Source of the DNA: Thermoanaerobaculia bacterium
GTDB lineage: Bacteria; Acidobacteriota; Thermoanaerobaculia; Gp7-AA8
Length of the DNA: 43,350 nucleotides
Assembly: GCA_051953135.1 (NCBI GenBank)
Contig: JBQCJC010000419.1
Coordinates: 1-43,350, forward strand
Direction of reading: 5' to 3'
In this document: piece after piece, positions 1 through 43,350 of the stretch
How positions within the stretch are numbered: position 1 is the stretch's first letter
Layout of the letters: each line of letters starts with the position of its first letter
The notes under the pieces: model-generated
Told to the model about the DNA's origin: nothing
What the model saw: the letters and a program-made list of their open reading frames with translations, nothing else
Databases searched by the model: none
Program-made: the position numbers and the translations under genes

Positions 1-13
1 CACCGCACTGTTT

Positions 14-108
14 GGGGGCGGGGGGGGGGGTGGTGGGGGGGTTGGCCCCCCATGGTGTGGGGGGGGCGCGGCCAATGGGGGCGGGGGGGGCTCCCCCCCG
101 CCCCCCCC
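14..108. repeat. G/C homopolymer-rich low-complexity tract: G runs of 5, 11, 7, 8, 5 and 8 nt, then C runs of 7 and 8 nt
   Basis: Read directly. G14-18, G20-30, G35-41, C46-51, G59-66, G77-81, G83-90, C93-99, C101-108. G77-90 and C93-105 can form an all-GC hairpin of about 13 bp. There are at least 4 G-runs of 3 or more, which is G-quadruplex capable. Confidence 0.9.
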
Positions 109-137
109 ACCACGCTCCTGCTAGCATCGCGACCTCG

Positions 138-881
138 ATGACTTACGAAGATCACTTCTCCGGCCACGCCGAGTCGTACGCGAAGCATCGCCCGCGCTAT
201 CCCGAAGAGTTGTACACATGGCTCGCGTCGTTGCCGCGTGAGCGCGAGCTCGCGTGGGACGCAGGCACCGGCAACGGACAAGTGGCCACCGCACTCGCAT
301 CGCACTTCGCGCGCGTCATCGCCACCGATCCGAGCGCCGATCAACTGAGTCACGCGTTACCGCACGAGCGCGTCGAGTATCGCAACGAATCCGCCGATCG
401 CGTGTCGTTGCCCGATGCGTCGGTCGATCTCATCACCGCCGGCGCGGCCGCGCACTGGTTCGATCTCGATCGCTTCTACGCCGAGGTGCGTCGCGTTGCG
501 AAACCGCGCGCGGTGATCGCGTTGTGGTCGTACGGACCGCGCGACGTCGCCGACGCCATCGCACCAATCGTGAATCGCTTTCAGGAAGACATCCTGCGCG
601 ACTACTGGCCCGAGCGCATTCGCTACGTGCACGAGCGCTACGCAACACTGCCCTTCCCCTTCGAGGAAATCGACGCGCCACCCTTCTTCATGAGCGTCGA
701 CTGGACTCTCCGCGAATTCCTCGGCTTCCTCGCCACCTGGTCCGCATCCCAACGCTACCTGCAGGAACACGGCAAACACCCACTCGACGCCGTCGCCACC
801 GATCTCGAACGCGCCTGGGGCGGCATGGACACGCGACAACGCATTACGTGGCCGTTGTTTTTTCGCGTCGGACGCGTTTAA
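138..881 (+). CDS. Class I SAM-dependent methyltransferase
   Basis: Part of ORF 12..881. SAM-binding motif DAGTGNGQVATALASHFARVIATDPS, and later DLITAGAAAHWF. I chose the ATG at 138 (MTYEDHF...) because the upstream 42 codons only translate the G/C homopolymer tract (Gly/Pro junk). Confidence 0.8.
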   Translation: MTYEDHFSGHAESYAKHRPRYPEELYTWLASLPRERELAWDAGTGNGQVATALASHFARVIATDPSADQLSHALPHERVEYRNESADRVSLPDASVDLITAGAAAHWFDLDRFYAEVRRVAKPRAVIALWSYGPRDVADAIAPIVNRFQEDILRDYWPERIRYVHERYATLPFPFEEIDAPPFFMSVDWTLREFLGFLATWSASQRYLQEHGKHPLDAVATDLERAWGGMDTRQRITWPLFFRVGRV

Positions 882-891
882 CGGGTCCGAC

Positions 892-1620
892 TTACGGTTC
901 CTGAATTCGCAGTGAATACTTCGCCAAGGGAGTCGCTTCTTCGGAGCCGAAAAGCGCCAGTTCGTAATCACCGACTTCGTACTTGTCCGTAAAAACCTCG
1001 ATCGGATACGAACCATCGGCGGCGCGCCTGATCCCGCTCCGATTCCAAACCTCATCGCGAGAACCATCCGCGCTCAACACATACAACACGAATCGCGCTT
1101 CCGCCTGTCCGGACTCCGGCCGGTACAACGGCTTCAATAAATATCGCGTATTCGGGAAGAGCACAGCAGGTGGTCCGAAGGATTCGCCGCGCGTCGCGGT
1201 GTCGGCAAACAGCACCTTTTGTACGACCGGGCGGGAAGCCTGCCGAGCGCGTTGCGTCCACACATATCCAGCAATGCTCAGTGCGATCAGAAAACTCGCG
1301 GCAATCGGCAACCATATTCCGATCCTGCGCATCGGAACCACAACCGCCTCTTCGCCCACACGTTCCCGAATTTTCGCAATGTCTGCCTGAACGTCCGCAT
1401 CCGACAACTGGCCGTCGTCGTTCGCGGGAAACGGCGTCGTCATTACATGCGCCAGTTCGGGGTAATACGACAGGCGTTCGCGAACCTCATCCGCGTCCTC
1501 TTCATTCAGATCACCGCGCATCAACGCGTCGACTTCATCGAACGTCGGCGGGATCACTTCGCGACGACGTTCCTCGCGACGTTTGTGTACAGCAGCATCC
1601 AGATCCGATTTGGTAATCAT
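892..1620 (-). CDS. Putative single-pass membrane anti-sigma factor (partner of the ECF sigma)
   Basis: ORF 892..1623. Its start (GTG 1623 or ATG 1620) overlaps the sigma-factor stop (GTGATG). It has a charged N-terminal cytoplasmic region, one TM segment (IGIWLPIAASFLIALSIAGYVW) and an extracytoplasmic C-terminal domain. There is no HxxxCxxC zinc motif, so the assignment rests on position and topology. Confidence 0.5.
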   Translation of the reverse strand: MITKSDLDAAVHKRREERRREVIPPTFDEVDALMRGDLNEEDADEVRERLSYYPELAHVMTTPFPANDDGQLSDADVQADIAKIRERVGEEAVVVPMRRIGIWLPIAASFLIALSIAGYVWTQRARQASRPVVQKVLFADTATRGESFGPPAVLFPNTRYLLKPLYRPESGQAEARFVLYVLSADGSRDEVWNRSGIRRAADGSYPIEVFTDKYEVGDYELALFGSEEATPLAKYSLRIQEP

Positions 1621-2171
1621 CACTCCTCCCCCGGTCCTTCAGGGATCTCTGGTAATCCCTCGAGGCCGTCGTCCAGCAACTCCTTCAGCCGGTTCCGTCC
1701 GGCGTGGAGCCGCGATTTCACCGCAGAGATCGAAATGTGCAGAAGGTCACCGATCTCTTTAATTGAGAGGTCATCGACATAGAAATATTCGATACAGAAC
1801 CTTTGCCTTGGATCGAGCCGATCGAGCGCACCGCGGATAAGACGTCGGGTTTCATCCCGACGAAGAATGTCCGCCGGGCCTGGGTCTTTCGACGGTAAAT
1901 CGACGAGCACGGATTCCGAGACTTCCGTTCCGCTTCGTTTCGCAGCGCCTTGATCGCGACGAAAGTTGTACGCGAGGCGACGAGCGATTTGCTCGAGGTA
2001 ATTCCATTTCGCTTCGCCACGATAGTCATCCTTGCTCTTAAGGACACGAACAAAGACGTCCTGGGCCACATCCCGCGCCGCGTCCCCAAGCCCGAGCTGA
2101 CGCAGAAAAGTCAGCAATTTTGGGTAATACCGGGTCAATACCTCGAGACGTTCGTCTTCGCCGTTGGCCAT
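1620..2171 (-). CDS. ECF-type RNA polymerase sigma factor (sigma-70 family group 4)
   Basis: 183 aa. Region 2-like DVAQDVFVRVLKSKDDYRGEAKWNYLEQIARRLAYNFRRD. Region 4 HTH DPRQRFCIEYFYVDDLSIKEIGDLLHISISAVKSRLHAGRNRLKELL. AGGA lies upstream of the ATG. Confidence 0.9.
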   Translation of the reverse strand: MANGEDERLEVLTRYYPKLLTFLRQLGLGDAARDVAQDVFVRVLKSKDDYRGEAKWNYLEQIARRLAYNFRRDQGAAKRSGTEVSESVLVDLPSKDPGPADILRRDETRRLIRGALDRLDPRQRFCIEYFYVDDLSIKEIGDLLHISISAVKSRLHAGRNRLKELLDDGLEGLPEIPEGPGEE

Positions 2172-2236
2172 TGCGTTCCTATATCATTAACTAACTCATT
2201 CGTCCGGTAAACAGTTGCACCTTTGCGGAGAGAGGT
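2172..2236. promoter_or_regulatory. Divergent intergenic region between the ECF sigma gene and the TPR-CHAT gene; promoters presumed
   Basis: 65-bp spacer, locally AT-rich (tatatcattaactaactcatt) in a GC-rich window. It ends with the RBS GGAGAGAGG upstream of the 2237/2240 start. I could not identify a convincing -35/-10 or ECF GGAAC...CGTC pair by eye. Confidence 0.3.
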
Positions 2237-5200
2237 GTGATGCACAATTCCTTAACGCCTGGGTTCCGGCGAACGGTCATCCTTTCGCTGGCCGCAGGCC
2301 TGCTCACAATGCATTGCGAACGCGAGCGAGCGATCGCGCCGAGTTCCAGCGAAGATGCAAAGCCCCCGGAGGTCCTGCGCGTCACAGAGGCACGACTGTC
2401 CGGCTTTGGTATCTGGCACCAATGCACCGCCGTCGCGCGGAAAGACGCGCTCATCGCTTCCGTCTCCTGTGGCCCGGCAACCATTCCCCCTGATCTGGTG
2501 TCGATACCGGACGGTGGATGCAATCGGCCCATGAAGACGATGATCGACGCTGTGCGACAGCTCGCCTATGTGCCTGCATGCACAGACAAAGCGATTGCGA
2601 AACTGGAATCACTGGCGCTTCCCAATCGCGACGCCGCGGCATTGAGCAACCTGTCTGCCGCGTACTACGTTCGCGCTCAACGGACGGATCAACCAGCCGA
2701 CATCGTGCGCGCCCACGACGCGGCATTGGTTGCGACAGAGATCGCACCGTCAATGCCAGAGGCGGTCTTCAATCGTGCACTGGTCGAAGAAGCGCTTGGG
2801 TTTGTTCCAGACGCGATTGCATCGTGGGACAGTCTGCGCAAAAGCCCAATTGACGACGGCTGGGCCAAAGAAGCCCGCTCGCACTGGGCGCGGCTGACGA
2901 AAGAACAAACGATCGCTCGCGCCATGGCCTGGCCACTTCACGAACAGCGATTACCGGAGCTCGCACGCGCCCACGATCGAAACGCAATCCGGCTATTGAT
3001 TCAGCCGTATCAGGATGCTGCACAACGGCTCGTCGAAGAAACGATCCTCACCGAGTGGGCGAAGGCAGCATTGACGGGTGACGAGAAAACGGCCAGTGAC
3101 CGTCTCGTAATTGCCGCGGAAATCGCCGCCGCGCATCAACAACTGGCGCACGACAACTATTTGCTGGACGCGGTCAATGTCGCGAAGAACACGACCGATC
3201 CCGTCAAACGCGCGGCCTTGATTCGCGGACACATCGCATTCAGCGAGGGCCGTGTAATCGAGAGAACGTTTCAAGCGAATGCGGCCGAGAAATTCGTCAG
3301 GGCCGAGGCACAGCTGGCAATCGCCGGCAGTCCCGTGAGACTGAAGGCGATGATCGTGCGCGCATCGTCGTTGCTCGTCAGCGGCAAGTCCGACGAAGCG
3401 ACGGCGCTGCTGAAGCGCGTTGCGCGCGAAGCAGAGCACCGGCATTACAAAACTTTGCTTGGGCGCGTACACGCCGGCTACGGCCTGGCTGCGACGCTGC
3501 AGAGTCGCTGGCTCGACGCGCTGGTTTCCTATTCGAAAGCCGAATCGTTCTTCGAGGACGCACAGGACAACGAAAACGTCACCAATGCGCTCAGTCGCAA
3601 AATCGGCGTGCTTCGGTTCATCGGCAATCACTCGCTGACATGGCGCGAGGTCTTTCGTGCCCGAAGTGGCGCACGCGCACTCGCCGATCCGCAGTCTCGC
3701 CACTTCTTCCTCGGTGAGAGCGCGTTGTGCGCACTGGAGCTCGGCTACCCGCGTGTCGCACTGCGTTATCAAAACTCTGCGGTGACGCTACTGGAGAACG
3801 AGCTTGCCGCGCATGGCAATGATGAGGCCCTTGTTCCACGATTGCGCGGCAATCTCAGCATCGCCCTTCGCGGGCGCGCCGCAATTCATGCGCATCTTGG
3901 AAACAACAAAGATGCCGAAGAAGACCTTCGAGGCGCATTTCATCGAATCGAGGCGGATATGCCGCTCGAGGATGCCTCGATCCTGAACGGGTTTCGCGCG
4001 CGACTTTCCGAGGTTCGGGCTCAAACGCTTGCGCCATCGGATCGCCAGGCGGCCATCGGCGCCTTGACGCAGGGGATTGGCTTTGCGTCCAAAACACATT
4101 TCCGATCCATGCGGGCATCGCTCCTCGTTCAACGCGCGCGCCTTTACCGGCTTGCGCATGAACGCGACAAGGAACTGATCGACCTGCGCAACGCGCTGGA
4201 CGAGTTACAACAGGAAGAGATGGCCGCGGTCACCAGCTCCGCCGCCAAAAAAGGCGCGCTTCCTACTGAAAAGATGTGGTCCTCGTACTTCGCGCGTTAT
4301 CAGGATTCGTATCGGCAGGTCATTCAGGCACTCATTGAAAACGGCGACGATCGCTCGGCATTCGATTATGCAGAACGGGCACGCGCGTTCGAGCCCTTGC
4401 ATCTGATTCTGAGTCGCAACGACGTGCCGGTGGATTTTCGCAGGCGCATTCACAATGGAAAACCGTTCAGCATTGGCGATGTCGAAGAGATCCTGCCGGC
4501 CAACACCTTTCTGCTGCAGTACAGCGTGCTCGAAGAGCACACGTACGTATGGATCGTGTGGAACGGCGACTTCGTACGCACGACGCTGCCGATCGGCAAT
4601 GAAGCAATCGGCCGATGGACCACGGCTCTGCAGCAATTCGCGTTTCATCGTGATGCCGAGAGTTTCGCCGCGGCACTGAATGCGCCTTATGACGCGTTGC
4701 TGAGAGAACCGCTCGCGCGCGTGGCCAAGCTCAGGAAGCGCGGTACGGTCCCGAAAGTCGTCATCGTTCCGGACCGGATGATGCACGGGCTGCCGTTTTC
4801 CGCTTTGCGTGATGGAACCCGGCACGTCGTTCAGGATTTCTCTGTTTCGGTCGAAGCGAGTGCCACTCTGTACGCTTATTCAAAAGCGCTCAATGACGCG
4901 CGAACGTCGATGCAACCACAATCGGCGTTACTGGTCGCCGATCCCGCGTTCGATCCTGCACTCGAATTGACGCAAAAACTCGATCGCCTGCCATTCGCAC
5001 GGGACGAGGCATCGAGAATCGCCGCACTGTACGAATCGGAACTGGACGTCCATCCTTTGCCCGATACGGATGCGACGATCCCTGAATTTCTCCGGCTCGC
5101 GCATGACAGCGCGATCGTTCACATCGCCGCGCACGGCGTGGCCAATCCCGATACTCCTTCGAGCTCATTTCTCCTGTTTGCGCCGGATGAACAAAATACC

Positions 5201-5584
5201 GGCGTTCTGGAGGCGGTGCGACTGCTGCAGGATCTGCGGCTGACACAGGCCCGGCTCGTCGTCGTTGCAGCATGCAGCAGCGCGGCGGGTACACCAGTCG
5301 GTCCGGAAGGCGTCGCACCAATCGTTCGTCCGCTGATTGCAGCCGGTGCACCCGGCGTAGTCGGCACATTGTGGAACGTCAGTGAGAATCCGGCTACGGC
5401 CGAGCTGCTGATCCGCTTCCACCGCCATTATCGCGACGGTATGGATGCCGATGACGCATTGCGTCAGACACAACGGGACATGCTCGAGGATCCGGACCTC
5501 GCGCGTAGCTCCGTCATCGTCTGGGCGCCGTTCCAGTTCATCGGCTTTGCGTCCTCGCCGTTCGCGAAAGACACAAGGAGATGA
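2237..5584 (+). CDS. TPR-repeat / CHAT-domain protein (caspase-fold protease), N-terminal signal or anchor
   Basis: 1115 aa, GTG 2237 or ATG 2240 after GGAGAGAGG. N-terminus RRTVILSLAAGLLTM is hydrophobic. The long helical repeat region is TPR-like. C-terminal CHAT motifs: KVVIVPDRMMHGLPFSAL, LLVADPAF, VHIAAHG (His), LVVVAACSSA (Cys), GAPGVVGTLWNVSE. Confidence 0.88.
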   Translation: MMHNSLTPGFRRTVILSLAAGLLTMHCERERAIAPSSSEDAKPPEVLRVTEARLSGFGIWHQCTAVARKDALIASVSCGPATIPPDLVSIPDGGCNRPMKTMIDAVRQLAYVPACTDKAIAKLESLALPNRDAAALSNLSAAYYVRAQRTDQPADIVRAHDAALVATEIAPSMPEAVFNRALVEEALGFVPDAIASWDSLRKSPIDDGWAKEARSHWARLTKEQTIARAMAWPLHEQRLPELARAHDRNAIRLLIQPYQDAAQRLVEETILTEWAKAALTGDEKTASDRLVIAAEIAAAHQQLAHDNYLLDAVNVAKNTTDPVKRAALIRGHIAFSEGRVIERTFQANAAEKFVRAEAQLAIAGSPVRLKAMIVRASSLLVSGKSDEATALLKRVAREAEHRHYKTLLGRVHAGYGLAATLQSRWLDALVSYSKAESFFEDAQDNENVTNALSRKIGVLRFIGNHSLTWREVFRARSGARALADPQSRHFFLGESALCALELGYPRVALRYQNSAVTLLENELAAHGNDEALVPRLRGNLSIALRGRAAIHAHLGNNKDAEEDLRGAFHRIEADMPLEDASILNGFRARLSEVRAQTLAPSDRQAAIGALTQGIGFASKTHFRSMRASLLVQRARLYRLAHERDKELIDLRNALDELQQEEMAAVTSSAAKKGALPTEKMWSSYFARYQDSYRQVIQALIENGDDRSAFDYAERARAFEPLHLILSRNDVPVDFRRRIHNGKPFSIGDVEEILPANTFLLQYSVLEEHTYVWIVWNGDFVRTTLPIGNEAIGRWTTALQQFAFHRDAESFAAALNAPYDALLREPLARVAKLRKRGTVPKVVIVPDRMMHGLPFSALRDGTRHVVQDFSVSVEASATLYAYSKALNDARTSMQPQSALLVADPAFDPALELTQKLDRLPFARDEASRIAALYESELDVHPLPDTDATIPEFLRLAHDSAIVHIAAHGVANPDTPSSSFLLFAPDEQNTGVLEAVRLLQDLRLTQARLVVVAACSSAAGTPVGPEGVAPIVRPLIAAGAPGVVGTLWNVSENPATAELLIRFHRHYRDGMDADDALRQTQRDMLEDPDLARSSVIVWAPFQFIGFASSPFAKDTRR

Positions 5585-5587
5585 GGA

Positions 5588-6658
5588 ATGGAATTCATAC
5601 TGAGGATTTTCTTCAGCGGCTTGATCTCGTTCGTTCCGAGCGCCGACGGCAAAGAGCTCACCGTATTGATGATCAAGACCCCGCACACGTACAAGATGGC
5701 CGACGGTTCAGATCTCGCCCATCACCGGCCGCTGTTTCTTGCTCGTTCGTCAAAATTTAAAGACACCTGCCGCGAAGACGACTACAGCTCAATCGCACAA
5801 TATCTTTACAGCAACAAAACGCCGCGCGACGCGTTCAATGCCCTCAATGGCGCGCTCCTCGGCGGTGCCGCATGGGAACTCGCCGACGCGGAACTGCATG
5901 TAGTCGGCCCGGAAGATCCGCTGGCGATCCGCATGGGCGCGCGCGGACGAGATGCGAATGGCGCGCTGCATCGCGTTCCGACGACACCGGAAGAACGCGA
6001 AGACTTCACCTGGGTCGCCGATATGACCGAGCTCGCGCCATCAACGCAAGGCTTCAAATCGTCTCTTACCGGAACTTCCGATCCGGGAGACCTCGTCGCC
6101 GCGCGTCTGAAGCTGACGAGCGGTGAAGTTCTCACGTATTCGATCGTGAAGGTCGATCAAATGGCGCGGCCCATCTATTTCCGCCAGCCCTCGGGCGCAG
6201 GTCCGGATGCGCCATATTCACAAGCAGTTGCGACGTGGGTCGAAGCAAAGATCCGCGTGCCGGGAAGTTCATTGGAGATCGTCGACAAGAACATTCACGA
6301 CGGCACATACCGCCGCAAGATGTCTCTTACGCCGGTCAATGGCGTTGTCGAAATCGCGCTACTGAATTTGCCACCACTCACGCCTCCGGATCCTGAAGCC
6401 GTGACCGCGGCCCCGCTGCCTGGACAGCATTTTCAGATCTACTACGACCTCACCAAAACACCGCCCGCACAATCCGCGCGCCTCGTGCCACACCTGCCGC
6501 TCCAGGCCGTTCCATCCGATCCGGAACAGGAATGGGGCACCCTGCATGTGCGCACGTCGAACCTGTGGTACTCGAATCTGCTCGAGATGCTCGGCCTCAA
6601 TCCACGCGGGAAAAAAGGCCCATACGAAATTGCGCTCTGTCCGATCACGAGGGAATGA
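5588..6658 (+). CDS. Hypothetical protein, translationally coupled to the CHAT gene
   Basis: 356 aa. ATG lies 3 nt after the CHAT stop, with AAGGAG upstream. Hydrophobic N-terminus (ILRIFFSGLISFVPSA). I recognise no family motif. Confidence 0.6.
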   Translation: MEFILRIFFSGLISFVPSADGKELTVLMIKTPHTYKMADGSDLAHHRPLFLARSSKFKDTCREDDYSSIAQYLYSNKTPRDAFNALNGALLGGAAWELADAELHVVGPEDPLAIRMGARGRDANGALHRVPTTPEEREDFTWVADMTELAPSTQGFKSSLTGTSDPGDLVAARLKLTSGEVLTYSIVKVDQMARPIYFRQPSGAGPDAPYSQAVATWVEAKIRVPGSSLEIVDKNIHDGTYRRKMSLTPVNGVVEIALLNLPPLTPPDPEAVTAAPLPGQHFQIYYDLTKTPPAQSARLVPHLPLQAVPSDPEQEWGTLHVRTSNLWYSNLLEMLGLNPRGKKGPYEIALCPITRE

Positions 6659-6668
6659 CACCATTGAT

Positions 6669-6706
6669 AATGACGGCCTGCGCGGCGCAGGCCGTCATTT
6701 CTTTCG
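6669..6706. terminator. Perfect 15+15 nt palindrome followed by a T-rich run; probable (bidirectional) intrinsic terminator between convergent genes
   Basis: AATGACGGCCTGCGC-G-GCGCAGGCCGTCATT (6669..6699) followed by TCTTTC. It starts 11 nt after the stop of 5588..6658. Its right arm overlaps the stop codon (6695..6697) of the minus-strand caspase gene. Confidence 0.7.
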
Positions 6707-8560
6707 CTCCACGAGGTAATAACTCGCTTCCTTCGAAACACCATCACTCAGGGCGTGCTGTCTTGGATGGCCGTCGAAATCGAGATAGAACACATTTCCG
6801 GACCGGCACCAGACCGAGATTTCTCTGCGGCCGTTCTGCTCGACAATATTCAGACGATCAATGATCTGTCGCGCCGGAAGAATGATCCCGTACCAGAGCT
6901 CTGTGCCTCGCTGAATTCCGGCCGCGTAAGGCGGCGCTTCACCCGCCACGTGTTTCGGATCGAGAGCAAAAACGGCGTCGACATAGCCATCCATTTTCAA
7001 CGGACCACGAAGATCATTATTGACAGCAGCCACGATGATGCGCGGATCGGCACTATCCGTCGGTGCACCAATGACGAGGCGGTGCATGTGTCCCGGGTGC
7101 CAGTACGACGCAAGCAGCTTACCGGTGTAATCGAAAATCGTCAGGCGGGACGGATACCATCCTTCCGCGTCGATTGATAACGCGACGATCTCGCGCTTCC
7201 CGGTACGAAACAGATCGCCGGTTGCCATCGCGAGGATGGCCATCTGGCCAGCGCGCGATCGGTCGTAAACGGATTCTCCAGCGGTATCACGCGTCCATCG
7301 CAGTCGTCCCGCGGCATCGAATACGAACAAGTGCCCTGCATCCGCACCATCACCAGCGACAGCGAGAACGATTTCCGGCTTCCCGTCACCATCCAGATCC
7401 GACAGTTCGGCGTGTTGTAGTTGTCCTCGCACGATACCGCCCCACAATGGGACGCCGGCGGCATTGAAAACCTGAAATCCATTGCCTTCCTTCTCGACGC
7501 GCGCGACATCCATCCGCGAGATCGTGTCCATGTGAGCAATGAGCGCCTGCAACTGAGCCATTACGCGAGTGATCTGCAATGCCATCGATGAGGAATCACT
7601 TCCACAAACCGCAAGAGGCATGGCCCGGCCATCCTGATCCGTAGTGACCTGGATACCTGCTTTGACCGCGCCGTCTTTGTGCTTTCGCACCCACGTAAGA
7701 ACACGTTGATTGACGAAATCAGCCAGCGATTCCACGGTAATCAAGCCGCGAGCGTCGGTATCCGCGGCGCATCGCAAACCGTCCAGCATCGCCGCGGTAA
7801 AAACACCGTTCTTTCGCTCATCGTCGTCGAACGCAAAAGAGCCCTGTGCGGCCGCATAAAACGTCGCGTTTCCATGCGCCTTCCCTAACGCCGTCAACAG
7901 CGGCGCCGCGGAGTCAGGATCGGCTGTCGTCGCACGAGCACGTGCGCTGATCCGGCTCCGGCATGTGTCCAGAAGAATCAGCGAGCGTGATGCATCGGAG
8001 GTCGTGACGATATCGAAGATCTTACTGATCGACACCGCGGTCTCGTGATGCTGCAGCAGTGAGCTGGATGCGAGCGCGAACGGCTCGCCATCAACACTGA
8101 AGCCGTGCGTCGCAATACCGACAATGAAAATGCCGTTCCGGCCGGCGCGCCGGGACTGACGGTCCAGCAGCGAAAGAATGTCTGGTTGCTCCGCCGGCTT
8201 GATTTCAGCGCCCGCCGCCCGCAACGCCTCGAGCCTTTGTTGTGACTCCGCCTTCCGAGGATCACCGGATAGTGCAAGAGCCACGCGCTGCGGGATTACC
8301 AGCGATGGGGTGCGCCCGAGCGCAACCTCGTACGCAAGGTCGATCGCATCATCCACCGCATAGCGCACCTCTGTCAGGTCCGGATCATGTGTAAAGCGGC
8401 GAACACCTACAAACAACGCGGCCGATTGAGAAGGATCGTGAACTCCTCCGATTTCCTCCGCAGATTCCGGAAGCGCCGCCGAGCGCACTCCTTGCGCATG
8501 ACTCGGAAGTTCGGCAGCCAGCCAGAGAACAAACGCGAATCGCCGCAAAAACACTCGCAT
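6695..8560 (-). CDS. Secreted caspase-family (peptidase C14) protein with C-terminal FG-GAP/VCBS-like repeats
   Basis: ORF 6695..8629, trimmed to ATG 8560 (GGAGAGAG 6 nt upstream). This gives the signal peptide MRVFLRRFAFVLWLAAELPSHA. Caspase dyad contexts: IFIVGIATHGF (His) and LILLDTCRS (Cys). C-terminal repeats include DLDGDGKPEIVLAVAGDG and ATGDLFRTGKREIVALS. Confidence 0.82.
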   Translation of the reverse strand: MRVFLRRFAFVLWLAAELPSHAQGVRSAALPESAEEIGGVHDPSQSAALFVGVRRFTHDPDLTEVRYAVDDAIDLAYEVALGRTPSLVIPQRVALALSGDPRKAESQQRLEALRAAGAEIKPAEQPDILSLLDRQSRRAGRNGIFIVGIATHGFSVDGEPFALASSSLLQHHETAVSISKIFDIVTTSDASRSLILLDTCRSRISARARATTADPDSAAPLLTALGKAHGNATFYAAAQGSFAFDDDERKNGVFTAAMLDGLRCAADTDARGLITVESLADFVNQRVLTWVRKHKDGAVKAGIQVTTDQDGRAMPLAVCGSDSSSMALQITRVMAQLQALIAHMDTISRMDVARVEKEGNGFQVFNAAGVPLWGGIVRGQLQHAELSDLDGDGKPEIVLAVAGDGADAGHLFVFDAAGRLRWTRDTAGESVYDRSRAGQMAILAMATGDLFRTGKREIVALSIDAEGWYPSRLTIFDYTGKLLASYWHPGHMHRLVIGAPTDSADPRIIVAAVNNDLRGPLKMDGYVDAVFALDPKHVAGEAPPYAAGIQRGTELWYGIILPARQIIDRLNIVEQNGRREISVWCRSGNVFYLDFDGHPRQHALSDGVSKEASYYLVERKK

Positions 8561-8644
8561 GACAACTCTCTCCGTTTCTCTCGTGTCATTACCCATGTCG
8601 CTAAAGACACGAAACGCACCCCGGGACATTGAAGAGAGGTCGAG
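8561..8644. promoter_or_regulatory. Divergent intergenic region between the two caspase genes; presumed promoter of the long plus-strand gene run
   Basis: 84-bp spacer with an RBS on both sides (GGAGAGAG on the minus strand; GAAGAGAGG for ATG 8645). It contains the inverted repeat CGTGTC...GACACG. No promoter hexamers are confidently assignable. Confidence 0.3.
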
Positions 8645-10888
8645 ATGATCGGCCGATTGCGAAGGTTGGCGTTCGCCGTCGTGGCAGTATTGCTAACGAG
8701 TGCAATTTGCGCGGACGAGCCGCACAAACGCGCGTTGCTAATCGGAATTAACGATTATTCGGCTACACGTCTGCGAGGCACGAAAAAATCCTCACCTCCT
8801 GATCGCTCGTGGTCGAATCTCGACGGTTCGGTCAATGACGTCCGAATGATGCGCGAGATTCTCGTCGCTCGTTTCGGATTCGCCGATGCCGACATCCTGA
8901 CGCTAACGGACCAGAGCGCGACACGCGCCGCAATCACCAACGCGATCCAGTCGCAGCTCATCCAGCGCTCACGAAAAGGCGACATCGCTTTCTTTTATTA
9001 TTCAGGGCACGGCTCGCAGGTGCGTAACTCGGCATCCGCGGAAGACGACAAGCTGGACGAGTCGTTCGTTCCTGCCGATTCGCGCAATGACGAGCAGGAC
9101 CTGCGTGACAACGAACTTCGCGACTTCTTCAATCGCATTCTGGATCGCGGGGCGCGGCTCACCGTGGTCTTTGATGCCTGCCACAGTGGCTCTGGTGCGC
9201 GCGGCCTCAATGGAGGATTAAAGCAACGCAGCGTCAATCCCGACCTACGCGATGTCGCCGATCCTTCTGTCGCACCGAGTCCGGAAGATCGGGGAGCGTT
9301 AATTCTTAGCGCAACTCAGGATTTTGATCAGGCATACGAAACCATCGATTCCGAAGGCCGGATTCGCGGCGCGTTTTCCTGGGCTCTTGCTCGCGCAATT
9401 CGCGACTCACAACCTGGCGAACCCGCGAGCGACACGTTCATTCGCGCACAAGCGCACCTGCGCGCGGAAATGCCCGCGCAGGTCCCGGTGCTCGCCGGAA
9501 ATGTGGAAGCTCGGCTTAGTCCGTTTCTCTCATTGAACACACGACGCGGCGCAAATCCGCATACGCCGTCTGTGGCAATTGAGAAGGCTTTGCCCGATGG
9601 AAGCTACCTTCTCGTCGGCGGCTGGGTAAACGGTCTAACGGTCGGCAGTCGCTTGCGCGTATCAGGATCAGCACCTGTAGAGCTCGAGGTCACGTCGCTC
9701 ATCGGCGCATCACGCGCCACTGCGCGACTGACAACGGCCGTGCGTAGCGCGCTCCCTTCCGGGGCGCTTCTGGAAATCGTCGAATGGGCCGCGCCTCCAT
9801 CGACAAAACTGCGAATCTGGATTCCCACCGCTCCCGATCTCGAAGTCGCGACCGCGGTGAATTTGCGTCGCATCCTGAAAACACCTGGCGTGCGGTGGGT
9901 TGACGATCCCACGGAGACAACACCGACGCATCTTCTGCGCTGGCGGCAGCAAGCATGGGAACGCGTGGCATTCGGATCGATTGTGAAATCGAAATCCGCG
10001 CTCAGTGATCCGTTTCCGCGCGACAGTACGGTATTTATTCAGTTGCCGGCGACGATTGCGCTCGCAAGCGAATTCGACGATGTCGAGGGTGTCGAGCTCG
10101 TTGACGGGCCACAAACGGCCGAATACATCCTCGCGGGCCGGGTCAGGAATCGAGAAGCCGAGTACGCGTGGATTCGTCCGCGCGCGCTTGGCCGGGATCG
10201 CGAAGGCAGCGCCATGCCGGCCCGTAGTGAATGGGTCGCGGCAAATCAATCGACGACCGCCCTCGTCCTTCGCAATGACCTGCGCCGCATCCGGCGCGTG
10301 CACGCGTGGCACGACCTCCCATCACCACCGCCTGAACATTTATCCCACTACACGGCAGAAATTCGCGATGCTGAAACGCACGAGCTGGTGACGAACGGCC
10401 CGCTCATCGCACCGAAGACGTATCAAGTAGTGCTGCGACTCCGCTCCCCTGTACCGCTCGATCCACTGTATCCCCGTTATTACTACGTGTTCATGATCGA
10501 CAGTTACGGAAAGGGGGTTCTCCTTTTTCCGAAACGCGAGCGCGGCTCTGTTGAAAACCGGCTGCCACAAACGCGAGTCGCGTCACAACCGCTCGCGGAA
10601 CCGCCCGGAGAAATCCCCTTAGGCTCTCCCGCCACTTTCTTCGTTACCGAACCATACGGCCTGGACGCCTACTTTGTGCTGTCGACTGACGAAGCACTGT
10701 CGAGCACAGACAGTCTCGAATGGGATGGAGTGCGCAGCGCACGCGCGGCTCCACAGAGCGCGCTGGAGCAACTCTTATCCGAATCGTTACACGGGGGGCG
10801 AGGCGGAGAACCAATCCGAATGCCACCGACCTGGTCGATCGAAAAAATCATCGTCGAATCAATGGCGCCGAGGAGAAATCGACAATGA
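8645..10888 (+). CDS. Secreted caspase-family (peptidase C14) protein with long C-terminal extension (DUF4384-like segment)
   Basis: 747 aa. Signal peptide MIGRLRRLAFAVVAVLLTSAICA. ALLIGINDYS; FFYYSGHGS (His122, nt 9008..9010); VVFDACHSGSGARG (Cys179, nt 9179..9181). Near the C-terminus, YYYVFMIDSYGKGVLLFP resembles the DUF4384 signature often fused to caspases (from memory). Confidence 0.88.
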   Translation: MIGRLRRLAFAVVAVLLTSAICADEPHKRALLIGINDYSATRLRGTKKSSPPDRSWSNLDGSVNDVRMMREILVARFGFADADILTLTDQSATRAAITNAIQSQLIQRSRKGDIAFFYYSGHGSQVRNSASAEDDKLDESFVPADSRNDEQDLRDNELRDFFNRILDRGARLTVVFDACHSGSGARGLNGGLKQRSVNPDLRDVADPSVAPSPEDRGALILSATQDFDQAYETIDSEGRIRGAFSWALARAIRDSQPGEPASDTFIRAQAHLRAEMPAQVPVLAGNVEARLSPFLSLNTRRGANPHTPSVAIEKALPDGSYLLVGGWVNGLTVGSRLRVSGSAPVELEVTSLIGASRATARLTTAVRSALPSGALLEIVEWAAPPSTKLRIWIPTAPDLEVATAVNLRRILKTPGVRWVDDPTETTPTHLLRWRQQAWERVAFGSIVKSKSALSDPFPRDSTVFIQLPATIALASEFDDVEGVELVDGPQTAEYILAGRVRNREAEYAWIRPRALGRDREGSAMPARSEWVAANQSTTALVLRNDLRRIRRVHAWHDLPSPPPEHLSHYTAEIRDAETHELVTNGPLIAPKTYQVVLRLRSPVPLDPLYPRYYYVFMIDSYGKGVLLFPKRERGSVENRLPQTRVASQPLAEPPGEIPLGSPATFFVTEPYGLDAYFVLSTDEALSSTDSLEWDGVRSARAAPQSALEQLLSESLHGGRGGEPIRMPPTWSIEKIIVESMAPRRNRQ

Positions 10889-13800
10889 GATGGATCCGTT
10901 GTCTGATCGCTACCCTGTTATGTCTTCCCACGATCGTTCGTGCAGACGAAGCATTCGAGAACATTACGAAAATGATCGCCGCTGGGCGAGCATTGGAAGC
11001 ACGGCAGATGCTCGCCAGCACGCTCGATTCATATGTGACCGCTCACGACGAAACGAAAGAGGCGGTCACTCTTGTACTCCTCGGGCTTACAGACGCATCG
11101 CTGCACAATGTAGAGGCGGCTCGCAACGAGTTACAAGACGCGAGCAAGAAATTCATCGCGCATCGTGACTACATGGGCGCGTGGTTTTCTCTATTCGCGC
11201 TTTCGACGGTGGAATACAACGAAGGACGCACCGATCGCGCACTGGAGATTCATAAGCAAGTCATCCAATTGCTCGATGAAGCCGAGCGTCCTGAGGCATC
11301 GTTCAAACTCGACTCGCTGGCCATGCTGGCGCCGGCATTTGGCGCCGACCCGTCATCACTGTCAATGATGACCTCGGCCCCTGAAATCGTGAAACCGTTG
11401 ATGCTCCGGTTTCTGATCATTGCGTCGTCTGACGCGTATGGAGCAGCTCTGATCGAGCACGGCGATCTCGACGCCGCGGAAGAACAACTCACTCGCGCTG
11501 CCGATGCCGCATTGATGTTCGGCGGATTATTCGACGGAACGGTCTATACGCATCTCGGGGCATTAAGACAGAGTCAATGGCGACTTCAGGAAGCAAAGGA
11601 GTGCTACCTCAAGGCTCTCAAAGGCGCCAAAACCATGGGCGCGATATTTACACCAACGATTGCCGGCCGTTTCGATCCATTTTTCGAAGTCAATGTCATG
11701 ACTGACCTCGCGACCCTCGAGGTCCTGACCGGACATCTGGATGAGGCACTGGCATGGAATGACAAGGCATTACAGGCCACTCGGGCGATGTCTAACCCAA
11801 AACGCGAAACGGCACTGCTCGAAAAGCGCGCAGACCTGCTGTCAAACGGCGGTCAATACGACGCGGCCTTGACGCTTTACCAGGAAGTACTGGAGCTCGC
11901 GACCAAAAGTGACGACCTTTATCGCCAAGGCTCCGTTCGAGGCAGCCTGGGTGCCGTGTGCATGTACCTCGGCAATTACGGTAGTGCTACGAAACACTTC
12001 GAGAAATCGATCGAGATCTATCAAAAACTCAAAGAGCCATTTCTCGAAGCGCCAAGCTGGATCGCGCTCGCCGAAACGTATCTCGCACTGGAAGACCATG
12101 GCAACGTTCAGAACGCGCTCGACAACGCGCGCAAAATGGCCGCGCAGAGCGGATTCGGTGCGGCCGCTGCACTGGTGGACGTAATCGCGGCATCGAAAGA
12201 TGTACACGAAGGACGCGGAACACTCGAAGACGTCGATACGACCATGCGCGCGATGATCAACCGACCGGACCTGAAGTCCTACGCACTGAGTCAGGGGATG
12301 CGCGACTTCCTGGCGAATATGTCGACGATCGGGAGTCGCGGCGGCGAAATCAAAGTCCCCGAACAAATGAGGTCCCTCTTCGCGCCGATGGCCGCCGCAT
12401 TCCAGGGAAAAGCGGCCTTACAACGAGGCGAGTACGCCAAGGCGCGAAAACTCTTCGAAGACGGATTCGCAACAAGCTCGAGTCACGATCACCGCGCGGG
12501 CCTGCAGGCTCTCGTTGGAACTGCCTACTGGCTCGAAGGAAAACCCGATGATGCAATCGCAGCGCTTCGCAAAGCCGCCGATGAGCTCGAACAATCTGCA
12601 TTCGATGTGAAGGTCGAGGAGCTGCTGGCAGGGTATCTGGGCAGCAATCGTCGCGTCTATTACGACCTGCTTCTGGAAATGCTTTCCAGACAAGGTAAGG
12701 GCGACGATGCATTCGCGCAGGCCGAACGCGCACGCGCACGCGCGTTTCTGCAATTGATCGGCAATCACCGCCTCAACCCCAATCGCAGTGCCGATCCGCA
12801 ACTCGTCGCCGAAGCGGAAAACGTGCGTGCCGGCATTGTCGACAGAGAAAACGCAATCGCCGCGGCGCGGCCAGAAGCACTAAAGCGTCTCAACGAGGAT
12901 CTCTCGCGCGCACGTCAGCATTATCGGTCGCTTACGATTCGCGCGAAGGCCACAAGCTCCGAATACGCCGACGTGATTAACGTCGCGCCGGTCGAGATCC
13001 AAACCATTCGCCTCGACTTGCCGGAAGATACGACCCTCATCAGCTATTACGTTTCACCCACTGCCGTTCATGCCTGGGTTGTCGACCGCGAGTCGGCGAA
13101 TTACGCGCGGCTTCAGATCGATACAAACAGCCTCCGCAGAATCGCTTGCTGGGCGAATTCATTCGGCGCCAACGAATCTCGTGGAGCGTCAGCAATTCCC
13201 TGCGGCGAGAGTAACGGCAACCCAGCGGATTTCGCGTATGACGCTTTGATTGCACCGCTTCATAAACACATCCGTCATCAGAAACTGGTCATTGTGCCGC
13301 ACGGCGTCCTTCATTACGTGCCATTCGCCGCAATGCACAATTCGAGCAGCAATCACTATCTCGTGCAGGACTTCACGCTGACCTATGCGCCGAGTGCGAG
13401 TGCGCTGCGGTTCCTTCGCGCGAAAGAAACGCCAGTCCGGGGAACCGCGCTCGTCCTGGGAGATCCGACCACGCCGATCTCAGGACTTAAACCTCTATCC
13501 GGTGCACGACAGGAAGCCGCCTTTGTCGCCAACCTGCTCGGCACGTCGGCTTACGTCGGAAACGACGCCCGTGAGAATAAACTCTACGGCGTCGGCGGTA
13601 ACGTGGACCTCGTGCATATCGCAGCACATGGGATTTATGACCCGGTGAATCCGCTATTCAGCCGAATTGCGCTGGCCCCGGGCGATAAAACGGACGGCAG
13701 CCTCACTGTGCACGAGATCCTCTCATCCGTTGATTTGTCGGGGGTGAATCTCGTAGTGCTGTCCGCCTGTCGCAGCGCGGTCGGCGAACGCAGCGGCGGC

Positions 13801-14082
13801 GACGAAATCGTCGGCCTGACGCGTGCGCTCTTATATGCCGGAACACCGGGCGTCATTTCCACGCTGTGGAACATCGATGACGCGGCCTCCGCGGGGCTCA
13901 TGAATGAGTTCTATCGCCGGCTCACAAGCGGAGTTTCCGTCGCCGAGGCACTGCGCGCGGCTCAGGTGAGCGTTCTCGAGAGCAAGGATTTTTCGGATCC
14001 GAAGTATTGGGCCGCCTTCACGCTCAATGGGGATCCACAAGGTCGCTGGCATCGCGCCGATGCCACAGGCAACAACGAATAA
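10885..14082 (+). CDS. Secreted TPR-repeat / CHAT-domain protein
   Basis: ORF 10720..14082, trimmed to ATG 10885 (ATGA overlap with the preceding stop). This gives the signal peptide MRWIRCLIATLLCLPTIVRA. Many TPR-like helical repeats. CHAT motifs: KLVIVPHGVLHYVPFAAM, ALVLGDP, LVHIAAHG (His), LVVLSACRSA (Cys), GTPGVISTLWNIDD. Confidence 0.88.
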   Translation: MRWIRCLIATLLCLPTIVRADEAFENITKMIAAGRALEARQMLASTLDSYVTAHDETKEAVTLVLLGLTDASLHNVEAARNELQDASKKFIAHRDYMGAWFSLFALSTVEYNEGRTDRALEIHKQVIQLLDEAERPEASFKLDSLAMLAPAFGADPSSLSMMTSAPEIVKPLMLRFLIIASSDAYGAALIEHGDLDAAEEQLTRAADAALMFGGLFDGTVYTHLGALRQSQWRLQEAKECYLKALKGAKTMGAIFTPTIAGRFDPFFEVNVMTDLATLEVLTGHLDEALAWNDKALQATRAMSNPKRETALLEKRADLLSNGGQYDAALTLYQEVLELATKSDDLYRQGSVRGSLGAVCMYLGNYGSATKHFEKSIEIYQKLKEPFLEAPSWIALAETYLALEDHGNVQNALDNARKMAAQSGFGAAAALVDVIAASKDVHEGRGTLEDVDTTMRAMINRPDLKSYALSQGMRDFLANMSTIGSRGGEIKVPEQMRSLFAPMAAAFQGKAALQRGEYAKARKLFEDGFATSSSHDHRAGLQALVGTAYWLEGKPDDAIAALRKAADELEQSAFDVKVEELLAGYLGSNRRVYYDLLLEMLSRQGKGDDAFAQAERARARAFLQLIGNHRLNPNRSADPQLVAEAENVRAGIVDRENAIAAARPEALKRLNEDLSRARQHYRSLTIRAKATSSEYADVINVAPVEIQTIRLDLPEDTTLISYYVSPTAVHAWVVDRESANYARLQIDTNSLRRIACWANSFGANESRGASAIPCGESNGNPADFAYDALIAPLHKHIRHQKLVIVPHGVLHYVPFAAMHNSSSNHYLVQDFTLTYAPSASALRFLRAKETPVRGTALVLGDPTTPISGLKPLSGARQEAAFVANLLGTSAYVGNDARENKLYGVGGNVDLVHIAAHGIYDPVNPLFSRIALAPGDKTDGSLTVHEILSSVDLSGVNLVVLSACRSAVGERSGGDEIVGLTRALLYAGTPGVISTLWNIDDAASAGLMNEFYRRLTSGVSVAEALRAAQVSVLESKDFSDPKYWAAFTLNGDPQGRWHRADATGNNE

Positions 14083-14653
14083 GAGTAAGCCGCCGGTGCG
14101 TTCGAAATTCGTGGCTGTACCGCTAATCGCAATCGCGCTGTTCTCATGCAATGGTGAAAAGCGCCGACTGACAGCGGAGATCGAGACCATGGAGCATCGT
14201 CGAGCTTCGCTTCAGCGAAGGCTCGATGAGAGGCGTAGCGATCTTCGTGAGTCCGAGGATCAGCTGCACGCACTGCAGCGCGAGCTCACTACACACAATA
14301 CCGAGATTAACGAATTCATCCTCCAGCATCGCATGGCGGCGACCTGCCTTCGTGCCGCGCAAATCACGCTTGGCGATCACAATGAATATTCACAACAGCT
14401 GGCCCGCGCCGCGGGTTGGGGTACTGTACTTTGCACCGTGGCGTTGCTCGATCAGCGATTCGCTCGTGAAGTCACGATAGTCGCCAATCGCGTCAATACA
14501 GCCGATGCCCGTGCGCGCGACCTGAAAGAGCAAATTCAGCGCGCGCAGCAGGCGGTCGATGGTCAGCAAGCACGAGTGCGGGACGACGAAGCCGCACTGG
14601 ATCAGGTTTCGGCCGATATCGGCGATCTCGAATACCGCCTGTTGCAGCAGTGA
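14060..14653 (+). CDS. Coiled-coil protein, probable lipoprotein
   Basis: ORF 14027..14653. ATG 14060 overlaps the CHAT stop by 23 nt; the alternative GTG 14096 lies 13 nt after it. Hydrophobic leader FVAVPLIAIALFSC is lipobox-like. The rest is heptad-rich and Arg/Glu/Gln-rich (RRLDERRSDLRESEDQLHALQRELT...). Confidence 0.55.
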   Translation: MPQATTNKSKPPVRSKFVAVPLIAIALFSCNGEKRRLTAEIETMEHRRASLQRRLDERRSDLRESEDQLHALQRELTTHNTEINEFILQHRMAATCLRAAQITLGDHNEYSQQLARAAGWGTVLCTVALLDQRFAREVTIVANRVNTADARARDLKEQIQRAQQAVDGQQARVRDDEAALDQVSADIGDLEYRLLQQ

Positions 14654-14680
14654 CGCGACCGTCGCAGGTCATTTCGTGTC

Positions 14681-16111
14681 TTGTCTGATGTGAAATTCGC
14701 GGCAGCGCTTGCTTTTGTCCTGTTGTTCGCCGGCAGGCTTGCAGCAAAGGAAGGGCTGGACCTCGTCGTACTCCTCGATCGCTCCGCCAGCATGGCCAGC
14801 GATCCGCGCCTTCCCAGCCTGTTTCTGCAAATGACCGTCGATTTGCTGGCACGGAATGCAGCGGCATCTCACGTCGAGCATCGCCTCGCGATCGTCACGT
14901 TCAACCGCTCTGCCACCGTCTCGCTGGAGTTCACAACGGTTGACAGCGACAGTGCGTCGAATCTGCGCAAGCAAATTGCCGCCATGTCATTGCTTCCACG
15001 CGGAGAAACCGATCTGCTGAAGGCATTGACTCGGGCCGACGGTCTATTTCAATCGTTAGACTCGGCCACTGAACGTCGTCGAGCATTACTTCTGGTAACC
15101 GATGGTGTGCCCTATCTCCGCGGCGCGAATCTGCGTGAGTATCACGCGGACTTACGCGCCTACGTCGCTTCACACTTCGTCGGCGTCACGTTGAATGTTC
15201 TGCTCTCGGGTTCCAGCGGACTGTCACTCTTACGATTCTGGCGAACTCTGACGCCACTCGTTCAACATACCCGTCGCACCGTGCCGGACGTCATTGCTGC
15301 GGGCCACCTGGCGTTGAGCCGCCTCGCGGGAACACAGGTGTCGGAAAGCGCATCCACGGTGAAGCAAGGGGAGCCTGACGTTCTAATCGTGCCTCCCTAT
15401 CTCGATGTTGTTGTATTTGACGTGTTTCGCGCATCAAGCGAGATCACGGTGGAAATTTACCAGCCCGGTGCAACAACACCGTTGCGCAATGGAGTCGCGG
15501 GCGTCGAAGCATTCGGAATCGGCGATCTTCTTTCGACCGTGGTCGTGCCTCGCCCTATCGCAGGTGTCTGGAAAATCCGAAAAAGCCACGGTAATGCGCG
15601 CGTGAGAATTCTATCCGAGCAGTTCTTTCCGCGTGGACAACTACTGCACCCGCCGTCCAATACCACCATCGGCGAGGGACGCTTAACGATTATCTACAGC
15701 GTACGCAACGGCGACCACAGCGCACTGCGTGAATTAACGGAATATCCCATCGAGCTCCAGTTGACCCTCGGCTCACCCGATGGTGCACAGAAATCGATCA
15801 TCATGCTGCGCGACAAAGTCTATGGGCCCTCGACCTTTCGCAGCAGCACTCCGGAAGATTGTTCAATCACTGGTCGCTACTGGACAGACGTTCGCATCAC
15901 GACCACGGATCTCCACGGGCTTCGCTTCGAGCTCTTTCGCGATCGATGGTCAGGATTTACCGTTGCGGCTAAGGCACAACCGGCGAGCGCATTGCACCTC
16001 TCGCGACCGGCGATTACACGGGAATCGATTGATCTTCGCTGGATGCTCCTGACCTTGCCGGTCGGCGTGGTCATCGCGATCATCGTGATTACAAGAGCCC
16101 GCAAACCTTAA
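14681..16111 (+). CDS. Secreted von Willebrand factor A (vWA) domain protein with C-terminal TM anchor
   Basis: 476 aa, TTG 14681 or GTG 14690 start. Signal peptide VKFAAALAFVLLFAGRLAA. MIDAS DRSAS (nt 14777..14791) within LVVLLDRSASM, then GETDLLKAL and LLLVTDGVP. C-terminal TM WMLLTLPVGVVIAIIVI followed by TRARKP. Confidence 0.8.
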   Translation: MSDVKFAAALAFVLLFAGRLAAKEGLDLVVLLDRSASMASDPRLPSLFLQMTVDLLARNAAASHVEHRLAIVTFNRSATVSLEFTTVDSDSASNLRKQIAAMSLLPRGETDLLKALTRADGLFQSLDSATERRRALLLVTDGVPYLRGANLREYHADLRAYVASHFVGVTLNVLLSGSSGLSLLRFWRTLTPLVQHTRRTVPDVIAAGHLALSRLAGTQVSESASTVKQGEPDVLIVPPYLDVVVFDVFRASSEITVEIYQPGATTPLRNGVAGVEAFGIGDLLSTVVVPRPIAGVWKIRKSHGNARVRILSEQFFPRGQLLHPPSNTTIGEGRLTIIYSVRNGDHSALRELTEYPIELQLTLGSPDGAQKSIIMLRDKVYGPSTFRSSTPEDCSITGRYWTDVRITTTDLHGLRFELFRDRWSGFTVAAKAQPASALHLSRPAITRESIDLRWMLLTLPVGVVIAIIVITRARKP

Positions 16112-16121
16112 GCCGGCTGCC

Positions 16122-17846
16122 GTGTCTTTTTCATCGTCACGGGAGCAGACGGTGAGAGCGCAAATCGGGCCGTATGAGATCGAGCGGGTTCTCGGCGATG
16201 GTGGCACGGGCGTCGTTTACAAGGGACGCCATAAGTCACTCAATCGCTGGGCGGCCATCAAAACGCTGCTTCCGAAGAACTCCGGCCTAACGACACTGCG
16301 CAAGCGCTTCATCCACGAAGCACGCGCGCAGGCACACCTCAATCATCCGAATCTCGTTGCGGTGTACGACTTCATCGAAGATGCCGATACCGATGAGCTA
16401 TTCATCGCGATGGAGTATGTCGAGGGTGACACACTCGCGGAGGTTCTTGCACGTGCACCGAACAGCCGCCTCTCGATCGCCAGCGCATTGCCACTCTTTC
16501 GGCAAGTCCTCGAAGCGTTGAAGTTCGTTCATGGCAAAGGAATCATTCATCGCGACATCAAGCCATCCAATGTCATGGTCTGTGGATCCGTTGCGAAGCT
16601 TACGGATTTCAGCATCGCATTAATCCCCGACGCGCCCCGCCTGACCGGCCGAATGCAAATTCCGGGAACGCGGCTGTACATGTCGCCCGAACAGTTGGAA
16701 GGCGAGGAGGTCGATGCACGTAGCGACATCTACAGCGCCGCACTCGTTCTCTATCGAATGCTTGCCGGTTGCGACGCGTTCGACGTGAAAGAGTACATGG
16801 CACAGGTGCACGAGCGGCGCGCCCAGCCGCGAGACTTGCGTTTGCTCAACGACGAAATTCCCAAGGGCGTATGTACAGTGCTTTCGACTGCATTGAACCC
16901 GGACCGCCAGAAGAGATTCGCTTCCGCTGCCGCATTTCAGGATGCATTGATCGATGGAGAAGCGGTGTTTCTACAGATCCCAATCGATCGTCAGGAAGCA
17001 ACTCGTACGCACGTCCCGCCGGACGAGACCACAATCGTCAACATCCCAATTCAATCACACACGGAACAATCGTCCACGCCTAGGATGCTCGTATCCGGGG
17101 TGCTGCTTACCGGGACGTTACTCGCTGGAACGTATGCGTTCGTCGCTGTCGATCGACACCCGTCTCCACTGAACCCACCGGCTGTGCGCCAGCCACGGCC
17201 AGTGCAATTACCGGCCATTCCGCCGATCGATTTCACTACGACTACAGTGACACCGATCAAGTCAGTACCCGCTGCAACACCGAAACGTAAATCCATGCAA
17301 GGCATCGCTCCGGCAATGACGATACCCACGTTTAATTCGCGTAATGCCGAACTGGAACGCGAAGAGCGTCAACGCGGGGAGCGCGCGCGGTTACGTGAAG
17401 AAATCGGCGCTGCGCTCGATCGCGCGGAAGCGGCATTAGCCAGCGATCAATTCCTCGCTGCACACGAAGAGCTCGAGAGCGCAACGCAGAAAGCGCAAAC
17501 GCTGCCCGGCGAATTCTGGCAGGAGCGCGAGGAGATCGCACGAATGCGCCAGAGGATCCTGGCCGCGCAGGTGGAGGCGCGCACAAAGCAACAGAAAGAT
17601 GAGCTCTGGCGAAGTCGCATTGCCGAGATCCATCGCCATCTGCAGGCCGGTCGATTTCCTGAAGCGAAAAGCAGTGCCCAACTTCTCGCCGACGATCCCG
17701 CCGCGCCGGAACAGACGCGCGCGCAGGCTCGCGAGCTTTGCGAATCTGCCCGCAACGAACTGATGAACGCGTTCCAACAAACGCAAACGGGAGAAACGAC
17801 GAACAAGGTCCGGAAACCCTCGACACCGCCGAGGAAGAAATACTAG
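16122..17846 (+). CDS. Hanks-type Ser/Thr protein kinase, single TM, coiled-coil extracytoplasmic C-terminal region
   Basis: 574 aa, GTG start 10 nt after the previous stop. G-loop GDGGTGVVYKG, AAIK lysine, HRD (nt 16548..16556) within IIHRDIKPSNV, DFS in place of DFG, SPE in place of APE. TM MLVSGVLLTGTLLAGTYAFVAV, a Pro-rich linker, then a helical Glu/Arg/Ala-rich tail. Confidence 0.9.
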   Translation: MSFSSSREQTVRAQIGPYEIERVLGDGGTGVVYKGRHKSLNRWAAIKTLLPKNSGLTTLRKRFIHEARAQAHLNHPNLVAVYDFIEDADTDELFIAMEYVEGDTLAEVLARAPNSRLSIASALPLFRQVLEALKFVHGKGIIHRDIKPSNVMVCGSVAKLTDFSIALIPDAPRLTGRMQIPGTRLYMSPEQLEGEEVDARSDIYSAALVLYRMLAGCDAFDVKEYMAQVHERRAQPRDLRLLNDEIPKGVCTVLSTALNPDRQKRFASAAAFQDALIDGEAVFLQIPIDRQEATRTHVPPDETTIVNIPIQSHTEQSSTPRMLVSGVLLTGTLLAGTYAFVAVDRHPSPLNPPAVRQPRPVQLPAIPPIDFTTTTVTPIKSVPAATPKRKSMQGIAPAMTIPTFNSRNAELEREERQRGERARLREEIGAALDRAEAALASDQFLAAHEELESATQKAQTLPGEFWQEREEIARMRQRILAAQVEARTKQQKDELWRSRIAEIHRHLQAGRFPEAKSSAQLLADDPAAPEQTRAQARELCESARNELMNAFQQTQTGETTNKVRKPSTPPRKKY

Positions 17847-17856
17847 GAGCGTCTCA

Positions 17857-18579
17857 ATGCGCCGGCAACTCGCATCCTTACTCGTCTGTACGGTCTTGAT
17901 CAGTGGCTGTGCAACAGGAACAACTCCAACAAAATCCGCGGCTAAACCGTCAAACGTAAAAGAATGGGTTGCTTTACAAAGTCGCGCCAGGAAGAAAGCG
18001 ATGGTCGGATTTCTCGTTGGTGCGGCGCTCGGTGCTGTCAGTGCCAGTATCGGCGGCGGAAACAGCGACGATGTGCTGAAGCAAGCGCTTGCCGGCGGAG
18101 TTGCGGGGGCCGTGGTCGGTTTTGCAATCGGCCGCCATCAGGACCGCGTCTTTGCACAACGTGATGACGCGGTGCGGCAGACCGGCTACGAACCTTCACA
18201 AGGGTATATCGCCATTGTCGAAGAAGTAACGTTCAATCCCTCGCAACCAAAACCCGGACAAACGGCGACTCTATACGTTCGATATCACGTCTTAGGACCC
18301 AATCCGAACGAGCCCATCAGAGTCAAGATGTTCCGCGGGCTCAAATATGGCGACGATTATGTCTTCGGCGCGGGTCCGAACGAATTCATCGTTCCGAATG
18401 GCGGTGGAATCGTCGAGTCGACCATGCAGGTCACACTGCCGAAGAAGGCGCCGGAAGGAACGTACAGCGTCGAGGCACTCATTGAAGATCCCGCTGGGCG
18501 CTTCACACAATCGGTCGGTACGGGTGCACTGTACATTGTCGCGCGTGCAGGCGTCCGCGAAGCGGTGCCGGTGGCCTGA
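17857..18579 (+). CDS. Lipoprotein with glycine-zipper segment and C-terminal beta-sandwich-like domain
   Basis: 240 aa, TAGGAG 7 nt upstream. Lipobox LISGC. Glycine zipper GFLVGAALGAVSASIGGG...AGGVAGAVVGFAIG. C-terminal half is beta-rich (TATLYVRYHVLG..., GTYSVEALIEDPAG). Confidence 0.7.
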   Translation: MRRQLASLLVCTVLISGCATGTTPTKSAAKPSNVKEWVALQSRARKKAMVGFLVGAALGAVSASIGGGNSDDVLKQALAGGVAGAVVGFAIGRHQDRVFAQRDDAVRQTGYEPSQGYIAIVEEVTFNPSQPKPGQTATLYVRYHVLGPNPNEPIRVKMFRGLKYGDDYVFGAGPNEFIVPNGGGIVESTMQVTLPKKAPEGTYSVEALIEDPAGRFTQSVGTGALYIVARAGVREAVPVA

Positions 18580-19754
18580 TGAACGTTCCGCACGAAACGG
18601 TGCTCGCGGTGCAGCGCCATTTTCTCGGCACATTGCGCGCGCCGGTGAAAAACTGGCTGGAGGTCGATGGCGCGACGAGACTTGTCCTCATCGGCGAAGG
18701 TCTCCGCGCCGAGTCTGACGAATGCATCCTCGATTTAGGGATCGTCGATGTACAGTCACCGGCACGGCGCACAGTCCGTGTATTGACGGAAGCTGGTGAA
18801 TCCGTCGAAGTTGATGCGGCAACTCTTCCATCCTGGGCGGAATGCGAAACGTCCACGAACGCGATCACGGTCAAAACGCGTTGTAATGACGAAGGCCACC
18901 ACCGCGGGGCAATCCGTCTCGTCATTTCAGGCAGGCATGGCGAGCGCGAAGAAACGCTTCAATTACGGGTCGTCAGTAGAAAACAGCACCCCGTCGCGGC
19001 ATTCGATTTCGACGGATCGCCGGAACCGCACGCATTCGATTTCGGCGATCACGGCCATGCAGTAACGATCGGCGTCCACAATGACTCCGCGGTACCGCTG
19101 ACGGTTAGCTTCTCGGATCTGCCCTATTGGTTGACATTCGAAATTGAAGGCAGCCGCCGCGCCGGGCCGTTGCAAGGACGCTTTTTCGAGCGCAAAGCGC
19201 CGTTTACCGTTGCGATCCGACCGCATTTCCTGGGCCGCCATCGCGGTGTGATGCGCTTACAGACGAATGACCCGCGGCCGGAACTGCAGGACATCGAGCT
19301 CAATTTCAGCGGCTCAATGGCCGATCCACAACCGCACCTGCGCGCCATCACGCCCAAACCGGTGTCCGCGCGTACCGACCAGCCGCTCATGACCATGGTG
19401 CAGCTCGAGAACTGGGGACGGCTTCCCGCCCGCGTGCTCTGTAGCGCGGCGCCGCCTGCAATTGCAGTCGCGAAAATCCCACCGGTACCTGCCGCGGACG
19501 ACGGCGTCCCCGGCAGCGCGATTCTTCCGATCGGAATTTCTCCGGACCTGCTTACTCCCGGTACGCATCACCTCGTGCTGTCCTTACAAATCGATGGAGG
19601 TGAGCCGCCGAAAATCGCGGTTCCGATCCGCATCGATGTGACGGCAGCACCAGCGCGTCCCAAAAGCGTGATGCGGCCCGAAGTCATCATCGCAGTTGTA
19701 TTACTGCTCCTGCTGACTGTCCTGTTCGTCTTTGCAAGCCGAGGCTGGTCATGA
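18579..19754 (+). CDS. Tail-anchored protein with about three Ig-like (PapD/ASH-like) beta-sandwich repeats
   Basis: 391 aa, TGATG overlap with the upstream gene. No signal peptide. Repeats recur roughly every 100 aa with patterns such as AVTIGVHNDSAVPLTVSF and TMVQLENWGRLPARV. C-terminal TM VIIAVVLLLLLTVLFVFA. Confidence 0.62.
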   Translation: MNVPHETVLAVQRHFLGTLRAPVKNWLEVDGATRLVLIGEGLRAESDECILDLGIVDVQSPARRTVRVLTEAGESVEVDAATLPSWAECETSTNAITVKTRCNDEGHHRGAIRLVISGRHGEREETLQLRVVSRKQHPVAAFDFDGSPEPHAFDFGDHGHAVTIGVHNDSAVPLTVSFSDLPYWLTFEIEGSRRAGPLQGRFFERKAPFTVAIRPHFLGRHRGVMRLQTNDPRPELQDIELNFSGSMADPQPHLRAITPKPVSARTDQPLMTMVQLENWGRLPARVLCSAAPPAIAVAKIPPVPAADDGVPGSAILPIGISPDLLTPGTHHLVLSLQIDGGEPPKIAVPIRIDVTAAPARPKSVMRPEVIIAVVLLLLLTVLFVFASRGWS

Positions 19755-22600
19755 GCACCAATCGAGTTGCAGAGTGCCGGTATTGTCATCAATGGCAGAT
19801 CTCAGTTGACGACACCTATTGTGGGTTTTGCGGACGACTGCAACTACTGCTCGAACTCGACAAAGAGTCGATCGTTCTGATCTCGACGCTCGCGCCGGAA
19901 AAAGTACTGAAGCTTCGGAACGATTCGACTCACCACATGACGGTCGAGATTCGTCCGCGCGAAGGGGCGCCAATTCCGGGGATTGCGTTCGAGCCCGGCC
20001 CGCGACTCGAAATTGGCCCTAAAAGTGAGGTCGCCGTTCGGGTCGGTGTTGATGCCAATCAATTACCGGCCGGATTTCAGCGTGTTACGGATTATGCGTG
20101 CATCGTCGACGGTGATACTCGCAAACAACGTGCGGTGCGATTTGACGTTCGTTCCGGGCCACGGCCCAAACTCTTCACTCCTACGCTCGATTTTCAAGAC
20201 ATTGAGGAAGGTAAAGGTGTCGAACGATCCATTCATCTCGCGAACACCGGCAGCGTAACGCTATCCATTCGCGCAGTCCGGGTAAACGGAAATCCCCACC
20301 TCACGATCCGTGGAGATTACGCAAAGCATCGAATCGCGGCTGGCGAGCGCTTGTCGATTTCGGTGTTATGGGAAACGAAAAGCGGAGCGACGTTCGATCC
20401 TAAGGCATCGGGCGTTCAAATCGAATTTGATAATTATCCTGAGCCGCTCCTCATCCCGGCGAATGCCCGAATTTACCGATATCGCATCGACGCTCAGCCA
20501 GCGACTGTGCGGTTCTCGCAAGCATTGGCGAAACGCGACCACGCAATGACTGTTCGGCTGGAAAATCAGGGAACCACCGATGTCGAAGTGCTCGCCATCG
20601 AGAGCAATCAACCGTGGATTCACATACTCTCGCGAGCCGCACAATTCACACTGCTCTGCGACGATCCGGCAAAAACGAATCCGCTTTCACCCACCACGTT
20701 TCTGCGAACGTTCGAATTTCGCGTGCTGTGCCGTCCAACTGAGCTCGCCAAAGGGAAACACGACGGCACAGTGACGATCCGTCCGCGGGGACAAGCATCC
20801 ATTTCGATCCCTGTCGAAATCACAGTCGTCGAACCACGTGAGTATCACGACTATGTCGGCATCGACTTCGGGACCACAAACTCTGTCGTTGCCGTGCTCA
20901 GTAGCGATCATGATAGTGGCGTAGATCTCGTCAAGGACGACCTGTCCGGCCGTGAGCTGATTCCAAGCGTTCTCGTTTTCGACGACCCGGAGACGTACAA
21001 GATCGGGCAGGCAGCGCGGAACGAAGCCGATACCGCGCCGGACCGCACGGTGCGTTCAATTAAGCGCGTCATGGGTTACGAACGTGAGCGCGACTTCTTT
21101 GACCGGTCCTATACAGCGGCCGAACTGGCATCTCTGATCATCAGGCGCCTGGTCCAACTGGCCGAACAAAAAATCCACACCGATTCGACAAACGGCCACC
21201 ATTACACGATCCGCCGCGCGATCATCACGGTTCCCGCGAATTTTCACGACCTCCAGATTCGCGACGTTCTCGCTGCCTGTGAGGCCGCAGGGCTCGATAC
21301 CGAGGAAGAACGCGCGAGGAAAGTTGCCGCGCATACGAGCAGCGTCATTGGGGCGATGGTCAATGCCGGCGTAATTCTGGATGAGCCTTCGGCGGCGGTG
21401 CTGTACTACCTCGATTTTCTACGCCGCCGGCGAAAGGCATCCGACATCATGCAGGCCATTGCGCGCGAGCAAGGCCTGAAACTGCTCGTATTCGATTATG
21501 GCGGAGGCACACTCGACGTCGCGATCGCCACGGCAACGCAGTTACCAGGCGGCGGCACCGGCCTGCGCATCATTACGAGCCTCGGCAATAACGAAATCGG
21601 TGGCGATTACATCGACGTGTTGTTCATGCAGGAGTTGCTGCGTCGATGTCAGGACCTGTCATTGCCGCATTTCGAGTTCGAGACTTCGCTCGTCTCCTGC
21701 ACGTTCCGCGAATTGCAGCGACGTTGCGACGCGGAAGGATGGAGCCGCGAAACGTGGCGAGAGCTCCTCCGGATCCGCGCGCAATGGAAAGATCTGGCGG
21801 AACAGACCAAGATCCGGATCGCCGAAGACAAACAAACGCCCATCGACATTCCGCCGGATCTCATTGTGCGGCTCACCAGCAGCGGGCTCGATAAATCGAC
21901 TCGCGCGGTAAAAATCGCACCGCTGCCGAACGACACGATCCACAACATCCTCCAGCCCGTGCTCGCACGATGCCGGTCACTCATTGAAAGACTTCTCTCG
22001 CTGGCCGGAGTCAATGCCAGCGAGATCGATTACATCCTGCATACAGGCCGTCAAAGCCTGCTCCCGCAAATCCGCGGCTGCGTCCGAGACCTCTTCCCGG
22101 AACTGGCGGACGATCGCGATCTCCTTGAACAAGAACACCTGAAGATCTGTGTCGCGAAAGGCGCGGCGCTCTATGGCTCGATGCGTAATCGTCTCGTCAC
22201 GCCGGACGCAAAGATCGTTTTATTGAGCGACGGGCGCCGGCTGCCCCACAGTTACGGCGTCGAGACGTTCACGAATCCAGTCGAGCCCGAGCTCGACGAA
22301 ATCATCGAACGCGGCGAGCAATATCCAGTCGAGCGAACGAAAACCTATCCCGCCGCAATGATTCCGCCGAGCGGCACGCTCAATTTGAAGTTCTATCAAA
22401 ACAACGGCACCGACATTCGCATCATTGGGAATCGCGACGTCACTCTGATTGGCCAGATTTCGATCGAGACGAGTAGCACCGATGGATGTGACGTGACCTT
22501 CAGTGTCAGCGCGAACCGCACGCTCAATGTCGAAGCCAACGGCCGGCCGGTCACGATCGAGCCGGCTCGACTGCATGAAGAAGAAAGCTGGATGGGATGA
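19751..22600 (+). CDS. Non-canonical Hsp70 (DnaK-family) ATPase: N-terminal Zn ribbon + about three Ig-like repeats + NBD + SBD-beta, no helical lid
   Basis: 949 aa, ATGA overlap. Zn ribbon CRYCHQ...CGFCG (nt 19775..19831). Ig-like repeats: LKLRNDSTHHMTVEI, IHLANTGSVTLSI, VRLENQGTTDVEV. Hsp70 NBD motifs: VGIDFGTTNSVVAV (nt 20855..20884), AIITVPANFHDLQIRD, ILDEPSAAVLYY, LLVFDYGGGTLDVAI, GNNEIGGDYID, ILHTGRQSLLPQI. SBD-beta-like LPHSYGVETF...CDVTFSVSANRTLNVEANG. The protein ends about 15 aa later. Confidence 0.88.
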   Translation: MSTNRVAECRYCHQWQISVDDTYCGFCGRLQLLLELDKESIVLISTLAPEKVLKLRNDSTHHMTVEIRPREGAPIPGIAFEPGPRLEIGPKSEVAVRVGVDANQLPAGFQRVTDYACIVDGDTRKQRAVRFDVRSGPRPKLFTPTLDFQDIEEGKGVERSIHLANTGSVTLSIRAVRVNGNPHLTIRGDYAKHRIAAGERLSISVLWETKSGATFDPKASGVQIEFDNYPEPLLIPANARIYRYRIDAQPATVRFSQALAKRDHAMTVRLENQGTTDVEVLAIESNQPWIHILSRAAQFTLLCDDPAKTNPLSPTTFLRTFEFRVLCRPTELAKGKHDGTVTIRPRGQASISIPVEITVVEPREYHDYVGIDFGTTNSVVAVLSSDHDSGVDLVKDDLSGRELIPSVLVFDDPETYKIGQAARNEADTAPDRTVRSIKRVMGYERERDFFDRSYTAAELASLIIRRLVQLAEQKIHTDSTNGHHYTIRRAIITVPANFHDLQIRDVLAACEAAGLDTEEERARKVAAHTSSVIGAMVNAGVILDEPSAAVLYYLDFLRRRRKASDIMQAIAREQGLKLLVFDYGGGTLDVAIATATQLPGGGTGLRIITSLGNNEIGGDYIDVLFMQELLRRCQDLSLPHFEFETSLVSCTFRELQRRCDAEGWSRETWRELLRIRAQWKDLAEQTKIRIAEDKQTPIDIPPDLIVRLTSSGLDKSTRAVKIAPLPNDTIHNILQPVLARCRSLIERLLSLAGVNASEIDYILHTGRQSLLPQIRGCVRDLFPELADDRDLLEQEHLKICVAKGAALYGSMRNRLVTPDAKIVLLSDGRRLPHSYGVETFTNPVEPELDEIIERGEQYPVERTKTYPAAMIPPSGTLNLKFYQNNGTDIRIIGNRDVTLIGQISIETSSTDGCDVTFSVSANRTLNVEANGRPVTIEPARLHEEESWMG

Positions 22601-24021
22601 CACGGCTGATGATCGACATCGGTGGGCGAGTTCTATCGGCCGCCCTGGCATTCGACGATGGCCAGATCATTCCGATCAGCCAGGAAATCCGGAACACCGC
22701 GACGCGGTATGTCGCCACCGAGATTCTGTTCGAGCCTCGCGTTCCGGAGCATCGTGATTTCACGTGGGACGATTCGCTCGAGTCCCTCGGCAAAGCGAGC
22801 GCTCGCGATTTCTTTCAACGTGCAAGGCGCATTGGATTGCGCCGGCCGTGGGATCCGCAACTTTCCACCGACGTCGTGTCAATCACACCTCCCCTGTCGG
22901 TTTTGTCGTCGCCTGCCGCCATCGCGGACACACATGCACAGCACTGGCTACCGCGTTTCGCAATCGCGATGATCGATGCTCTTCTGGAGCCGATATTCGG
23001 TTTTGTTGCAGAGCGACGGATCGCGTCAGAAAGCGTCGATGTCGTTGTGATCATTCCGTCGTATGCGAGCCGAATCGCTCGTCGAGGAATTACGCGACTG
23101 GTCCGGCACCGCGGGTTTCGGAGCGTATTACTCCTTCGCCGCGAAATTGCCGCCGCAATGACATTTCTCGAGAACAGTGGCGTGTGTGACGTCGCCGACT
23201 CTACACACGATGATCTCCAACTTCACAGAGTCGCTCTGTACCGCGATGACGAGCGAATGACGTTCAAGACAGTCCACTCGTCCCTGCATAAAGACCTCGG
23301 CTGGCATCACTGGGCGTCGCGTATCGCATCTGCGATCGGAACAACCCCGGCACCGGCATTCGATCGTGCACTGCTGTCGGCATTGAGCGGCTCGCCATCA
23401 TCATCGACGCCATTGCCTCACTCGACCATTGAGCGCGCATTGGCACAGATCCAACTCGATGACGATCTCCGTAATGCGCTCCGTGGCGACGCGTCGAGCG
23501 TCTACATCGGCGAGCTGGCCTCGGTTGACGCCATACGCGAGCGAATTCGCGGAATCGCGGTAACGCGCACCTCGGAAGAAATTCTTAGAGCCGTAGCCGC
23601 AACGATGCAATGGCGCGATCACCGCGACACGCGACGCATTTGTGTCGCGCCGCGGGGAACGCTTCGCCTCGATACATTGCATGGCACCACGATCGAGCTA
23701 CTACGACCAGGGCAACTTCCCGCGCCCGGAGAATCGTGTGTCATCCAGCAGGAACTGCGCATTACAGGAGAGCAGGCGCCGCTGAATTCCGTCCTGGTGC
23801 ATCTACTGTGGGGTGGCAACAGCACAATCGAGGGCAACGCCACCATTTCCGCGATGCGAGTGCCATTGCATGGCGCGTCCGGTGAGAGATTGCGCCTCGC
23901 AATTCGACTGCATCGCAGCCGTGGCGGTGCCTTACTGCACGGATTCATCGAGGCGCACAGTTCACGCGGCGGCATTCCCGTGCGTGCCCGCTTCACCGAG
24001 GATTTGGAGGTGACGAGATGA
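22597..24021 (+). CDS. Degenerate Hsp70/actin-fold paralog (probably ATPase-impaired partner)
   Basis: 474 aa, ATGA overlap. MIDIGGRVLSAAL sits where IGIDLGTTNS would be but lacks the TT. VVVIIPSYASRIARRGITRLVRHRGFRSVLLLRREIAAAMTF parallels the Hsp70 ITVPAYF...AG...EP(T/S)AAA block. The C-terminus (RLRLAIRLHRSRGGALLHGFIEA) resembles the end of SBD-beta. Confidence 0.55.
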   Translation: MTRLMIDIGGRVLSAALAFDDGQIIPISQEIRNTATRYVATEILFEPRVPEHRDFTWDDSLESLGKASARDFFQRARRIGLRRPWDPQLSTDVVSITPPLSVLSSPAAIADTHAQHWLPRFAIAMIDALLEPIFGFVAERRIASESVDVVVIIPSYASRIARRGITRLVRHRGFRSVLLLRREIAAAMTFLENSGVCDVADSTHDDLQLHRVALYRDDERMTFKTVHSSLHKDLGWHHWASRIASAIGTTPAPAFDRALLSALSGSPSSSTPLPHSTIERALAQIQLDDDLRNALRGDASSVYIGELASVDAIRERIRGIAVTRTSEEILRAVAATMQWRDHRDTRRICVAPRGTLRLDTLHGTTIELLRPGQLPAPGESCVIQQELRITGEQAPLNSVLVHLLWGGNSTIEGNATISAMRVPLHGASGERLRLAIRLHRSRGGALLHGFIEAHSSRGGIPVRARFTEDLEVTR

Positions 24022-25274
24022 GGAAGTGCTTTGCGATCCTTTTCCTGGCATGGGTGGCGGCGCCCTTACGCGCGGCGACGCCTCTTGTGATTGCATCGAA
24101 AAGCGAGCCTGCGAAAGCCGTTAAGACCGTGGCCGACGAAAGAGTGACTGAGCTCGAGCAGATCGTACGCGCACAACAGGCGCTTCTCGTCGCCCAGGCA
24201 CGACTCACTGCACAACATGCGGCCATTGCACGAGAACGCGCCACGCCATCGGTGCCACCACCGAATCATCTGCTACCCGTCGTCGCCGCATCGGCAGGAA
24301 CGGTTGCCGTATTCCTACTGCTGTTTCTCATCGTCTTTCGCAAGCCGGTACCGTTTCCCAAATGGGATGACCTCCCCGTCGTCAGAGAATTGAACAACAC
24401 ACTCGCGAATCTGCAATCAGCCGCGCGTACAGTGGAAGATCGTCTACAGAAATTGCTGAACGAGTTTCATCCCGAAACGATCCTCACAGTCGATCACCTC
24501 AATGCGCTTGCGACCGAGGCACGCAGCCTCCGCGCGGATCTCGCCGAAATTCAACTGGCCTTATCCAAAGATCATTCGTCCGTAACGGACAGCCCCGTCA
24601 CTTACGATCAGGTTCGCGTCGAGCACGAAATCCTCGCAGAGCATTGGAAAGAATTTCAGAAAAAAGAGCTCATCGTTCCGGACACAGAGCAGGAACCCTG
24701 GGAGCCATTGGTTAAGGATCTCGGCACCTGTATCCCTGACGATCTCAAACCATCGTTCGACAGTGTCACCGCTCCATGGCGCGAGCACCGCCACCTCCTG
24801 AATCGAATCGGACTCATTCCCCGCATCGCCGCCGGAACGTTTCAATCGCTGTCCTCACCGGCTGCAGAGGTCAAACGCACGCGTGAGCTTGCGTCCCTCC
24901 TGGTCTCTGTACAAACACCGGAAGGATCGGGGCGCCTCCAGTTCCGATTCAAGAACTGGATCACCGACACGTTCCTGCAGTTCGCGGATGTTTATCTGCA
25001 ACGCCATCAACAAACGTTGCTCGAGCACCCGGGTGACTCCTTGCAGAAAGGCGCAGTTCTCGTTCGCCAGATTCTTCGCATGGCAGCGGTCGAGGCGATC
25101 GAGGTCGTGCCCGGAGTGACGTCCTTCGACAGCACACGCCACATCGGTCGCTCCACCTCCAGCGACCCGCGCTTTGGCGACGGTGTCATTACAGGCGTAG
25201 TCCGAAATGGATTCATCGAAGGCGGGCGGCAGATCATCCGGCAGCCGGAAGTAATCGTGAATCGCCCGCGATGA
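24018..25274 (+). CDS. Membrane-spanning GrpE-like nucleotide-exchange-factor candidate
   Basis: 418 aa, ATGA overlap. N-terminal signal-like MRKCFAILFLAWVAAPLRA, about 60 aa of coiled coil, TM LLPVVAASAGTVAVFLLLFLIVF then RK. C-terminus VEAIEVVPGVTSFDSTRHIGRSTSSDPRFGDGVITGVVRNGFIEGGRQIIRQPEVIVNR matches the GrpE beta-domain pattern (V..I...G..FD...H.......G.I..V...G....G...R...V.V). Confidence 0.55.
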   Translation: MRKCFAILFLAWVAAPLRAATPLVIASKSEPAKAVKTVADERVTELEQIVRAQQALLVAQARLTAQHAAIARERATPSVPPPNHLLPVVAASAGTVAVFLLLFLIVFRKPVPFPKWDDLPVVRELNNTLANLQSAARTVEDRLQKLLNEFHPETILTVDHLNALATEARSLRADLAEIQLALSKDHSSVTDSPVTYDQVRVEHEILAEHWKEFQKKELIVPDTEQEPWEPLVKDLGTCIPDDLKPSFDSVTAPWREHRHLLNRIGLIPRIAAGTFQSLSSPAAEVKRTRELASLLVSVQTPEGSGRLQFRFKNWITDTFLQFADVYLQRHQQTLLEHPGDSLQKGAVLVRQILRMAAVEAIEVVPGVTSFDSTRHIGRSTSSDPRFGDGVITGVVRNGFIEGGRQIIRQPEVIVNRPR

Positions 25275-25286
25275 CGGAGAACGAGC

Positions 25287-26552
25287 GTGACTTGTCCCTA
25301 CGCTGTGGCCAATTGCCGGCCGCCGGCCTCGCGCAACGCGCGAACATGCAAATGCGGCGGAATGCTCAAGCCGTGTTCGGCTTGTGAGACGCCGAATCGT
25401 GCGTTCGCAAACTTCTGCCGTTCCTGCGGTGAATCGCTGCCGTCAACGAACACAAACTGGACTGCCCATCGGGGCAATGGCCGCCGTCTCGGATTGAACC
25501 CCGTCACAGTCGGGTCGCCTTACCTCATAGACCGCGTACAAATGACGCTAAGGCTTGGCGATTCGTGCAGCAGCCTGCTCGGGTATGACGGACACCTCGT
25601 CGCCGTTTCAATCAAAGGACTCGTCGAAATTGTGGAACCGGCTCGTAATCAAAGCGTCTGCCGGTTTCAGGTCGCGGGCGCAGTCACGTCCGATCCCTGC
25701 ATTCACAACGGCGTCCTGTACGTCACCGCGGGGCGTCAGCTCGTGGCTTACGCATTATCGTCGTTAACGCTCAATCCTCCGCGCGTGCGTCCATTGTGGA
25801 GCATTTCGCTCGACGCAACCCCGGTGCATCCGCTTACGGTTGCCGGCGGGCGACTGTACGTGACTCTCGCAAATCGCGACGGGCGTGAAGTGCATGTTCT
25901 CGACGACCTGCTTCATCCAGCGAACACCCGCCTGCTGTACGGTGCGCGGCAAGTGAGCTGGGTCGCCGCCGATCCCCAAAGCACACGGGCCTTGTTCTTT
26001 AGCGATGACGGCGATGGCAACGTCCAATTGCATACTGTCGATCGCGACCTAATCACGAAACCTGTACTGGTCGACCGGCTTGGGCAATCGGCGATCGCGG
26101 TCATCGGCGATTCTGTCTTCGGCAGTTTCGGCGAAACGAATCGTCTGTACAGAATCGATTCGACATCGGGATCGATCGAAGAGCCGCTCGAAGACGACAC
26201 GCAGCTCTTTGCGCTTTCGGCGGATGGCGACGATGAATGGGATCGCGATGCGGTCTACGTCGACACCAGCGGCGTCTCATTTGTCCGGCCGGGCGTACGC
26301 GATACGTTCGAACCGCACGATCGCGCGACAAAGGGATCGCCACTGATGATTCGCGACAGCGCCGTCTTGATCGGGATGCAGGATGGACGCGTACGCATCT
26401 ATGACGTCGCGCATTTACCAAGTTACGAAACGTGGCTCGTCGCAGGCGGTTCTGCAATCACCGCGCTTGCGTCTTTCGAGTCGTATGTCGCGGCTGGCAA
26501 TACCAACGGATTCGTCGAAGTGCGACAAATTCGCGCGAGAGGGCGCTCGTAA
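25287..26552 (+). CDS. Zn-ribbon protein fused to a PQQ/WD40-like beta-propeller
   Basis: 421 aa, GTG 25287 (alternative ATG 25362). Cys clusters CKCGG..CSAC...FCRSCG. Repeated blade-like segments: GVLYVTAGRQLVAYAL, GGRLYVTLANRDGREVHVLD, AVLIGMQDGRVRIYDV, YVAAGNTNGFVEVRQI. Confidence 0.68.
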   Translation: MTCPYAVANCRPPASRNARTCKCGGMLKPCSACETPNRAFANFCRSCGESLPSTNTNWTAHRGNGRRLGLNPVTVGSPYLIDRVQMTLRLGDSCSSLLGYDGHLVAVSIKGLVEIVEPARNQSVCRFQVAGAVTSDPCIHNGVLYVTAGRQLVAYALSSLTLNPPRVRPLWSISLDATPVHPLTVAGGRLYVTLANRDGREVHVLDDLLHPANTRLLYGARQVSWVAADPQSTRALFFSDDGDGNVQLHTVDRDLITKPVLVDRLGQSAIAVIGDSVFGSFGETNRLYRIDSTSGSIEEPLEDDTQLFALSADGDDEWDRDAVYVDTSGVSFVRPGVRDTFEPHDRATKGSPLMIRDSAVLIGMQDGRVRIYDVAHLPSYETWLVAGGSAITALASFESYVAAGNTNGFVEVRQIRARGRS

Positions 26553-28327
26553 TGAGACCGCGCGCACTAGCGTTCGTCGTCCTCGGCTTTTTCGCTGCGA
26601 CCGCATCCGCGCAGCAGCTCACGCCGGGCATACCACTCGCCGTACGTATCCTGTACGACAACTCCGGAAGCATGTACCCGGGGTATCGGCCTCCAGGCAC
26701 GCCTGATCGCATGAGTCGACAGGAACTGGGTGCACGCTATTTTCATCAAACGCCACAATTCGCCGAATGGCTCAATGACTTTGTTCAACGCCAGACAATC
26801 GTCGATGGCGGAACGGTCGGTATGTGGACCTTCACGTCCTACGGATCCTTTTCTCCGTCCGACATTCAGGAAGTTCATCCGCCACGACCGATTGCAGAGT
26901 TCAATGTTCAGCGCGCGATTGCAGCATTTCCTCCTGAAACGGGTGATCGCACGTACCTGCGCGAAACGATCGGGGAGTTCACACGCGATTTCACGGGTCT
27001 GGTCTGGCTAATCACAGACAACATTGTCGAGAGCAATGCCGGTGAACCTGATGCCGGCGTACAGAACTTCTTTGAGTCACTCGCAAGCGGTCGGAATCTC
27101 CGCTCCGTTCATCTTTTCAAATACACATTCAATGATGGCGGGCTCTCCGCGGCAATCGCCGTATACGGGATTCTCGTCTCGAACAAGGACGTTCCGTCTA
27201 ACACGCTCGGCTTTTACGACGGCAAGTTCCGCCGGCTTGCGGATGCGAAACGAGTCCGTGGAACAGGCGATTTGTTTCCGGGTCACGAGTATCTCAAGCT
27301 GAAGGACCTGCATGTCGATCCGCTTCGTCCCGAGCTCCGCCTCGTGCTCGCCGAGGGCGACAATGGATCATTTCGGGAAGGACAAAGTGTAAAGCTCGAC
27401 GTTCAGGGCGCCATTCGCAGCTACCTGACACAGCACACAGTCACGGGCGGGCGATACGAGCTCGCGATTGCTTCGCCGTTTCAACCAGAAGACTGGGCGG
27501 CCAGGAACCTGGGCGCACAATCGCTGCAAGCCGGCCAATTTGATCCCGCGTCGGCCGACCTCGAGGACGAAATTCCTCCCAACGGCTCACGCTCCATCAA
27601 CGCGACGTTGCAATCACGCCAGCCGGTCTCGTTCTCGGTAAGTGGTCTTACACAATGGTTGCGACTCGCCTGGAATGGCGCGACGGTTCGATACAACGGC
27701 ACAGTGCGAATGTCGTTTACCGGAGTCACTGTGCGGCTCGAACAACGCCGCATGGCCGGCATCTTCGGAATCGACCACGCGACCTCGGCCTTCGAATTTC
27801 AGAACGTCAGCACTCTTCCGACGGTCACGCCGAGCGTGGTCCCAGTGAGCTTCGTATTGCGCACGGGACCGTCCAGGACCGCGATTCTCGTTTTGGTCCT
27901 CGCGATTCTCTGCGCACTCCTTACGTCGCTTGCGTTCGTCTTGTCCCGCAAGCGCATCTTTCGGATCGCTCTGTCCCGAGAACCGGAACGAGTGGTCGCG
28001 CTCGGCCCACTTCGCACTCATGACATCTTGCTCGATGGGCAGTGTATTGGCCGTCTATCGCGAGGAGTTTTCCGTGCCTACACGTTCAATCCGTCATCGG
28101 CTAACGATTGCACAATCAGTGCGACGCCGGAGCTCGACGTATGGGACGTAAAACTCGGCGATGGCACATTGCGCCGATTGTCGATCAAGGCAGAAGGCGG
28201 AGGACGCTCCAGCACTGTCAATCCGGGAGCGGCCAATCCTCGGGCCGCACCCGCGCCTCCTCCCCCATCGCCTAGAAACATCCCGCCTCCACTACCCGGC
28301 CGCTCGCCGCGGATCGGCAAACCCTGA
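26552..28327 (+). CDS. Secreted vWA-domain protein with TM anchor and cytoplasmic tail ending in a polyproline segment
   Basis: ORF 26432..28327, trimmed to ATG 26552 (TAATG overlap). Signal peptide MRPRALAFVVLGFFAATASA. MIDAS DNSGS (nt 26657..26671) within RILYDNSGSM, then VWLITDN. TM TAILVLVLAILCALLTSLAFVL followed by SRKR. Tail ends AAPAPPPPSPRNIPPPLPGRSPRIGKP. Confidence 0.75.
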   Translation: MRPRALAFVVLGFFAATASAQQLTPGIPLAVRILYDNSGSMYPGYRPPGTPDRMSRQELGARYFHQTPQFAEWLNDFVQRQTIVDGGTVGMWTFTSYGSFSPSDIQEVHPPRPIAEFNVQRAIAAFPPETGDRTYLRETIGEFTRDFTGLVWLITDNIVESNAGEPDAGVQNFFESLASGRNLRSVHLFKYTFNDGGLSAAIAVYGILVSNKDVPSNTLGFYDGKFRRLADAKRVRGTGDLFPGHEYLKLKDLHVDPLRPELRLVLAEGDNGSFREGQSVKLDVQGAIRSYLTQHTVTGGRYELAIASPFQPEDWAARNLGAQSLQAGQFDPASADLEDEIPPNGSRSINATLQSRQPVSFSVSGLTQWLRLAWNGATVRYNGTVRMSFTGVTVRLEQRRMAGIFGIDHATSAFEFQNVSTLPTVTPSVVPVSFVLRTGPSRTAILVLVLAILCALLTSLAFVLSRKRIFRIALSREPERVVALGPLRTHDILLDGQCIGRLSRGVFRAYTFNPSSANDCTISATPELDVWDVKLGDGTLRRLSIKAEGGGRSSTVNPGAANPRAAPAPPPPSPRNIPPPLPGRSPRIGKP

Positions 28328-28349
28328 ATTACACGGAAAGGAGCTCTCC

Positions 28350-28730
28350 ATGAACGGTCGTATCGCGGTCGGATTGTCTTCGCTCATATCGGCACTGCCC
28401 GCCATCGCTGCAGATCCGGCACCCGCACTCGAACAATCGGACAACATCGTGCTGCGCGGCGCCGGGATTTTTCTGGTGCTCGTAATGATCTGGTTCGTTC
28501 TCTACAAAGTCCTGTATCCCTTTCTGCTGCGGTATTACCGCGATGGGTTTTGTAAAACTGTCTTCTGGAATCTCTTTTCGCTTTATGCCCTCACCTGGAT
28601 TTTCGTGTCGTTGTACGTGGTGCTGGATTTCGGCTTCTACTGGGGATGGCTGCCATGGCTGGCCGCATTCCTCGGCGCATGGTGGTTGATTTCCGGCGTC
28701 GTGCTGTTGCTGCGGCGCGTGCCCGCCTAA
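28350..28730 (+). CDS. Small aromatic-rich integral membrane protein
   Basis: ORF 28161..28730, trimmed to ATG 28350 (GGAAAGGAG upstream). 126 aa. Signal-like MNGRIAVGLSSLISALPAIAA plus three hydrophobic segments (IFLVLVMIWFVLY, LFSLYALTWIFVSLYVVL, LPWLAAFLGAWWLISGVVLLL). Confidence 0.65.
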   Translation: MNGRIAVGLSSLISALPAIAADPAPALEQSDNIVLRGAGIFLVLVMIWFVLYKVLYPFLLRYYRDGFCKTVFWNLFSLYALTWIFVSLYVVLDFGFYWGWLPWLAAFLGAWWLISGVVLLLRRVPA

Positions 28731-28755
28731 TCACAACGATGGTCAGGGAGAACCG

Positions 28756-31700
28756 ATGAACCTCGATCCCATTCTGCAGGCCAGTCTTCCACGCGTACTC
28801 GTGAACGACATGCCCGTCGGGCCAACGCTTCTCATTGGACTCGGCGGTACCGGCAAGGAAATTCTGTTGCGCCTGAGACGCATGATCGTCGAGCGCTACG
28901 GCGCACTCAACCGGCTTCCGTTTCTGAGATTCATGCATCTCGACACGGACAAGAATCAAACCGCGGCCGAGCAATACGATCTTCGCAGCGCGGATGACCC
29001 ACTGTATCGAGACGTGCAGTTCACCGTCGCCGAACGCCTGGATCTCACGATCACTGGTGGTACCGGACGCTATGTGCAGCATCTGAATAACTACCCGAAC
29101 GTGAAGCGATGGTTTCCGGCGAACGGGAAAATCGCCGAGCTCGGCGATCTCCACGAGGGCGCCGGCCAGGTACGAATCGCCAGCCGCCTGGGATTTTTCG
29201 ATGCGTCGAATCACCAGAAAATCACCGCGCGCCTCGAGCAGTGCCGCCGCGAATTGAGCGACGCGGCGATTCTTCAACAACGCGGATTCACGTTCAGCGC
29301 GGAACGCACTCGCGTCGTGATCGCGTCATCACTGGCTGGCGGCACGGGTAGCGGCACGTTCCTCGATATGGGATTCCTTGTCAGTCGCTATTTTCCCGAG
29401 GCCGAGCGCGTTGGGATTCTGTTGCTGCCGGCGTTTTTTACGGGATATCCCGGCGGAGAACGCGTGCGCGCCAACGGCTATGCGGCCCTCATGGAGCTCA
29501 ACCACTACACCTTCGGACATTCGTTCCACGCGGATTGGACAACACACGACAGCGCAGTGCTTCCTCCGCCACCGTTCAGCAGTACGTATCTGATCGACGG
29601 CCGCAATGAGGCGGGCCTGGCGATCAACTCCGGCGGCGGTAAGGAATATGACGCGTATCGAATGGTCGCCGAGTTTCTGTATCAGGACTACTCGATTGGT
29701 GCGTTCGCCGGAATGAAGCGCGCCACGCGAGTCAATCTCGAGCAATTCAATCTCAACGTCTATACCCACAATTTTCTCAATCAGGCATTGCGCAGTACCG
29801 AGGTGCACCAGAAGGCGATCGTCGGAGATTCCTATCCGTGCCGCTTCGGATCGTTTGGGCTGGCCACGCTGTCATTCCCAACAGAACGCGTACAGAACGC
29901 ATGTGCCTGCAAACTCGCGACGAAGATCCTCGATTACTGGCAAAAGAGCGCGCTCGATGATCCGCTCGAGCACCTCTTCATGAAAGTGCTCGCGGACGAA
30001 ACTGTTCAGTGCGCACAAGGACAATACGAGCGTCGTGACGGCGGCGGCATCATCGATCGCACGGATATCGAAGATGCCTTGATGATTCATGACGCTGGCA
30101 GCAGCAGGACATTCGATAGTTACCTGTGGCAGAAGGCACAGGCGCTTCGCGTCGAATTGCAGGCAACGCCCAATGGGGAGAAAGCGGCGTGCCTCCGCAC
30201 CCGACGTGCGGAGCTCGATCAGTATCTCGCCAAAGAGGATTCTGAGAATCCGGAGGAGTGGGGCCTCGGGATTCGCGTGCTCGACTCCAACATGCGCACG
30301 TATATCGAACGCGTGAAGGAGGCGATCGAAGTCAAGGCCGCGGAGCTGGCGGACAACCCACAGTACGGCGTCACCTATACGCTATCGCTTCTTCGTGAGC
30401 TGAAGGCGCTGCTGCGAAATGAAAACTTCCGCTATTTACCGTATTTCGACGCGCAAATCCCTCAGTGGCGCGATCGTGTCCAGTATTACTCGCATGCGCT
30501 CGACCAGATCCAACTCGACGTGGGCCGGCACGAGGCGCAATTTCTTTTCCGTTCTGCCGACCTCCATTGGGACTACGAAAAACTCGTGGGCGACGATGGC
30601 GATGAGGATCGCGGCGTTTTCTTCAATCACTTCTCCGCTCGTGTCGGAAAGCAGGTCGCGAAGCGCGGTCGCCAGATCTGCGAGGAATTAGACCGCTTCC
30701 TCGGCGCGGATCATAGCGGCGCCGACGGATTGCTGGGCCGCTACTACGAACTGCTCGTCGGATTTGCGCGCGTCAAAGAGCATCTGCAAAAGAAAGAATC
30801 GTATTTCGCACGGCCTGAGAAGTCGGAGCTCGTCGTCACATTGTTCCGCGACGGCGACGTTGAGGATTGGTATCGCACCTGGATCGGAGATAGCGTCCGC
30901 GAAGAGCAGACGCTCAATGCCGTCGGCAGCACCATTCTCGCGGATGTTTTTCAGGTACCAGGCGTCACGGCTGCATTCGAAAAAATTCAGCGCACTCCGC
31001 CCGAAACGGTCGAGGAAATGATCCTCACCAAATGTCGCGATTACATCATCGGACAGAAAAAGCAGCCCGAAGCTCTAACGATGCTCTTCGACGCCAATCG
31101 CATGAGCGAACGAGAGCGAATCGATAAGATCCGTCAGGTCTATCGATTGTCGAAGGTGTGGCTGGCCCCGGCGGAACAAGGCATTGAGCACACTGGTCTG
31201 CCCCCGGTGAAAACGCAGCAGAGGCCATTCCTGATTGGCTTCGACGACGCCACGAATCCGCAGCGCGTCGCGCAATTCAAGGAGCTGATCCAGAACGCGC
31301 AATCCCCCGGCGATACGCAGCCGAGTTTCCAGAACATCGGCGAACAGCACCGCGGCACGATCGTTTTCTACCACGAGCTGGCAGGTGTGCCCGCGTTCTA
31401 TCCAAGCTCCGTGACCGCGCCTCTGGGGATGCGCGCCGCATACAACGCGTTTCCCGAAAAGGAGGAACTGCATACTGACAAGAATCGCTTCCAGTTTGCG
31501 GATCTCATTCCGAAACAAACGGCCGAAGCGCGTCAGTACGCGGAATCATTGCAGGCGTTCGTCCTTTCCCGCGTTCTCGGGCTGCTGAACGTGCATGCGC
31601 TGCCGTCTGAAAGCGATCAACTCGCATACCGCTTCTCTTATCCACATGAGGACAGGCTGATCGTCACGGACGTGAATCTCGGCGGAGAAGCCCACGCCGT

Positions 31701-32676
31701 CGATTTTCTCTATCGCGACAGACGGAGCGATCACGAAACGCATCGACGCTATCTGATCAAGAAGGTCGAAAAAACCATTCAGCTTTTGCGCGAACAGAAA
31801 AAGCTGGCGGTTTACCGGCTCCTGCTCGAGTTCTACATCAAAAAGGTCTACCCCCCGCGAATTCTCTCCGCGAGCGGGATTCCCGACCTGACGATGATTC
31901 AGTATTCACCGGAATATGCGGTTCTGGACGAAGCGCGAACGCGCCTGACACAGATCATTGGGGACATCGCCGAACAGGAGAAATTCCGCGCACAGTTCCG
32001 GACGATGTTCAATTACGAAGTCGATCACGAGTTCACCTATCACGAGTTTGCCGTCGCATTGCAGCCGTATTGCAAAGTCGCCGGAAAGTATGCGGACCAG
32101 AAAGAAGACTCCGTCGTGCATGAAAGCACCGATTGGCGCGACATCTTCGCTCTCGATCCGGCGAAGCTCGATAAGAGCGCACAGAAAGATGTTCCCGCCG
32201 TTCGCTCCGCGGCTCCGTTTGGAGAGCGCCCCTGCCCGCGCTGTTCCAGACCGGTCGATCAACGAGCCATTTACTGTACGAGCTGTCGCAACACGTTCGC
32301 CGCGCATATCCCGTGTCCGCATTGTCAGGAAAAACGTGTTCCTGACGATTTGACGCTCTGTTGGAAATGCGGCGAGCCGATGCGCGAAGGCAGCGCGGTC
32401 GAATGCGCACAGTGCTTCACCTTCAGTGGGTTTGACGACGAATTCCCCTGCCCCAATTGTGGCTATGACCCGAAGTCAGGACCGCCCCAGCCAGTCTTCG
32501 GCTCCCCGATTCTGCCGGTAAAAGAGCGGCCTGCACCCGCGGAGCCTGTGAGCACGACGGCGAGCACGGCCGCGTCTGTCGCGTCGGCGGTACTCGTTCA
32601 ATGCGCGATTTGCGAATCCCATGTCCCGCCGGATGCCCATTGCTCGATTTGTGGTCATGACCTGGAGGCGAGGTGA
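28756..32676 (+). CDS. Giant tubulin/FtsZ-superfamily GTPase (bacterial 'tubulin-like' family) with four C-terminal Zn ribbons
   Basis: 1306 aa, AGGGAG 5 nt upstream. N-terminal Gly-rich loop LLIGLGGTGKE (nt 28837..28860). Tubulin signature GGTGSG (nt 29338..29355) within VVIASSLAGGTGSGTFLDMG. Large helical middle region. Cys-rich C-terminus (see the next feature). Confidence 0.82.
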   Translation: MNLDPILQASLPRVLVNDMPVGPTLLIGLGGTGKEILLRLRRMIVERYGALNRLPFLRFMHLDTDKNQTAAEQYDLRSADDPLYRDVQFTVAERLDLTITGGTGRYVQHLNNYPNVKRWFPANGKIAELGDLHEGAGQVRIASRLGFFDASNHQKITARLEQCRRELSDAAILQQRGFTFSAERTRVVIASSLAGGTGSGTFLDMGFLVSRYFPEAERVGILLLPAFFTGYPGGERVRANGYAALMELNHYTFGHSFHADWTTHDSAVLPPPPFSSTYLIDGRNEAGLAINSGGGKEYDAYRMVAEFLYQDYSIGAFAGMKRATRVNLEQFNLNVYTHNFLNQALRSTEVHQKAIVGDSYPCRFGSFGLATLSFPTERVQNACACKLATKILDYWQKSALDDPLEHLFMKVLADETVQCAQGQYERRDGGGIIDRTDIEDALMIHDAGSSRTFDSYLWQKAQALRVELQATPNGEKAACLRTRRAELDQYLAKEDSENPEEWGLGIRVLDSNMRTYIERVKEAIEVKAAELADNPQYGVTYTLSLLRELKALLRNENFRYLPYFDAQIPQWRDRVQYYSHALDQIQLDVGRHEAQFLFRSADLHWDYEKLVGDDGDEDRGVFFNHFSARVGKQVAKRGRQICEELDRFLGADHSGADGLLGRYYELLVGFARVKEHLQKKESYFARPEKSELVVTLFRDGDVEDWYRTWIGDSVREEQTLNAVGSTILADVFQVPGVTAAFEKIQRTPPETVEEMILTKCRDYIIGQKKQPEALTMLFDANRMSERERIDKIRQVYRLSKVWLAPAEQGIEHTGLPPVKTQQRPFLIGFDDATNPQRVAQFKELIQNAQSPGDTQPSFQNIGEQHRGTIVFYHELAGVPAFYPSSVTAPLGMRAAYNAFPEKEELHTDKNRFQFADLIPKQTAEARQYAESLQAFVLSRVLGLLNVHALPSESDQLAYRFSYPHEDRLIVTDVNLGGEAHAVDFLYRDRRSDHETHRRYLIKKVEKTIQLLREQKKLAVYRLLLEFYIKKVYPPRILSASGIPDLTMIQYSPEYAVLDEARTRLTQIIGDIAEQEKFRAQFRTMFNYEVDHEFTYHEFAVALQPYCKVAGKYADQKEDSVVHESTDWRDIFALDPAKLDKSAQKDVPAVRSAAPFGERPCPRCSRPVDQRAIYCTSCRNTFAAHIPCPHCQEKRVPDDLTLCWKCGEPMREGSAVECAQCFTFSGFDDEFPCPNCGYDPKSGPPQPVFGSPILPVKERPAPAEPVSTTASTAASVASAVLVQCAICESHVPPDAHCSICGHDLEAR
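32233..32661 (+). other. Array of four CxxC...CxxC zinc-ribbon modules at the C-terminus of the tubulin-like protein
   Basis: CPRCSRPVDQRAIYCTSCRN; CPHCQEKRVPDDLTLCWKCGE; CAQCFTFSGFDDEFPCPNCGY; CAICESHVPPDAHCSICGH. A Pro-rich spacer separates modules 3 and 4. Confidence 0.8.
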
Positions 32677-33455
32677 TCATGTCGCGCCGAAAGCCTGCTC
32701 ATGGCGCATTCGTAATCGCATTGTTGTTCGTCGCCGGCCTCTCCGTGACGGCTTTCGCCTTCGTCGATCTGCAATGGACGCATGCGATTTTCGTTAAAGG
32801 CGCCGGATTCGGGCGCACCGCGGCGAAACCTTCGTCTGTAGACCCGAAAAAGGTACAGAACCTTCGACAAAGCATTCTGAACGTCCGCGCTCAATGCAGC
32901 GGCGGCGAGAACACCGGCACAGGCTTTATCGTGAAATCGGGTTTCGTGGCCACGGCTGCGCACGTGTTAGGCGATCGTCAGTCCTGCACTGGTCCGATTC
33001 GGCTCGTCGATTACAAGGGTCTCGAGCACGTCGCACAACTCGAAGGAATCTCCGAGACCGATGATCTTGCGTTATTGACGATCCCCGACTCCACTCTTCC
33101 TCCATTGAAACTCGCGGACGCTTCGCGCTACGAGTCGTCAACGGACGTCGTGCGACTGGTGACGATCGGCTATCCGCTCGTAGGAAGCGGCGCATCGGAG
33201 CGCGACAGTGCGTCCATGTCAGGCGAAGGAAACCTTTCGCGATTCATTCGCGATCGCAATGTCTTCGTCACGTCCGGATTGAACCTCAACCCGGGTAACA
33301 GCGGCGGTCCGATTTTCGTGCGTGACAACTGGACCGTGCTGGGGATTGCGCGAGCGAAATTGCCTACAGACGTTGGCGAAGGCATTGGCTTCGTTGCATC
33401 GATTCGCGCATTCGAGAGTTTCTTTCGAGAGAAAACTGGACAGGAGCTGCGATGA
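32673..33455 (+). CDS. Membrane-anchored trypsin-like (S1/Trypsin_2-type) serine protease
   Basis: 260 aa, GTG 32673 (GTGA overlap) or ATG 32679. TM/signal AFVIALLFVAGLSVTAFAFV. Catalytic contexts: GTGFIVKSGFVATAAHVL (His), DDLALLTI (Asp), GNSGGPIF (Ser at nt 33300..33302). Confidence 0.85.
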   Translation: MIMSRRKPAHGAFVIALLFVAGLSVTAFAFVDLQWTHAIFVKGAGFGRTAAKPSSVDPKKVQNLRQSILNVRAQCSGGENTGTGFIVKSGFVATAAHVLGDRQSCTGPIRLVDYKGLEHVAQLEGISETDDLALLTIPDSTLPPLKLADASRYESSTDVVRLVTIGYPLVGSGASERDSASMSGEGNLSRFIRDRNVFVTSGLNLNPGNSGGPIFVRDNWTVLGIARAKLPTDVGEGIGFVASIRAFESFFREKTGQELR

Positions 33456-34513
33456 GTACCGCTCGTAGTGACACAAAGGCGGCCACGCTTCTCGTTCTTC
33501 TGATTGCCATTGGGCTCGCGCTGCTCACAATCCCGTGGTTTCTCACGCCGCCGGCGTTTCTGGAGCTCGCACTACGTGATGCCGTATTTGGCGCGGATTT
33601 GAGCAAACAGGTCATTCAGATTACTGACGACGCGACTGGCAAGTCGCTCCAGGCAAGCGTGTCGAAATCCGGCAATTCATTCATTGCTCACATCGGAAGG
33701 ATCAACAGCGGCAAAGGTACGTACACGGCGCGATTGACTGGCTACAAACCAGGCGTCGCACGCATCACCGCGGGCGCACTGGAACGAGTGCGAGTCCCGA
33801 TCGAGCTACGACCGACATTCGGGCGCGTCGAACTGTCTACCGTCAATGCAACGCTCAATGACACGGCAATCGCCGCAACTGTGAAAACGGGGCCGCAGAC
33901 GCTCTCTCAGGATTCGCCGCGCGTGCTCGTCTTCGATTTACCGCCCGGTAAGCATCGATTTACTGCCGACGCGAATGGATTTTGTCCGTCGGAGCGTGAA
34001 TTCATCGTCGTCGAAGGGAAGGTGACGAAAGGCGTCTTCCCTCTGTCACCGGATCTGACGAACGAGGAGCTCGCACGCTTCGTCCTCGGCTGGAGAAACG
34101 AGCCCCGCGATCTCGATGCCCATTTCATGAAATCGAATGCGTTCGGGATCCCGAACCCCGGCCATCTGTTCTGGCGACAGAAAACAGCGTGGTTCGCAAA
34201 TGGCGATGTCTTCGCGCGGCTCGACGTGGACGAGCTTTACCCGGGTCGATATGAAACCGTCACCGTCCGGGCGAACGCAGTCGGAGACTTCCGCTACCTC
34301 GTGCATCGTTTCCAGGGATTCGGGACGATCAACGACGCGGAGCCGATCGTACAGGTCTACACGAAGGGCTGTCAGATGCGAACGTTCACTCCGCCCCCGG
34401 CGTGTGCGGACGATGTATGGATCGTTGCAAACCTTCAATACAGCCACGGCAATCTTCAACTGAACGAGATTCGCACCTGCGAGCCCGCAACCGGTCCGGG
34501 CGTAATCAAATGA
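33452..34513 (+). CDS. N-terminally anchored protein with PEGA/carboxypeptidase-regulatory-like beta-sandwiches and a YfaP/DUF2135-like C-terminal domain
   Basis: 353 aa, ATGA overlap. TM AATLLVLLIAIGLALLTIPWFL. TYTARLTGYKPGVARI and KHRFTADANGFCPSEREFIV are PEGA-like. C-terminus FVLGWRNEPRDLDAHF...ARLDVDELYPGRYETVTV resembles the L.W....DLDLH...D...G.GPE pattern of DUF2135. This assignment is tentative. Confidence 0.6.
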   Translation: MSTARSDTKAATLLVLLIAIGLALLTIPWFLTPPAFLELALRDAVFGADLSKQVIQITDDATGKSLQASVSKSGNSFIAHIGRINSGKGTYTARLTGYKPGVARITAGALERVRVPIELRPTFGRVELSTVNATLNDTAIAATVKTGPQTLSQDSPRVLVFDLPPGKHRFTADANGFCPSEREFIVVEGKVTKGVFPLSPDLTNEELARFVLGWRNEPRDLDAHFMKSNAFGIPNPGHLFWRQKTAWFANGDVFARLDVDELYPGRYETVTVRANAVGDFRYLVHRFQGFGTINDAEPIVQVYTKGCQMRTFTPPPACADDVWIVANLQYSHGNLQLNEIRTCEPATGPGVIK

Positions 34514-34538
34514 CGTCGGCGGGATATAGTCCCGCGCC

Positions 34539-35465
34539 GTGAAGAGTAAGAACCTGGAATGGCTTGGTGGGCGCTTTGCGCTTCCTGATTTTGTGGAAGC
34601 GGGGGCGCGCGATGTGATCTTGTGGCTGGAGATGCCGACTGGCGTCGTCGTCAGCGCGATGCTCGTGACGGGCGAGGTCGCATTCGCCGAGACGTTCAGC
34701 GACGCGACGATGAATCCGATGCACGGCATCGCGCGAAAGCCATCGCGCATTCGTGTGGCGAGTGAAACGCTCGCGAAGGAATTGCGCAAGGTGGCCGGCG
34801 AGATTCCGATCAGCGTCGGTCCGCTGCCGGAGCTCGATGCGGCCTTCGAAGATTTCGTCGCGATCCTCGGCGAGCAGGACGACGAGGAAGAAGAAGCAAG
34901 CTATCTCGCATCCGCCGACGCGCAAACGATTCGCGATTTCTTCGAGACCGCCGCGGCGTTTCATCGCGTCGCACCGTGGCAGTTCGTCTTCGACATGCAT
35001 CTGCTGCGCGTCGACATTCCGAAGTACAACATCGACGGTGGCGTGCTGACGATCATCGGCAGCGCGGGTGAAAGCACGGGCCTGCTGCTGTTCACCTCGA
35101 TGGAAGACTTTATCGCGTTCAACGAACAGGAACCGCGCGAGCCGCAGCTCGAACCGATTCTGCGATCGCTGTCGTATGTCGAACCGGACATGCTCTCCGA
35201 ATTGATGCGCGCGGAGATCGAAGAACACAAATGGCCGGTCGTGGATCCGAACGCGGTGCCGACGTACTTCGTCGTCGACGCGGATCGTGAGCCGCTCGAT
35301 CCGGATGAGCGCGACGTGAACGTGCTCACCGCGACGACGCGCGCGTTCCTCGCGTTCTTCGCGAAGCATCGCGACATCTTCAGCGACGACAATCCCGCGG
35401 TCGTACAGTTCTCGGCAACGGATGATCGCGATGTGACGGTCACGATCACCGCGCCATTCGTTTGA
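34539..35465 (+). CDS. Acidic cytoplasmic hypothetical protein
   Basis: 308 aa, GTG start 25 nt after the previous stop (start uncertain). No TM or signal peptide. Acidic stretch GEQDDEEEEASY. No recognised motif. Its stop abuts the stop of the convergent DUF2235 gene. Confidence 0.55.
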   Translation: MKSKNLEWLGGRFALPDFVEAGARDVILWLEMPTGVVVSAMLVTGEVAFAETFSDATMNPMHGIARKPSRIRVASETLAKELRKVAGEIPISVGPLPELDAAFEDFVAILGEQDDEEEEASYLASADAQTIRDFFETAAAFHRVAPWQFVFDMHLLRVDIPKYNIDGGVLTIIGSAGESTGLLLFTSMEDFIAFNEQEPREPQLEPILRSLSYVEPDMLSELMRAEIEEHKWPVVDPNAVPTYFVVDADREPLDPDERDVNVLTATTRAFLAFFAKHRDIFSDDNPAVVQFSATDDRDVTVTITAPFV

Positions 35466-36704
35466 TCACGACGTCGCAGGCACCGGCTTCACGCCTTTCG
35501 CACGGAGCTTGTCGATGTGCTTCAGCACATCGTTCGGCAGCGTGCCGAACGCGCTGAGATCGCGTTGCGCGGCGAGATATTCGATGACATTGTCCGGCCG
35601 GTAGTTCGCGTCGATGCGCATCTTCCTGAACACGGACTCGTCGATCTCGGTATTCGCACCGTGAATCACGCGTTTGCCTTTGCCGACGCGGAAGCGAATG
35701 CCTTCGATGATTTTGTACGAGAGTCCCCACGACTCGTACACTTTCGCCTCGACGTGCGCTTCGAATGGTTTCAGGAACTCGTTGTCGACGCGCAGGCCTT
35801 CCGCGGTCGCGCCTTCGAGAATCCACTGCAGCGCGATGTTCGCGAGACCGTCGGTCTGCAATCCGCCGCCGATGTTCGAGTGCACGCCCGGAAACCAGCG
35901 CTGCTGCATCGTCTGATCGGGGCGCGTTTCGGTCCAGATCTCGGGGCGAAAATCGTAGCGCTTCTCATCGACCGCGAGCGCTTGTCGCGCATGCCGCACG
36001 CACGGCGACGGCGCTTTCCCCGTGTGAAACGTGCGCCCCGCCTCGGATGTCTCCGCACCCGTTGCCGCGAACCGCGAGCCTAACGAAGCAACCGTGTCCC
36101 ACACGCCGAGGTAGCGAACGTTGACGGGATGGAAAACGATGGCGTAGCGATTGTTCGGATTCGCATTCGTCTCGCGCTTGCGATTGATTTGTTCGCGGAA
36201 CCGCTCGAACTCATTCGCATCGCCATGCGACTCGACGTAGTGACGGAAGAACAGCGGAAGGTAATACGCGTCGCGCTTCGCGGGCAGTCCCCCGCTCCAT
36301 TCGAGAAAGCGCGTGACCGCGCGCGCCGTCGCCGCTCCGCGACTGAATCCGAAGATGAACACTTCATCGCCGGGCTCGTGATTCAGCACGAGGAAATGCA
36401 GCGCGTCTTCGACATTGCCTTCGAATCCCGCACCGTACGCGCCGCCGAGAATCTTGTCGGAGCGATACAACAATCGATTCGCGAGCCCCGGATATCGCGC
36501 GAGCGATCCGACACCGATGTCGTAGTACGTGAGCTGCGGCCGGTCGGCGGAAGACAACACCGAACGACAAATCTTCAGCGTGTTCGTCGGACGCAGAACC
36601 TTGTCGCCCGTTTCGCGCTCGCTCTCATTCGCCGTACTGTTCCACGTCCCATCGAGACAAACGACGAGCCTTCGGCCCGCTACCGCAGTCGAGTTGTCGG
36701 TCAT
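35466..36704 (-). CDS. DUF2235-family alpha/beta hydrolase (T6SS Tle1-like phospholipase fold)
   Basis: 412 aa. LVVCLDGTWNS, YYDIGVGS, nucleophile elbow IFGFSRGAATARA (GxSxG), YLGVWDTVASLG, WFPGVHSNIGGG. No signal peptide. Lies 38 nt downstream of emrA on the same strand. Confidence 0.82.
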   Translation of the reverse strand: MTDNSTAVAGRRLVVCLDGTWNSTANESERETGDKVLRPTNTLKICRSVLSSADRPQLTYYDIGVGSLARYPGLANRLLYRSDKILGGAYGAGFEGNVEDALHFLVLNHEPGDEVFIFGFSRGAATARAVTRFLEWSGGLPAKRDAYYLPLFFRHYVESHGDANEFERFREQINRKRETNANPNNRYAIVFHPVNVRYLGVWDTVASLGSRFAATGAETSEAGRTFHTGKAPSPCVRHARQALAVDEKRYDFRPEIWTETRPDQTMQQRWFPGVHSNIGGGLQTDGLANIALQWILEGATAEGLRVDNEFLKPFEAHVEAKVYESWGLSYKIIEGIRFRVGKGKRVIHGANTEIDESVFRKMRIDANYRPDNVIEYLAAQRDLSAFGTLPNDVLKHIDKLRAKGVKPVPATS

Positions 36705-36742
36705 GTCAAGGAGTGGCGGGAGGGAGGGAAATCCCTACCTCC

Positions 36743-37939
36743 TCACTCCTTCGTATAAACCGTCACTTCCGCGCTCGAGCCTGCCGCGATGCGATCGCTC
36801 GTCGGGCCGTTCCATGAAATGCGCACCGGAACGCGCTGCACGACCTTCACGAAATTGCCGCTCGCGTTGTCCGGCGGGAGCATCGAAAAGCTCGCGCCCG
36901 TACCGCCGCTCAGCGACTCGACCTTGCCTTCGAACTCATCGCTGCCGAACGCGTCGACTTTGATGTGAACCTTCTGACCGGCGCGCATCGCGCGCACCTG
37001 CGTCTCTTTGAAGTTCGCGATGAGATACGTCTGCTTCGGCACGAGCTGCACGATCGCCTGCCCCGCCGTGACGAGCGATCCGACGCGCGCGGAGAGTTTC
37101 GATGCGATGCCGTCCGACGGCGCGATGATCTTCGTGTACGACAACGCGAGCTTCGCGGCATCGAGCGCGGCTTGCGCGGTGCGCACCTTCGCTCGGGAGA
37201 GAGTCGCCGTCGCTTCCGCGGCGCTCACCTGCGCTTCGACCGGCGCGCTCTGCGCGAGCCGTCCCTGCGCCTGCTTCACATTCGCCGCGGCGAGTTGCTG
37301 TGCGGTCGACGCGCTCTGCAAACGCGCGTGCGCTGCAGCGAGCTCCGCCTGCGCCGACTCATTCGCGGCGCGTGCGGTATCGACCTGCGCGCGCGAGATG
37401 TCGCCTTTGTCGCCGAGCTCTTTCGCGCGCGTCCAATCGGCCGCGGCTTTCGCTGCATTCGCTTCCGCGCGCTGCACGCCGGCGCGCGCTTCATTCACCG
37501 TGCTCGCCTGCGCGGACACGCTCTGCTGCGAGCTTTCCACCGCGCCCTGCGCCGCGGTGAGACCTCCGGTCGCGGTCGCGCGTGCAATGCGCAACTTCGC
37601 TTCCGACTCCGCCGCTTGCGCCTGCGCCGTTGCCAGCTCGCCTTCCGCCTGCGCGACTTTCACTTCGTAATCGCGCGGATCGAGCTCGGCGATGAGCGTG
37701 CCTTTCGTGACGAGTTGATTCTCCGTCACGTGCACCGCCACCACCTGACCCGCAACGCGCGGCGCGACCGGCACGATGTCCGCCATCACCTGCGCATCGT
37801 CGGTCGTTTCCTTGCCCCTCGAAAGCAACGCGTACGCGCCGTACGCAATCAACACCAACACCACCACCGCGGCGAGAATCGTGTACAGCCGCTTCGCGCG
37901 CCGCGGCGCGATGACCGGTTCTTTGTCCTTCAGATCCAT
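36743..37939 (-). CDS. emrA: HlyD/EmrA-family membrane fusion (periplasmic adaptor) protein
   Basis: Trimmed from ORF 36743..38875 to ATG 37939 (TGATG overlap with the emrB stop). 398 aa. TM LYTILAAVVVLVLIAYGAYALL, GQVVAVHVTENQLVTKGTLIAELD, a long Ala/Gln coiled coil, YTKIIAPSDGIAS, FVKVVQRVPVRI. Confidence 0.9.
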   Translation of the reverse strand: MDLKDKEPVIAPRRAKRLYTILAAVVVLVLIAYGAYALLSRGKETTDDAQVMADIVPVAPRVAGQVVAVHVTENQLVTKGTLIAELDPRDYEVKVAQAEGELATAQAQAAESEAKLRIARATATGGLTAAQGAVESSQQSVSAQASTVNEARAGVQRAEANAAKAAADWTRAKELGDKGDISRAQVDTARAANESAQAELAAAHARLQSASTAQQLAAANVKQAQGRLAQSAPVEAQVSAAEATATLSRAKVRTAQAALDAAKLALSYTKIIAPSDGIASKLSARVGSLVTAGQAIVQLVPKQTYLIANFKETQVRAMRAGQKVHIKVDAFGSDEFEGKVESLSGGTGASFSMLPPDNASGNFVKVVQRVPVRISWNGPTSDRIAAGSSAEVTVYTKE

Positions 37940-39534
37940 CACATCTCCACGTGAACTTCGATCTTCTCGCCGGTCGGTTTCGCACGCAGCAGAAACACGA
38001 GCGGCAGCACACACAGAAAACAAATCCCAGCGAGGTAGAACAGCTTCTCGAACGCCAGCACCATCGCCTGCTGACGCACGATTCCGTCGATCATCTGCGC
38101 GGACAAATGATTCGCCGACGCGGGATCCGCTCCGCGCGCCGCGAGCATTCGTCCGATCGCACTGAATCGCGCGTTCGCAAAGGGATTGGCCGGATCGAGA
38201 TGCGCGATCAACGTGCCGCGCGCTTTCGTCGCGAAACGCGAGAGCAGCGTCGCGAAGACCGCCAGTCCGATCGAGCCGCCGACCTGACGCAAAAGTGAAT
38301 TGAGTCCCGATGCGTCCGCGAGTCGATGTCGAGGAATGCTCGACAACGCCAGCGTCGTCAACGGAATGAACAAACAACTGAACGCGACGCCCTGAATCAT
38401 CAGCACGTGCACGATGTCCGCGCGGCTCGTAGCCAGCGTGTAGTGGCCCATCATCCACGCGGTCACCGCGAACAAGCAGATACCGAATGCGATGACGAGG
38501 CGCGGCGAGACTTTGTTGTAGATGCGACCGATGATCGGCATGCAGACGATCATCACCAGTGATCGCGGCATCATCGCGATGCCGGCTTGTGTCGCGGAGT
38601 AGCCGAGCATCGTCTGCATGAACAGCGGCAGCAGGAATGTGACCGCCATCAGCATCGCGAACATGACCGCGCCGACGAGCGTGCCCGAAAGAAACACGAC
38701 ATCGCGGAACAACGAAAAGTCCGCGGCCGGAACTTTCGCGGAGAGCTCGCGAATGACGAGCGCGATCAGCGACACGATCGAGATGAACGCGAGCGCGGTG
38801 ATTTCGCCGGAGTTGAACCAGTCGTTGCGATTGCCTTCTTCGAGCACGTACTGCAGCGTCGAGAGTCCGACGCACAACAACACGATGCCGGTCCAGTCCA
38901 TGTGCGCGCGCTGCTGAATCGCCATCTGCTGATTCATCGCGCGAATGTCTTCGGGCTCATGCACGAAGCGCGAGACCATGACGAGAGAGATCAGTCCGAC
39001 CGGAACGTTGATGAAGAAGATCCACGGCCACGAGTAGTTGTCGACGATGTAGCCACCTAACGTCGGGCCGAATGCAGGTCCGAGGACGACGGCCATACCG
39101 AAAACGGCCATGGCCATGCCTTGTTCGGCCGGCGGAAACGTTTGTCGAAGGATGGCCTGCTCGGTGGGTTGCAGTGCGCCGGCGCCGAGGCCTTGGAGCA
39201 CGCGGAAGACGACGAGCATCGGGAGCGTGCGCGCGAACCCGCACAACACGGATCCGAGGATGAAGAGAATTAAGGATGCGAGGTAAACGCGCTTCTGTCC
39301 GAAGAGGCGCGCGAGAAATCCGGTGAGCGGCATCACGAGCACGGTCGAGATGACGAAGCCGGTGGTGACCCAGGTGATCTGTTCGATCGTCGCGCCGAGG
39401 GAGCCTTGAAGGTGCGGGACCGCGACGTTGACGATCGATGCGTCGATGGCGCCCATCAACGTGCCGAAGGTCACGGAGATCGTGACCAGCCATTTGTTGA
39501 CGGGCGGTCGCGTCGGTGTGATGACTTCGCTCAC
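37939..39534 (-). CDS. emrB: MFS drug:H+ antiporter, DHA2 (EmrB/QacA, 14-TMS) family
   Basis: 531 aa, GTG start (GTGA overlap with the upstream stop). WLVTISVTFGTLMGAIDASIVNVAVPHL, LARLFGQKRVYLASLILFILGS, and many TM segments throughout. Confidence 0.9.
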   Translation of the reverse strand: MSEVITPTRPPVNKWLVTISVTFGTLMGAIDASIVNVAVPHLQGSLGATIEQITWVTTGFVISTVLVMPLTGFLARLFGQKRVYLASLILFILGSVLCGFARTLPMLVVFRVLQGLGAGALQPTEQAILRQTFPPAEQGMAMAVFGMAVVLGPAFGPTLGGYIVDNYSWPWIFFINVPVGLISLVMVSRFVHEPEDIRAMNQQMAIQQRAHMDWTGIVLLCVGLSTLQYVLEEGNRNDWFNSGEITALAFISIVSLIALVIRELSAKVPAADFSLFRDVVFLSGTLVGAVMFAMLMAVTFLLPLFMQTMLGYSATQAGIAMMPRSLVMIVCMPIIGRIYNKVSPRLVIAFGICLFAVTAWMMGHYTLATSRADIVHVLMIQGVAFSCLFIPLTTLALSSIPRHRLADASGLNSLLRQVGGSIGLAVFATLLSRFATKARGTLIAHLDPANPFANARFSAIGRMLAARGADPASANHLSAQMIDGIVRQQAMVLAFEKLFYLAGICFLCVLPLVFLLRAKPTGEKIEVHVEM

Positions 39535-40853
39535 TGCGGTTCTTTCTCCGCGTCGCGCGCGAGCGTGCCGGTCGCGTACTGCACCTGCACGGACGCGAGC
39601 GCGGCATCGGCCTGCGCCGCAATCAAGTCTTCCTGCGCCTGCCGATACGCATCCTCGGCACGATCGACTTCCACCGGCGATCCGTATCCCGCCGAGCGCC
39701 GATCGCGCGAGATCGTGAGCGCGTCTTCCGCGACCTTCACGGTCTCATTCGCGACTGCAACGCGCGCTTCCGCATTCTGCAAATTCAAAATCGACGTGCG
39801 CACCTGTTGCTCGACGCTGCGATTCGCTTCGCTCGCACGTGTGCGAACGTCTTCGAGCTCGAGTCGTGCACGAGCAATGTTCGCGGGGATATCGCCGTGA
39901 AACAACGGCATCACGATCGATCCGCCGATGCGACGGCTCGAATGCATTTCGTCCGTGGTGTTGCCCGCGAAGTCGCCCTGAAATCCGACTTCGAGCCGCG
40001 GAATGCGACGCGCTTTCGCGGAGCTGAGCGTGAGCTCGGCGGCTTTCGTCGCGGCTTCGACTTCGCGAAGCTCGGGACGCTGATCGTGCGCGGTGCTGAG
40101 CGCCGCATCGATCGTCGGGGCGTCCGAGGGTGCGGTCAGCGGCGTGAGCGCGACTTCGGTCGACTGATCCTCACCCATCGCGTTGAGCAATGCGATGCGC
40201 GCGGATTCGCGATCGTTCTGCGCGCGCAGCAACGCTTCGCGTGCGCGAGCGAGCTGCACGTTCGCCTGAGCAACATCGAGTCGCGTGCCGGTGCCGGCGT
40301 CGAATTCATCCTGCGCGACTTTGCGGAGTTGCTCGAACAGACGCACGTTCGCTTCGCGCGCGGCGGCCTGCGCATCGGCGCGCTGCACCATGACGTAGAG
40401 ACGCGCGACGCTGATCGTCACGTCGTTCTGCGCCTGCTGCAAACGATAGCGGCTCGCTTCGACGCCGGCCTGTGAGGCCTGGTAGTAACGAATCGCGGCG
40501 AGGTTGAAGAGCTGCACGGCGGCGGTGACCTGTGCGTCGGTGACGTTGAAGGGACCGATGACCGGCGGCTGTCCCGGCAGTTCGAAGCCGAAGGTGGCGA
40601 GGTTGATGGACTCGCTGTACTGCATGACCTTCGCGTCGGCTTGCGGGAGGAGTCCGGAGAGTGCTTCCCGTCGTGCGATCTGCGCGCGCTCGGCCTGCGA
40701 CTGCGCGAGCCTGGCGACGGTGCCTTCCCGGAGCGCGGAAGCAACGGCGTCCTGCAGCGAGAGCTGTCGAGGGGCCGCGGCGGCGCTGAACGTGACAGCG
40801 AGGAGGAGAAGAGAAGATGCGATTCTTGACATCGACAGACCAGACCAAATCAT
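39531..40853 (-). CDS. TolC-family outer membrane efflux protein
   Basis: 440 aa (alternative ATG at 40832 gives the signal peptide MSRIASSLLLLAVTFSAAAAP). Duplicated coiled-coil/beta architecture with LSLQDAVASAL, typical Ala/Gln/Arg-rich helices, and YRQAQEDLIAAQ. Confidence 0.85.
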   Translation of the reverse strand: MIWSGLSMSRIASSLLLLAVTFSAAAAPRQLSLQDAVASALREGTVARLAQSQAERAQIARREALSGLLPQADAKVMQYSESINLATFGFELPGQPPVIGPFNVTDAQVTAAVQLFNLAAIRYYQASQAGVEASRYRLQQAQNDVTISVARLYVMVQRADAQAAAREANVRLFEQLRKVAQDEFDAGTGTRLDVAQANVQLARAREALLRAQNDRESARIALLNAMGEDQSTEVALTPLTAPSDAPTIDAALSTAHDQRPELREVEAATKAAELTLSSAKARRIPRLEVGFQGDFAGNTTDEMHSSRRIGGSIVMPLFHGDIPANIARARLELEDVRTRASEANRSVEQQVRTSILNLQNAEARVAVANETVKVAEDALTISRDRRSAGYGSPVEVDRAEDAYRQAQEDLIAAQADAALASVQVQYATGTLARDAEKEPQ

Positions 40854-40865
40854 TTCGGTGATTCG

Positions 40866-40890
40866 AATATTTCGGCGACCGAAGTAAATT
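40866..40890. promoter_or_regulatory. Imperfect inverted repeat TTCGG-N3-CCGAA with AT-rich flanks between marR and the tolC-like gene; candidate MarR operator
   Basis: AATATTTCGG-CGA-CCGAAGTAAATT. The adjacent perfect palindrome ATTCGAAT lies at 40861..40868. The 9-mer CCGAAGTAA (40879..40887) recurs at 41334..41342. Confidence 0.3.
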
Positions 40891-40901
40891 TTTTATGCAG
40901 G

Positions 40902-41333
40902 TTACTCGACAGGGCGGGCGACGCGACGAAACATGTTCAACAGAGTCTTGCGCTGGCCGGGCTCGAGACGCTCGAGCATGGCCCGTCCAAGACGAATGCG
41001 GTCGGCGATCAAGCCGTCCAGCGCCTTCTTCCCGCGGGTGGTAAGCATCACCCGTACCGTGCGGCGGTCGCTGTCGGGTCGGGCACGTTCCACGAGCCGT
41101 TTTTCGACCAGGCGATCGACGATGCCGGTGCTGCTCGAGAGGGCCAGACCGAGGTGGGCGGAGATGTCGGACATGTTCGACGCTCCCTGCTCCCCGAGCA
41201 TGCGCAGCAGGGACTTCTCGCTGGCGGTGAAACTGCCGGTCTGGTTCGTGACCAGGAACTCGCGAACGAGCTGATCGAAGCAACCCATCAGCTCCTGCGC
41301 CATTTCTTCTACGTCGTCCGAATACTTCGTCAT
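40902..41333 (-). CDS. MarR-family transcriptional regulator
   Basis: 143 aa. Winged-HTH region ASNMSDISAHLGLALSSSTGIVDRLVEKRLVERARPDSDRRTVRVMLTTRGKKAL. Confidence 0.9.
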   Translation of the reverse strand: MTKYSDDVEEMAQELMGCFDQLVREFLVTNQTGSFTASEKSLLRMLGEQGASNMSDISAHLGLALSSSTGIVDRLVEKRLVERARPDSDRRTVRVMLTTRGKKALDGLIADRIRLGRAMLERLEPGQRKTLLNMFRRVARPVE

Positions 41334-41374
41334 CCGAAGTAATCATACACGAGGAGGAGGCGGAGTATTTTCGG
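41334..41374. promoter_or_regulatory. marR / hydrolase divergent intergenic region carrying the second CCGAAGTAA copy and an inverted TTCGG
   Basis: CCGAAGTAA at 41334..41342, directly abutting the marR start codon. TATTTTCGG at 41366..41374 lies in inverted orientation. Confidence 0.3.
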
Positions 41375-41413
41375 TTGCGCCATCCGGCAGGCGTTTTGAA
41401 CGCGACGCGGGTG

Positions 41414-42265
41414 ATGAGCTCATTCGAAATTGACGGCGCTGAGCTGACAGTCCGCCTCGCGGGCGACCGACAGAAACCAGCACTTCTTCTCCTTCACGGC
41501 TTTCCAAGGTCCTCGGCATCGTTCCGAAACGTGATCCAACCTCTCGCTCGGGAGTGCTTTGTGATCGCGCCGGATCTTCCCGGCTTCGGCGGCTCAGCGC
41601 CGATCGAGCATCCGTCGTTTTCTCGATTCGCGGACGTCATCGATCGACTGCTTGCGCAGCTCGGAGTGGAGTCGTTCTACCTCTATCTTCATGATTACGG
41701 AGCGGCTGTGGGACTTCAGCTCGCGACGCGCGCTCCGCGCAAAATTCGCGGCTTCATCATCCAGAACGCGAATGCACACGAGGCCGGGCTCGGGCCTCAA
41801 TGGTCGGCGACGAGGGCTTACTGGTCTGACCCGAATGCAACGCGAGAAGCCGAGGCGACCGCGCATCTGACGCGCGAAGGAGTGCGCGATCAGTATGTGG
41901 GCCGCATCCCTCAAGACATCGCAACGCGCATCGATTCTCGGTTGTGGGAAGAGGACTGGCGCGTCATGTCGCTGCCCGGGCGGCTGGAAACGCAACGCGC
42001 GCTGGTGCTCGACTATCGCAGCCATGTCGCAAGGTTCAAGGAGATCGACGAGTATCTCCGTCGATGGCAGCCGCCCGCACTGATGCTGTGGGGACGTCAC
42101 GACATCTTCTTTGATCTCGAAGAGACGCTTGCGTGGATGAAAGCTCTTCCTCGCATGGAAGCACACATTCTCGACGGCCCGCATTTTCTGCTGGAAACGC
42201 ATGCGGAGGAATGCGCCGCAATGATGAGTGCCTTCGTTCGTCATGTGGAGCGCGCGGACGCCTGA
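41414..42265 (+). CDS. Alpha/beta-fold hydrolase (epoxide hydrolase / haloacid-haloalkane dehalogenase-like, Asp nucleophile)
   Basis: ORF 41375..42265 (TTG). I prefer ATG 41414 (MSSFEIDGAELTV). LLLLHGFPRSSASF, APDLPGFGGS, nucleophile elbow YLHDYGAAVG, C-terminal GPHFLLETH (His). Confidence 0.82.
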   Translation: MSSFEIDGAELTVRLAGDRQKPALLLLHGFPRSSASFRNVIQPLARECFVIAPDLPGFGGSAPIEHPSFSRFADVIDRLLAQLGVESFYLYLHDYGAAVGLQLATRAPRKIRGFIIQNANAHEAGLGPQWSATRAYWSDPNATREAEATAHLTREGVRDQYVGRIPQDIATRIDSRLWEEDWRVMSLPGRLETQRALVLDYRSHVARFKEIDEYLRRWQPPALMLWGRHDIFFDLEETLAWMKALPRMEAHILDGPHFLLETHAEECAAMMSAFVRHVERADA

Positions 42266-42300
42266 CCGATGCCGCGGTCTGCGTGCGATACACTCCATCC

Positions 42301-43080
42301 ATGGCCCTGGCGAACTGGTGGGCGGGCGCTCGTCATCGACTTTCGCAGCGCGCACTGGCGCGACAAGTTGAATATCAACGAGGTGTTGCGCAACGGCTGC
42401 GCGCTCAGGGCGATCAGGCGCCGAGCACGACCGACAGCAGACCGCGGGCAATCGACGAACTGCTGTCTTATGCCCACTTTCCCGAACAATCGCGCGTGCT
42501 CGAAGTCGGCACCGCCGGCCGCGGAGTGCTTTTCTATCTCTCGCCGAAATGGCTGCGCGTAGGAGTCGATCCGTTAGCGCTGGATTACCGATTTCTGTTC
42601 CCGCCGTGGACTCGCAGTGTTCAGACGTGCGCGGCGTTCGGCGAAGAGCTGCCGTTTGGGCACCAGGTATTCGATCTCGTCATTTGTGACAATGTGATCG
42701 ACCACGCGGAAGCGCCGCCTGCCATCCTGCACGAGCTCATTCGCGTCCTTAAGCCGAACGGCCTGCTGTGTTTCACAGTGAATGTGCATCACCCGGTCTA
42801 TCACTATTTTTCACTGGCGCACCGCTTCTGGAACGCGTTAGGCCTGAAGTTTGAGATCGGCCCGTTCGCCGATCACACGTTTCATTTCACTGAAGAGCAA
42901 GTCCGACGATTGTTAGCGACGCTGCCACTGAACGTAGTCACAGAGCGCTGCGACATCGATGGGACGCGTCAGCAGGCAAAAAACCGAAAGCCGCGCCACC
43001 TCGGCGATCGTTTAAAGCGGATCTTTTTCAAGAATGCCCGCTACGTGATGATTGCCACGCGACCTGCCGCAACGGCCTGA
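42301..43080 (+). CDS. Class I SAM-dependent methyltransferase
   Basis: ORF 42133..43080, trimmed to ATG 42301 because the upstream part overlaps the hydrolase gene. VLEVGTAGRGVLFYL (motif I), FDLVICDNVIDH, LKPNGLLCFTV. Confidence 0.78.
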   Translation: MALANWWAGARHRLSQRALARQVEYQRGVAQRLRAQGDQAPSTTDSRPRAIDELLSYAHFPEQSRVLEVGTAGRGVLFYLSPKWLRVGVDPLALDYRFLFPPWTRSVQTCAAFGEELPFGHQVFDLVICDNVIDHAEAPPAILHELIRVLKPNGLLCFTVNVHHPVYHYFSLAHRFWNALGLKFEIGPFADHTFHFTEEQVRRLLATLPLNVVTERCDIDGTRQQAKNRKPRHLGDRLKRIFFKNARYVMIATRPAATA

Positions 43081-43350
43081 CGCCGCACACGCTGTACTGC
43101 TCGCCGGCTCCGACAAACCCTCGCGCACATTCGCACCAGGTCGTAAAACTCCACGCTCGTGACGTGAACGAACTCGCCAGCGGCCGCAAAACTCGCGACG
43201 ACGATACGCCATTGTCGTTCACATACTCCAGAGCGAGTTTCTCGCGACCACCAATTGCCATACACACGATGTGCAGCCGTTCGCCCGAAGCAGGGACTGC
43301 GATCTTTTCGCGCTCGATTCTCTCAATGAGCCCGGCTACGGCGACGGACC
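43028..43350 (-). CDS. Possible 3' part of a minus-strand gene running off the window edge (unknown function)
   Basis: My own translation of the reverse strand, in the frame of listed ORF 43028..43267, stays open to the window end. The upstream part reads ...VAVAGLIERIEREKIAVPASGERLHIVCMAIGGREKLALEYVNDNG.... The 3' 53 nt overlap the methyltransferase, and a neighbouring frame (43041..43265) also looks protein-like, so a frameshift or a different stop is possible. Confidence 0.25.
   Translation of the reverse strand, partial: SVAVAGLIERIEREKIAVPASGERLHIVCMAIGGREKLALEYVNDNGVSSSRVLRPLASSFTSRAWSFTTWCECARGFVGAGEQYSVCGVRPLRQVAWQSSRSGHS

Follow-up and report, generated by a model that had tools for sequence, protein, structure and literature searches.

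The question raised by this locus is what four caspase-fold proteases with predicted export signals do beside an ECF sigma factor and its putative anti-sigma, and whether they act on the sigma pair or are its output. The window, i.e., the whole stretch of DNA analyzed, comprises 43,350 nt of contig JBQCJC010000419.1 from a Thermoanaerobaculia bacterium, and the span under study covers positions 892-14082. A first-pass annotation had described four caspase-fold proteins (two CHAT and two C14) beside an ECF sigma pair; these genes were all recovered where it had placed them, together with a fifth conserved gene within the span, X356, that it had overlooked. The features are the following:

892-1623 (-), anti-sigma candidate
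1620-2171 (-), ECF sigma, 183 aa
2176..2212 (no strand), conserved DNA block in the sigma/CHAT1 divergent region
2237-5584 (+), CHAT1, 1115 aa
5588-6658 (+), X356, 356 aa
6695-8560 (-), CaspE; the longest ORF extends to 8629
8563..8587 (+), ECF-like promoter element before C14, CAAC-N15-CGTGTC / ACAAC-N15-CGTGTC
8606..8612 (-), TCGTGTC before CaspE, divergent partner of the C14 element
8645-10888 (+), C14, with a Pfam C14 domain
10885-14082 (+), CHAT2, sharing 4 nt with the C14 gene (start/stop overlap)
14657..14680 (+), promoter-like element before the vWA gene, GAC-N15-CGTGTC, beyond the span
16103..16126 (+), promoter-like element before the Ser/Thr kinase gene, AAAC-N14-CGTGTC, beyond the span
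14060..34513 (+), further same-strand cluster genes, placed by Pfam, transmembrane (TM) and signal features

Conservation and Extent of the Module

None of the ~20 related loci examined, all from Thermoanaerobaculia/Acidobacteriota hosts, lacks the anti-sigma candidate, sigma, CHAT1 or X356, and these four genes make up an invariant core. C14 is mostly present and CHAT2 frequently, and the caspase-fold/CHAT paralogs number from one to four per locus. Distant loci, with X356 at 44-47% identity, keep the four-gene core and lack CHAT2 and the vWA cluster. CaspE had been taken as a fixed member but is accessory and occupies a variable slot, being intact only in the window and in L013; L017 holds a CaspE-like fragment at another position, and the slot is otherwise filled by a ZnR-TM2 gene (L009, L010, L012, L015) or a short caspase (L019, L022).

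The region does not end at 14082, where the earlier annotation had closed the cluster; it heads a ~33-kb cluster that runs on, physically and by a shared promoter element, into vWA, kinase, Hsp70, tubulin-like (FtsZl1) and trypsin genes. Downstream, a coiled-coil lipoprotein is followed by an exported vWA protein that has a TM helix at its C terminus, and then by a TM Ser/Thr kinase, a Gly-zipper protein and a ZnR-DUF1573-Hsp70 protein. After several unknowns come Tubulin_2 (FtsZl1), which bears a double zinc ribbon, a trypsin-like protease and a last unknown. Pfam matches on this one strand, beyond the span, include Tubulin_2 (4e-63), VWA (1e-9) and Pkinase (2e-46), which places the downstream part among the vWA/FtsZl1 operons as these are outlined in passages of Makarova and Koonin (2010). 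In other species synteny is kept through Hsp70, and vWA plus kinase synteny occurs in 8/8 close loci with enough downstream sequence; L021 shows an independent, rearranged linkage (vWA-Tubulin_2-vWA beside the core). L019 and L022 have the sigma/CHAT/X356/C14 module by itself; neither vWA nor tubulin genes lie within 10 kb of it.

Two systems treated in passages of Kaur et al. (2020) were considered for the cluster and rejected. A DO-GTPase/GAP1 conflict system, which has one or two TRAFAC DO-GTPases together with GAP1, would not match, as no Walker A motif was found in any cluster protein and no such Pfam match was obtained. For the EACC1-caspase two-gene system, in which a single-TM EACC1 gene lies 5' of a caspase fusion, NF047832 scored 58 and 49 bits (cutoff 140), there was no upstream EACC1-like gene, and the caspases have predicted signal peptides instead.

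The best reading of the region is a conserved module of soil Acidobacteria that forms the regulatory and sensory head of an envelope-associated Thermoanaerobaculia system.

The Caspase-Fold Proteases

The His/Cys dyads reported earlier hold: all four quoted motifs were found, and the residues are intact in all four proteins and invariant in every ortholog checked. CHAT1 matched Pfam CHAT at 6e-54 (183.8 bits, cutoff 24), with catalytic H966 at 5132-5134 and C1013 at 5273-5275, in register with H585/C627 of Sb-Csx29 in the alignment and unchanged in 13/13 orthologs. Its profile matched designed TPR (3e-6), separase (1.5e-4) and Csx29 chains in the PDB, and no chain described as anti-sigma. CHAT2 matched CHAT at 1e-69 (235.2 bits, cutoff 24), with H915 at 13627-13629 and C962 at 13768-13770, and the Csx29 model at 1.4e-14.

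C14 matched Pfam C14 at 6e-24 (85.5 bits, cutoff 21.4) and the PADLOC caspase model at 1.8e-25; its catalytic residues are H122 (9008-9010) and C179 (9179-9181). The best PDB sequence matches were metacaspases (5e-19), with alignment to AtMC9, AtMC4, Yca1 and TbMCA2; in the AtMC9 alignment SGHG and DACHSG are both matched, and the Cys falls on the mutated C147 position. C14 is thus classed as a predicted exported metacaspase/orthocaspase-like protease, and the metacaspase identity of its nearest solved relatives suggests that it may have proteolytic activity with Arg/Lys specificity. Metacaspase activation requires processing or Ca2+.

CaspE combines a C14-type caspase domain, whose H152 and C200 are encoded at 8105-8107 and 7961-7963, respectively, with an FG-GAP-like beta-propeller C-terminal to it. 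The window protein itself had no Pfam C14 match; among its relatives, 15/18 did, and H152, D198 and C200 are invariant. A profile match to MALT1 (3e-3), an hhalign match to C14 (E = 9.5e-4, H on H and C on C) and an NCBIfam NF047832 match under its cutoff (7e-16) were also obtained, so that its assignment as a C14-type peptidase is supported at the family level only.

The sensor or adaptor parts proposed earlier were borne out to different degrees. TPR repeats are clear in CHAT2 (TPR_12, 4e-25) but degenerate in CHAT1, where the window protein gave no significant match and TPR_9 and TPR_2 were detected in 7/16 and 4/16 orthologs, respectively. The C-terminal extension of C14 (~460 aa) ends in a DUF4384 domain, which scores 0.095 in the window protein and is present in 10/12 orthologs (best 1.4e-6), and FG-GAP is sub-threshold in CaspE, with FG-GAP_3 in 7/18 relatives.

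Export was predicted with a heuristic combined with conservation in orthologs. Orthologs of C14 (11/11), CHAT2 (10/10) and CaspE (2/2) show a basic n-region together with an h-region and a site of AXA type, and heuristic scores were low for the cytoplasmic controls (sigma, kinase and Hsp70). In CHAT1, an invariant Cys directly follows the h-region in 14/14 orthologs, and the signal looks like a lipoprotein type whose lipobox is non-canonical (LLTMH|C in the window protein); conserved Cys pairs occur as well (C94 and C114 are invariant). The signal-peptide-like N-termini noted earlier on all four proteases are therefore predicted export signals conserved in orthologs, and these, with the CHAT1 Cys pairs, make the extracytoplasmic location that had been proposed for all four likely.

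X356, a Conserved Protein of the Core

X356 starts 3 nt past the CHAT1 stop, and no other member of the module is as well conserved, its orthologs being 54-64% identical. Its family comprises 163 clusters, none with a Pfam domain, and every taxon-named match belongs to Thermoanaerobaculia or Acidobacteriota. The AF2 model is of high confidence (pLDDT 93.3, pTM 0.93) and had no Foldseek match at E <= 1e-3 in PDB or BFVD. X356 is without a signal peptide, residues 2-17 forming core strands of the model; it thus appears to be cytoplasmic, whereas CHAT1 is predicted to be exported, and this tight gene coupling counts against the best reading. An operon of a gasdermin with a protease was also considered and rejected: the X356 model has no PDB neighbor at E <= 1e-3 and no Pfam match, and no gasdermin match was found in other window proteins.

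The Sigma Factor and Its Putative Anti-Sigma

The 183-aa sigma matched Sigma70_r2 (PF04542) and r4_2 (PF08281) in Pfam and TIGR02937 in NCBIfam (90.2 bits, cutoff 42.9), matches that assign it to the ECF (group IV) sigma-70 factors; no equivalog-level NCBIfam match reached its cutoff. By Pfam annotation it is the sole DNA-binding protein found in the cluster, and its orthologs (41-48% identity) retain the same neighbors. Its stop codon overlaps the start codon of the anti-sigma candidate (GAGGAGTGATG), whose gene adjoins sigma in every locus examined, and a single TM helix is predicted in the product, in agreement with the co-translated single-pass partner described earlier.

The candidate (242-243 aa) is predicted to begin with a helical cytoplasmic part, to cross the membrane once, through a TM helix at about residues 101-122 (101-119 in the membership check), and to end in a periplasmic Ig-like beta-sandwich of ~115 aa. 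In the AF2 model this C-terminal domain has a pLDDT of 80-89 and the four short N-terminal helices are of low confidence (49-72); Foldseek returned generic Ig-like matches alone (~1e-5) for the ectodomain. No Pfam or NCBIfam match was obtained even at E = 10, and no PDB sequence match. Given the stop/start overlap, the single-pass topology and the gene context, the product of 892-1623 is regarded as a putative anti-sigma. The zinc-binding (ZAS) class was rejected for it because the protein has no Cys at all, and hence no HxxxCxxC, and no detectable anti-sigma domain.

Two Distinct Classes of Conserved Upstream DNA

The search for ECF-type promoters upstream of 2237 and 8645, which the first-pass annotation had proposed, was run comparatively and gave opposite outcomes at the two positions. 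Before C14 (8645), CGTGTC lies <=80 nt upstream of the start in 13/13 loci with AC 14-15 nt further 5', an arrangement expected by chance at ~0.03 per locus. In its general form, [A/C/G]AC-N14-15-CGTGTC, the element precedes C14, vWA, the Ser/Thr kinase and the slot gene. In 11 loci CGTGTC stands 8-12 nt from start codons devoid of a Shine-Dalgarno sequence, a spacing that would suit the -10 element of an mRNA with a short leader or none. The TCGTGTC at 8606..8612 is 45 nt upstream of the CaspE start, and the same divergent arrangement is found with CaspE in L013 and with the ZnR-TM2 gene or the short caspase in the loci listed above for each. The vWA element ends 9 nt before the likely GTG start (14690) and is conserved in L010, L012 and L016 (GGTGTC in L013 and L017); the kinase element, upstream of the likely start at 16152, is conserved in L009 and L012 (GGTGTC or AGTGTC in L010, L015 and L017).

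The element before C14 fits control of the C14-CHAT2 operon by the sigma factor. The AAC-to-CGT spacing of 14-15 nt is below the 16-17 nt typical of ECF promoters. An AAC/CGT-type element is found before C14, vWA and the kinase and none before the sigma gene itself; autoregulation is frequent among ECF sigmas.

Upstream of the CHAT1 start (2237), no CGTGTC element was found. The sigma/CHAT1 divergent region (65 bp) holds a different conserved block of about 45 nt (2176..2212), TTCCTATATCAT-N6-AACTCATTC-N3-CGGTAAAC, which is unlike the CGTGTC element, occurs as a single copy in the window, and is kept at the nucleotide level in 14 loci though the flanking proteins are 40-55% identical. With no CGTGTC element and a separate block in common with sigma, CHAT1 looks less like an ordinary target than like a gene expressed together with sigma and anti-sigma. 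This makes it a better candidate for the input, as a protease that acts on the anti-sigma, than for the output.

Relation to Known Systems

DdvA, an anti-sigma that carries a TPR-CHAT in the periplasm, was proposed to be its own site-1 protease (PMC11506125). The module resembles DdvA/DdvS in that an ECF sigma is encoded together with an anti-sigma, here a putative one, that crosses the membrane once, and with a TPR-CHAT that is periplasmic, here by prediction, and has a His-Cys dyad; the CHAT is proposed to start anti-sigma proteolysis. However, DdvA fuses ZASD, TM helix and TPR-CHAT, whereas CHAT1 (1115 aa) and the anti-sigma (243 aa) are separate genes on opposite strands; this and the missing zinc motif led to rejection of a DdvA-type anti-sigma. 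The anti-sigma here has a small Ig-like ectodomain, C14, CHAT paralogs and X356 are additional, the neighbors are vWA/kinase/Hsp70/FtsZl1 genes and not CBASS or CRISPR, and the host is an Acidobacteriota and not a Myxococcota.

In type III-E Craspase (Cas7-11/Csx29, Csx30/Csx31, CASP-sigma), a TPR-CHAT is likewise linked to an ECF-like sigma and an inhibitor: Csx29 cleaves the inhibitor and the freed sigma acts on promoters of its own locus (PMC10028731). CHAT1 and CHAT2 both align to the Csx29 dyad. In contrast to Craspase, the module has no cas genes and no RNA-guided activation, its proteases are predicted to be exported rather than cytoplasmic, and the inhibitor would be a membrane anti-sigma. 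Identity with type III-E Craspase was rejected, since no cas-related domain occurs in any window ORF and the Csx29 model scored 53.9 bits against a cutoff of 300.

A biochemical precedent for a CHAT-to-C14 cascade is SAVED-CHAT, which cleaves and thereby activates PCaspase; the same operon encodes, in addition, a sigma factor, a kinase and a small uncharacterized protein, and a likeness of PCi to the CI-2 inhibitor family was drawn by the authors (bioRxiv 10.1101/2023.06.23.546230). This system, from the type III-B locus of Haliangium ochraceum, shares with the module a CHAT, a C14 caspase, a sigma factor, a Ser/Thr kinase and a small uncharacterized protein. SAVED-CHAT/PCaspase is cytoplasmic, senses cOA through SAVED and is CRISPR/CBASS-linked, whereas the sensor parts here are TPR, DUF4384 and a propeller on proteins with predicted export signals.

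Passages in Makarova and Koonin (2010; PMC2875224) and in Kaur et al. (2020; PMC7159879) describe how vWA, kinase and tubulin-like genes occur together, and both treat thresholding by peptidases. The cluster resembles the vWA/FtsZl1 operons and systems of these passages in its exported vWA, Ser/Thr kinase, Hsp70-domain, Tubulin_2 and trypsin-like peptidase proteins, most of them membrane-associated. It differs from the Kaur systems in the absence of DO-GTPase and GAP1 (no P-loop), and the ECF sigma/anti-sigma/CHAT/X356 head is not described in these passages.

Proposed Mechanism and Alternative Explanations

On these comparisons, the module may be an extracytoplasmic, split-polypeptide analogue of Craspase/Csx30/CASP-sigma and DdvA/DdvS whose sigma drives further proteases and the downstream module, a suggestion with the odds somewhat against it. 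A bolder form of this suggestion, with a probability of about 0.3, is a periplasmic caspase switch in which the CHAT1 lipoprotein, alone or via a CHAT-to-C14 step, would be the dedicated site-1 protease of a separate ECF anti-sigma, and the freed sigma would launch an AAC-N14-15-CGTGTC regulon of more caspase-fold proteases and the vWA/kinase/Hsp70/tubulin-like machine. In the mechanism favored here, at the odds first given, CHAT1 would be made with sigma and anti-sigma from a common control region and would sense a periplasmic protein signal via its helical-repeat part. It may then cut, possibly with C14, the periplasmic or juxtamembrane part of the anti-sigma (site-1 cleavage), after which intramembrane proteolysis would release sigma. 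Sigma would fire the CGTGTC promoters, giving more C14-CHAT2 and CaspE (amplification, possibly with CHAT-to-C14 activation), and would also turn on the downstream membrane module. This is the signaling direction that we infer. Counted for this mechanism were the CGTGTC elements of C14, vWA, kinase and slot genes, the position of CGTGTC close to starts without a Shine-Dalgarno sequence, the invariant core, the invariant dyads, the conserved export signals, the sigma as sole DNA-binding protein found in the cluster, the separate control block of CHAT1, and the Craspase, DdvA and SAVED-CHAT precedents. Counted against it were the anti-sigma assignment by context only, the low confidence of its modeled N-terminal part, the 14-15 nt spacing, the lack of an element before sigma, the absence of anti-sigma chains from the PDB matches of the CHAT1 profile, and the lack of a site-2 protease gene within the window.

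The first-pass annotation had pictured the reverse: envelope stress would reach the anti-sigma by another route, and sigma would induce all proteases as pure outputs, forming a zymogen cascade between paralogs on envelope targets. The ECF-like element before C14-CHAT2 and CaspE, the predicted export signals on all proteases, the SAVED-CHAT precedent and the metacaspases as nearest solved relatives of C14 agree with this. CHAT1 does not fit, since the sole never-missing protease lacks the element and has its own control block in common with sigma, and a fixed cascade would hardly agree with a paralog number that varies from one locus to another between one and four; this explanation is doubtful, and roles in a cascade and in envelope stress are putative.

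It is less probable still that the proteases are processing or effector parts of the vWA/kinase/Hsp70/FtsZl1 system, a conflict or membrane-remodeling machine of the kind described by Makarova and Koonin (2010) and Kaur et al. (2020), in which they would serve the maturation or release of envelope proteins, the exported vWA among them, while the sigma pair merely sets expression. The vWA and kinase synteny in 8/8 close loci, the rearranged linkage in L021, the shared promoter element and the association and thresholding themes in the passages of PMC2875224 and PMC7159879 speak for it; the stand-alone modules of L019 and L022 and the absence of DO-GTPase P-loops from the cluster speak against it. 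Exported prokaryotic metacaspases are common (PMC3501461) and the CaspE family is very large (4053 representative clusters), as would be expected of ordinary secreted proteases, for nutrition or surface-protein turnover, lying by chance beside an unrelated ECF pair. This is very improbable in view of the gene order with sigma/anti-sigma, invariant over ~20 loci, the conserved cis elements, the stop/start overlaps, which imply translational coupling, and the TPR, DUF4384 and propeller adaptors, which suggest specific partners.

Implications

That CHAT/caspase-type proteases release ECF-like sigmas has emerged only recently as a theme of bacterial immunity. Craspase (2022) and SAVED-CHAT/PCaspase act in the cytoplasm and are experimentally shown, and DdvA (2024) is periplasmic with a protease role that is proposed only. 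The module would put this protease logic outside the cytoplasmic membrane, split over several polypeptides, in a poorly studied phylum, and ties it to the long-unexplained FtsZl1/vWA operons. It offers a candidate promoter motif, a variable set of sensor-like protease paralogs and the conserved X356. Should the proteases be plain outputs, a clean ECF regulon of exported caspase-fold enzymes would still stand. If the bolder periplasmic caspase switch is true, the Craspase and SAVED-CHAT/PCaspase immune pathways, which are cytoplasmic, would have in this module their first multi-protease counterpart outside the cytoplasm, and X356 would be a new partner in it, regulatory or effector, without a known structural relative.

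Gene content and conservation of the module

The region 892-14082 carries seven genes according to the ORF listing and translation, one of which (X356) was absent from the first-pass annotation.

Genes of the region 892-14082 (window coordinates)
892-1623, minus strand: anti-sigma candidate, single-pass membrane protein, 243 aa
1620-2171, minus strand: ECF sigma factor, 183 aa, Sigma70_r2 and r4_2
2237-5584, plus strand: CHAT1, CHAT-domain protease, 1115 aa, Pfam CHAT 6e-54
5588-6658, plus strand: X356, protein without known structural relative, 356 aa
6695-8560, minus strand: CaspE, C14-type caspase protein, 621 aa
8645-10888, plus strand: C14, C14-type caspase protein, 747 aa, Peptidase_C14 6e-24
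10885-14082, plus strand: CHAT2, CHAT-domain protease, 1065 aa, Pfam CHAT 1e-69

The sigma factor matches the ECF superfamily model with a score above its cutoff, and the proposal that it is co-translated with a single-pass partner holds, its stop codon overlapping the start of the membrane protein gene. The presence of an anti-sigma in the window argues against membership of the sigma in ECF54.

Related loci were gathered from the contigs of sigma homologs, by scanning a genome collection with the X356 alignment, and from the contigs of distant X356 homologs. About 20 distinct loci were obtained, the named ones all belonging to Thermoanaerobaculia or Acidobacteriota MAGs; contig JACZCU010005006.1 of GCA_015665125.1 is ~99% identical to the window. 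A metagenome scan with the single downstream protein u474 returned the window's own contig only, this being a one-sequence query; an alignment query would have had a longer reach. As mapped by tblastn, the anti-sigma and sigma genes diverge from CHAT1, which is followed by X356, a variable opposite-strand gene, C14 and CHAT2, and then by genes for a coiled-coil lipoprotein, a vWA protein, a Ser/Thr kinase, a Gly-zipper protein, an unknown and an Hsp70 protein. Compared with the window proteins, the orthologous sigma factors are 41-48% identical, the CHAT1 proteins 41-56%, the X356 proteins 54-64% (the highest conservation in the module), the C14 proteins 48-55% and the CHAT2 proteins 40-49%.

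Anti-sigma, sigma, CHAT1 and X356 occur in every locus; C14 is missing from L021, and CHAT2 from L010, L019, L021 and L022. In L019 and L022 the module stops after C14 and unrelated genes follow, and in L021 the core adjoins vWA-Tubulin_2-vWA in an order unlike that of the window. By gene arrangement, the sigma/CHAT/X356 core is therefore an autonomous unit that has been linked to vWA/tubulin-like genes repeatedly, though not always, L021 being a case of independent linkage. There, the vWA, Tubulin_2 and vWA genes (1-5416) lie immediately upstream of anti-sigma/sigma/CHAT/X356, and a 549-aa multi-TM protein, possibly with a beta-propeller, is carried instead of C14. A second C14 and CHAT2 pair upstream of the anti-sigma gene in L016 (2-2506) and L017 (2-5160) indicates a duplication of this protease pair.

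Between X356 and C14 lies a slot whose gene runs on the opposite strand in every case and encodes CaspE, a 322-aa C14 protein or a Zn-ribbon/TM2 protein. CaspE is intact only in the window and L013, and a CaspE-like fragment lies at another position in L017. The Zn-ribbon and TM2 protein (~110 aa) sits on the opposite strand in a ~470-bp X356/C14 gap of L009, L010, L012 and L015, and there too a CGTGTC element stands in front of the slot gene.

Example of a Zn-ribbon/TM2 slot gene
L009, X356/C14 gap 6455-6914, minus strand: Zn-ribbon/TM2 gene with a CGTGTC element (ECF-like promoter motif) in front

Catalytic residues and adaptor domains of the four proteases

The His/Cys dyad contexts initially read in all four proteases are in register with characterized or related enzymes. 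H585 and C627 of Csx29 align residue for residue with IAAHG and AACSS of CHAT1, and Arabidopsis metacaspase-9 can be aligned to C14, whose Cys falls on the catalytic Cys position mutated in the crystal constructs. CaspE itself has no Pfam C14 match, and its match to the NCBIfam model caspase_w_EACC1 (7e-16) is below that model's cutoff; a Pfam C14 match is present in 15 of 18 CaspE relatives, and profile-profile alignment with the C14 orthologs places ATHG on SGHG and DTCRS on DACHSG (E = 9.5e-4). The CaspE profile also reaches MALT1 paracaspase at 3e-3. H152, D198 and C200 of CaspE are invariant in the 18 relatives, as are the dyads of CHAT1, CHAT2 and C14 in all orthologs recovered. Since the catalytic residues are aligned and invariant, the four proteases are probably active enzymes. 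Membership in the EACC1 and Craspase systems was rejected in both cases, with scores far under cutoff and partner genes absent.

The proteases had been ascribed distinct sensor or adaptor parts, which was borne out for the strong TPR repeats of CHAT2, for the FG-GAP-like propeller of CaspE (profile match to an FG-GAP propeller, 3e-5) and, at the level of orthologs, for the C-terminal DUF4384 of C14, which scores 0.095 in the window protein and is present in 10/12 orthologs (best 1.4e-6). The TPR array of CHAT1 was found only in degenerate form, visible at family level and by profile.

Export signals

Export signals were judged by comparing N-termini across orthologs for charge, hydrophobic core and -3/-1 sites; cytoplasmic control proteins gave low scores. 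Classical Sec-type signals with AXA-like sites are seen in all orthologs of C14 (11/11), CHAT2 (10/10) and CaspE (2/2). In all 14 CHAT1 proteins a basic n-region is followed by a strong h-region, directly behind which stands an invariant Cys; this suggests a lipoprotein-type signal, the lipobox of the window protein being non-canonical (LLTMH|C). Two further invariant Cys of CHAT1, C94 and C114, would fit an oxidising compartment. Signal-peptide-like N-termini are thus predicted for the four proteases, as previously proposed. Exported prokaryotic metacaspases are common (PMC3501461).

X356 and the anti-sigma candidate

X356 starts 3 nt behind the CHAT1 stop codon. Its N-terminus (MEFILRIFFSGLI...) shows almost no variation, has no basic n-region and, in an AF2 model of high confidence, folds into core beta-strands (pLDDT 97), so that a cleavable signal is probably absent on alignment and model grounds. 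The model, built on 42 sequences, has pLDDT 93.3 and pTM 0.93. The family comprises 163 clusters, none with a Pfam domain, and its taxon-named matches are all Thermoanaerobaculia or Acidobacteriota. A sequence search of X356 against PDB gave nothing significant, and Foldseek searches of the model against PDB and BFVD gave no match at E <= 1e-3 (best PDB 0.06, TM < 0.3). A bacterial gasdermin and a known or solved inhibitor fold were ruled out, there being no structural or profile match. Four His residues (H33, H46, H281 and H320) are invariant or nearly so, and His45 is conserved as well.

The anti-sigma candidate contains no Cys and therefore no zinc motif; it has no family match, and a sequence search against PDB gave nothing significant. 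As the homolog search returned 2 matches only, the AF2 model is built from 3 sequences, and its C-terminal domain alone can be used. In this shallow model four short low-confidence helices at the N-terminus are followed by a TM helix and by a confidently predicted ~115-aa beta-sandwich whose neighbours are generic Ig-like only; in the alignment, a basic juxtamembrane stretch (...G-x-R...RG...) on the outer side is conserved. A domain common to the ectodomain and the C14 C-terminus, which would allow homotypic contact, was rejected (hhalign probability 0.3%). A gene for an Rce1-like (CPBP) intramembrane protease adjoins the anti-sigma gene in two distant loci (L019 4851-5510 and L020 362-1021), whereas the window has no such gene. 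This protease is a candidate for processing the anti-sigma at the membrane level.

Conserved cis elements

The start codons of sigma and CHAT1 are 47-90 bp apart; the spacing of 194 bp in L017 is as called, the sigma start there being probably called too far downstream. Two kinds of conserved element were recognized.

Cis elements of the window
2176-2212: Block 1, ~45 nt, cTTTCCTATATCAT-N6-AACTCATTCAttCGGTAAAc, sigma/CHAT1 intergenic region, conserved at the DNA level in 14 loci
8563-8587: CGTGTC element, [A/C/G]AC-N14-15-CGTGTC, upstream of C14, 13/13 loci
8612-8606, opposite strand: TCGTGTC, 45 nt ahead of the slot gene CaspE
14657-14680: CGTGTC element before the vWA gene, also in several other loci
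16103-16126: CGTGTC element before the kinase gene, also in several other loci

Block 1 has no second copy within the window. Several -10/-35 readings of a canonical promoter are possible in it (e.g. TATCAT on the plus strand), none of them compelling. The GGAAC-N16-17-CGTC pattern anticipated for this sigma is not present as such, and the GGAAC beside the start codon of sigma is the Shine-Dalgarno region of that gene. A scan for the sigma-70 consensus gave fewer sites than shuffled sequence did, and Rfam gave no match.

In its AAC...CGT character the CGTGTC element resembles ECF promoters, whose typical spacer is 1-2 nt longer, and the sigma is the sole recognisable DNA-binding protein in the cluster. 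The hexamer alone is expected by chance ~0.03 times per locus. It ends 8-12 nt upstream of the C14 start in 11 loci, where the start codon lacks a Shine-Dalgarno sequence; L005 (29 nt) and the window (57 nt) have longer intervals, both with a Shine-Dalgarno sequence.

A copy of AAC-N14-15-[C/G]GTGTC lies inside the CHAT1 coding sequence (2476-2502, plus strand), at the same codon position in ~10 other loci; its AAC is formed by codons that differ from locus to locus, and in-frame Met98 and Met101 are downstream. The recurrence may simply follow from conservation of the peptide, or the copy may be an internal promoter from which a signal-less CHAT1 is made. Another TCGTGTC (28603-28609), without AC at the -35 distance, is found in a ~430-bp gene-free gap (28328-28755) upstream of the Tubulin_2 gene.

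Downstream cluster and neighbours

Past 14082 the same strand continues, with short or overlapping gaps, as a gene string spanning 14060-34513.

Genes downstream of the module
14060-34513, plus strand, members of the string:
coiled-coil lipoprotein, plus strand
exported vWA protein with C-terminal anchor, plus strand
transmembrane Ser/Thr kinase, plus strand
Gly-zipper protein, plus strand
Zn-ribbon/DUF1573/Hsp70 protein, plus strand
unknowns, between the Hsp70 protein and Tubulin_2, plus strand
Tubulin_2 (FtsZl1) with double zinc ribbon, plus strand
trypsin-like protease, plus strand
Unrelated neighbours:
34539-35465: DUF6930/DUF7309 protein
35466-36704, minus strand: T6SS Tle1-like phospholipase, 4e-65
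36743-40853, minus strand: HlyD/MFS/OEP efflux pump

Ortholog alignment and the promoter element indicate that the longest-ORF starts of two genes are probably wrong, GTG 14690 (MKFAAALAF...) replacing TTG 14681 for vWA and GTG 16152 (MRAQIGPYEIE...) replacing GTG 16122 for the kinase. The cluster matches the vWA/FtsZl1 operons and the tubulin/HSP70/vWA/kinase themes of Makarova and Koonin (PMC2875224) and Kaur et al. (PMC7159879), respectively; the DO-GTPases that feature in the systems there described are lacking in the window cluster. Assignment of the downstream genes to a DO-GTPase system was ruled out, as they have no P-loop.

A proposed input, relay and output

The module has the same parts as three experimentally studied systems. 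In Craspase, the TPR-CHAT protease Csx29 cuts Csx30, by which an ECF-like sigma is freed to act on promoters of its own locus (PMC10028731); in the anti-sigma DdvA, a periplasmic TPR-CHAT was proposed as its own site-1 protease (PMC11506125); and in a Haliangium ochraceum type III-B locus SAVED-CHAT activates a C14 caspase, the operon also including a sigma factor, a kinase and a small unknown protein (bioRxiv 10.1101/2023.06.23.546230). The present module joins these themes in an extracytoplasmic setting, split among separate polypeptides. CHAT genes near ECF sigmas were noted earlier in ECF54 contexts, which have no anti-sigma, and in DdvA; none of the papers in the collection searched describes the Thermoanaerobaculia module.

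A three-part model is favoured, in which CHAT1, with or without X356, would act on the anti-sigma as input, the sigma would serve as relay, and the other proteases together with the downstream membrane machine would be the output. It is preferred because CHAT1 is the invariant protease and has its control region in common with sigma, and because the ECF-like element stands before C14-CHAT2, CaspE, vWA and the kinase. The main rival is the protease cascade of the first-pass annotation, in which the proteases figure as output only; the two are compatible. The central idea of the three-part model has precedents, and we infer all of its steps that reach past gene content, topology signals and the conservation of cis elements. 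What the module offers is a set of coherent, checkable hypotheses, a candidate motif for a regulon and a protein to which no solved structure is known to be related.

Follow-up and report, generated by a model that had tools for sequence, protein, structure and literature searches.

A composite operon around an evolutionarily mobile, membrane-spanning Hsp70 and tubulin-like GTPase machine in a Thermoanaerobaculia bacterium

Gene content of the run

We analyzed a 43,350-nt stretch of DNA (the window; contig JBQCJC010000419.1, assembly GCA_051953135.1) from a Thermoanaerobaculia bacterium and found an uninterrupted run of plus-strand genes at 8645-34513. An earlier sequence-only reading had counted 18 genes in this run, while our recount gave 16 (g1 to g16). 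The gap ceiling of about 27 nt that it gave was confirmed, the largest measured gap being 27 nt, and all nine overlapping junctions were found again: 4-nt ATGA or GTGA overlaps at 10885, 19751, 22597, 24018, 32673 and 33452, 1-nt TGATG or TAATG overlaps at 18579 and 26552, and a 23-nt overlap of g2 and g3 at 14060 that hinges on the start choice. Promoter-like and terminator-like sites across the locus were not enriched relative to shuffled sequence; the gene packing suggests that the run may be read as one transcript. The GC content dipped mildly across the locus. The genes of the run, together with two upstream genes (u1 and u2), were as follows.

u1, 2240..5584, + strand: CHAT protease, 1114 aa; accessory, position differs between genomes
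u2, 5588..6658, + strand: 356-aa protein without a known family, paired with u1 across a 3-nt gap
g1, 8645..10888, + strand: exported C14 caspase-like protease, 747 aa (Pfam and signal peptide)
g2, 10885..14082, + strand: exported TPR-CHAT protease, 1065 aa; variable component
g3, 14060..14653, + strand: small coiled-coil protein, N-terminus lipobox-like (LFSC); variable
g4, 14681..16111, + strand: vWA protein; MIDAS intact, signal peptide at the start and TM anchor at the C-terminus
g5, 16122..17846, + strand: Hanks-type Ser/Thr kinase with one TM and a helical extracytoplasmic C-terminal region
g6, 17857..18579, + strand: glycine-zipper lipoprotein (lipobox ISGC)
g7, 18579..19754, + strand: beta-rich protein, 391 aa, with C-terminal TM anchor
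g8, 19751..22600, + strand: Zn ribbon, Ig-like domain, Hsp70 NBD and SBD-beta, 949 aa; core
g9, 22597..24021, + strand: degenerate Hsp70-NBD paralog, 474 aa; frequent, not universal
g10, 24018..25274, + strand: membrane-anchored coiled-coil protein with GrpE-like C-terminal domain; core
g11, 25287..26552, + strand: Zn-ribbon and PQQ-type beta-propeller protein; core
g12, 26552..28327, + strand: exported alpha/beta domain with MIDAS-like motif, beta-sandwiches and TM; core, system-specific family
g13, 28350..28730, + strand: small 3-TM membrane protein with three hydrophobic segments; core
g14, 28756..32676, + strand: FtsZl1/Tubulin_2 GTPase, 1306 aa; core
g15, 32673..33455, + strand: trypsin-like serine protease with a membrane anchor; conserved in the close clade
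g16, 33452..34513, + strand: N-terminal TM and PEGA/CarboxypepD_reg-like beta-sandwich protein; last gene

Profile HMM searches (Pfam) of the products supported the C14 caspase, TPR and CHAT, one vWA, Pkinase, HSP70, Tubulin_2 and trypsin assignments, and with them the three proposed protease classes. The three NTPase classes stood for Tubulin_2, Pkinase and one HSP70, while the second Hsp70 was degenerate. A signal peptide or single TM segment was predicted in many products, bearing out the several single-pass membrane connectors proposed earlier, and the predicted topology, with proteases and MIDAS-type domains outside and NTPases inside, agreed with a layout that crosses the membrane.

Motif inspection indicated that catalytic residues were intact in the trypsin, caspase and CHAT proteins and the kinase. 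Among the proteases at the 5' side, u1 matched CHAT at E 6e-54 (Pfam) and carried both His/Cys dyad motifs (HIAAHG and VAACSS); u2, which had no Pfam match, accompanied u1 in two related loci, L085 and L023. The g1 product matched Peptidase_C14 (E 6e-24) with His123 and Cys179 intact, and its N-terminal signal peptide ends between ICA and DE. The g2 product matched CHAT (Pfam, E 1e-69) as well as TPR, and its N-terminus resembles a signal peptide. Pfam matches of g3 were weak and of coiled-coil type only.

The vWA protein g4 (Pfam VWA_2 and VWA, E 1e-9; TM at 452-470) had D33, S35, S37, T110 and D141 invariant among three orthologs. The kinase g5 (Pkinase E 2e-46; TM at 323-341) retained K47, HRD143, DFS and SPE. 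The g6 lipoprotein gave a weak Gly-zipper_YMGG match and had a YiaD-like N-terminus, and g7 (TM at 369-387) was without a Pfam match; a g7-like protein at L024 combined a HYDIN-type Ig domain with a Zn ribbon.

The g8 product matched HSP70 (Pfam, E 4e-33) and DUF1573/HYDIN Ig, and aligned to DnaK 36-497 at E 6e-26. Its ATP-binding motifs GIDFGTTNS and VFDYGGGTLDV were intact, its SBD-beta lacked the helical lid, and family length was fixed at ~950 aa. TIR fusions of g8-like Hsp70 were also seen in contigs rich in toxin-antitoxin genes. The proposal of an Hsp70 pair held for g8, while g9 alone had no Pfam HSP70 match and emerged as a degenerate DnaK-NBD relative only through its family profile (DnaK 137-414, E 1.9e-5). 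It also gave a faint MreB match, and its ATP-binding motifs were degenerate, with a phosphate-binding motif reading IDIGGRV. That the module has its own exchange factor was upheld at the family level: 13 of 14 g10 family members matched Pfam GrpE through the same C-terminal domain (best 7.4e-10), and the window copy reached E 0.035, with residues 351-415 on model positions 103-164 of 165. By hhalign, g10 matched E. coli GrpE residues 135-193 (P 8.5e-4); its TM lies at 88-106. No J-domain partner for the Hsp70 was found among the locus genes by Pfam.

Weak PQQ_2 and DZR matches (Pfam) were obtained for g11, and its L091 ortholog matched Beta-prop_ACSF4/PQQ_2; the family was present in all core loci and in distant architectures. 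The g12 family is rare (just 110 representative clusters in 1.84 billion proteins). Its AF2 model had a pLDDT of 81.6, and beyond the TM it has a predicted cytoplasmic beta domain and a Pro-rich tail. D36, S38, S40, T134 and D156 were invariant in the family alignment, as was the motif DxSGSM...T...TDN. The reading of g12 as a second vWA was not supported, as four tests failed and only the MIDAS-like motif was left: 0 of 14 family members matched Pfam vWA, the confident domain model returned nothing in Foldseek at E<=1e-3, and hhalign against the locus's own vWA, g4, gave a probability of 0.8%. Of the two MIDAS vWA proteins claimed earlier, g4 was thus retained and g12 was not.

The tubulin-like protein g14 (Tubulin_2 E 4e-63, plus DZR, by Pfam; 672 homolog clusters) consists of the GTPase, a large conserved middle region and four C-terminal Zn ribbons. 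GGTGKE (T1), GGTGSG (T4) and eight CxxC pairs were invariant among 20 homologs. The g15 protease matched Trypsin_2 (E 1e-17) and has an N-terminal TM; in its family His97 was kept in 12 of 13 members and Ser210 in 13 of 13, along with a conserved Asp. The g16 match to CarboxypepD_reg was weak, as was the PEGA match of its Desulfonema ortholog.

A conserved core with changing neighbours

The order g8 to g16 recurred in Thermoanaerobaculia, Holophagales, Aminicenantes and Desulfobacterota-type MAGs. In Aminicenantes and ~15 further genomes with this order, the proteins were 24-41% identical. Within it, g13 invariably lay between g12 and the tubulin gene, in Aminicenantes and Desulfonema g15 came after the tubulin gene, and g16 kept its place after the trypsin gene. 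A six-family core reached Blastocatellia, Pyrinomonadaceae, Symbiobacteriaceae and WOR-3; by family HMMs, g8, g10, g11, g12 and g14 co-occurred in these four groups, a marine MAG and L091, with gene order partly permuted in the distant loci. The gene-neighbourhood check therefore found the tubulin-like, Hsp70 and GrpE-like genes syntenic across phyla, as had been anticipated, which excludes a chance juxtaposition. The conserved core consists of g8 (often with g9), g10, g11, g12, g13 and g14, with g15 and g16 added in this clade; g9 was not detected in L014/L088, L015 or L020. Distribution of the core was patchy across phyla. Solo or decayed copies were observed in related genomes.

The view of the whole 26 kb as a single unit had to be given up, since the conserved block is g8-g16 only, g2 and g3 are missing from L085 and L086 (no g3 ortholog was detected in either), and the caspase and CHAT genes shift position. 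L085 has its u1 ortholog upstream, but in L023 it is found after g16. The g1 ortholog precedes the core in L085 and L086 and follows it in L023, where u1-u2-u3-g1 stand on the opposite side of the core. Upstream of the distant system L091, a g2-like TPR-CHAT gene precedes one with a ~198-aa product. Orthologs of g4 were found in L085 and L086 only; those of g5 occur in both, and those of g6 in both and in L018. The g4-g7 group as a whole was seen only in L085 and L086, the two Thermoanaerobaculia-type relatives examined upstream.

Other neighbours of the core were CHAT, CHAT, TIR-CHAT and TIR genes upstream in Aminicenantes, caspase, vWA and STAND ATPase genes downstream in Desulfonema, and nSTAND1-WD40 and FGE-sulfatase genes downstream in L003, the FGE-sulfatase recurring at L014 and L024. 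These caspase, CHAT, TIR, STAND and FGE-sulfatase neighbours differ in kind and position between loci, and in at least four independent lineages the core has protease or TIR genes beside it. At L088, a MAG, the core follows ordinary metabolic genes, and vWA, kinase, caspase and CHAT genes are absent from the 10 kb upstream, indicating that the protease link is facultative. The operon is a composite whose centre is an evolutionarily mobile machine that spans the membrane.

Relation to described systems

PADLOC returned no system-level match. FtsZl1-vWA-kinase operons were defined by Makarova & Koonin 2010 (PMC2875224) with a predicted role in membrane remodelling. The present operon resembles them in its strong Tubulin_2 match, MIDAS-intact vWA, Ser/Thr kinase and many membrane proteins, but lacks their diverged P-loop GTPase and OmpA-like protein. 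The supplementary tables of that paper place DnaK (amb2961) and GrpE (Cagg_1315) beside FtsZl1, whereas its text never covers the Hsp70, GrpE, propeller, g12 and g13 partners, and proteases form no part of the role predicted there.

Kaur, Burroughs, Iyer & Aravind 2020 (PMC7159879) predicted the GTPase-centric DO-GTPase/GAP1-N2 conflict systems, one class of which joins TRAFAC GTPases with tubulin homologs and HSP70. Their themes of HSP70+GrpE (with or without an NBD-only HSP70), tubulin+vWA and kinase+vWA were reported as non-overlapping, whereas all three lie within one operon here. Zn ribbons, PEGA-type domains and membrane anchoring are further likenesses, and NTP-thresholded assembly coupled to variable effectors was likewise predicted. 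The present locus differs in lacking the defining DO-GTPase and GAP1, in having no detected FNIII-repeat protein, in its exported proteases and in its hosts (Acidobacteriota and Desulfobacterota-type MAGs), which are outside the phyla listed there. The earlier statement that no described system joins Hsp70-GrpE with a tubulin-like GTPase was too strong, since these themes and the PMC2875224 tables precede it; what is new is the absence of the DO-GTPase/GAP1 pair and the merging of the themes in one operon.

Like DnaK-DnaJ-GrpE, the module combines an Hsp70 NBD whose ATP-binding motifs are intact with SBD-beta and a GrpE-like domain, but g8 lacks the helical lid and has Zn-ribbon and Ig domains in addition, g10 is membrane-anchored, the locus encodes no J-domain protein, and the degenerate g9 is added. 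The adjoining MIDAS vWA and kinase genes (g4 and g5) recall the TerY-P triad of vWA, PP2C and Ser/Thr kinase (PMC11090510); here, the PP2C phosphatase is missing, with an exported vWA and a transmembrane kinase as further differences.

Predicted function and alternatives

The core is probably a relative of predicted bacterial conflict systems, with a putative function. We consider the chances about even that the locus is a predicted NTP-thresholded conflict or programmed-death system, closest to the tubulin/HSP70 themes of DO-GTPase systems, without DO-GTPase/GAP1. The varying CHAT, caspase, TIR, STAND and FGE-sulfatase neighbours are in line with the general conflict-system reading made earlier. 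In such a system, g12 (here also the vWA g4 and kinase g5) would detect an event in the periplasm or envelope and pass the signal through the membrane, where it would govern the GTP-dependent assembly of g14. The Hsp70/GrpE ATPase cycle may then build or dismantle the g14 polymer, setting a threshold, and clustering outside would switch on the anchored trypsin g15. As output in this genome, the exported caspase and CHAT proteases would also be activated.

Predicted export of the caspase, CHAT and trypsin proteins is atypical of intracellular suicide effectors and equally suits envelope remodelling. A machine for housekeeping or developmental remodelling of envelope and membrane, with no conflict role, seems rather unlikely to us. 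Here the tubulin-like polymer would shape membrane or cell-wall structures, Hsp70/GrpE would assemble the polymer, and envelope proteins would be processed by the exported proteases. This reading agrees with the original FtsZl1 prediction (PMC2875224), with most components being predicted as membrane-anchored or exported, with the PEGA-like, PG_binding, LysM, SPOR and SLT genes that also accompany the Desulfonema system, and with the metabolic setting of the L088 core, whose upstream 10 kb is free of protease genes. However, the patchy cross-phylum distribution with solo or decayed copies, the recurrence of CHAT, caspase, TIR, STAND and FGE-sulfatase as variable neighbours, and the fusion of TIR to Hsp70s of this clade in toxin-antitoxin islands argue against it.

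We regard as improbable a mosaic of three functionally independent parts (the g8-g16 machine, the vWA-kinase-lipoprotein module and the caspase/CHAT genes) that share a defence or accessory island and are packed tightly by genome streamlining instead of forming one pathway. The absence of g2-g3 from the closest relatives, the opposite placement of u1-u2-u3-g1 relative to the core in L023, the two minus-strand genes that separate caspase and vWA in L086 and the narrow distribution of g4-g7 favor it, whereas the single strand of all 16 genes with their nine overlaps and gaps of at most 27 nt, the flanking protease or TIR genes in at least four lineages and the place of the trypsin gene in the conserved block do not. 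An ordinary DO-GTPase/GAP1-N2 member whose GTPase and GAP1 genes sit at another site in the genome or are too diverged to be recognised would account for the common themes, Zn ribbons and membrane association (PMC7159879), but is very improbable, as a Walker A motif was absent from all 16 proteins and DO-GTPase or GAP1 matches were found neither in the 16 genes or their flanks (Pfam), nor in the distant loci tested, nor among the genes called in L003 and L085-L091.

Composition and packing of the gene run

The uninterrupted plus-strand run that the sequence-only reading had placed at 8645-34513 was present. With start codons chosen to fit the upstream stops we counted 16 genes in it (g1 to g16), not the 18 proposed. 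All the listed overlaps were found: six 4-nt ATGA/GTGA overlaps at 10885, 19751, 22597, 24018, 32673 and 33452, 1-nt overlaps at 18579 and 26552, and a 23-nt overlap at 14060 that hinges on the choice of start. The largest gap was 27 nt, as claimed. The run is bounded by a minus-strand FG-GAP gene upstream and a convergent minus-strand gene downstream. Promoter-like and terminator-like motifs in the window did not exceed their counts in shuffled sequence, so these scans were uninformative and it is therefore from the gene packing only that we infer one transcript for the run. The run and its flanking features are as follows.

892-2171, minus strand: ECF sigma factor gene (1620-2171), directly upstream of the CHAT genes, beside an overlapping 243-aa ORF with no Pfam match that is possibly its anti-sigma factor
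2240-6658, plus strand: second CHAT protease of 1114 aa (u1), then after 3 nt a 356-aa protein without an assigned family (u2)
8645-34513, plus strand: the g1 to g16 run
34506-36704, minus strand: Tle1-like/DUF2235 phospholipase (E 4e-65) and a 287-aa protein, convergent with g16; the ends of the 287-aa gene and g16 overlap by 8 nt
36743-40853: HlyD and OEP secretion genes, beyond the phospholipase/287-aa pair

The GC content was 0.57-0.60 from the CHAT genes to g16 (window 2000-35000) versus 0.61-0.64 in both flanks, a mild dip that is compatible with horizontal acquisition.

Pfam searches bore out the caspase (Peptidase_C14 in g1), the CHAT protease (TPR and CHAT in g2), the Hanks kinase (Pkinase in g5) and the trypsin-like protease (Trypsin_2 in g15), and catalytic residues were retained in the trypsin, the caspase, both CHAT proteins and the kinase. 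The tubulin-like GTPase was likewise recovered, with g14 matching Tubulin_2 at an E-value of 3.7e-63 over residues 25-392 and carrying a double Zn ribbon; its GGTGKE and GGTGSG motifs did not vary across 20 homologs. Searching the PDB sequences with the tubulin profile brought up neither tubulin nor FtsZ or TubZ; g14 is assigned by its Pfam Tubulin_2 match together with the signature motifs. We also found that g11 consists of a Zn ribbon and a PQQ-type propeller, and that the lipoprotein g6 matches YiaD-type lipoproteins in its Gly-zipper N-terminal part only. The Walker A motif was absent from all 16 proteins, and OmpA had no Pfam match in the run. In the predicted topology, signal peptides, lipoboxes or TM anchors put g1, g2, the coiled-coil protein g3, g4, g6, the g12 ectodomain, g15 and the PEGA-like g16 outside the cytoplasmic membrane. 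On the cytoplasmic side the prediction has g8, g9, g11 and g14, together with the g5 kinase domain and the GrpE-like domain of g10.

Two MIDAS-containing vWA proteins had been proposed, and one of them stood: g4 matched VWA/VWA_2 at an E-value of 1e-9 and its DxSxS...T...D pattern was invariant, indicating an intact MIDAS. The other, g12, has a MIDAS-like motif (DxSGSM...T...TDN) that is invariant in its family, and none of the searches recognised a vWA domain in it. Pfam detected vWA in 0 of 14 family members, a Foldseek search of the PDB with the domain model (pLDDT 86.7) gave nothing at E<=1e-3, the full model gave arrestin- and transglutaminase-like beta-sandwich matches with a TM of ~0.13, and hhalign against g4 gave a probability of 0.8%. 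On these Pfam, Foldseek and hhalign results the vWA reading of g12 was set aside as unproven, and g12 was left out when the vWA genes of the operon were counted. In the confident model of g12 a signal peptide is followed by an alpha/beta domain and beta-sandwiches, and a TM helix leads to the cytoplasmic beta domain (residues 464-591). An exhaustive profile search, which likewise did not point to a vWA domain, found only 110 relatives among 1.84 billion representatives.

Of the proposed Hsp70 ATPase pair, the first member was confirmed and the second was recognised only through its family profile. g8 matched Pfam HSP70 with its ATP-binding motifs intact, behind an N-terminal Zn ribbon and Ig-like domain. 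Its alignment with DnaK begins where the NBD begins and runs through SBD-beta to about DnaK residue 497, after which g8 has 17 residues left, so the protein lacks a helical lid. g9 had no Pfam match, its family profile reached DnaK residues 137-414 at an E-value of 1.9e-5, and its phosphate-binding motif was degenerate, so that g9 is probably an inactive Hsp70 paralog. The GrpE-like assignment of g10 was upheld at the level of the family, 13 of whose 14 members matched Pfam GrpE (PF01025; best E 7.4e-10). The window protein itself scored an E-value of 0.035 (14.2 bits, under the curated threshold of 25.8) with the same region aligned, and hhalign against E. coli GrpE gave weak support. PDB searches returned coiled-coil noise only for the full-length g10 profile and repeat-protein noise only for the C-terminal one. 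The GrpE-like part is the C-terminal domain of a protein predicted to be membrane-anchored. DnaJ had no Pfam match in the locus.

A conserved core with variable neighbours

An FtsZl1 tubulin is coupled with its own dedicated Hsp70/GrpE pair and with three partner families in a gene set that is conserved, mobile and membrane-associated; the protease, TIR, STAND and FGE-sulfatase (FGS) neighbours of this core are facultative and variable. The tubulin alignment served to search species-representative genomes, and all window proteins were then mapped onto the resulting loci. Many Acidobacteriota, and some Desulfobacterota as well, have g14 (1306 aa) conserved over its whole length. Synteny was confirmed for the core, as the order g8-g9-g10-g11-g12-g13-g14-g15-g16 was found in Thermoanaerobaculia, Holophagales and Aminicenantes and was also kept in 'Deltaproteobacteria'/Desulfobacterales MAGs; between Aminicenantes and the window the tubulin was 41% identical and its partners 24-41%. 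Hsp70 was present in 15 of the 18 close-clade loci having a full upstream flank. Locus L021 starts inside the GrpE-like gene, and its flank therefore falls short of the expected Hsp70 site. Desulfonema magnum retained only g12-g13-g14-g15-g16. With family HMMs the permuted order g11-g12-g14-g8 was detected in Blastocatellia and Pyrinomonadaceae as well as in one WOR-3 and one marine MAG, and g8-g10-second Hsp70-g11-g12-g14 in a Symbiobacteriaceae MAG. A distant system (L091), the Hsp70 of which was only 26% identical, had the arrangement g8-GrpE-propeller-g12-g13-tubulin-vWA, with a weak GrpE annotation on its g10 ortholog. At some loci g9 went undetected, for example in a 'Deltaproteobacteria' MAG (L014/L088) where a second GrpE-like paralog occupies the g9 slot (L088 12804-16910); the tandem genes there encode 639 and 705 aa and have the GrpE-like C-terminal domain in common.

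The sequence-only observation was largely correct; the 26-kb run consists of the syntenic core and of lineage-specific and variable add-ons. The upstream half of the run, whose context we reached with Hsp70 homologs as anchors, is outside the deep core. The vWA, kinase, lipoprotein and beta-rich TM protein (g7) genes lie upstream of Hsp70 in two Thermoanaerobaculia-type genomes, and g2-g3 were absent from both; in one of them (L086) two minus-strand genes separate the caspase and vWA genes. Elsewhere, a CHAT-u2-FG-GAP-caspase block lies downstream of g16 (L023), divergent CHAT, CHAT, TIR-CHAT and TIR genes lie upstream of the core in Aminicenantes, and ordinary metabolic genes do so in L088. 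Downstream neighbours in other lineages included FGE-sulfatase proteins, an nSTAND1-WD40 protein, and a caspase, vWA and STAND ATPase. TIR was fused to close g8 paralogs in toxin-antitoxin-rich contigs (L089 1294-5225; L090 3029-6960).

Several further observations concern these neighbours. The u1-u2 pair accompanies the system on either side, upstream in L085 and downstream in L023. The FGE-sulfatase genes stand just 3' of the core in three lineages (L003 16798-22809, L014 17626-20070, L024 15955-16830), and in L003 the nSTAND1-WD40 gene adjoins them. L089 and L090 have a small TIR protein followed by an 1183-aa protein that joins HATPase_c_4 to a g8-like Hsp70 (51% identity to g8) and has a weak TIR_2 match. 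Because PIN/PhdYeFM toxin-antitoxin pairs border these TIR and Hsp70 genes, the arrangement suggests a stand-alone defence module from the same Hsp70 clade.

Relation to described systems and proposed role

The sequence-only reading knew of no described system built on Hsp70-GrpE and a tubulin-like GTPase; the concept turned out to be partly published, as a predicted kind only (PMC2875224, PMC7159879). Pfam Tubulin_2 corresponds to the FtsZl1 family that Makarova & Koonin described in 2010. Their FtsZl1-vWA operons, in which kinases occur together with a diverged GTPase and with OmpA-like proteins, were proposed to act in membrane remodelling; the supplementary tables place DnaK and GrpE beside FtsZl1 without discussion (PMC2875224). 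Like those operons, the window has an FtsZl1/Tubulin_2 protein with the GTP-binding signature (g14) and a vWA gene with an intact MIDAS (g4). Unlike many of them, it is without a diverged P-loop GTPase or an OmpA-like protein, which are frequent there and not universal. In Kaur et al. 2020 a DO-GTPase and GAP1 are what defines the GTPase-centric conflict systems, with three variable themes reported as non-overlapping: tubulin with two vWA; HSP70 with GrpE and an NBD-only HSP70; and kinase with PP2C and vWA (PMC7159879). The window has all three themes together in one locus, minus PP2C. It differs from the DO-GTPase/GAP1-N2 systems in having neither a DO-GTPase (a TRAFAC P-loop protein, one or two there) nor GAP1: no DO-GTPase Pfam family reached E<=0.01 in the 16 genes or the flanks, and Pfam detected no GAP1 (GAP1-N2, -M or -C) in the window proteins or among the genes left unassigned at L060 and L076; the related loci examined had neither of the two. 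Those systems also have an FNIII-repeat protein, and the window gave no fn3 match; g8 and a g7-like protein of L024 do have Ig-like beta-sandwiches, of the DUF1573/HYDIN type. Compared with the canonical DnaK/DnaJ/GrpE machine, g8 is without the alpha-helical lid and the locus without a J-domain co-chaperone. What appears to be new here is the absence of DO-GTPase and GAP1 and the merging of all three themes. PADLOC-DB 2.0 contained no named anti-phage system for the locus and NCBIfam no system-level name; PADLOC matches were generic (caspase, TPR, a PD-T4-6-type kinase, trypsin domain), with none for g6-g14 or g16.

In the mechanism that we propose, periplasmic sensing through g12, joined in this lineage by g4 and g5, would control tubulin assembly; the Hsp70 cycle would set a threshold, and exported proteases would be the output. 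We give a role in conflict or programmed death about an even chance. The main rival, a purely structural role in the envelope, is somewhat unlikely. A further reading, which we regard as unlikely, is that the tubulin-like GTPase and the Hsp70/GrpE pair make up an autonomous chaperone-gated cytoskeletal switch across the inner membrane, a system type not defined before and not a DO-GTPase derivative. In such a switch the exported MIDAS-like g12 would be the sensor that triggers tubulin polymerisation, Hsp70 would set the threshold or reset the switch, and a periplasmic cascade of trypsin and then caspase/CHAT would kill the cell or seal it off. It would be the first bacterial Hsp70-regulated tubulin polymer serving immunity or programmed death. 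FtsZl1 tubulin homologs have had no function assigned since 2010, the tubulin/HSP70 conflict systems of 2020 rest on prediction, and our literature searches brought up no functional work on either FtsZl1 or the DO-GTPase systems. The compact marker set of Hsp70, GrpE-like protein, Zn-ribbon propeller, g12, the 3-TM protein g13 and tubulin, found in at least four phyla without DO-GTPase/GAP1, offers a minimal cassette for transplant and reconstitution. If the coupling is true, the exported caspase-like and trypsin-like proteases would be governed by a threshold device that works across the membrane and combines a cytoskeletal GTPase with an Hsp70 cycle. This would matter for the question of how apoptosis-type machinery originated in bacteria and how Hsp70s came to serve single clients.

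Solo tubulin loci

An 8.8-Mb Thermoanaerobaculaceae genome (L002/L010 9559-14449) had a solo tubulin-like gene of 55% identity with no partners, and may hold a decayed system; the gene is immediately preceded by a 153-aa Peptidase_C14 fragment. In Ignavibacteria/Bacteroidota (L027-L069, L080, L082) a Tubulin_2 protein of ~1130 aa with ~25% identity to g14 occurred in about 45 species, and no window-gene homologs were detected beside it at any of these loci. The Ignavibacteria loci were rejected as the same system, the gene being solo amid housekeeping genes, and this Tubulin_2 looks like a distinct solo subfamily. At the sole annotated locus of this group (L034) it adjoins EF-P, AccB, AccC and a FabI-like gene, and the single copy scanned had a weak SHOCT-like C-terminal match.

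Follow-up and report, generated by a model that had tools for sequence, protein, structure and literature searches.

A lidless Hsp70, a degenerate Hsp70 paralog, and a GrpE-like protein in a conserved tubulin-like (FtsZl1) operon of Thermoanaerobaculia

Gene content and arrangement of the locus

The window that we analyzed (the whole 43,350-nucleotide stretch of DNA, from a Thermoanaerobaculia bacterium) contains three consecutive chaperone-related genes, here called P1, P2, and P3. They lie within a longer array of genes on the same strand:

8645-10888, + strand: caspase-like gene (Pfam Peptidase_C14, 6e-24; synteny)
10882-14082, + strand: TPR-CHAT gene (Pfam CHAT, 1e-69, and TPR_12; synteny)
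14027-14653, + strand: coiled-coil lipoprotein gene (synteny)
14681..16111, + strand: vWA protein 1 (Pfam VWA_2, 1e-9; TM prediction; synteny)
16122..17846, + strand: Ser/Thr protein kinase (Pfam Pkinase, 2e-46; synteny)
17857..18579, + strand: glycine-zipper lipoprotein (Pfam Gly-zipper_YMGG and NCBIfam YiaD-like, both below cut-off; synteny)
18579..19754, + strand: 391-aa β-rich (Ig-like) protein with a C-terminal TM anchor (TM prediction; synteny)
19751..22600, + strand: P1, 949-aa lidless Hsp70
22597..24021, + strand: P2, 474-aa putative pseudo-ATPase Hsp70 paralog with NBD and SBDβ but no lid
24018..25274, + strand: P3, 418-aa membrane-anchored GrpE-like protein
25287..26552, + strand: double zinc ribbon and β-propeller (PQQ_2-like) protein (Pfam DZR and PQQ_2, sub-threshold; synteny)
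26552..28327, + strand: second vWA-like protein (54-60% identical in syntenic loci)
28350..28730, + strand: small 3-TM protein (TM prediction; 69-80% identity in syntenic loci)
28756..32676, + strand: FtsZl1/Tubulin_2, 1306 aa (Pfam Tubulin_2, 4e-63, and DZR, 3.5e-6)
32673-33455, + strand: trypsin-like protease (Pfam Trypsin_2, 1e-17; synteny)
33452-34513, + strand: 353-aa TM/β-sandwich protein, which with the protease ends the array (synteny)

All three junctions of the triad (at 19751, 22597, and 24018) read ATGA, as expected from the original prediction that its genes are joined by such overlaps. From 14027 to 34513, the spacing between genes is -4 to +27 nt throughout; the bigger overlaps in the ORF list are an artefact of over-long ORF calls. 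There is no gap, promoter signal, or terminator signal between the triad and its neighbors, and promoter-like and terminator-like sites are rarer in the array than in shuffled sequence. Translation of P1, P2, and P3 is coupled, and the three are inherited together with the gene for the tubulin-like protein.

Many of the neighbors are putative membrane or envelope proteins. The first vWA protein has a signal peptide, a C-terminal TM segment, and a DxSxS MIDAS motif (DRSAS, read from the sequence). The second has a signal peptide, a DNSGS MIDAS motif, a TM segment, and a Pro-rich cytoplasmic tail (again read from the sequence), and has no match in Pfam. The kinase also carries a TM segment, along with a C-terminal coiled-coil region. 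The glycine-zipper lipoprotein's similarity to YiaD/OmpA-like proteins is N-terminal and sub-threshold only. The gene for the 391-aa β-rich protein is immediately 5' of P1, which it overlaps at an ATGA, and all of the close loci have it in synteny; the protein has no match in Pfam, and the N-terminus of P1 weakly resembles it. Orthologs of the propeller protein match PQQ_2/Beta-prop. FtsZl1/Tubulin_2 ends in double zinc ribbons and is 59-72% identical in syntenic loci; along with P1, it ranks with the best-conserved products of the operon, and every tubulin-linked variant has it. None of the 18 proteins of the region has a Walker A motif, nor did any match the GTPase family profiles. We found no mobile-element marks and no tRNA in the window, and no motility or matrix genes in the gene context of the triad.

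P1, P2, and P3

P1 contains a zinc ribbon (aa 8-28), three Ig-like repeats (approximately aa 35-362), an NBD (approximately aa 366-810), and a VLLSD linker followed by an SBDβ (approximately aa 822-940) and a conserved tail, EESWMG. It matches Pfam HSP70 (PF00012) with 114.8 bits (E = 4e-33; the gathering threshold is 20.6). P1 had been described as having every NBD motif of Hsp70, and alignment to E. coli DnaK bears this out: D8, T11, T12, K70, E171, D194, G196-198, T199, and D201 are unchanged in 10/10 orthologs. Like the DnaK of the canonical DnaK-DnaJ-GrpE system, P1 has these catalytic residues, the interdomain linker, and the SBDβ topology; unlike DnaK, it has a 365-aa N-terminal extension and no α-helical lid.

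The missing lid is not explained by an error in the sequence. The similarity to DnaK extends through SBDβ, as the original prediction stated, and P1 stops about 10 residues past β8. Among the approximately 95 best matches listed for the family, lengths are 941-985 aa (46-73% identity, 99-100% coverage), and 10/10 aligned orthologs have the same C-terminal tail, EESW(M/T)G. Because the orthologs share this tail and length, and because the conserved N-terminus of P2 begins in the overlap, a frameshift at 22600 that hides a lid is excluded.

The predicted N-terminal extension was also confirmed. Its four-cysteine zinc ribbon (CxxC...CxxC) is invariant across the aligned orthologs. In the P1 of the window, direct Ig-like matches are at repeat 2 only (aa 143-215; DUF1573, 1e-4, and choice-of-anchor D, 6e-5, both sub-threshold), and hhalign detects weak similarity between repeats 2 and 3 (E = 0.005). 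In the orthologs, ASH, HYDIN, or BACON matches are found at all three repeat positions.

P1 scores far below the NCBIfam cut-offs for the DnaK equivalogs (124.6 vs. 648 bits for NF001413, and 123.2 vs. 822.55 bits for TIGR02350) and for HscA (102 vs. 708.55 bits for TIGR01991). These scores place P1 outside both equivalog families and support the earlier view that it is a specialized, non-housekeeping Hsp70. P1 does resemble HscA and HscC, Hsp70s with a narrow range of clients, whose NBDs carry deletions and insertions and whose J-binding loops are altered (PMC8215388). However, HscA and HscC both have a lid and a J-protein of their own and work without GrpE (PMC8215388); P1 is the reverse, with no lid, no J-protein at the locus, and a dedicated GrpE-like gene.

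No J-domain had been seen among the ORFs of the locus. Using a J-domain HMM (for E. coli DnaJ, the positive control, 2e-36), we found no match in any of the six frames of the window, nor in the six frames of 22 related loci. The J-domain contacts DnaK at R167, Q378, D211, D477, P419, and L391 (PMC8215388). Four of these six residues (R167, Q378, D211, and D477) are replaced in all of the P1 orthologs, while P419 and L391 are kept. The same holds for the acidic patch near these contacts (206-217), and the allosteric residues R151 and D481 differ from those of DnaK in every ortholog as well. The locus departs from the canonical cycle in both respects: it has no J-protein, and J-contact residues are lost from its Hsp70.

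P2 has no significant family match at the sequence level, just weak matches to MreB (E = 0.011 in Pfam and 0.002 in NCBIfam). Its AF2 model is confident (pLDDT 87, pTM 0.89) and, by Foldseek, matches full-length DnaK, Hsc70, and BiP (E = 1e-18 to 1e-13), with whole DnaK (NBD and SBDβ) at 3e-18. The top matches are all two-domain Hsp70s that include SBDβ, and structures of the Hsp110 and Ssz1 types (3c7n, 6sr6) are among the matches. This answers whether P2 adopts an Hsp70 fold, and the other half of that prediction, the loss of the phosphate-1 TT and other ATPase motifs, also holds. In an hhalign map to DnaK, T11/T12 are replaced by G/R, K70 by L, and GGGT by T/H/D/D, while D8, E171, and D194 are kept. 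P2 is modeled, then, as a whole Hsp70 fold without the catalytic lysine and both phosphate loops. The P2 alignment has 34 invariant columns and 62% mean column identity, which points to clear purifying selection; the most conserved element is an Arg-rich motif, FFQRARRIGLRRPWDP (aa 72-87).

Other divergent Hsp70s act alongside an active one. Hsp110/Sse1 is a nucleotide-exchange factor for Hsp70 and Ssz1 is part of the ribosome-associated complex; in both, ATPase activity is reduced or dispensable and the protein is a partner of an active Hsp70. P2 is likewise a divergent protein with the Hsp70 fold, and we infer that it pairs with P1, but it is related to Hsp110 and Ssz1 by fold only and more of its nucleotide site is lost.

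P3 is predicted to have an N-terminal signal/TM segment, a TM segment at aa 88-106 (24279-24335), a coiled coil in the cytoplasm, a helical domain specific to the family, and a region resembling GrpE at approximately aa 308-416 (24939-25265). The P3 of the window scores 14.2 bits against Pfam GrpE (PF01025; E = 0.035), below the gathering score of 25.8 bits. However, 38/45 P3 orthologs match Pfam GrpE at E ≤ 0.01, and four of the ten orthologs tested exceed the gathering score (30.7, 28.1, 28.0, and 27.4 bits; the best has E = 3e-7), across positions 41-164 of the 165 in the profile. In hhalign/HMM comparisons with a small test set, P3 is colinear with residues 85-190 of E. coli GrpE (E = 0.01 and 1e-5). 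Also, the motifs FDxxxH, G-aromatic, and IRxPxV at its C-terminus, and the long helices before them, are as in canonical GrpE; P3 differs in being membrane-anchored and twice the usual size. Structure prediction was less informative: the AF2 monomer has long helices, but the β-domain is modeled at low confidence (pLDDT 46-65), and Foldseek with this model gave no match to GrpE. The prediction that P3 ends in a GrpE-like sequence is supported by the ortholog matches rather than by the model. Judging from the profile matches, P3 is very probably homologous to GrpE, with a C-terminal region of the GrpE type that follows a TM anchor and a coiled coil.

Conservation and distribution of the operon

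Across Thermoanaerobaculia MAGs, the genes form a fixed operon: vWA, Ser/Thr kinase, lipoprotein, Ig-like TM protein, P1-P2-P3, Zn-ribbon β-propeller, second vWA, TM protein, and FtsZl1/Tubulin_2. The gene order is identical in nine distinct related loci (L001, L002, and L004 were counted as one place). In the close syntenic loci, P1 and FtsZl1 are 60-72% identical. Seven of the distinct related loci extend upstream past the vWA gene, and six of these have at least one of the caspase-like, TPR-CHAT, and coiled-coil lipoprotein genes there.

All loci that carry P2 have it inside this operon, alongside FtsZl1/Tubulin_2, two vWA proteins, the kinase, the Zn-ribbon β-propeller, and several TM proteins. 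Similarly, the genes for Tubulin_2, the second vWA, the propeller, and the small TM protein accompany P2 or P3 at every locus, always in one order. The triad had been proposed to be self-contained; instead, it is embedded in one conserved tubulin operon wherever P2 is found. P1-P2-P3 is the conserved chaperone core of a membrane-spanning operon of about 14 genes around a tubulin-like protein.

The core order Hsp70–(P2)–GrpE-like–propeller–vWA2–TM–Tubulin_2 is kept even when P1 is just 25-39% identical. The most distant of these versions lack P2, so P2 was not essential to the ancestral system. The oldest conserved link is the one between Hsp70, the GrpE-like protein, and Tubulin_2. The distant versions that are linked to Tubulin_2 usually adjoin CHAT, TIR, or FGE-sulfatase genes; CHAT, TPR-CHAT, and CHAT-TIR genes all occur beside them. 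Paralogs of P1 that are fused to TIR are in toxin-antitoxin clusters, without P2, P3, or tubulin. In one locus (L021), a separate zinc-ribbon gene is immediately upstream of the Hsp70 gene, which is consistent with fission or fusion of the N-terminal ribbon of P1.

Thermoanaerobaculia and related Acidobacteriota carry the system. A pattern-based scan found it in 8 of 185,579 species genomes, and the P2 family has only 59 representatives among 1.84 billion proteins. We found no relative in viral contigs. PADLOC-DB 2.0 has no model for the triad, and P1, P2, P3, FtsZl1, and the vWA proteins had no match there; the sole match was of the kinase, to generic PD-T4-6 kinase models. The stable chromosomal synteny of the operon could fit a housekeeping envelope function equally well.

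Related systems and possible roles

The closest published descriptions are the FtsZl1 operons (PMC2875224) and the HSP70+GrpE+second-HSP70 theme of the DO-GTPase systems (PMC7159879). As in the FtsZl1 operons, FtsZl1/Tubulin_2 is found here with vWA proteins whose MIDAS motifs are intact, a Ser/Thr kinase, and numerous proteins with TM segments or a periplasmic location (PMC2875224), and the Tubulin_2 and MIDAS-intact vWA genes are in one predicted operon on the same strand. Frequent accessory genes of the FtsZl1 operons encode a Ser/Thr kinase, a divergent GTPase, and an OmpA-like protein (PMC2875224). Here, the kinase is present (2e-46), the GTPase is absent, and the glycine-zipper lipoprotein has sub-threshold OmpA-like similarity. 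The text of Makarova & Koonin 2010 does not discuss Hsp70 or GrpE partners (PMC2875224), although the supplementary neighborhood table places GrpE-COG Cagg_1315 and DnaK-COG amb2961 beside FtsZl1 (PMC2875224). Neither a pseudo-Hsp70 nor a lidless Hsp70 fused to Ig-like and Zn-ribbon modules is part of that description.

HSP70, GrpE, and a second HSP70 make up a variable theme of the GAP1-N2 DO-GTPase conflict systems, which also have tubulin+vWA themes (PMC7159879). The systems of Kaur et al. 2020 resemble ours in encoding Hsp70, GrpE, and a second Hsp70-fold protein together, in linking β-sandwich-repeat proteins, vWA, a Zn-ribbon kinase, and tubulin homologs, and in their predicted membrane location (PMC7159879). 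In contrast, they have one or two TRAFAC P-loop GTPases, while our operon has no Walker A motif or GTPase; their tubulin, HSP70, and kinase themes are separate, while ours are in one operon; they fuse an FNIII protein to DnaJ or TPR, while our operon has no J-domain and its Ig-like repeats are on the Hsp70; their second HSP70 lacks a peptide-binding domain, while P2 keeps SBDβ; and they are from actinobacteria and firmicutes rather than Acidobacteriota (PMC7159879).

We propose that P1-P2-P3 is the cytoplasmic, ATP-driven chaperone or switch module of a membrane-spanning system around FtsZl1, the vWA proteins, and the Ser/Thr kinase; we put the probability of this at roughly 55%. P3, probably a coiled-coil dimer like GrpE, would tether P1 to the inner membrane and accelerate its release of ADP. 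P1, through an SBDβ without a lid and through the Zn-ribbon and Ig-like modules that it carries itself, would bind and release a few fixed partners; the FtsZl1 polymer is a likely one, or else the operon's other proteins with Zn ribbons or Ig-like folds. ATP hydrolysis by P1 would be triggered without a J-protein, perhaps by P2 as a heterodimeric partner (compare Hsp110 and Ssz1).

The main alternative, which we think unlikely but well worth considering, is a housekeeping machine for membrane remodeling, the envelope, or the cytoskeleton, with the Hsp70 set assembling or recycling the FtsZl1 polymer and no role in conflict or cell death. Makarova & Koonin proposed a membrane-remodeling type of role for the FtsZl1 operons, and the FtsZl1, MIDAS-intact vWA, kinase, and TM/periplasmic components match their description (PMC2875224). 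The stable synteny, with P1 and FtsZl1 so well conserved, also fits, as do the lack of mobile-element marks or tRNAs and of PADLOC matches for the core proteins. On the other hand, the distribution is narrow and patchy. Because CHAT/caspase, TIR, and FGE-sulfatase neighbors recur beside independent versions, and because TIR-fused P1 paralogs are in toxin-antitoxin clusters, we favor a conflict or cell-death function over housekeeping. More specifically, and quite tentatively, we speculate that this is a J-protein-independent Hsp70 machine in which P2 partners P1 and the GrpE-like P3 resets it. The machine would nucleate, remodel, or dismantle the FtsZl1 polymer within a trans-envelope sensor with CHAT/caspase or TIR outputs, which would make it a chaperone-gated, cytoskeleton-based immune or cell-death switch.

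The other alternatives seem improbable. P1 could be a conventional client-folding Hsp70 that relies in trans on a J-protein encoded elsewhere, either the cell's general DnaJ or an orphan, with P2 as a functionless, decaying duplicate. The intact catalytic site and linker and the retention of P419 and L391 would allow this, and a J-protein may be encoded outside the window and the 22 loci that were searched for J-domains; but the other J-contact and allosteric residues are altered in all of the orthologs, all of the aligned orthologs lack the lid, and the conservation and confident fold of P2 are not what is expected of a decaying gene. Slightly less probable still, the triad could be a stand-alone chaperone for signaling or assembly, independent of its neighbors, like SglK/GrpS or StkA of Myxococcus. 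Its tight ATGA coupling would suit a plausible Hsp70/NEF set, and the TIR-fused paralogs show that P1-like Hsp70s can work in other contexts without P2, P3, or tubulin, but P2 and P3 are always found with the same four neighboring genes in the same order, no signal isolates the triad, and motility or matrix genes are absent nearby. Least probable is that P1 and/or P2 form actin-like (ParM/MreB-type) filaments: P2 has weak MreB matches, one P1 relative has a sub-threshold match to Alp7A_C, and a tubulin homolog is in the operon, but the top structural matches of P2 are all two-domain Hsp70s, P1 has the Hsp70 linker and SBDβ, and a GrpE-like partner makes sense only for the nucleotide cycle of an Hsp70.

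In the usual view, an Hsp70 depends on a J-protein for ATP hydrolysis to begin and on a lid for its clients to be retained. The P1 family keeps the catalytic site while the lid and J-protein are absent and a dedicated GrpE-like protein and a pseudo-Hsp70 are found instead, and so it lends itself to asking how far the Hsp70 cycle can be altered. To our knowledge, no function has been assigned to FtsZl1 since 2010, and this tubulin family would gain a concrete and testable set of partners. Our proposal would also tie Hsp70-type ATPases to CHAT, caspase, and TIR effectors, and would add a form without a GTPase, from Acidobacteriota, to the chaperone-gated conflict systems that computational work has proposed.

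Domain architecture of the three chaperone-like proteins

The three genes P1 (a lidless Hsp70), P2 (its pseudo-ATPase paralog), and P3 (a membrane-anchored GrpE-like protein) have the reading frames of the original prediction, with the predicted ATGA overlap at each junction:

19751-22600, plus strand: P1, 949 aa
22597-24021, plus strand: P2, 474 aa
24018-25274, plus strand: P3, 418 aa

P1 matches the HSP70 family of Pfam (114.8 bits, E = 4e-33) and scores just 102-125 bits against the NCBIfam equivalog models for DnaK and HscA, far below their cutoffs of 648-822, so it is an Hsp70 that is neither DnaK nor HscA. We aligned P1 with E. coli DnaK and nine orthologs from related loci. D8, T11, T12, K70, R71, P143, E171, D194, G196-198, T199, D201, E267, and K270 are unchanged in all of the aligned sequences, and P1 does retain every motif of the Hsp70 nucleotide-binding domain (NBD). 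After the NBD come a VLLSD linker and a complete β part of the substrate-binding domain (SBDβ). P1 ends at the point where helix A of the DnaK lid would start.

The ~95 best family members listed are 941-985 aa long (46-73% identity, 99-100% coverage), and ten close orthologs that we aligned share the C-terminal tail EESW(M/T)G. A divergent homolog (34% identity) has the tail DDERWLG, and a TIR-fused paralog has EDAW.. instead. The position of the stop and the tail are conserved, and a frameshift that conceals a lid is excluded because the conserved N-terminus of P2 starts within the P1/P2 overlap. The predicted absence of a helical lid is therefore genuine. The tail (window 22571-22597, aa 941-949) may serve for docking or for binding to P1 itself (compare the EEVD tail of eukaryotic Hsp70s).

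The N-terminal extension of P1 begins with an invariant CxxC...CxxC zinc ribbon. The matches of repeat 2 (aa 143-215) to DUF1573, HYDIN-Ig, ASH, and choice-of-anchor-D are all below threshold, and repeats 2 and 3 align weakly with each other (E = 0.005). P1 orthologs have matches to ASH, HYDIN, or BACON at each of the three repeat positions. With the invariant cysteines, these matches support the proposed zinc ribbon and three Ig-like repeats.

Searches of PDB and Pfam with P2, as a single sequence or as a 41-sequence profile, gave no family match, and its fold was recognized only from its predicted structure. The P2 family comprises 52 clusters by indexed search, or 59 representatives when each of 1.84 billion proteins was scored. 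The AlphaFold2 model, built with an alignment of this family, has pLDDT 87 and pTM 0.89. When we compared this model to PDB with Foldseek, all matches were two-domain Hsp70s (best E = 3e-18; alignments of ~520-590 columns), including DnaK, Hsc70, BiP, Ssb, Ssz1, and the Hsc70 chain of the Hsp110:Hsc70 complex. This confirms the Hsp70 fold and implies that P2 is an NBD with SBDβ and no lid, rather than an NBD alone.

A colinear profile alignment (hhalign), whose statistics are weak and which we used for residue mapping only, relates DnaK to P2 as follows:

D8: D7 (kept)
T11/T12: G/R
K70: L61
E171: E183 (kept)
D194: D201 (kept)
G196-G198, T199: T/H/D/D
G229-G230: G-W

P2 has thus lost the phosphate-1 threonines and other ATPase motifs, as had been proposed. 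Its best-conserved stretch is the Arg-rich FFQRARRIGLRRPWDP (aa 72-87, window 22810-22857) in subdomain IB, which has no counterpart in DnaK. If P1 and P2 pair through their NBDs, the RARRIGLRRPWD loop would be a candidate contact. As a conserved pseudo-ATPase, P2 most likely acts by binding. We consider it unlikely that P1 and P2 form actin-like filaments.

By hydropathy, P3 is predicted to have an N-terminal signal or transmembrane (TM) segment and a strong TM segment at aa 88-106, and numerous orthologs start at the latter. The cytoplasmic region of P3 contains long helices and, at aa ~198-300, a helical domain that is specific to the family and has many invariant residues; the C-terminus is nearly invariant. 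The Pfam GrpE model matches P3 from the window below threshold (14.2 bits, E = 0.035; profile positions 103-164 of 165). With the same model, 38 of 45 orthologs match at E <= 0.01, and 4 of 10 tested pass the gathering score, with matches that span profile positions 41-164. Several orthologs were named GrpE by JGI. Residues ~308-413 of P3 are colinear with E. coli GrpE 85-190, and the pairs include F309/F86, FDSTRH/LDPNVH, NGF/KGY, and IRQPEV/IRAAMV. (The hhalign comparisons of the P3 and P2 families to single or few references were colinear, with weak E values of 0.18, 0.01, and 0.007, and served for residue mapping only.) In the AlphaFold2 monomer of P3, the β-domain has pLDDT 46-65, and no GrpE was among its Foldseek matches. 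Coiled-coil matches dominate when the family profile is compared to PDB, and GrpE is not reached. The homology to GrpE therefore rests on sequence profiles, and by these P3 is a putative membrane-anchored GrpE homolog.

J-domain contacts and the search for a J-protein

A review names six DnaK residues that touch the J-domain (PMC8215388). In P1, four of these positions are replaced (R167, Q378, D211, and D477) and two are retained (P419 and L391). All of the acidic positions of DnaK at 206-217 are non-acidic in P1, the allosteric residues R151 and D481 are Ile and Asn, and a 22-residue insertion lies immediately ahead of the R167 position.

We searched all six frames of the window and of 22 related loci (~5-23 kb each, most of them at least 12 kb) with a J-domain HMM that recovered E. 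coli DnaJ at 2e-36, and found no J-domain. No real open reading frame in the window has an HPD motif with surroundings like those of a J-domain. P1 looks like a J-insensitive lidless Hsp70 with a competent active site.

A conserved operon with FtsZl1

Fourteen consecutive genes on the same strand (14027-34513) are separated by gaps of -4 to +27 nt. Across this region, sigma-70-like promoters and intrinsic-terminator-like sites are rarer than in shuffled sequence. The triad is embedded in this array and is syntenic in related loci, so it is not self-contained. An origin from phage or mobile elements was rejected: we found no relatives on IMG/VR viral contigs, and the window contains no tRNA or integrase.

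A profile of P2 recovers eight species genomes, all of them Acidobacteriota or Thermoanaerobaculia MAGs. These genomes and metagenome contigs share the gene order of the window:

1: caspase and/or TPR-CHAT
2: coiled-coil lipoprotein
3: vWA
4: Ser/Thr kinase
5: glycine-zipper lipoprotein
6: Ig-like TM protein
7-9: P1, P2, P3
10: Zn-ribbon β-propeller
11: second vWA-like TM protein
12: 3-TM protein
13: FtsZl1 (Tubulin_2 family) with zinc ribbons
14: trypsin-like protease (some loci only)
15: TM β-sandwich protein

In the close genome loci (L004-L011), identity to the window is 65-72% for FtsZl1, 61-66% for P1, and 38-49% for P2, P3, the first vWA protein, the kinase, and the Ig-like TM protein. 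Conservation equal to that of the two NTPases, P1 and FtsZl1, is seen in the 3-TM protein (69-80%) and the trypsin-like protease (67-73%). A metagenome locus that diverges further (L003) has 54% identity for P1, 59.5% for FtsZl1, and 32-43% for the P2/P3/first vWA/kinase/Ig-like TM group. Loci with P1 at 32-39% identity, one of them annotated as Ca. Aminicenantes, retain the order Hsp70, P2-like, GrpE-like, ..., propeller, second vWA, TM, Tubulin_2. At 25-26% identity, the Hsp70, GrpE-like, propeller, and Tubulin_2 genes are kept and P2 is absent. Hsp70, the GrpE-like protein, and FtsZl1 thus form the ancient unit, to which P2 was added later. The triad is strictly co-inherited with FtsZl1.

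Zinc ribbons occur on three cytoplasmic proteins of the operon, namely P1 (19751-19840), the β-propeller (25287-26552), and FtsZl1 (28756-32676), and may be a shared device for assembly or recruitment. One of the loci with P1 at 25-26% identity (L021) has a separate gene for a zinc ribbon immediately upstream of its Hsp70 gene.

Genomic neighbors and a possible role in conflict

Genes for TPR-CHAT, CHAT-TIR, caspase, or FGE-sulfatase proteins adjoin independent versions of the operon. In the window, the last three plus-strand genes of the upstream block (892-14082) continue directly into the operon, and the downstream genes (34539-40853) are not syntenic with it:

892-2171, minus strand: ECF sigma factor and adjacent putative anti-sigma gene
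2237-5584: 1115-aa CHAT protein
5588-6658: 356-aa protein
6695-8629, minus strand: FG-GAP-repeat protein
8645-10888: caspase-like Peptidase_C14
10882-14082: TPR-CHAT protein
within 34539-40853: DUF6930/DUF7309 protein
35466-36704, minus strand: Tle1-like phospholipase-domain protein (Pfam, 4e-65)
36743-40853, minus strand: HlyD / MFS / outer-membrane-efflux tripartite pump

The contig whose Hsp70 is annotated as Ca. Aminicenantes carries, beside its divergent version of the operon (39% identity), four CHAT genes that are transcribed divergently (L022:1-9599), and two of the four are TIR-fused. FGE-sulfatase-domain genes adjoin two divergent versions (L014:2230-3900 and L023:3757-4893); among the hypervariable effectors or sensors of conflict systems, Kaur et al. 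(PMC7159879) list this domain.

Two close paralogs of P1 (P0297 and P0294) are 51-60% identical to it from the last Ig-like repeat through the NBD, SBDβ, and the acidic-Trp tail. In both, TIR_2 and HATPase_c_4 at the N-terminus replace the zinc ribbon and the first Ig-like repeats. We examined the context of P0297 (L018:1674-5225, L019:3409-6960, and L020:1965-5516): it is encoded after a stand-alone TIR_2 gene and between toxin-antitoxin pairs of the PIN/PhdYeFM type, and its neighborhood lacks P2, P3, and tubulin. None of the core proteins of the operon is represented by a PADLOC model, and a literature search found no Hsp70-TIR defense systems.

Makarova and Koonin (PMC2875224) defined operons of FtsZl1 with vWA, kinase, GTPase, and OmpA proteins and proposed a role in membrane remodeling. 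Their supplementary table lists genes of the GrpE and DnaK COGs beside FtsZl1 in two genomes, without comment. The DO-GTPase/GAP1-N2 conflict systems have three non-overlapping themes (PMC7159879): a tubulin with two vWA proteins; HSP70 and GrpE, in some cases joined by an NBD-only HSP70, together with FNIII-DnaJ or TPR; and a kinase with a zinc ribbon, a β-rich domain, and vWA. Here, all three are merged in one operon. In contrast to those systems, the defining GTPase is absent, there is no DnaJ, the β-sandwich repeats are fused to Hsp70, and the second Hsp70 has SBDβ. No protein of the operon has a Walker A motif, and without a P-loop protein we rejected membership in the DO-GTPase family. 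These differences place the operon outside that family, as the same kind of system.

The original interpretation stands as to a specialized lidless Hsp70, a pseudo-Hsp70, a GrpE-like partner, and no J-domain at the locus; the self-contained triad gives way to a fixed FtsZl1 operon. We put the module-level reading, that P1-P2-P3 works with the FtsZl1 system, at slightly better than even (about 0.55). The main rival keeps the same module and gives the system a housekeeping role in the envelope or cytoskeleton. In our preferred reading of the triad as a module of the FtsZl1 system, P3 would tether P1 at the membrane and reset it, and P1 would work on fixed partners, either the FtsZl1 polymer or the zinc-ribbon and Ig-like components. 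By analogy with Hsp110 or Ssz1, P2 may replace or complement J-type activation. The output may be a conflict or cell-death response via the CHAT, caspase, or TIR proteins.

Follow-up and report, generated by a model that had tools for sequence, protein, structure and literature searches.

A zinc-ribbon-tailed FtsZl1 protein and its conserved gene cluster in a Thermoanaerobaculia bacterium

What kind of tubulin relative is encoded by a 1306-codon open reading frame (ORF) of a Thermoanaerobaculia bacterium, and what might it do together with the genes around it? Here, we have analyzed the whole stretch of 43,350 nucleotides that carries this gene (hereafter, the window). The ORF is preceded by GGGAGA, a Shine-Dalgarno-like sequence about 7 nt 5' of the start, and its product matches Pfam PF13809 (Tubulin_2) over aa 25-392 (E = 3.7e-63, 214 bits, cut-off 27). 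A total of 947 homologs were found, and the best 120 were mostly about 1300 aa long and shared the same architecture. With regard to both identity and domain layout, it is nearly certain that the protein belongs to a zinc-ribbon-tail clade of FtsZl1 ('FtsZ-like 1'; PF13809), the large bacterial tubulin-like family described by Makarova and Koonin (2010; PMC2875224, PMC9871819, PMC3160578). An earlier note on this DNA had mentioned a large, experimentally uncharacterized bacterial tubulin-like family; this is FtsZl1, for which our literature search found no experimental study. Members of the zinc-ribbon-tail clade were identified in Acidobacteriota, Aminicenantes and Desulfonema. Both FtsZl1 and the vWA/kinase setting of its genes have been in the literature since 2010, which makes the find less novel than first thought: this kind of protein was already known, and its zinc-ribbon-tail branch was previously undescribed. 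New here are a T6-H7-T7 register, the zinc-ribbon tail as a clade marker and a clade-linked gene cluster. The features of the protein (Pfam score, conserved Cys residues and ribbon counts) are far beyond chance.

The ORF and the features of its GTP-binding domain are as follows.

28756..32676, + strand: tubulin-like ORF, 1306 aa (ATG start, 1306 codons plus stop; translation)
28828..30075, + strand: tubulin/FtsZ-like GTP-binding domain, aa 25-440 (Pfam aa 25-392, AlphaFold, Foldseek)
28837..28857, + strand: T1 loop GLGGTGK, aa 28-34 (conservation; FtsZ alignment)
28936..28950, + strand: T2-like motif HLDTD, aa 61-65 (D63, T64 and D65 invariant in 70 homologs)
29155..29175, + strand: T3-like motif EGAGQVR, aa 134-140 (conservation; FtsZ alignment)
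29335..29355, + strand: T4 tubulin signature AGGTGSG, aa 194-200 (conservation; FtsZ alignment)
29587..29688, + strand: proposed T6 loop YLIDGRNE (N284) plus helix H7 (aa 297-311; Y301, E306)
29716..29748, + strand: proposed T7-equivalent segment KRATRVNLEQF, aa 321-331 (conservation; FtsZ-like spacing)

Membership in the tubulin/FtsZ superfamily, as proposed in the earlier note, was borne out by the Pfam match, by conserved T1-T5 loops and by structure comparison. When an AlphaFold model of residues 1-480 (pLDDT 75, pTM 0.67) was searched against the PDB with Foldseek, the top matches were CetZ, FtsZ, gamma-tubulin and TubZ, each at probability 1.0 (CetZ 3zid at E = 6e-7). The alignments spanned about 290-320 columns, nearly the whole length of FtsZ/CetZ. 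It should be noted that TM-scores to FtsZ/CetZ were only about 0.44, and thus a C-terminal 'activation' domain is not established. Conservation was measured in 70 homologs (down to 38% identity) and in 125 diverse representatives of the family. In T1, which aligns with GVGGGGG of E. coli FtsZ, G28, G30, G31, G33 and K34 were invariant in the homologs, and the glycines were conserved at 88-99% among the representatives. The T2-like motif aligns with FtsZ VNTD, and the T3-like motif with GAGAN; G135, A136, Q138 and R140 of the latter were invariant in the homologs and conserved at 82-99% family-wide. T4 aligns with FtsZ GGGTGTG, and its G195-G198 were 100% conserved in the representatives. T5 residues were also invariant in the homologs and conserved in the representatives. 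Both motifs reported earlier lie exactly where claimed: GGTGSG at aa 195-200 (nt 29338-29355) in the context SSLAGGTGSGTFLDMG, and IGLGGTGKE at aa 27-35 (nt 28834-28860).

The profile alignment to E. coli FtsZ extends over T1-T4 only, and T6-H7-T7 was not identifiable in FtsZl1 for Makarova and Koonin (PMC2875224). We propose a register for this region that is based on conservation and spacing. N284 and Y301 were invariant within the clade (70 homologs); among the 125 representatives N284 was found in 81%, position 301 was F or Y, and position 306 was E or D in 85%. In the AlphaFold model, residues 276-280 form a strand and residues 297-312 a helix. The spacing N284-Y301-E306 (17, 5) equals that of FtsZ N165-F182-D187 (17, 5), and 21 residues separate E306 from N327, compared with 20 between D187 and N207 of FtsZ. 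In the putative T7 segment, K321, R322, R325, N327 and L328 were invariant within the clade, and N327 was conserved at 97% family-wide. In this register, the protein keeps the T7 asparagine but has basic and amide residues where FtsZ has its T7 catalytic acids. The catalytic acid that the earlier note had named as a check did not emerge, as no conserved acidic T7 residue was present in either the 70 homologs or the 125 representatives. Positions 329 and 332, equivalent to FtsZ D209 and D212, were not acidic or not conserved, and position 330 was Asn or Gln in 67 of the 70 homologs. AlphaFold confidence is low here, with pLDDT 40-59 for the T7-equivalent segment and values below 50 for the T7 region and residues 334-376. 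The lack of a conserved acid makes canonical, FtsZ-type trans-activation of GTP hydrolysis unlikely, and canonical polymerization-coupled hydrolysis may not operate in this protein.

Some 700 residues separate the GTPase domain from the ribbons; they form helical and alpha/beta domains that are specific to the family, and are followed by the Cys-rich tail.

30112..31149, + strand: long helical region, aa 453-798 (AlphaFold, DSSP helices)
31228..32175, + strand: C-terminal mixed alpha/beta region, aa 825-1140 (AlphaFold; conserved motifs)
32233..32460, + strand: three closely packed Cys4 zinc ribbons, aa 1160-1235 (Cys pattern; Pfam DZR)
32233-32286, + strand: ribbon 1, CxxC-N10-CxxC, aa 1160-1177
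32314-32370, + strand: ribbon 2, CxxC-N11-CxxC, aa 1187-1205
32404-32460, + strand: ribbon 3, CxxC-N11-CxxC, aa 1217-1235
32461..32601, + strand: disordered Pro/Ala-rich tether, aa 1236-1282 (pLDDT below 50)
32602-32652, + strand: ribbon 4, terminal, CxxC-N9-CxxC, aa 1283-1299

The model of aa 441-1306 was confident (pLDDT 82.7), and structure searches with it in PDB and BFVD found no significant relative. The earlier description of about 1000 mostly helical residues holds for aa 453-798, the counterpart of the FtsZl1 'coiled-coil' region (PMC2875224), but not for aa 825-1140. The latter region has the conserved motifs ELAGVPAFYPSS (aa 874-885) and HTDKNRFQF (aa 906-914), and appears to be a family-wide module since single-sequence phmmer detected it in 56 of the 125 representatives. 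All four ribbons claimed earlier are present; their spacers are 10, 11, 11 and 9 residues rather than 10-17, and the final Cys codon extends to 32652 instead of 32661. The ribbons hold 16 of the 25 Cys residues of the protein, every one of the 16 columns was at least 90% conserved in the 70 homologs, and Pfam DZR scored 27.5 bits at aa 1160-1206. Among 116 homologs, the linkers joining ribbons 1-3 were fixed (median 9 and 11 residues), the tether was rich in P/A/E/G and ranged from 33 to 170 residues, and the terminal ribbon always lay 4-18 residues from the C-terminus. Four ribbons were found in 111 of 118 full-length close homologs, and a ribbon tail in only 12 of 130 diverse family representatives. 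On the basis of these sequences, the tail marks one FtsZl1 clade, the clade with the operon described below.

The tubulin gene lies within a run of genes on the same strand, most of whose products are membrane-anchored or exported (topologies were read by eye from sequence).

14681-16111, + strand: exported vWA protein (Pfam VWA_2 1e-9; MIDAS DRSASM)
16122-17846, + strand: membrane Ser/Thr kinase (Pfam Pkinase 1.8e-46; catalytic motifs intact)
17857-18579, + strand: Gly-zipper lipoprotein
18579-19754, + strand: tail-anchored 391-aa protein
19751..22600, + strand: 949-aa Hsp70 with N-terminal Zn ribbon and Ig-like domains (Pfam HSP70 4.3e-33, DUF1573)
22597..24021, + strand: 474-aa divergent actin/Hsp70-fold protein, NBD-only type (weak MreB matches)
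24018..25274, + strand: membrane-anchored GrpE-like protein, 418 aa (N-terminal hydrophobic segments)
25287..26552, + strand: Zn-ribbon plus beta-propeller-like protein, 421 aa (Pfam DZR and PQQ_2, both below cut-off)
26552..28327, + strand: exported vWA-like protein, 591 aa (signal peptide, transmembrane segment, conserved cytoplasmic tail)
28350..28730, + strand: small polytopic membrane protein, 126 aa, directly 5' of the tubulin gene
32673..33455, + strand: membrane-anchored trypsin-like serine protease, 260 aa (Pfam Trypsin_2 1.2e-17)
33452..34513, + strand: membrane-anchored PEGA/CarboxypepD_reg-like beta-sandwich protein, 353 aa

The genes overlap or are separated by at most 28 nt (11 nt in the vWA/kinase stretch, 14681..17846; 4-nt overlap of the protease gene with the tubulin stop), and the cluster is predicted to be translationally coupled. 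A vWA and kinase neighborhood is typical of FtsZl1 operons (PMC2875224). The order of the lipoprotein and 391-aa protein genes is repeated in five related loci (L005, L006, L011, L012 and L015). The Hsp70 matches DnaK/HscA models and has intact catalytic motifs, including DFGTTNS and DYGGGTLD; the NBD-only protein, syntenic in clade loci, has an N-terminal IDIGGR resembling a phosphate-1 motif. Pfam GrpE was matched by 7/7 orthologs of the GrpE-like protein (best E = 3.2e-6, C-terminal beta domain), and PEGA by the Desulfonema ortholog of the last gene product. The 591-aa protein gave no match in Pfam and PDB profile searches; its invariant D36xS38G39S40, T134 and D156 form a MIDAS-like pattern. 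The protease retains its His/Asp/Ser motifs (TAAHV, DDLALL and GNSGGP). The ribbon of the propeller-like protein was conserved in 6 loci, and the ribbons of its orthologs and of those of the Hsp70 were kept in every locus checked.

Synteny was counted in 22 clade loci, with loci having enough flanking sequence as denominators. The small membrane protein was found in 17/20, the vWA-like protein in 14/16, the propeller-like protein, GrpE-like protein and Hsp70 in 12/14 each, the protease in 17/19 and the PEGA-like protein in 12/16. At roughly 60 loci belonging to other clades of FtsZl1 these partners were not found, except for weak Hsp70, trypsin or kinase-domain matches at a few of them. Among the loci compared, the conserved cluster is confined to the zinc-ribbon-tail clade. 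Neighbors of conflict type are present as well: the window also codes for a caspase, an ECF sigma factor and two CHAT proteins, and neighbors at related loci include FGE-sulfatase domains, nSTAND-WD40 proteins, vWA-FHA proteins with kinase, and caspase.

How could these components work together? We favor, with a probability of about 0.5, a trans-envelope system of the conflict or stress type in which the tubulin protein serves as a cytoplasmic scaffold whose assembly is regulated by GTP. No transmembrane segment was found in its sequence, which is consistent with a cytoplasmic location. GTP binding would drive self-association beneath the membrane, and the tethered ribbon tail would dock partner proteins. 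Likely candidates are the small membrane protein, the vWA-like protein through its cytoplasmic tail, and the Zn-ribbon Hsp70 and propeller proteins. Remodeling or dismantling of the assembly may fall to the Hsp70 together with the NBD-only and membrane GrpE-like proteins, and the exported protease and PEGA/vWA ectodomains would form its outward-facing arm. The mechanism as a whole is tentative, with odds slightly below even. The most likely role of the module is in conflict of the threshold type (immunity/cell-death) or in envelope stress, rather than in cell division.

Makarova and Koonin proposed a membrane-remodeling or cytoskeletal role for FtsZl1 (PMC2875224), and a housekeeping machine of this kind without a conflict role, in which a membrane-associated filament serves vesicle formation, envelope shaping or surface-structure assembly, is conceivable, at perhaps one chance in four. 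It would agree with the many membrane-anchored or exported components, the known vWA/kinase/membrane-protein context, a cross-phylum cluster whose stable gene order is unlike a fast-shuffling defense locus, and the lack of a PADLOC match for the tubulin protein. However, the distribution of the cluster is patchy, several loci are flanked by many caspase, CHAT, STAND and FGE-sulfatase genes, a dedicated protease and Hsp70/GrpE set is typical of regulated conflict systems (PMC7159879), and neither a lipid-binding nor a membrane-deforming domain was found. Somewhat less probable is that the protein forms no tubulin-like protofilaments, being a monomer/dimer GTP switch, a pseudo-enzyme or a nucleotide-independent static scaffold. 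The family-wide absence of T7 acids, the poorly modeled post-H7 region and the previous failure to find T6-H7-T7 point in this direction, as do reviews suggesting that FtsZl1 may not form filaments (PMC3160578); large C-terminal domains could also block longitudinal contacts. On the other hand, the conservation of N327 and the adjoining K321, R322 and R325 speaks for a conserved surface that faces either another subunit or the nucleotide, and the Foldseek alignments cover nearly full-length FtsZ/CetZ. In addition, head-to-tail self-association is, to our knowledge, shared by all characterized superfamily members.

Many nucleic-acid-binding proteins contain zinc ribbons, and the tail showed weak profile matches to ribosomal proteins L32 and eL37 and a Zn-ribbon RNA-binding protein (E = 0.5-6). 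Nevertheless, a tubulin that associates with DNA or RNA, such as a TubZ- or PhuZ-type segregation motor, is very improbable: the tail is acidic (pI 5.5, 13 K+R vs 18 D+E), PDB matches were not significant, no TubR-like, centromere, replication or nuclease gene was found in the cluster, and its remaining products are all membrane or chaperone proteins. Of the two tail roles suggested in the earlier note, nucleic-acid binding is thus disfavored by this acidity, whereas a link with those operon partners that carry Zn ribbons themselves is plausible given the kept ribbons and the clade-limited tail. A solitary homolog (L004) lacks the cluster and keeps all four ribbons, so the ribbons need not bind operon partners. 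A paralog of cell-division FtsZ was rejected as practically inconceivable; its fold and its T1 and T4 motifs are those of the superfamily, but PF00091 scored 12 bits, below its cut-off, FtsZ_C and a dcw-cluster context were not found, the protein is 1306 aa long and its phyletic distribution is patchy (PMC2875224, PMC9871819).

In line with the scaffold reading, NTP-dependent conflict systems have been described that include tubulin, HSP70 plus GrpE, and kinase plus vWA modules (PMC7159879); neither DO-GTPase nor GAP1 is encoded in the cluster. In such a scaffold, docking of partners by the zinc-ribbon tail would resemble what C-terminal tails do in FtsZ, TubZ and tubulin.

The tubulin-like protein is encoded by an ORF at 28756-32676 on the forward strand (ATG start, 1306 residues), upstream of which lies a GGGAGA ribosome-binding-like motif. 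It matched the Pfam family PF13809 (Tubulin_2) over residues 25-392 (E = 3.7e-63, 214.3 bits vs a cut-off of 27), covering positions 1-355 of the 356 in the profile. The classical Tubulin/FtsZ family PF00091 scored below its cut-off (12 vs 33 bits), no FtsZ_C domain could be identified in the protein by Pfam, and neither PADLOC nor NCBIfam had a model for it. Tubulin_2 is the FtsZ-like 1 (FtsZl1) family described in 2010 by Makarova and Koonin, for whom the T6-H7-T7 part was not identifiable by sequence (PMC2875224). In later reviews, the function of FtsZl1 was considered unknown and filaments perhaps not formed (PMC3160578; PMC9871819). The earlier note had mentioned a family of large, experimentally uncharacterised bacterial tubulin-like proteins; FtsZl1 is this family, and no experimental study of any FtsZl1 protein was found in the literature. 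Searches with the N-terminal domain alone returned 4233 clusters at 50% identity (E <= 1e-3), 244 of them under a stricter threshold (E <= 1e-30). Pfam and two comparative-genomics papers already list the family itself.

The AlphaFold2 model of residues 1-480, based on a 70-sequence alignment, had a mean pLDDT of 75 and a pTM of 0.67. Foldseek comparison of this model with the PDB gave 428 matches at E <= 0.001, the best of which was CetZ (3zid, E = 6e-7). The top 50 were all CetZ, FtsZ, tubulins or TubZ with a probability of 1.0, and many FtsZ, gamma-, alpha- and beta-tubulins and TubZ were matched over ∼290-320 aligned columns. Together with the PF13809 match, this bears out the tubulin/FtsZ-superfamily membership claimed in the earlier note, whose observation and main interpretation both stand. 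The TM-scores normalised to the targets were only ∼0.44 (∼0.3-0.46 for CetZ, TubZ/PhuZ and the tubulins), and hence the GTP-binding half is secure and the C-terminal 'activation' half is not. The remainder of the protein (residues 441-1306) was modelled with a pLDDT of 82.7. It had been described as mostly helical, which is correct up to about residue 800 (helices at 453-798 by DSSP of the model); beyond this point the model is mixed, with an alpha/beta region at residues 825-1140. The C-terminal region was common to 56 of 125 family representatives. A Foldseek search with residues 441-1306 against the PDB and the BFVD viral predictions gave nothing significant (best E = 0.027, probability 0.15), phmmer with the full protein against PDB sequences gave no match at E <= 10, and a 70-homologue profile against the PDB gave only weak zinc-ribbon matches (L32, eL37 and YfgJ). 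Two strongly conserved motifs, ELAGVPAFYPSS and HTDKNRFQF, were observed in the C-terminal alpha/beta region (window 31375-31497, residues 874-914) and may form a functional site. No hydrophobic segment is present in the protein, and a transmembrane tubulin was rejected for this reason.

To map the nucleotide-binding loops, we combined column statistics of 70 clade members and 125 diverse representatives with the secondary structure of the model. The GGTGSG signature (residues 195-200, nucleotides 29338-29355) and the Gly-rich IGLGGTGKE (residues 27-35) were found where the first reading had placed them, and correspond to T4 and T1, respectively.

Loops and neighbouring elements of the tubulin-like protein (residue numbering of this protein)
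T1: G28-L-G-G-T-G-K34, invariant in 70 homologues and conserved in 125 representatives; aligns to FtsZ GVGGGGG
T2: D63-T-D65
T3: G135-A-G-Q138-x-R140
T4: A194-G-G-T-G-S-G200; G195-G198 100% conserved family-wide
T5: P225 ... G233
H5: residues 234-252 (N240, E247)
S6/T6: Y278-L-I-D-G-x-N284
H7: residues 297-312, with Y301 and E306 (E/D in 85% family-wide)
Strictly conserved segment after H7: K321-R322-x-x-R325-x-N327-L328

The T1-T4 alignments with FtsZ were independently backed by hhalign. A search for E. coli FtsZ homologues gave only 98-100% identical sequences and hence no usable FtsZ profile; when the single E. coli FtsZ sequence was aligned with the profile of the clade or of the family, only T1-T4 were reliable. 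Beyond these loops, the register that we propose for T6, H7 and T7 is inferred from spacing: for N284, Y301, E306 and N327 the successive distances are 17, 5 and 21 residues, vs 17, 5 and 20 for N165, F182, D187 and N207 of E. coli FtsZ. N327 was 97% conserved across the family. Catalytic acidic residues of T7 are D209 and D212 in FtsZ and E254 in alpha-tubulin. At the equivalents of D209 and D212, position 329 was variable (V, E, K or A) and position 332 was non-acidic (N, I, T, or L, K); no conserved acid occurred at positions 328-333, and of the 70 clade members, 67 carried Asn or Gln at position 330. With regard to the T7 acid whose presence the earlier note had proposed to check, a T7-like loop is probably there and appears to lack its canonical acidic residue, in a part of the model with low confidence (pLDDT 40-59). 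The register proposed here for T6/H7/T7, in which T7 is not acidic, appears to be undescribed.

The C-terminal tail of the protein is distinctive. Four CxxC-Nn-CxxC units are present, as had been noticed, at residues 1160-1177, 1187-1205, 1217-1235 and 1283-1299 (nucleotides 32233-32652), with spacers of 9-11 rather than 10-17 residues. Across 70 homologues, with identities as low as 38%, each of the 16 ribbon cysteines had a conservation of at least 90%; given this conservation and the E-value of the PF13809 match, the features of the ORF cannot be attributed to chance. All four ribbons were complete in 111 of 118 full-length close homologues. By comparison with most FtsZl1 proteins, such a tail is unusual: only 12 of 130 diverse full-length representatives had any C-terminal ribbon, and ∼60 metagenomic loci from other clades of FtsZl1 had none. 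Among 116 homologues, the first three ribbons were packed, with near-fixed linkers (median 9 and 11 residues), and ribbon 4 was located 4-18 residues from the C-terminus after a linker of 33-170 residues rich in Pro, Ala, Glu and Gly, which is disordered in the AlphaFold model. The C-terminal tails of FtsZ, TubZ and tubulin bind partners, and by analogy the arrangement seen here, in which a disordered linker leads to a conserved element at the end of the chain, may be compared with theirs. The suggestion that the ribbons bind nucleic acid was rejected, as the acidic character of the tail (pI 5.5) argues against it. The clade of FtsZl1 proteins carrying this tail appears to be undescribed.

The tubulin-like gene belongs to a run of 13-14 genes on the forward strand (14027/14681 to 34513), in which neighbouring genes overlap or are separated by at most 28 nt.

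Genes of the operon (window coordinates, strand, product)
14681-16111, +, exported vWA protein
16122-17846, +, membrane Ser/Thr kinase
17857-18579, +, Gly-zipper lipoprotein
18579-19754, +, tail-anchored 391-aa protein
19751-22600, +, 949-aa Hsp70 with N-terminal zinc ribbon and Ig-like domains
22597-24021, +, divergent actin/Hsp70-fold protein
24018-25274, +, membrane-anchored GrpE-like protein, 418 aa
25287-26552, +, zinc-ribbon and propeller-like protein
26552-28327, +, exported vWA-like protein with a transmembrane segment and a conserved cytoplasmic tail
28350-28730, +, 126-aa polytopic membrane protein
28756-32676, +, tubulin-like protein
32673-33455, +, membrane-anchored trypsin-like protease, catalytic triad intact
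33452-34513, +, membrane-anchored PEGA/CarboxypepD_reg-like protein

The catalytic motifs of the operon partners are intact. In the 418-aa protein, a signal or transmembrane region at the N-terminus is combined with a GrpE-like beta domain at the C-terminus. Its orthologues matched Pfam GrpE in seven of seven cases (best E = 3.2e-6), and these matches, together with the N-terminal segment, suggest a putative membrane-tethered nucleotide-exchange factor dedicated to the Hsp70 of the operon. The product of 26552-28327 is called vWA-like from an invariant MIDAS-like pattern (DxSGS...T...D), and neither Pfam nor a PDB profile confirmed this assignment. No Rfam match was found in the window, and promoter and terminator scans were below shuffle expectation and hence uninformative.

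We compared 22 non-redundant loci of the zinc-ribbon clade, from Acidobacteriota/Thermoanaerobaculia, Aminicenantes, a 'Deltaproteobacteria' MAG and Desulfonema magnum, counting a partner only where the flanking sequence sufficed. The small membrane protein was found in 17 of 20 loci, the vWA-like protein in 14 of 16, the protease in 17 of 19 and the PEGA-like protein in 12 of 16; the zinc-ribbon propeller, GrpE-like and Hsp70 genes were each present in 12 of 14. These partners were absent from ∼60 loci of other FtsZl1 clades, with the exception of weak Hsp70 matches in four, a weak trypsin match in one and kinase-domain matches in three. Desulfonema had a five-gene core only (vWA-like, small membrane protein, tubulin, protease and PEGA-like), and no Hsp70 module was present within 10 kb. 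At this locus (L001 5250-10000, Desulfonema magnum CP061800.1), ∼5 kb are inserted between the small-membrane-protein and tubulin genes; an SLT-domain gene and another gene, weakly matching DUF6431, are among the inserted sequence. At L004, a homologous locus in an 8.8-Mb genome, the tubulin gene (9559-14449, protein P0072) stands alone without the cluster and keeps its four zinc ribbons; a caspase (Peptidase_C14) fragment precedes it and is possibly fused as an N-terminal extension. At L011 (13921-15095), the locus of a close relative with 71% identity, the PEGA-like gene follows the tubulin gene nearly directly, and no trypsin-like gene was detected there by tblastn.

Conflict-type domains recur in the variable flanks of the clade loci. 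Outside the window, these flanks contain FGE-sulfatase domains, nSTAND-WD40 proteins, a caspase, and vWA-FHA proteins accompanied by a kinase. In the homologous loci L002 (16798-24206), L008 (17629-20073) and L009 (16522-24125), FGE-sulfatase-domain, nSTAND1/WD40 and two vWA-FHA genes with a Ser/Thr kinase gene were observed, all of which are domains typical of conflict systems (PMC7159879). In the window, an upstream island of conflict- or cell-death-type genes occupies 892-14082, and further genes lie downstream of the operon.

Flanking genes in the window
1620-2171, -, ECF sigma factor, adjoining a 243-aa ORF at 892-1623 (-)
2237-5584, CHAT protein
6695-8629, -, FG-GAP protein
8645-10888, caspase-domain protein
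10720-14082, TPR-CHAT protein
34539-35465, +, DUF6930/DUF7309 protein
35466-36704, -, Tle1-like phospholipase (PF09994, E = 4e-65)
36743-40853, -, tripartite efflux set: HlyD-family, MFS and outer-membrane OEP genes

The Tle1-like and DUF6930/DUF7309 genes may represent an effector/immunity-like pair unrelated to the tubulin operon. In the efflux set, two mechanically called ORFs (36743-38875 and 37939-39534) share ∼900 nt, and thus at least one start codon is probably over-extended.

Judging from sequence, the tubulin-like protein, the Hsp70 set and the zinc-ribbon propeller are predicted to be cytoplasmic, and signal/anchor segments and the positive-inside pattern would place the vWA domains, the protease and the PEGA protein outward-facing. 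The tubulin domain may self-associate beneath the membrane in a GTP-dependent manner, with the tethered zinc-ribbon tail docking membrane or chaperone partners and the membrane-tethered Hsp70/GrpE set remodelling the assembly; the kinase and vWA proteins would provide the input and the exported protease the output. The tubulin-like protein is the only GTPase in the operon and carries the ribbons that are borne by DO-GTPases elsewhere, from which we infer that it may act as both switch and assembly element. For its molecular behaviour, a switch that does not polymerise is a serious alternative because the T7 acids appear to be missing, even if we consider it rather improbable. As to the biological role, we estimate a probability of about one half for a regulated conflict or stress response, which appears likelier than housekeeping membrane remodelling. 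Membrane remodelling is the role that Makarova and Koonin suggested for FtsZl1 (PMC2875224), and as a housekeeping function of this operon we regard it as unlikely.

Within a conflict or stress response, a bolder proposal is that ribbon-tailed FtsZl1 proteins would be the first polymers of the tubulin superfamily with the role of a signalling platform in immunity or cell death, which we put forward as doubtful and well short of an even chance. As no DO-GTPase is present, the part of the GTP switch would fall to the tubulin, which would assemble under the membrane once the extracellular vWA/PEGA sensors and/or the kinase are triggered. A T7 of non-canonical type, with Asn and Lys/Arg/amide instead of Asp/Glu, would set a slow hydrolysis timer, the dedicated membrane-tethered Hsp70/GrpE machine would reset the assembly, and its formation would be coupled to the exported trypsin-like executioner protease. 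The closest analogy would be integrin-cytoskeleton outside-in signalling combined with inflammasome-like thresholding. If the conflict-system reading is true, a tubulin-based assembly joins the known prokaryotic immune platforms.

Within the tubulin superfamily, FtsZl1/Tubulin_2 makes up a very large branch. The locus in the window defines a clean conserved sub-system, consisting of one tubulin with a distinctive, putative docking tail and nine to ten fixed partners, with at least one cultured carrier (Desulfonema magnum). Together with a set of mutable residues (N284, Y301, E306, K321, R322, N327, N/Q330 and the 16 ribbon cysteines), it makes the question of whether FtsZl1 filaments are formed, and what for, experimentally approachable.

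Compared with FtsZ, the protein shares the GTP-binding fold, the T1-T6 loops, in the proposed register also the distances between the Asn of T6, the aromatic and acidic residues of H7 and the Asn of T7, and, by analogy, a disordered linker before a conserved element that may bind partners. It differs in the lack of FtsZ_C, the non-conservation of D209 and D212, ∼900 extra residues and only ∼12-16% identity in structural alignment. A cell-division FtsZ was rejected by architecture and context, since the neighbours are unrelated to division and there is no dcw cluster. CetZ, TubZ and the alpha-, beta- and gamma-tubulins resemble it in fold (Foldseek probability 1.0, CetZ 3zid best). The T3 motif of tubulin is GAGNN, which the GAGQ of our protein resembles. 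Unlike CetZ, TubZ/PhuZ and tubulins, the protein has no tubulin_C domain and its C-terminal architecture is unrelated. No TubR-like adaptor, tubC centromere, or plasmid or phage context was found near the gene, and a TubZ-type segregation motor was likewise rejected by architecture and context.

With FtsZl1, the protein shares an N-terminal FtsZ-like GTP-binding domain followed by a long helical region and a C-terminal globular region, a length above 1000 residues, a full-length match to the Pfam profile, and an operon in which vWA proteins and a Ser/Thr kinase are accompanied by many membrane proteins; the vWA gene at 14681-16111, the kinase gene at 16122-17846 and the MIDAS-bearing vWA-like gene at 26552-28327 represent this operon trait here. 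In contrast to the FtsZl1 of the original description, the cluster includes Hsp70, NBD-only Hsp70, GrpE-like, trypsin-like protease and PEGA-like genes, and neither these partners nor Acidobacteria are mentioned there (PMC2875224). Two FtsZl1 partners that are frequent without being universal are missing here, namely the divergent P-loop GTPase and the OmpA-family protein: no product of the operon had a Walker A motif or a corresponding Pfam match.

Finally, Kaur, Burroughs, Iyer and Aravind (2020) described GTPase-centric conflict systems with a constant core of two components: the DO-GTPase, which is a TRAFAC GTPase and in many cases has Zn ribbons at its N-terminus, and GAP1, composed of GAP1-N1 or N2, GAP1-M and GAP1-C domains. 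The GAP1-N2 type carries one of three 'non-overlapping' themes (tubulin; HSP70 and GrpE with or without NBD-only HSP70; kinase and vWA), which were placed in Firmicutes and Actinobacteria (PMC7159879). Shared with our operon are a tubulin fused to C-terminal helical domains, extracellular vWA proteins with transmembrane segments, the HSP70, GrpE and NBD-only HSP70 set, the kinase and vWA pair, zinc ribbons on an NTPase, PEGA and trypsin accessory domains, and membrane-proximal organisation. On the other hand, all three themes are united here in one operon, the carriers are Acidobacteriota, Aminicenantes and Desulfobacterota, and the zinc ribbons are on the tubulin instead of the DO-GTPase. For DO-GTPase, neither a P-loop/Walker A motif nor a Pfam match was found in 14027-34513; for GAP1, no Pfam match was obtained at E <= 0.01 among the scanned products or at E <= 10 among the otherwise unannotated ones. 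Membership of the Kaur systems therefore fails. A fixed trans-envelope gene set lacking both core components appears to be undescribed, and the operon, which shares the parts list of the DO-GTPase-GAP1 systems, is outside them and inside FtsZl1.
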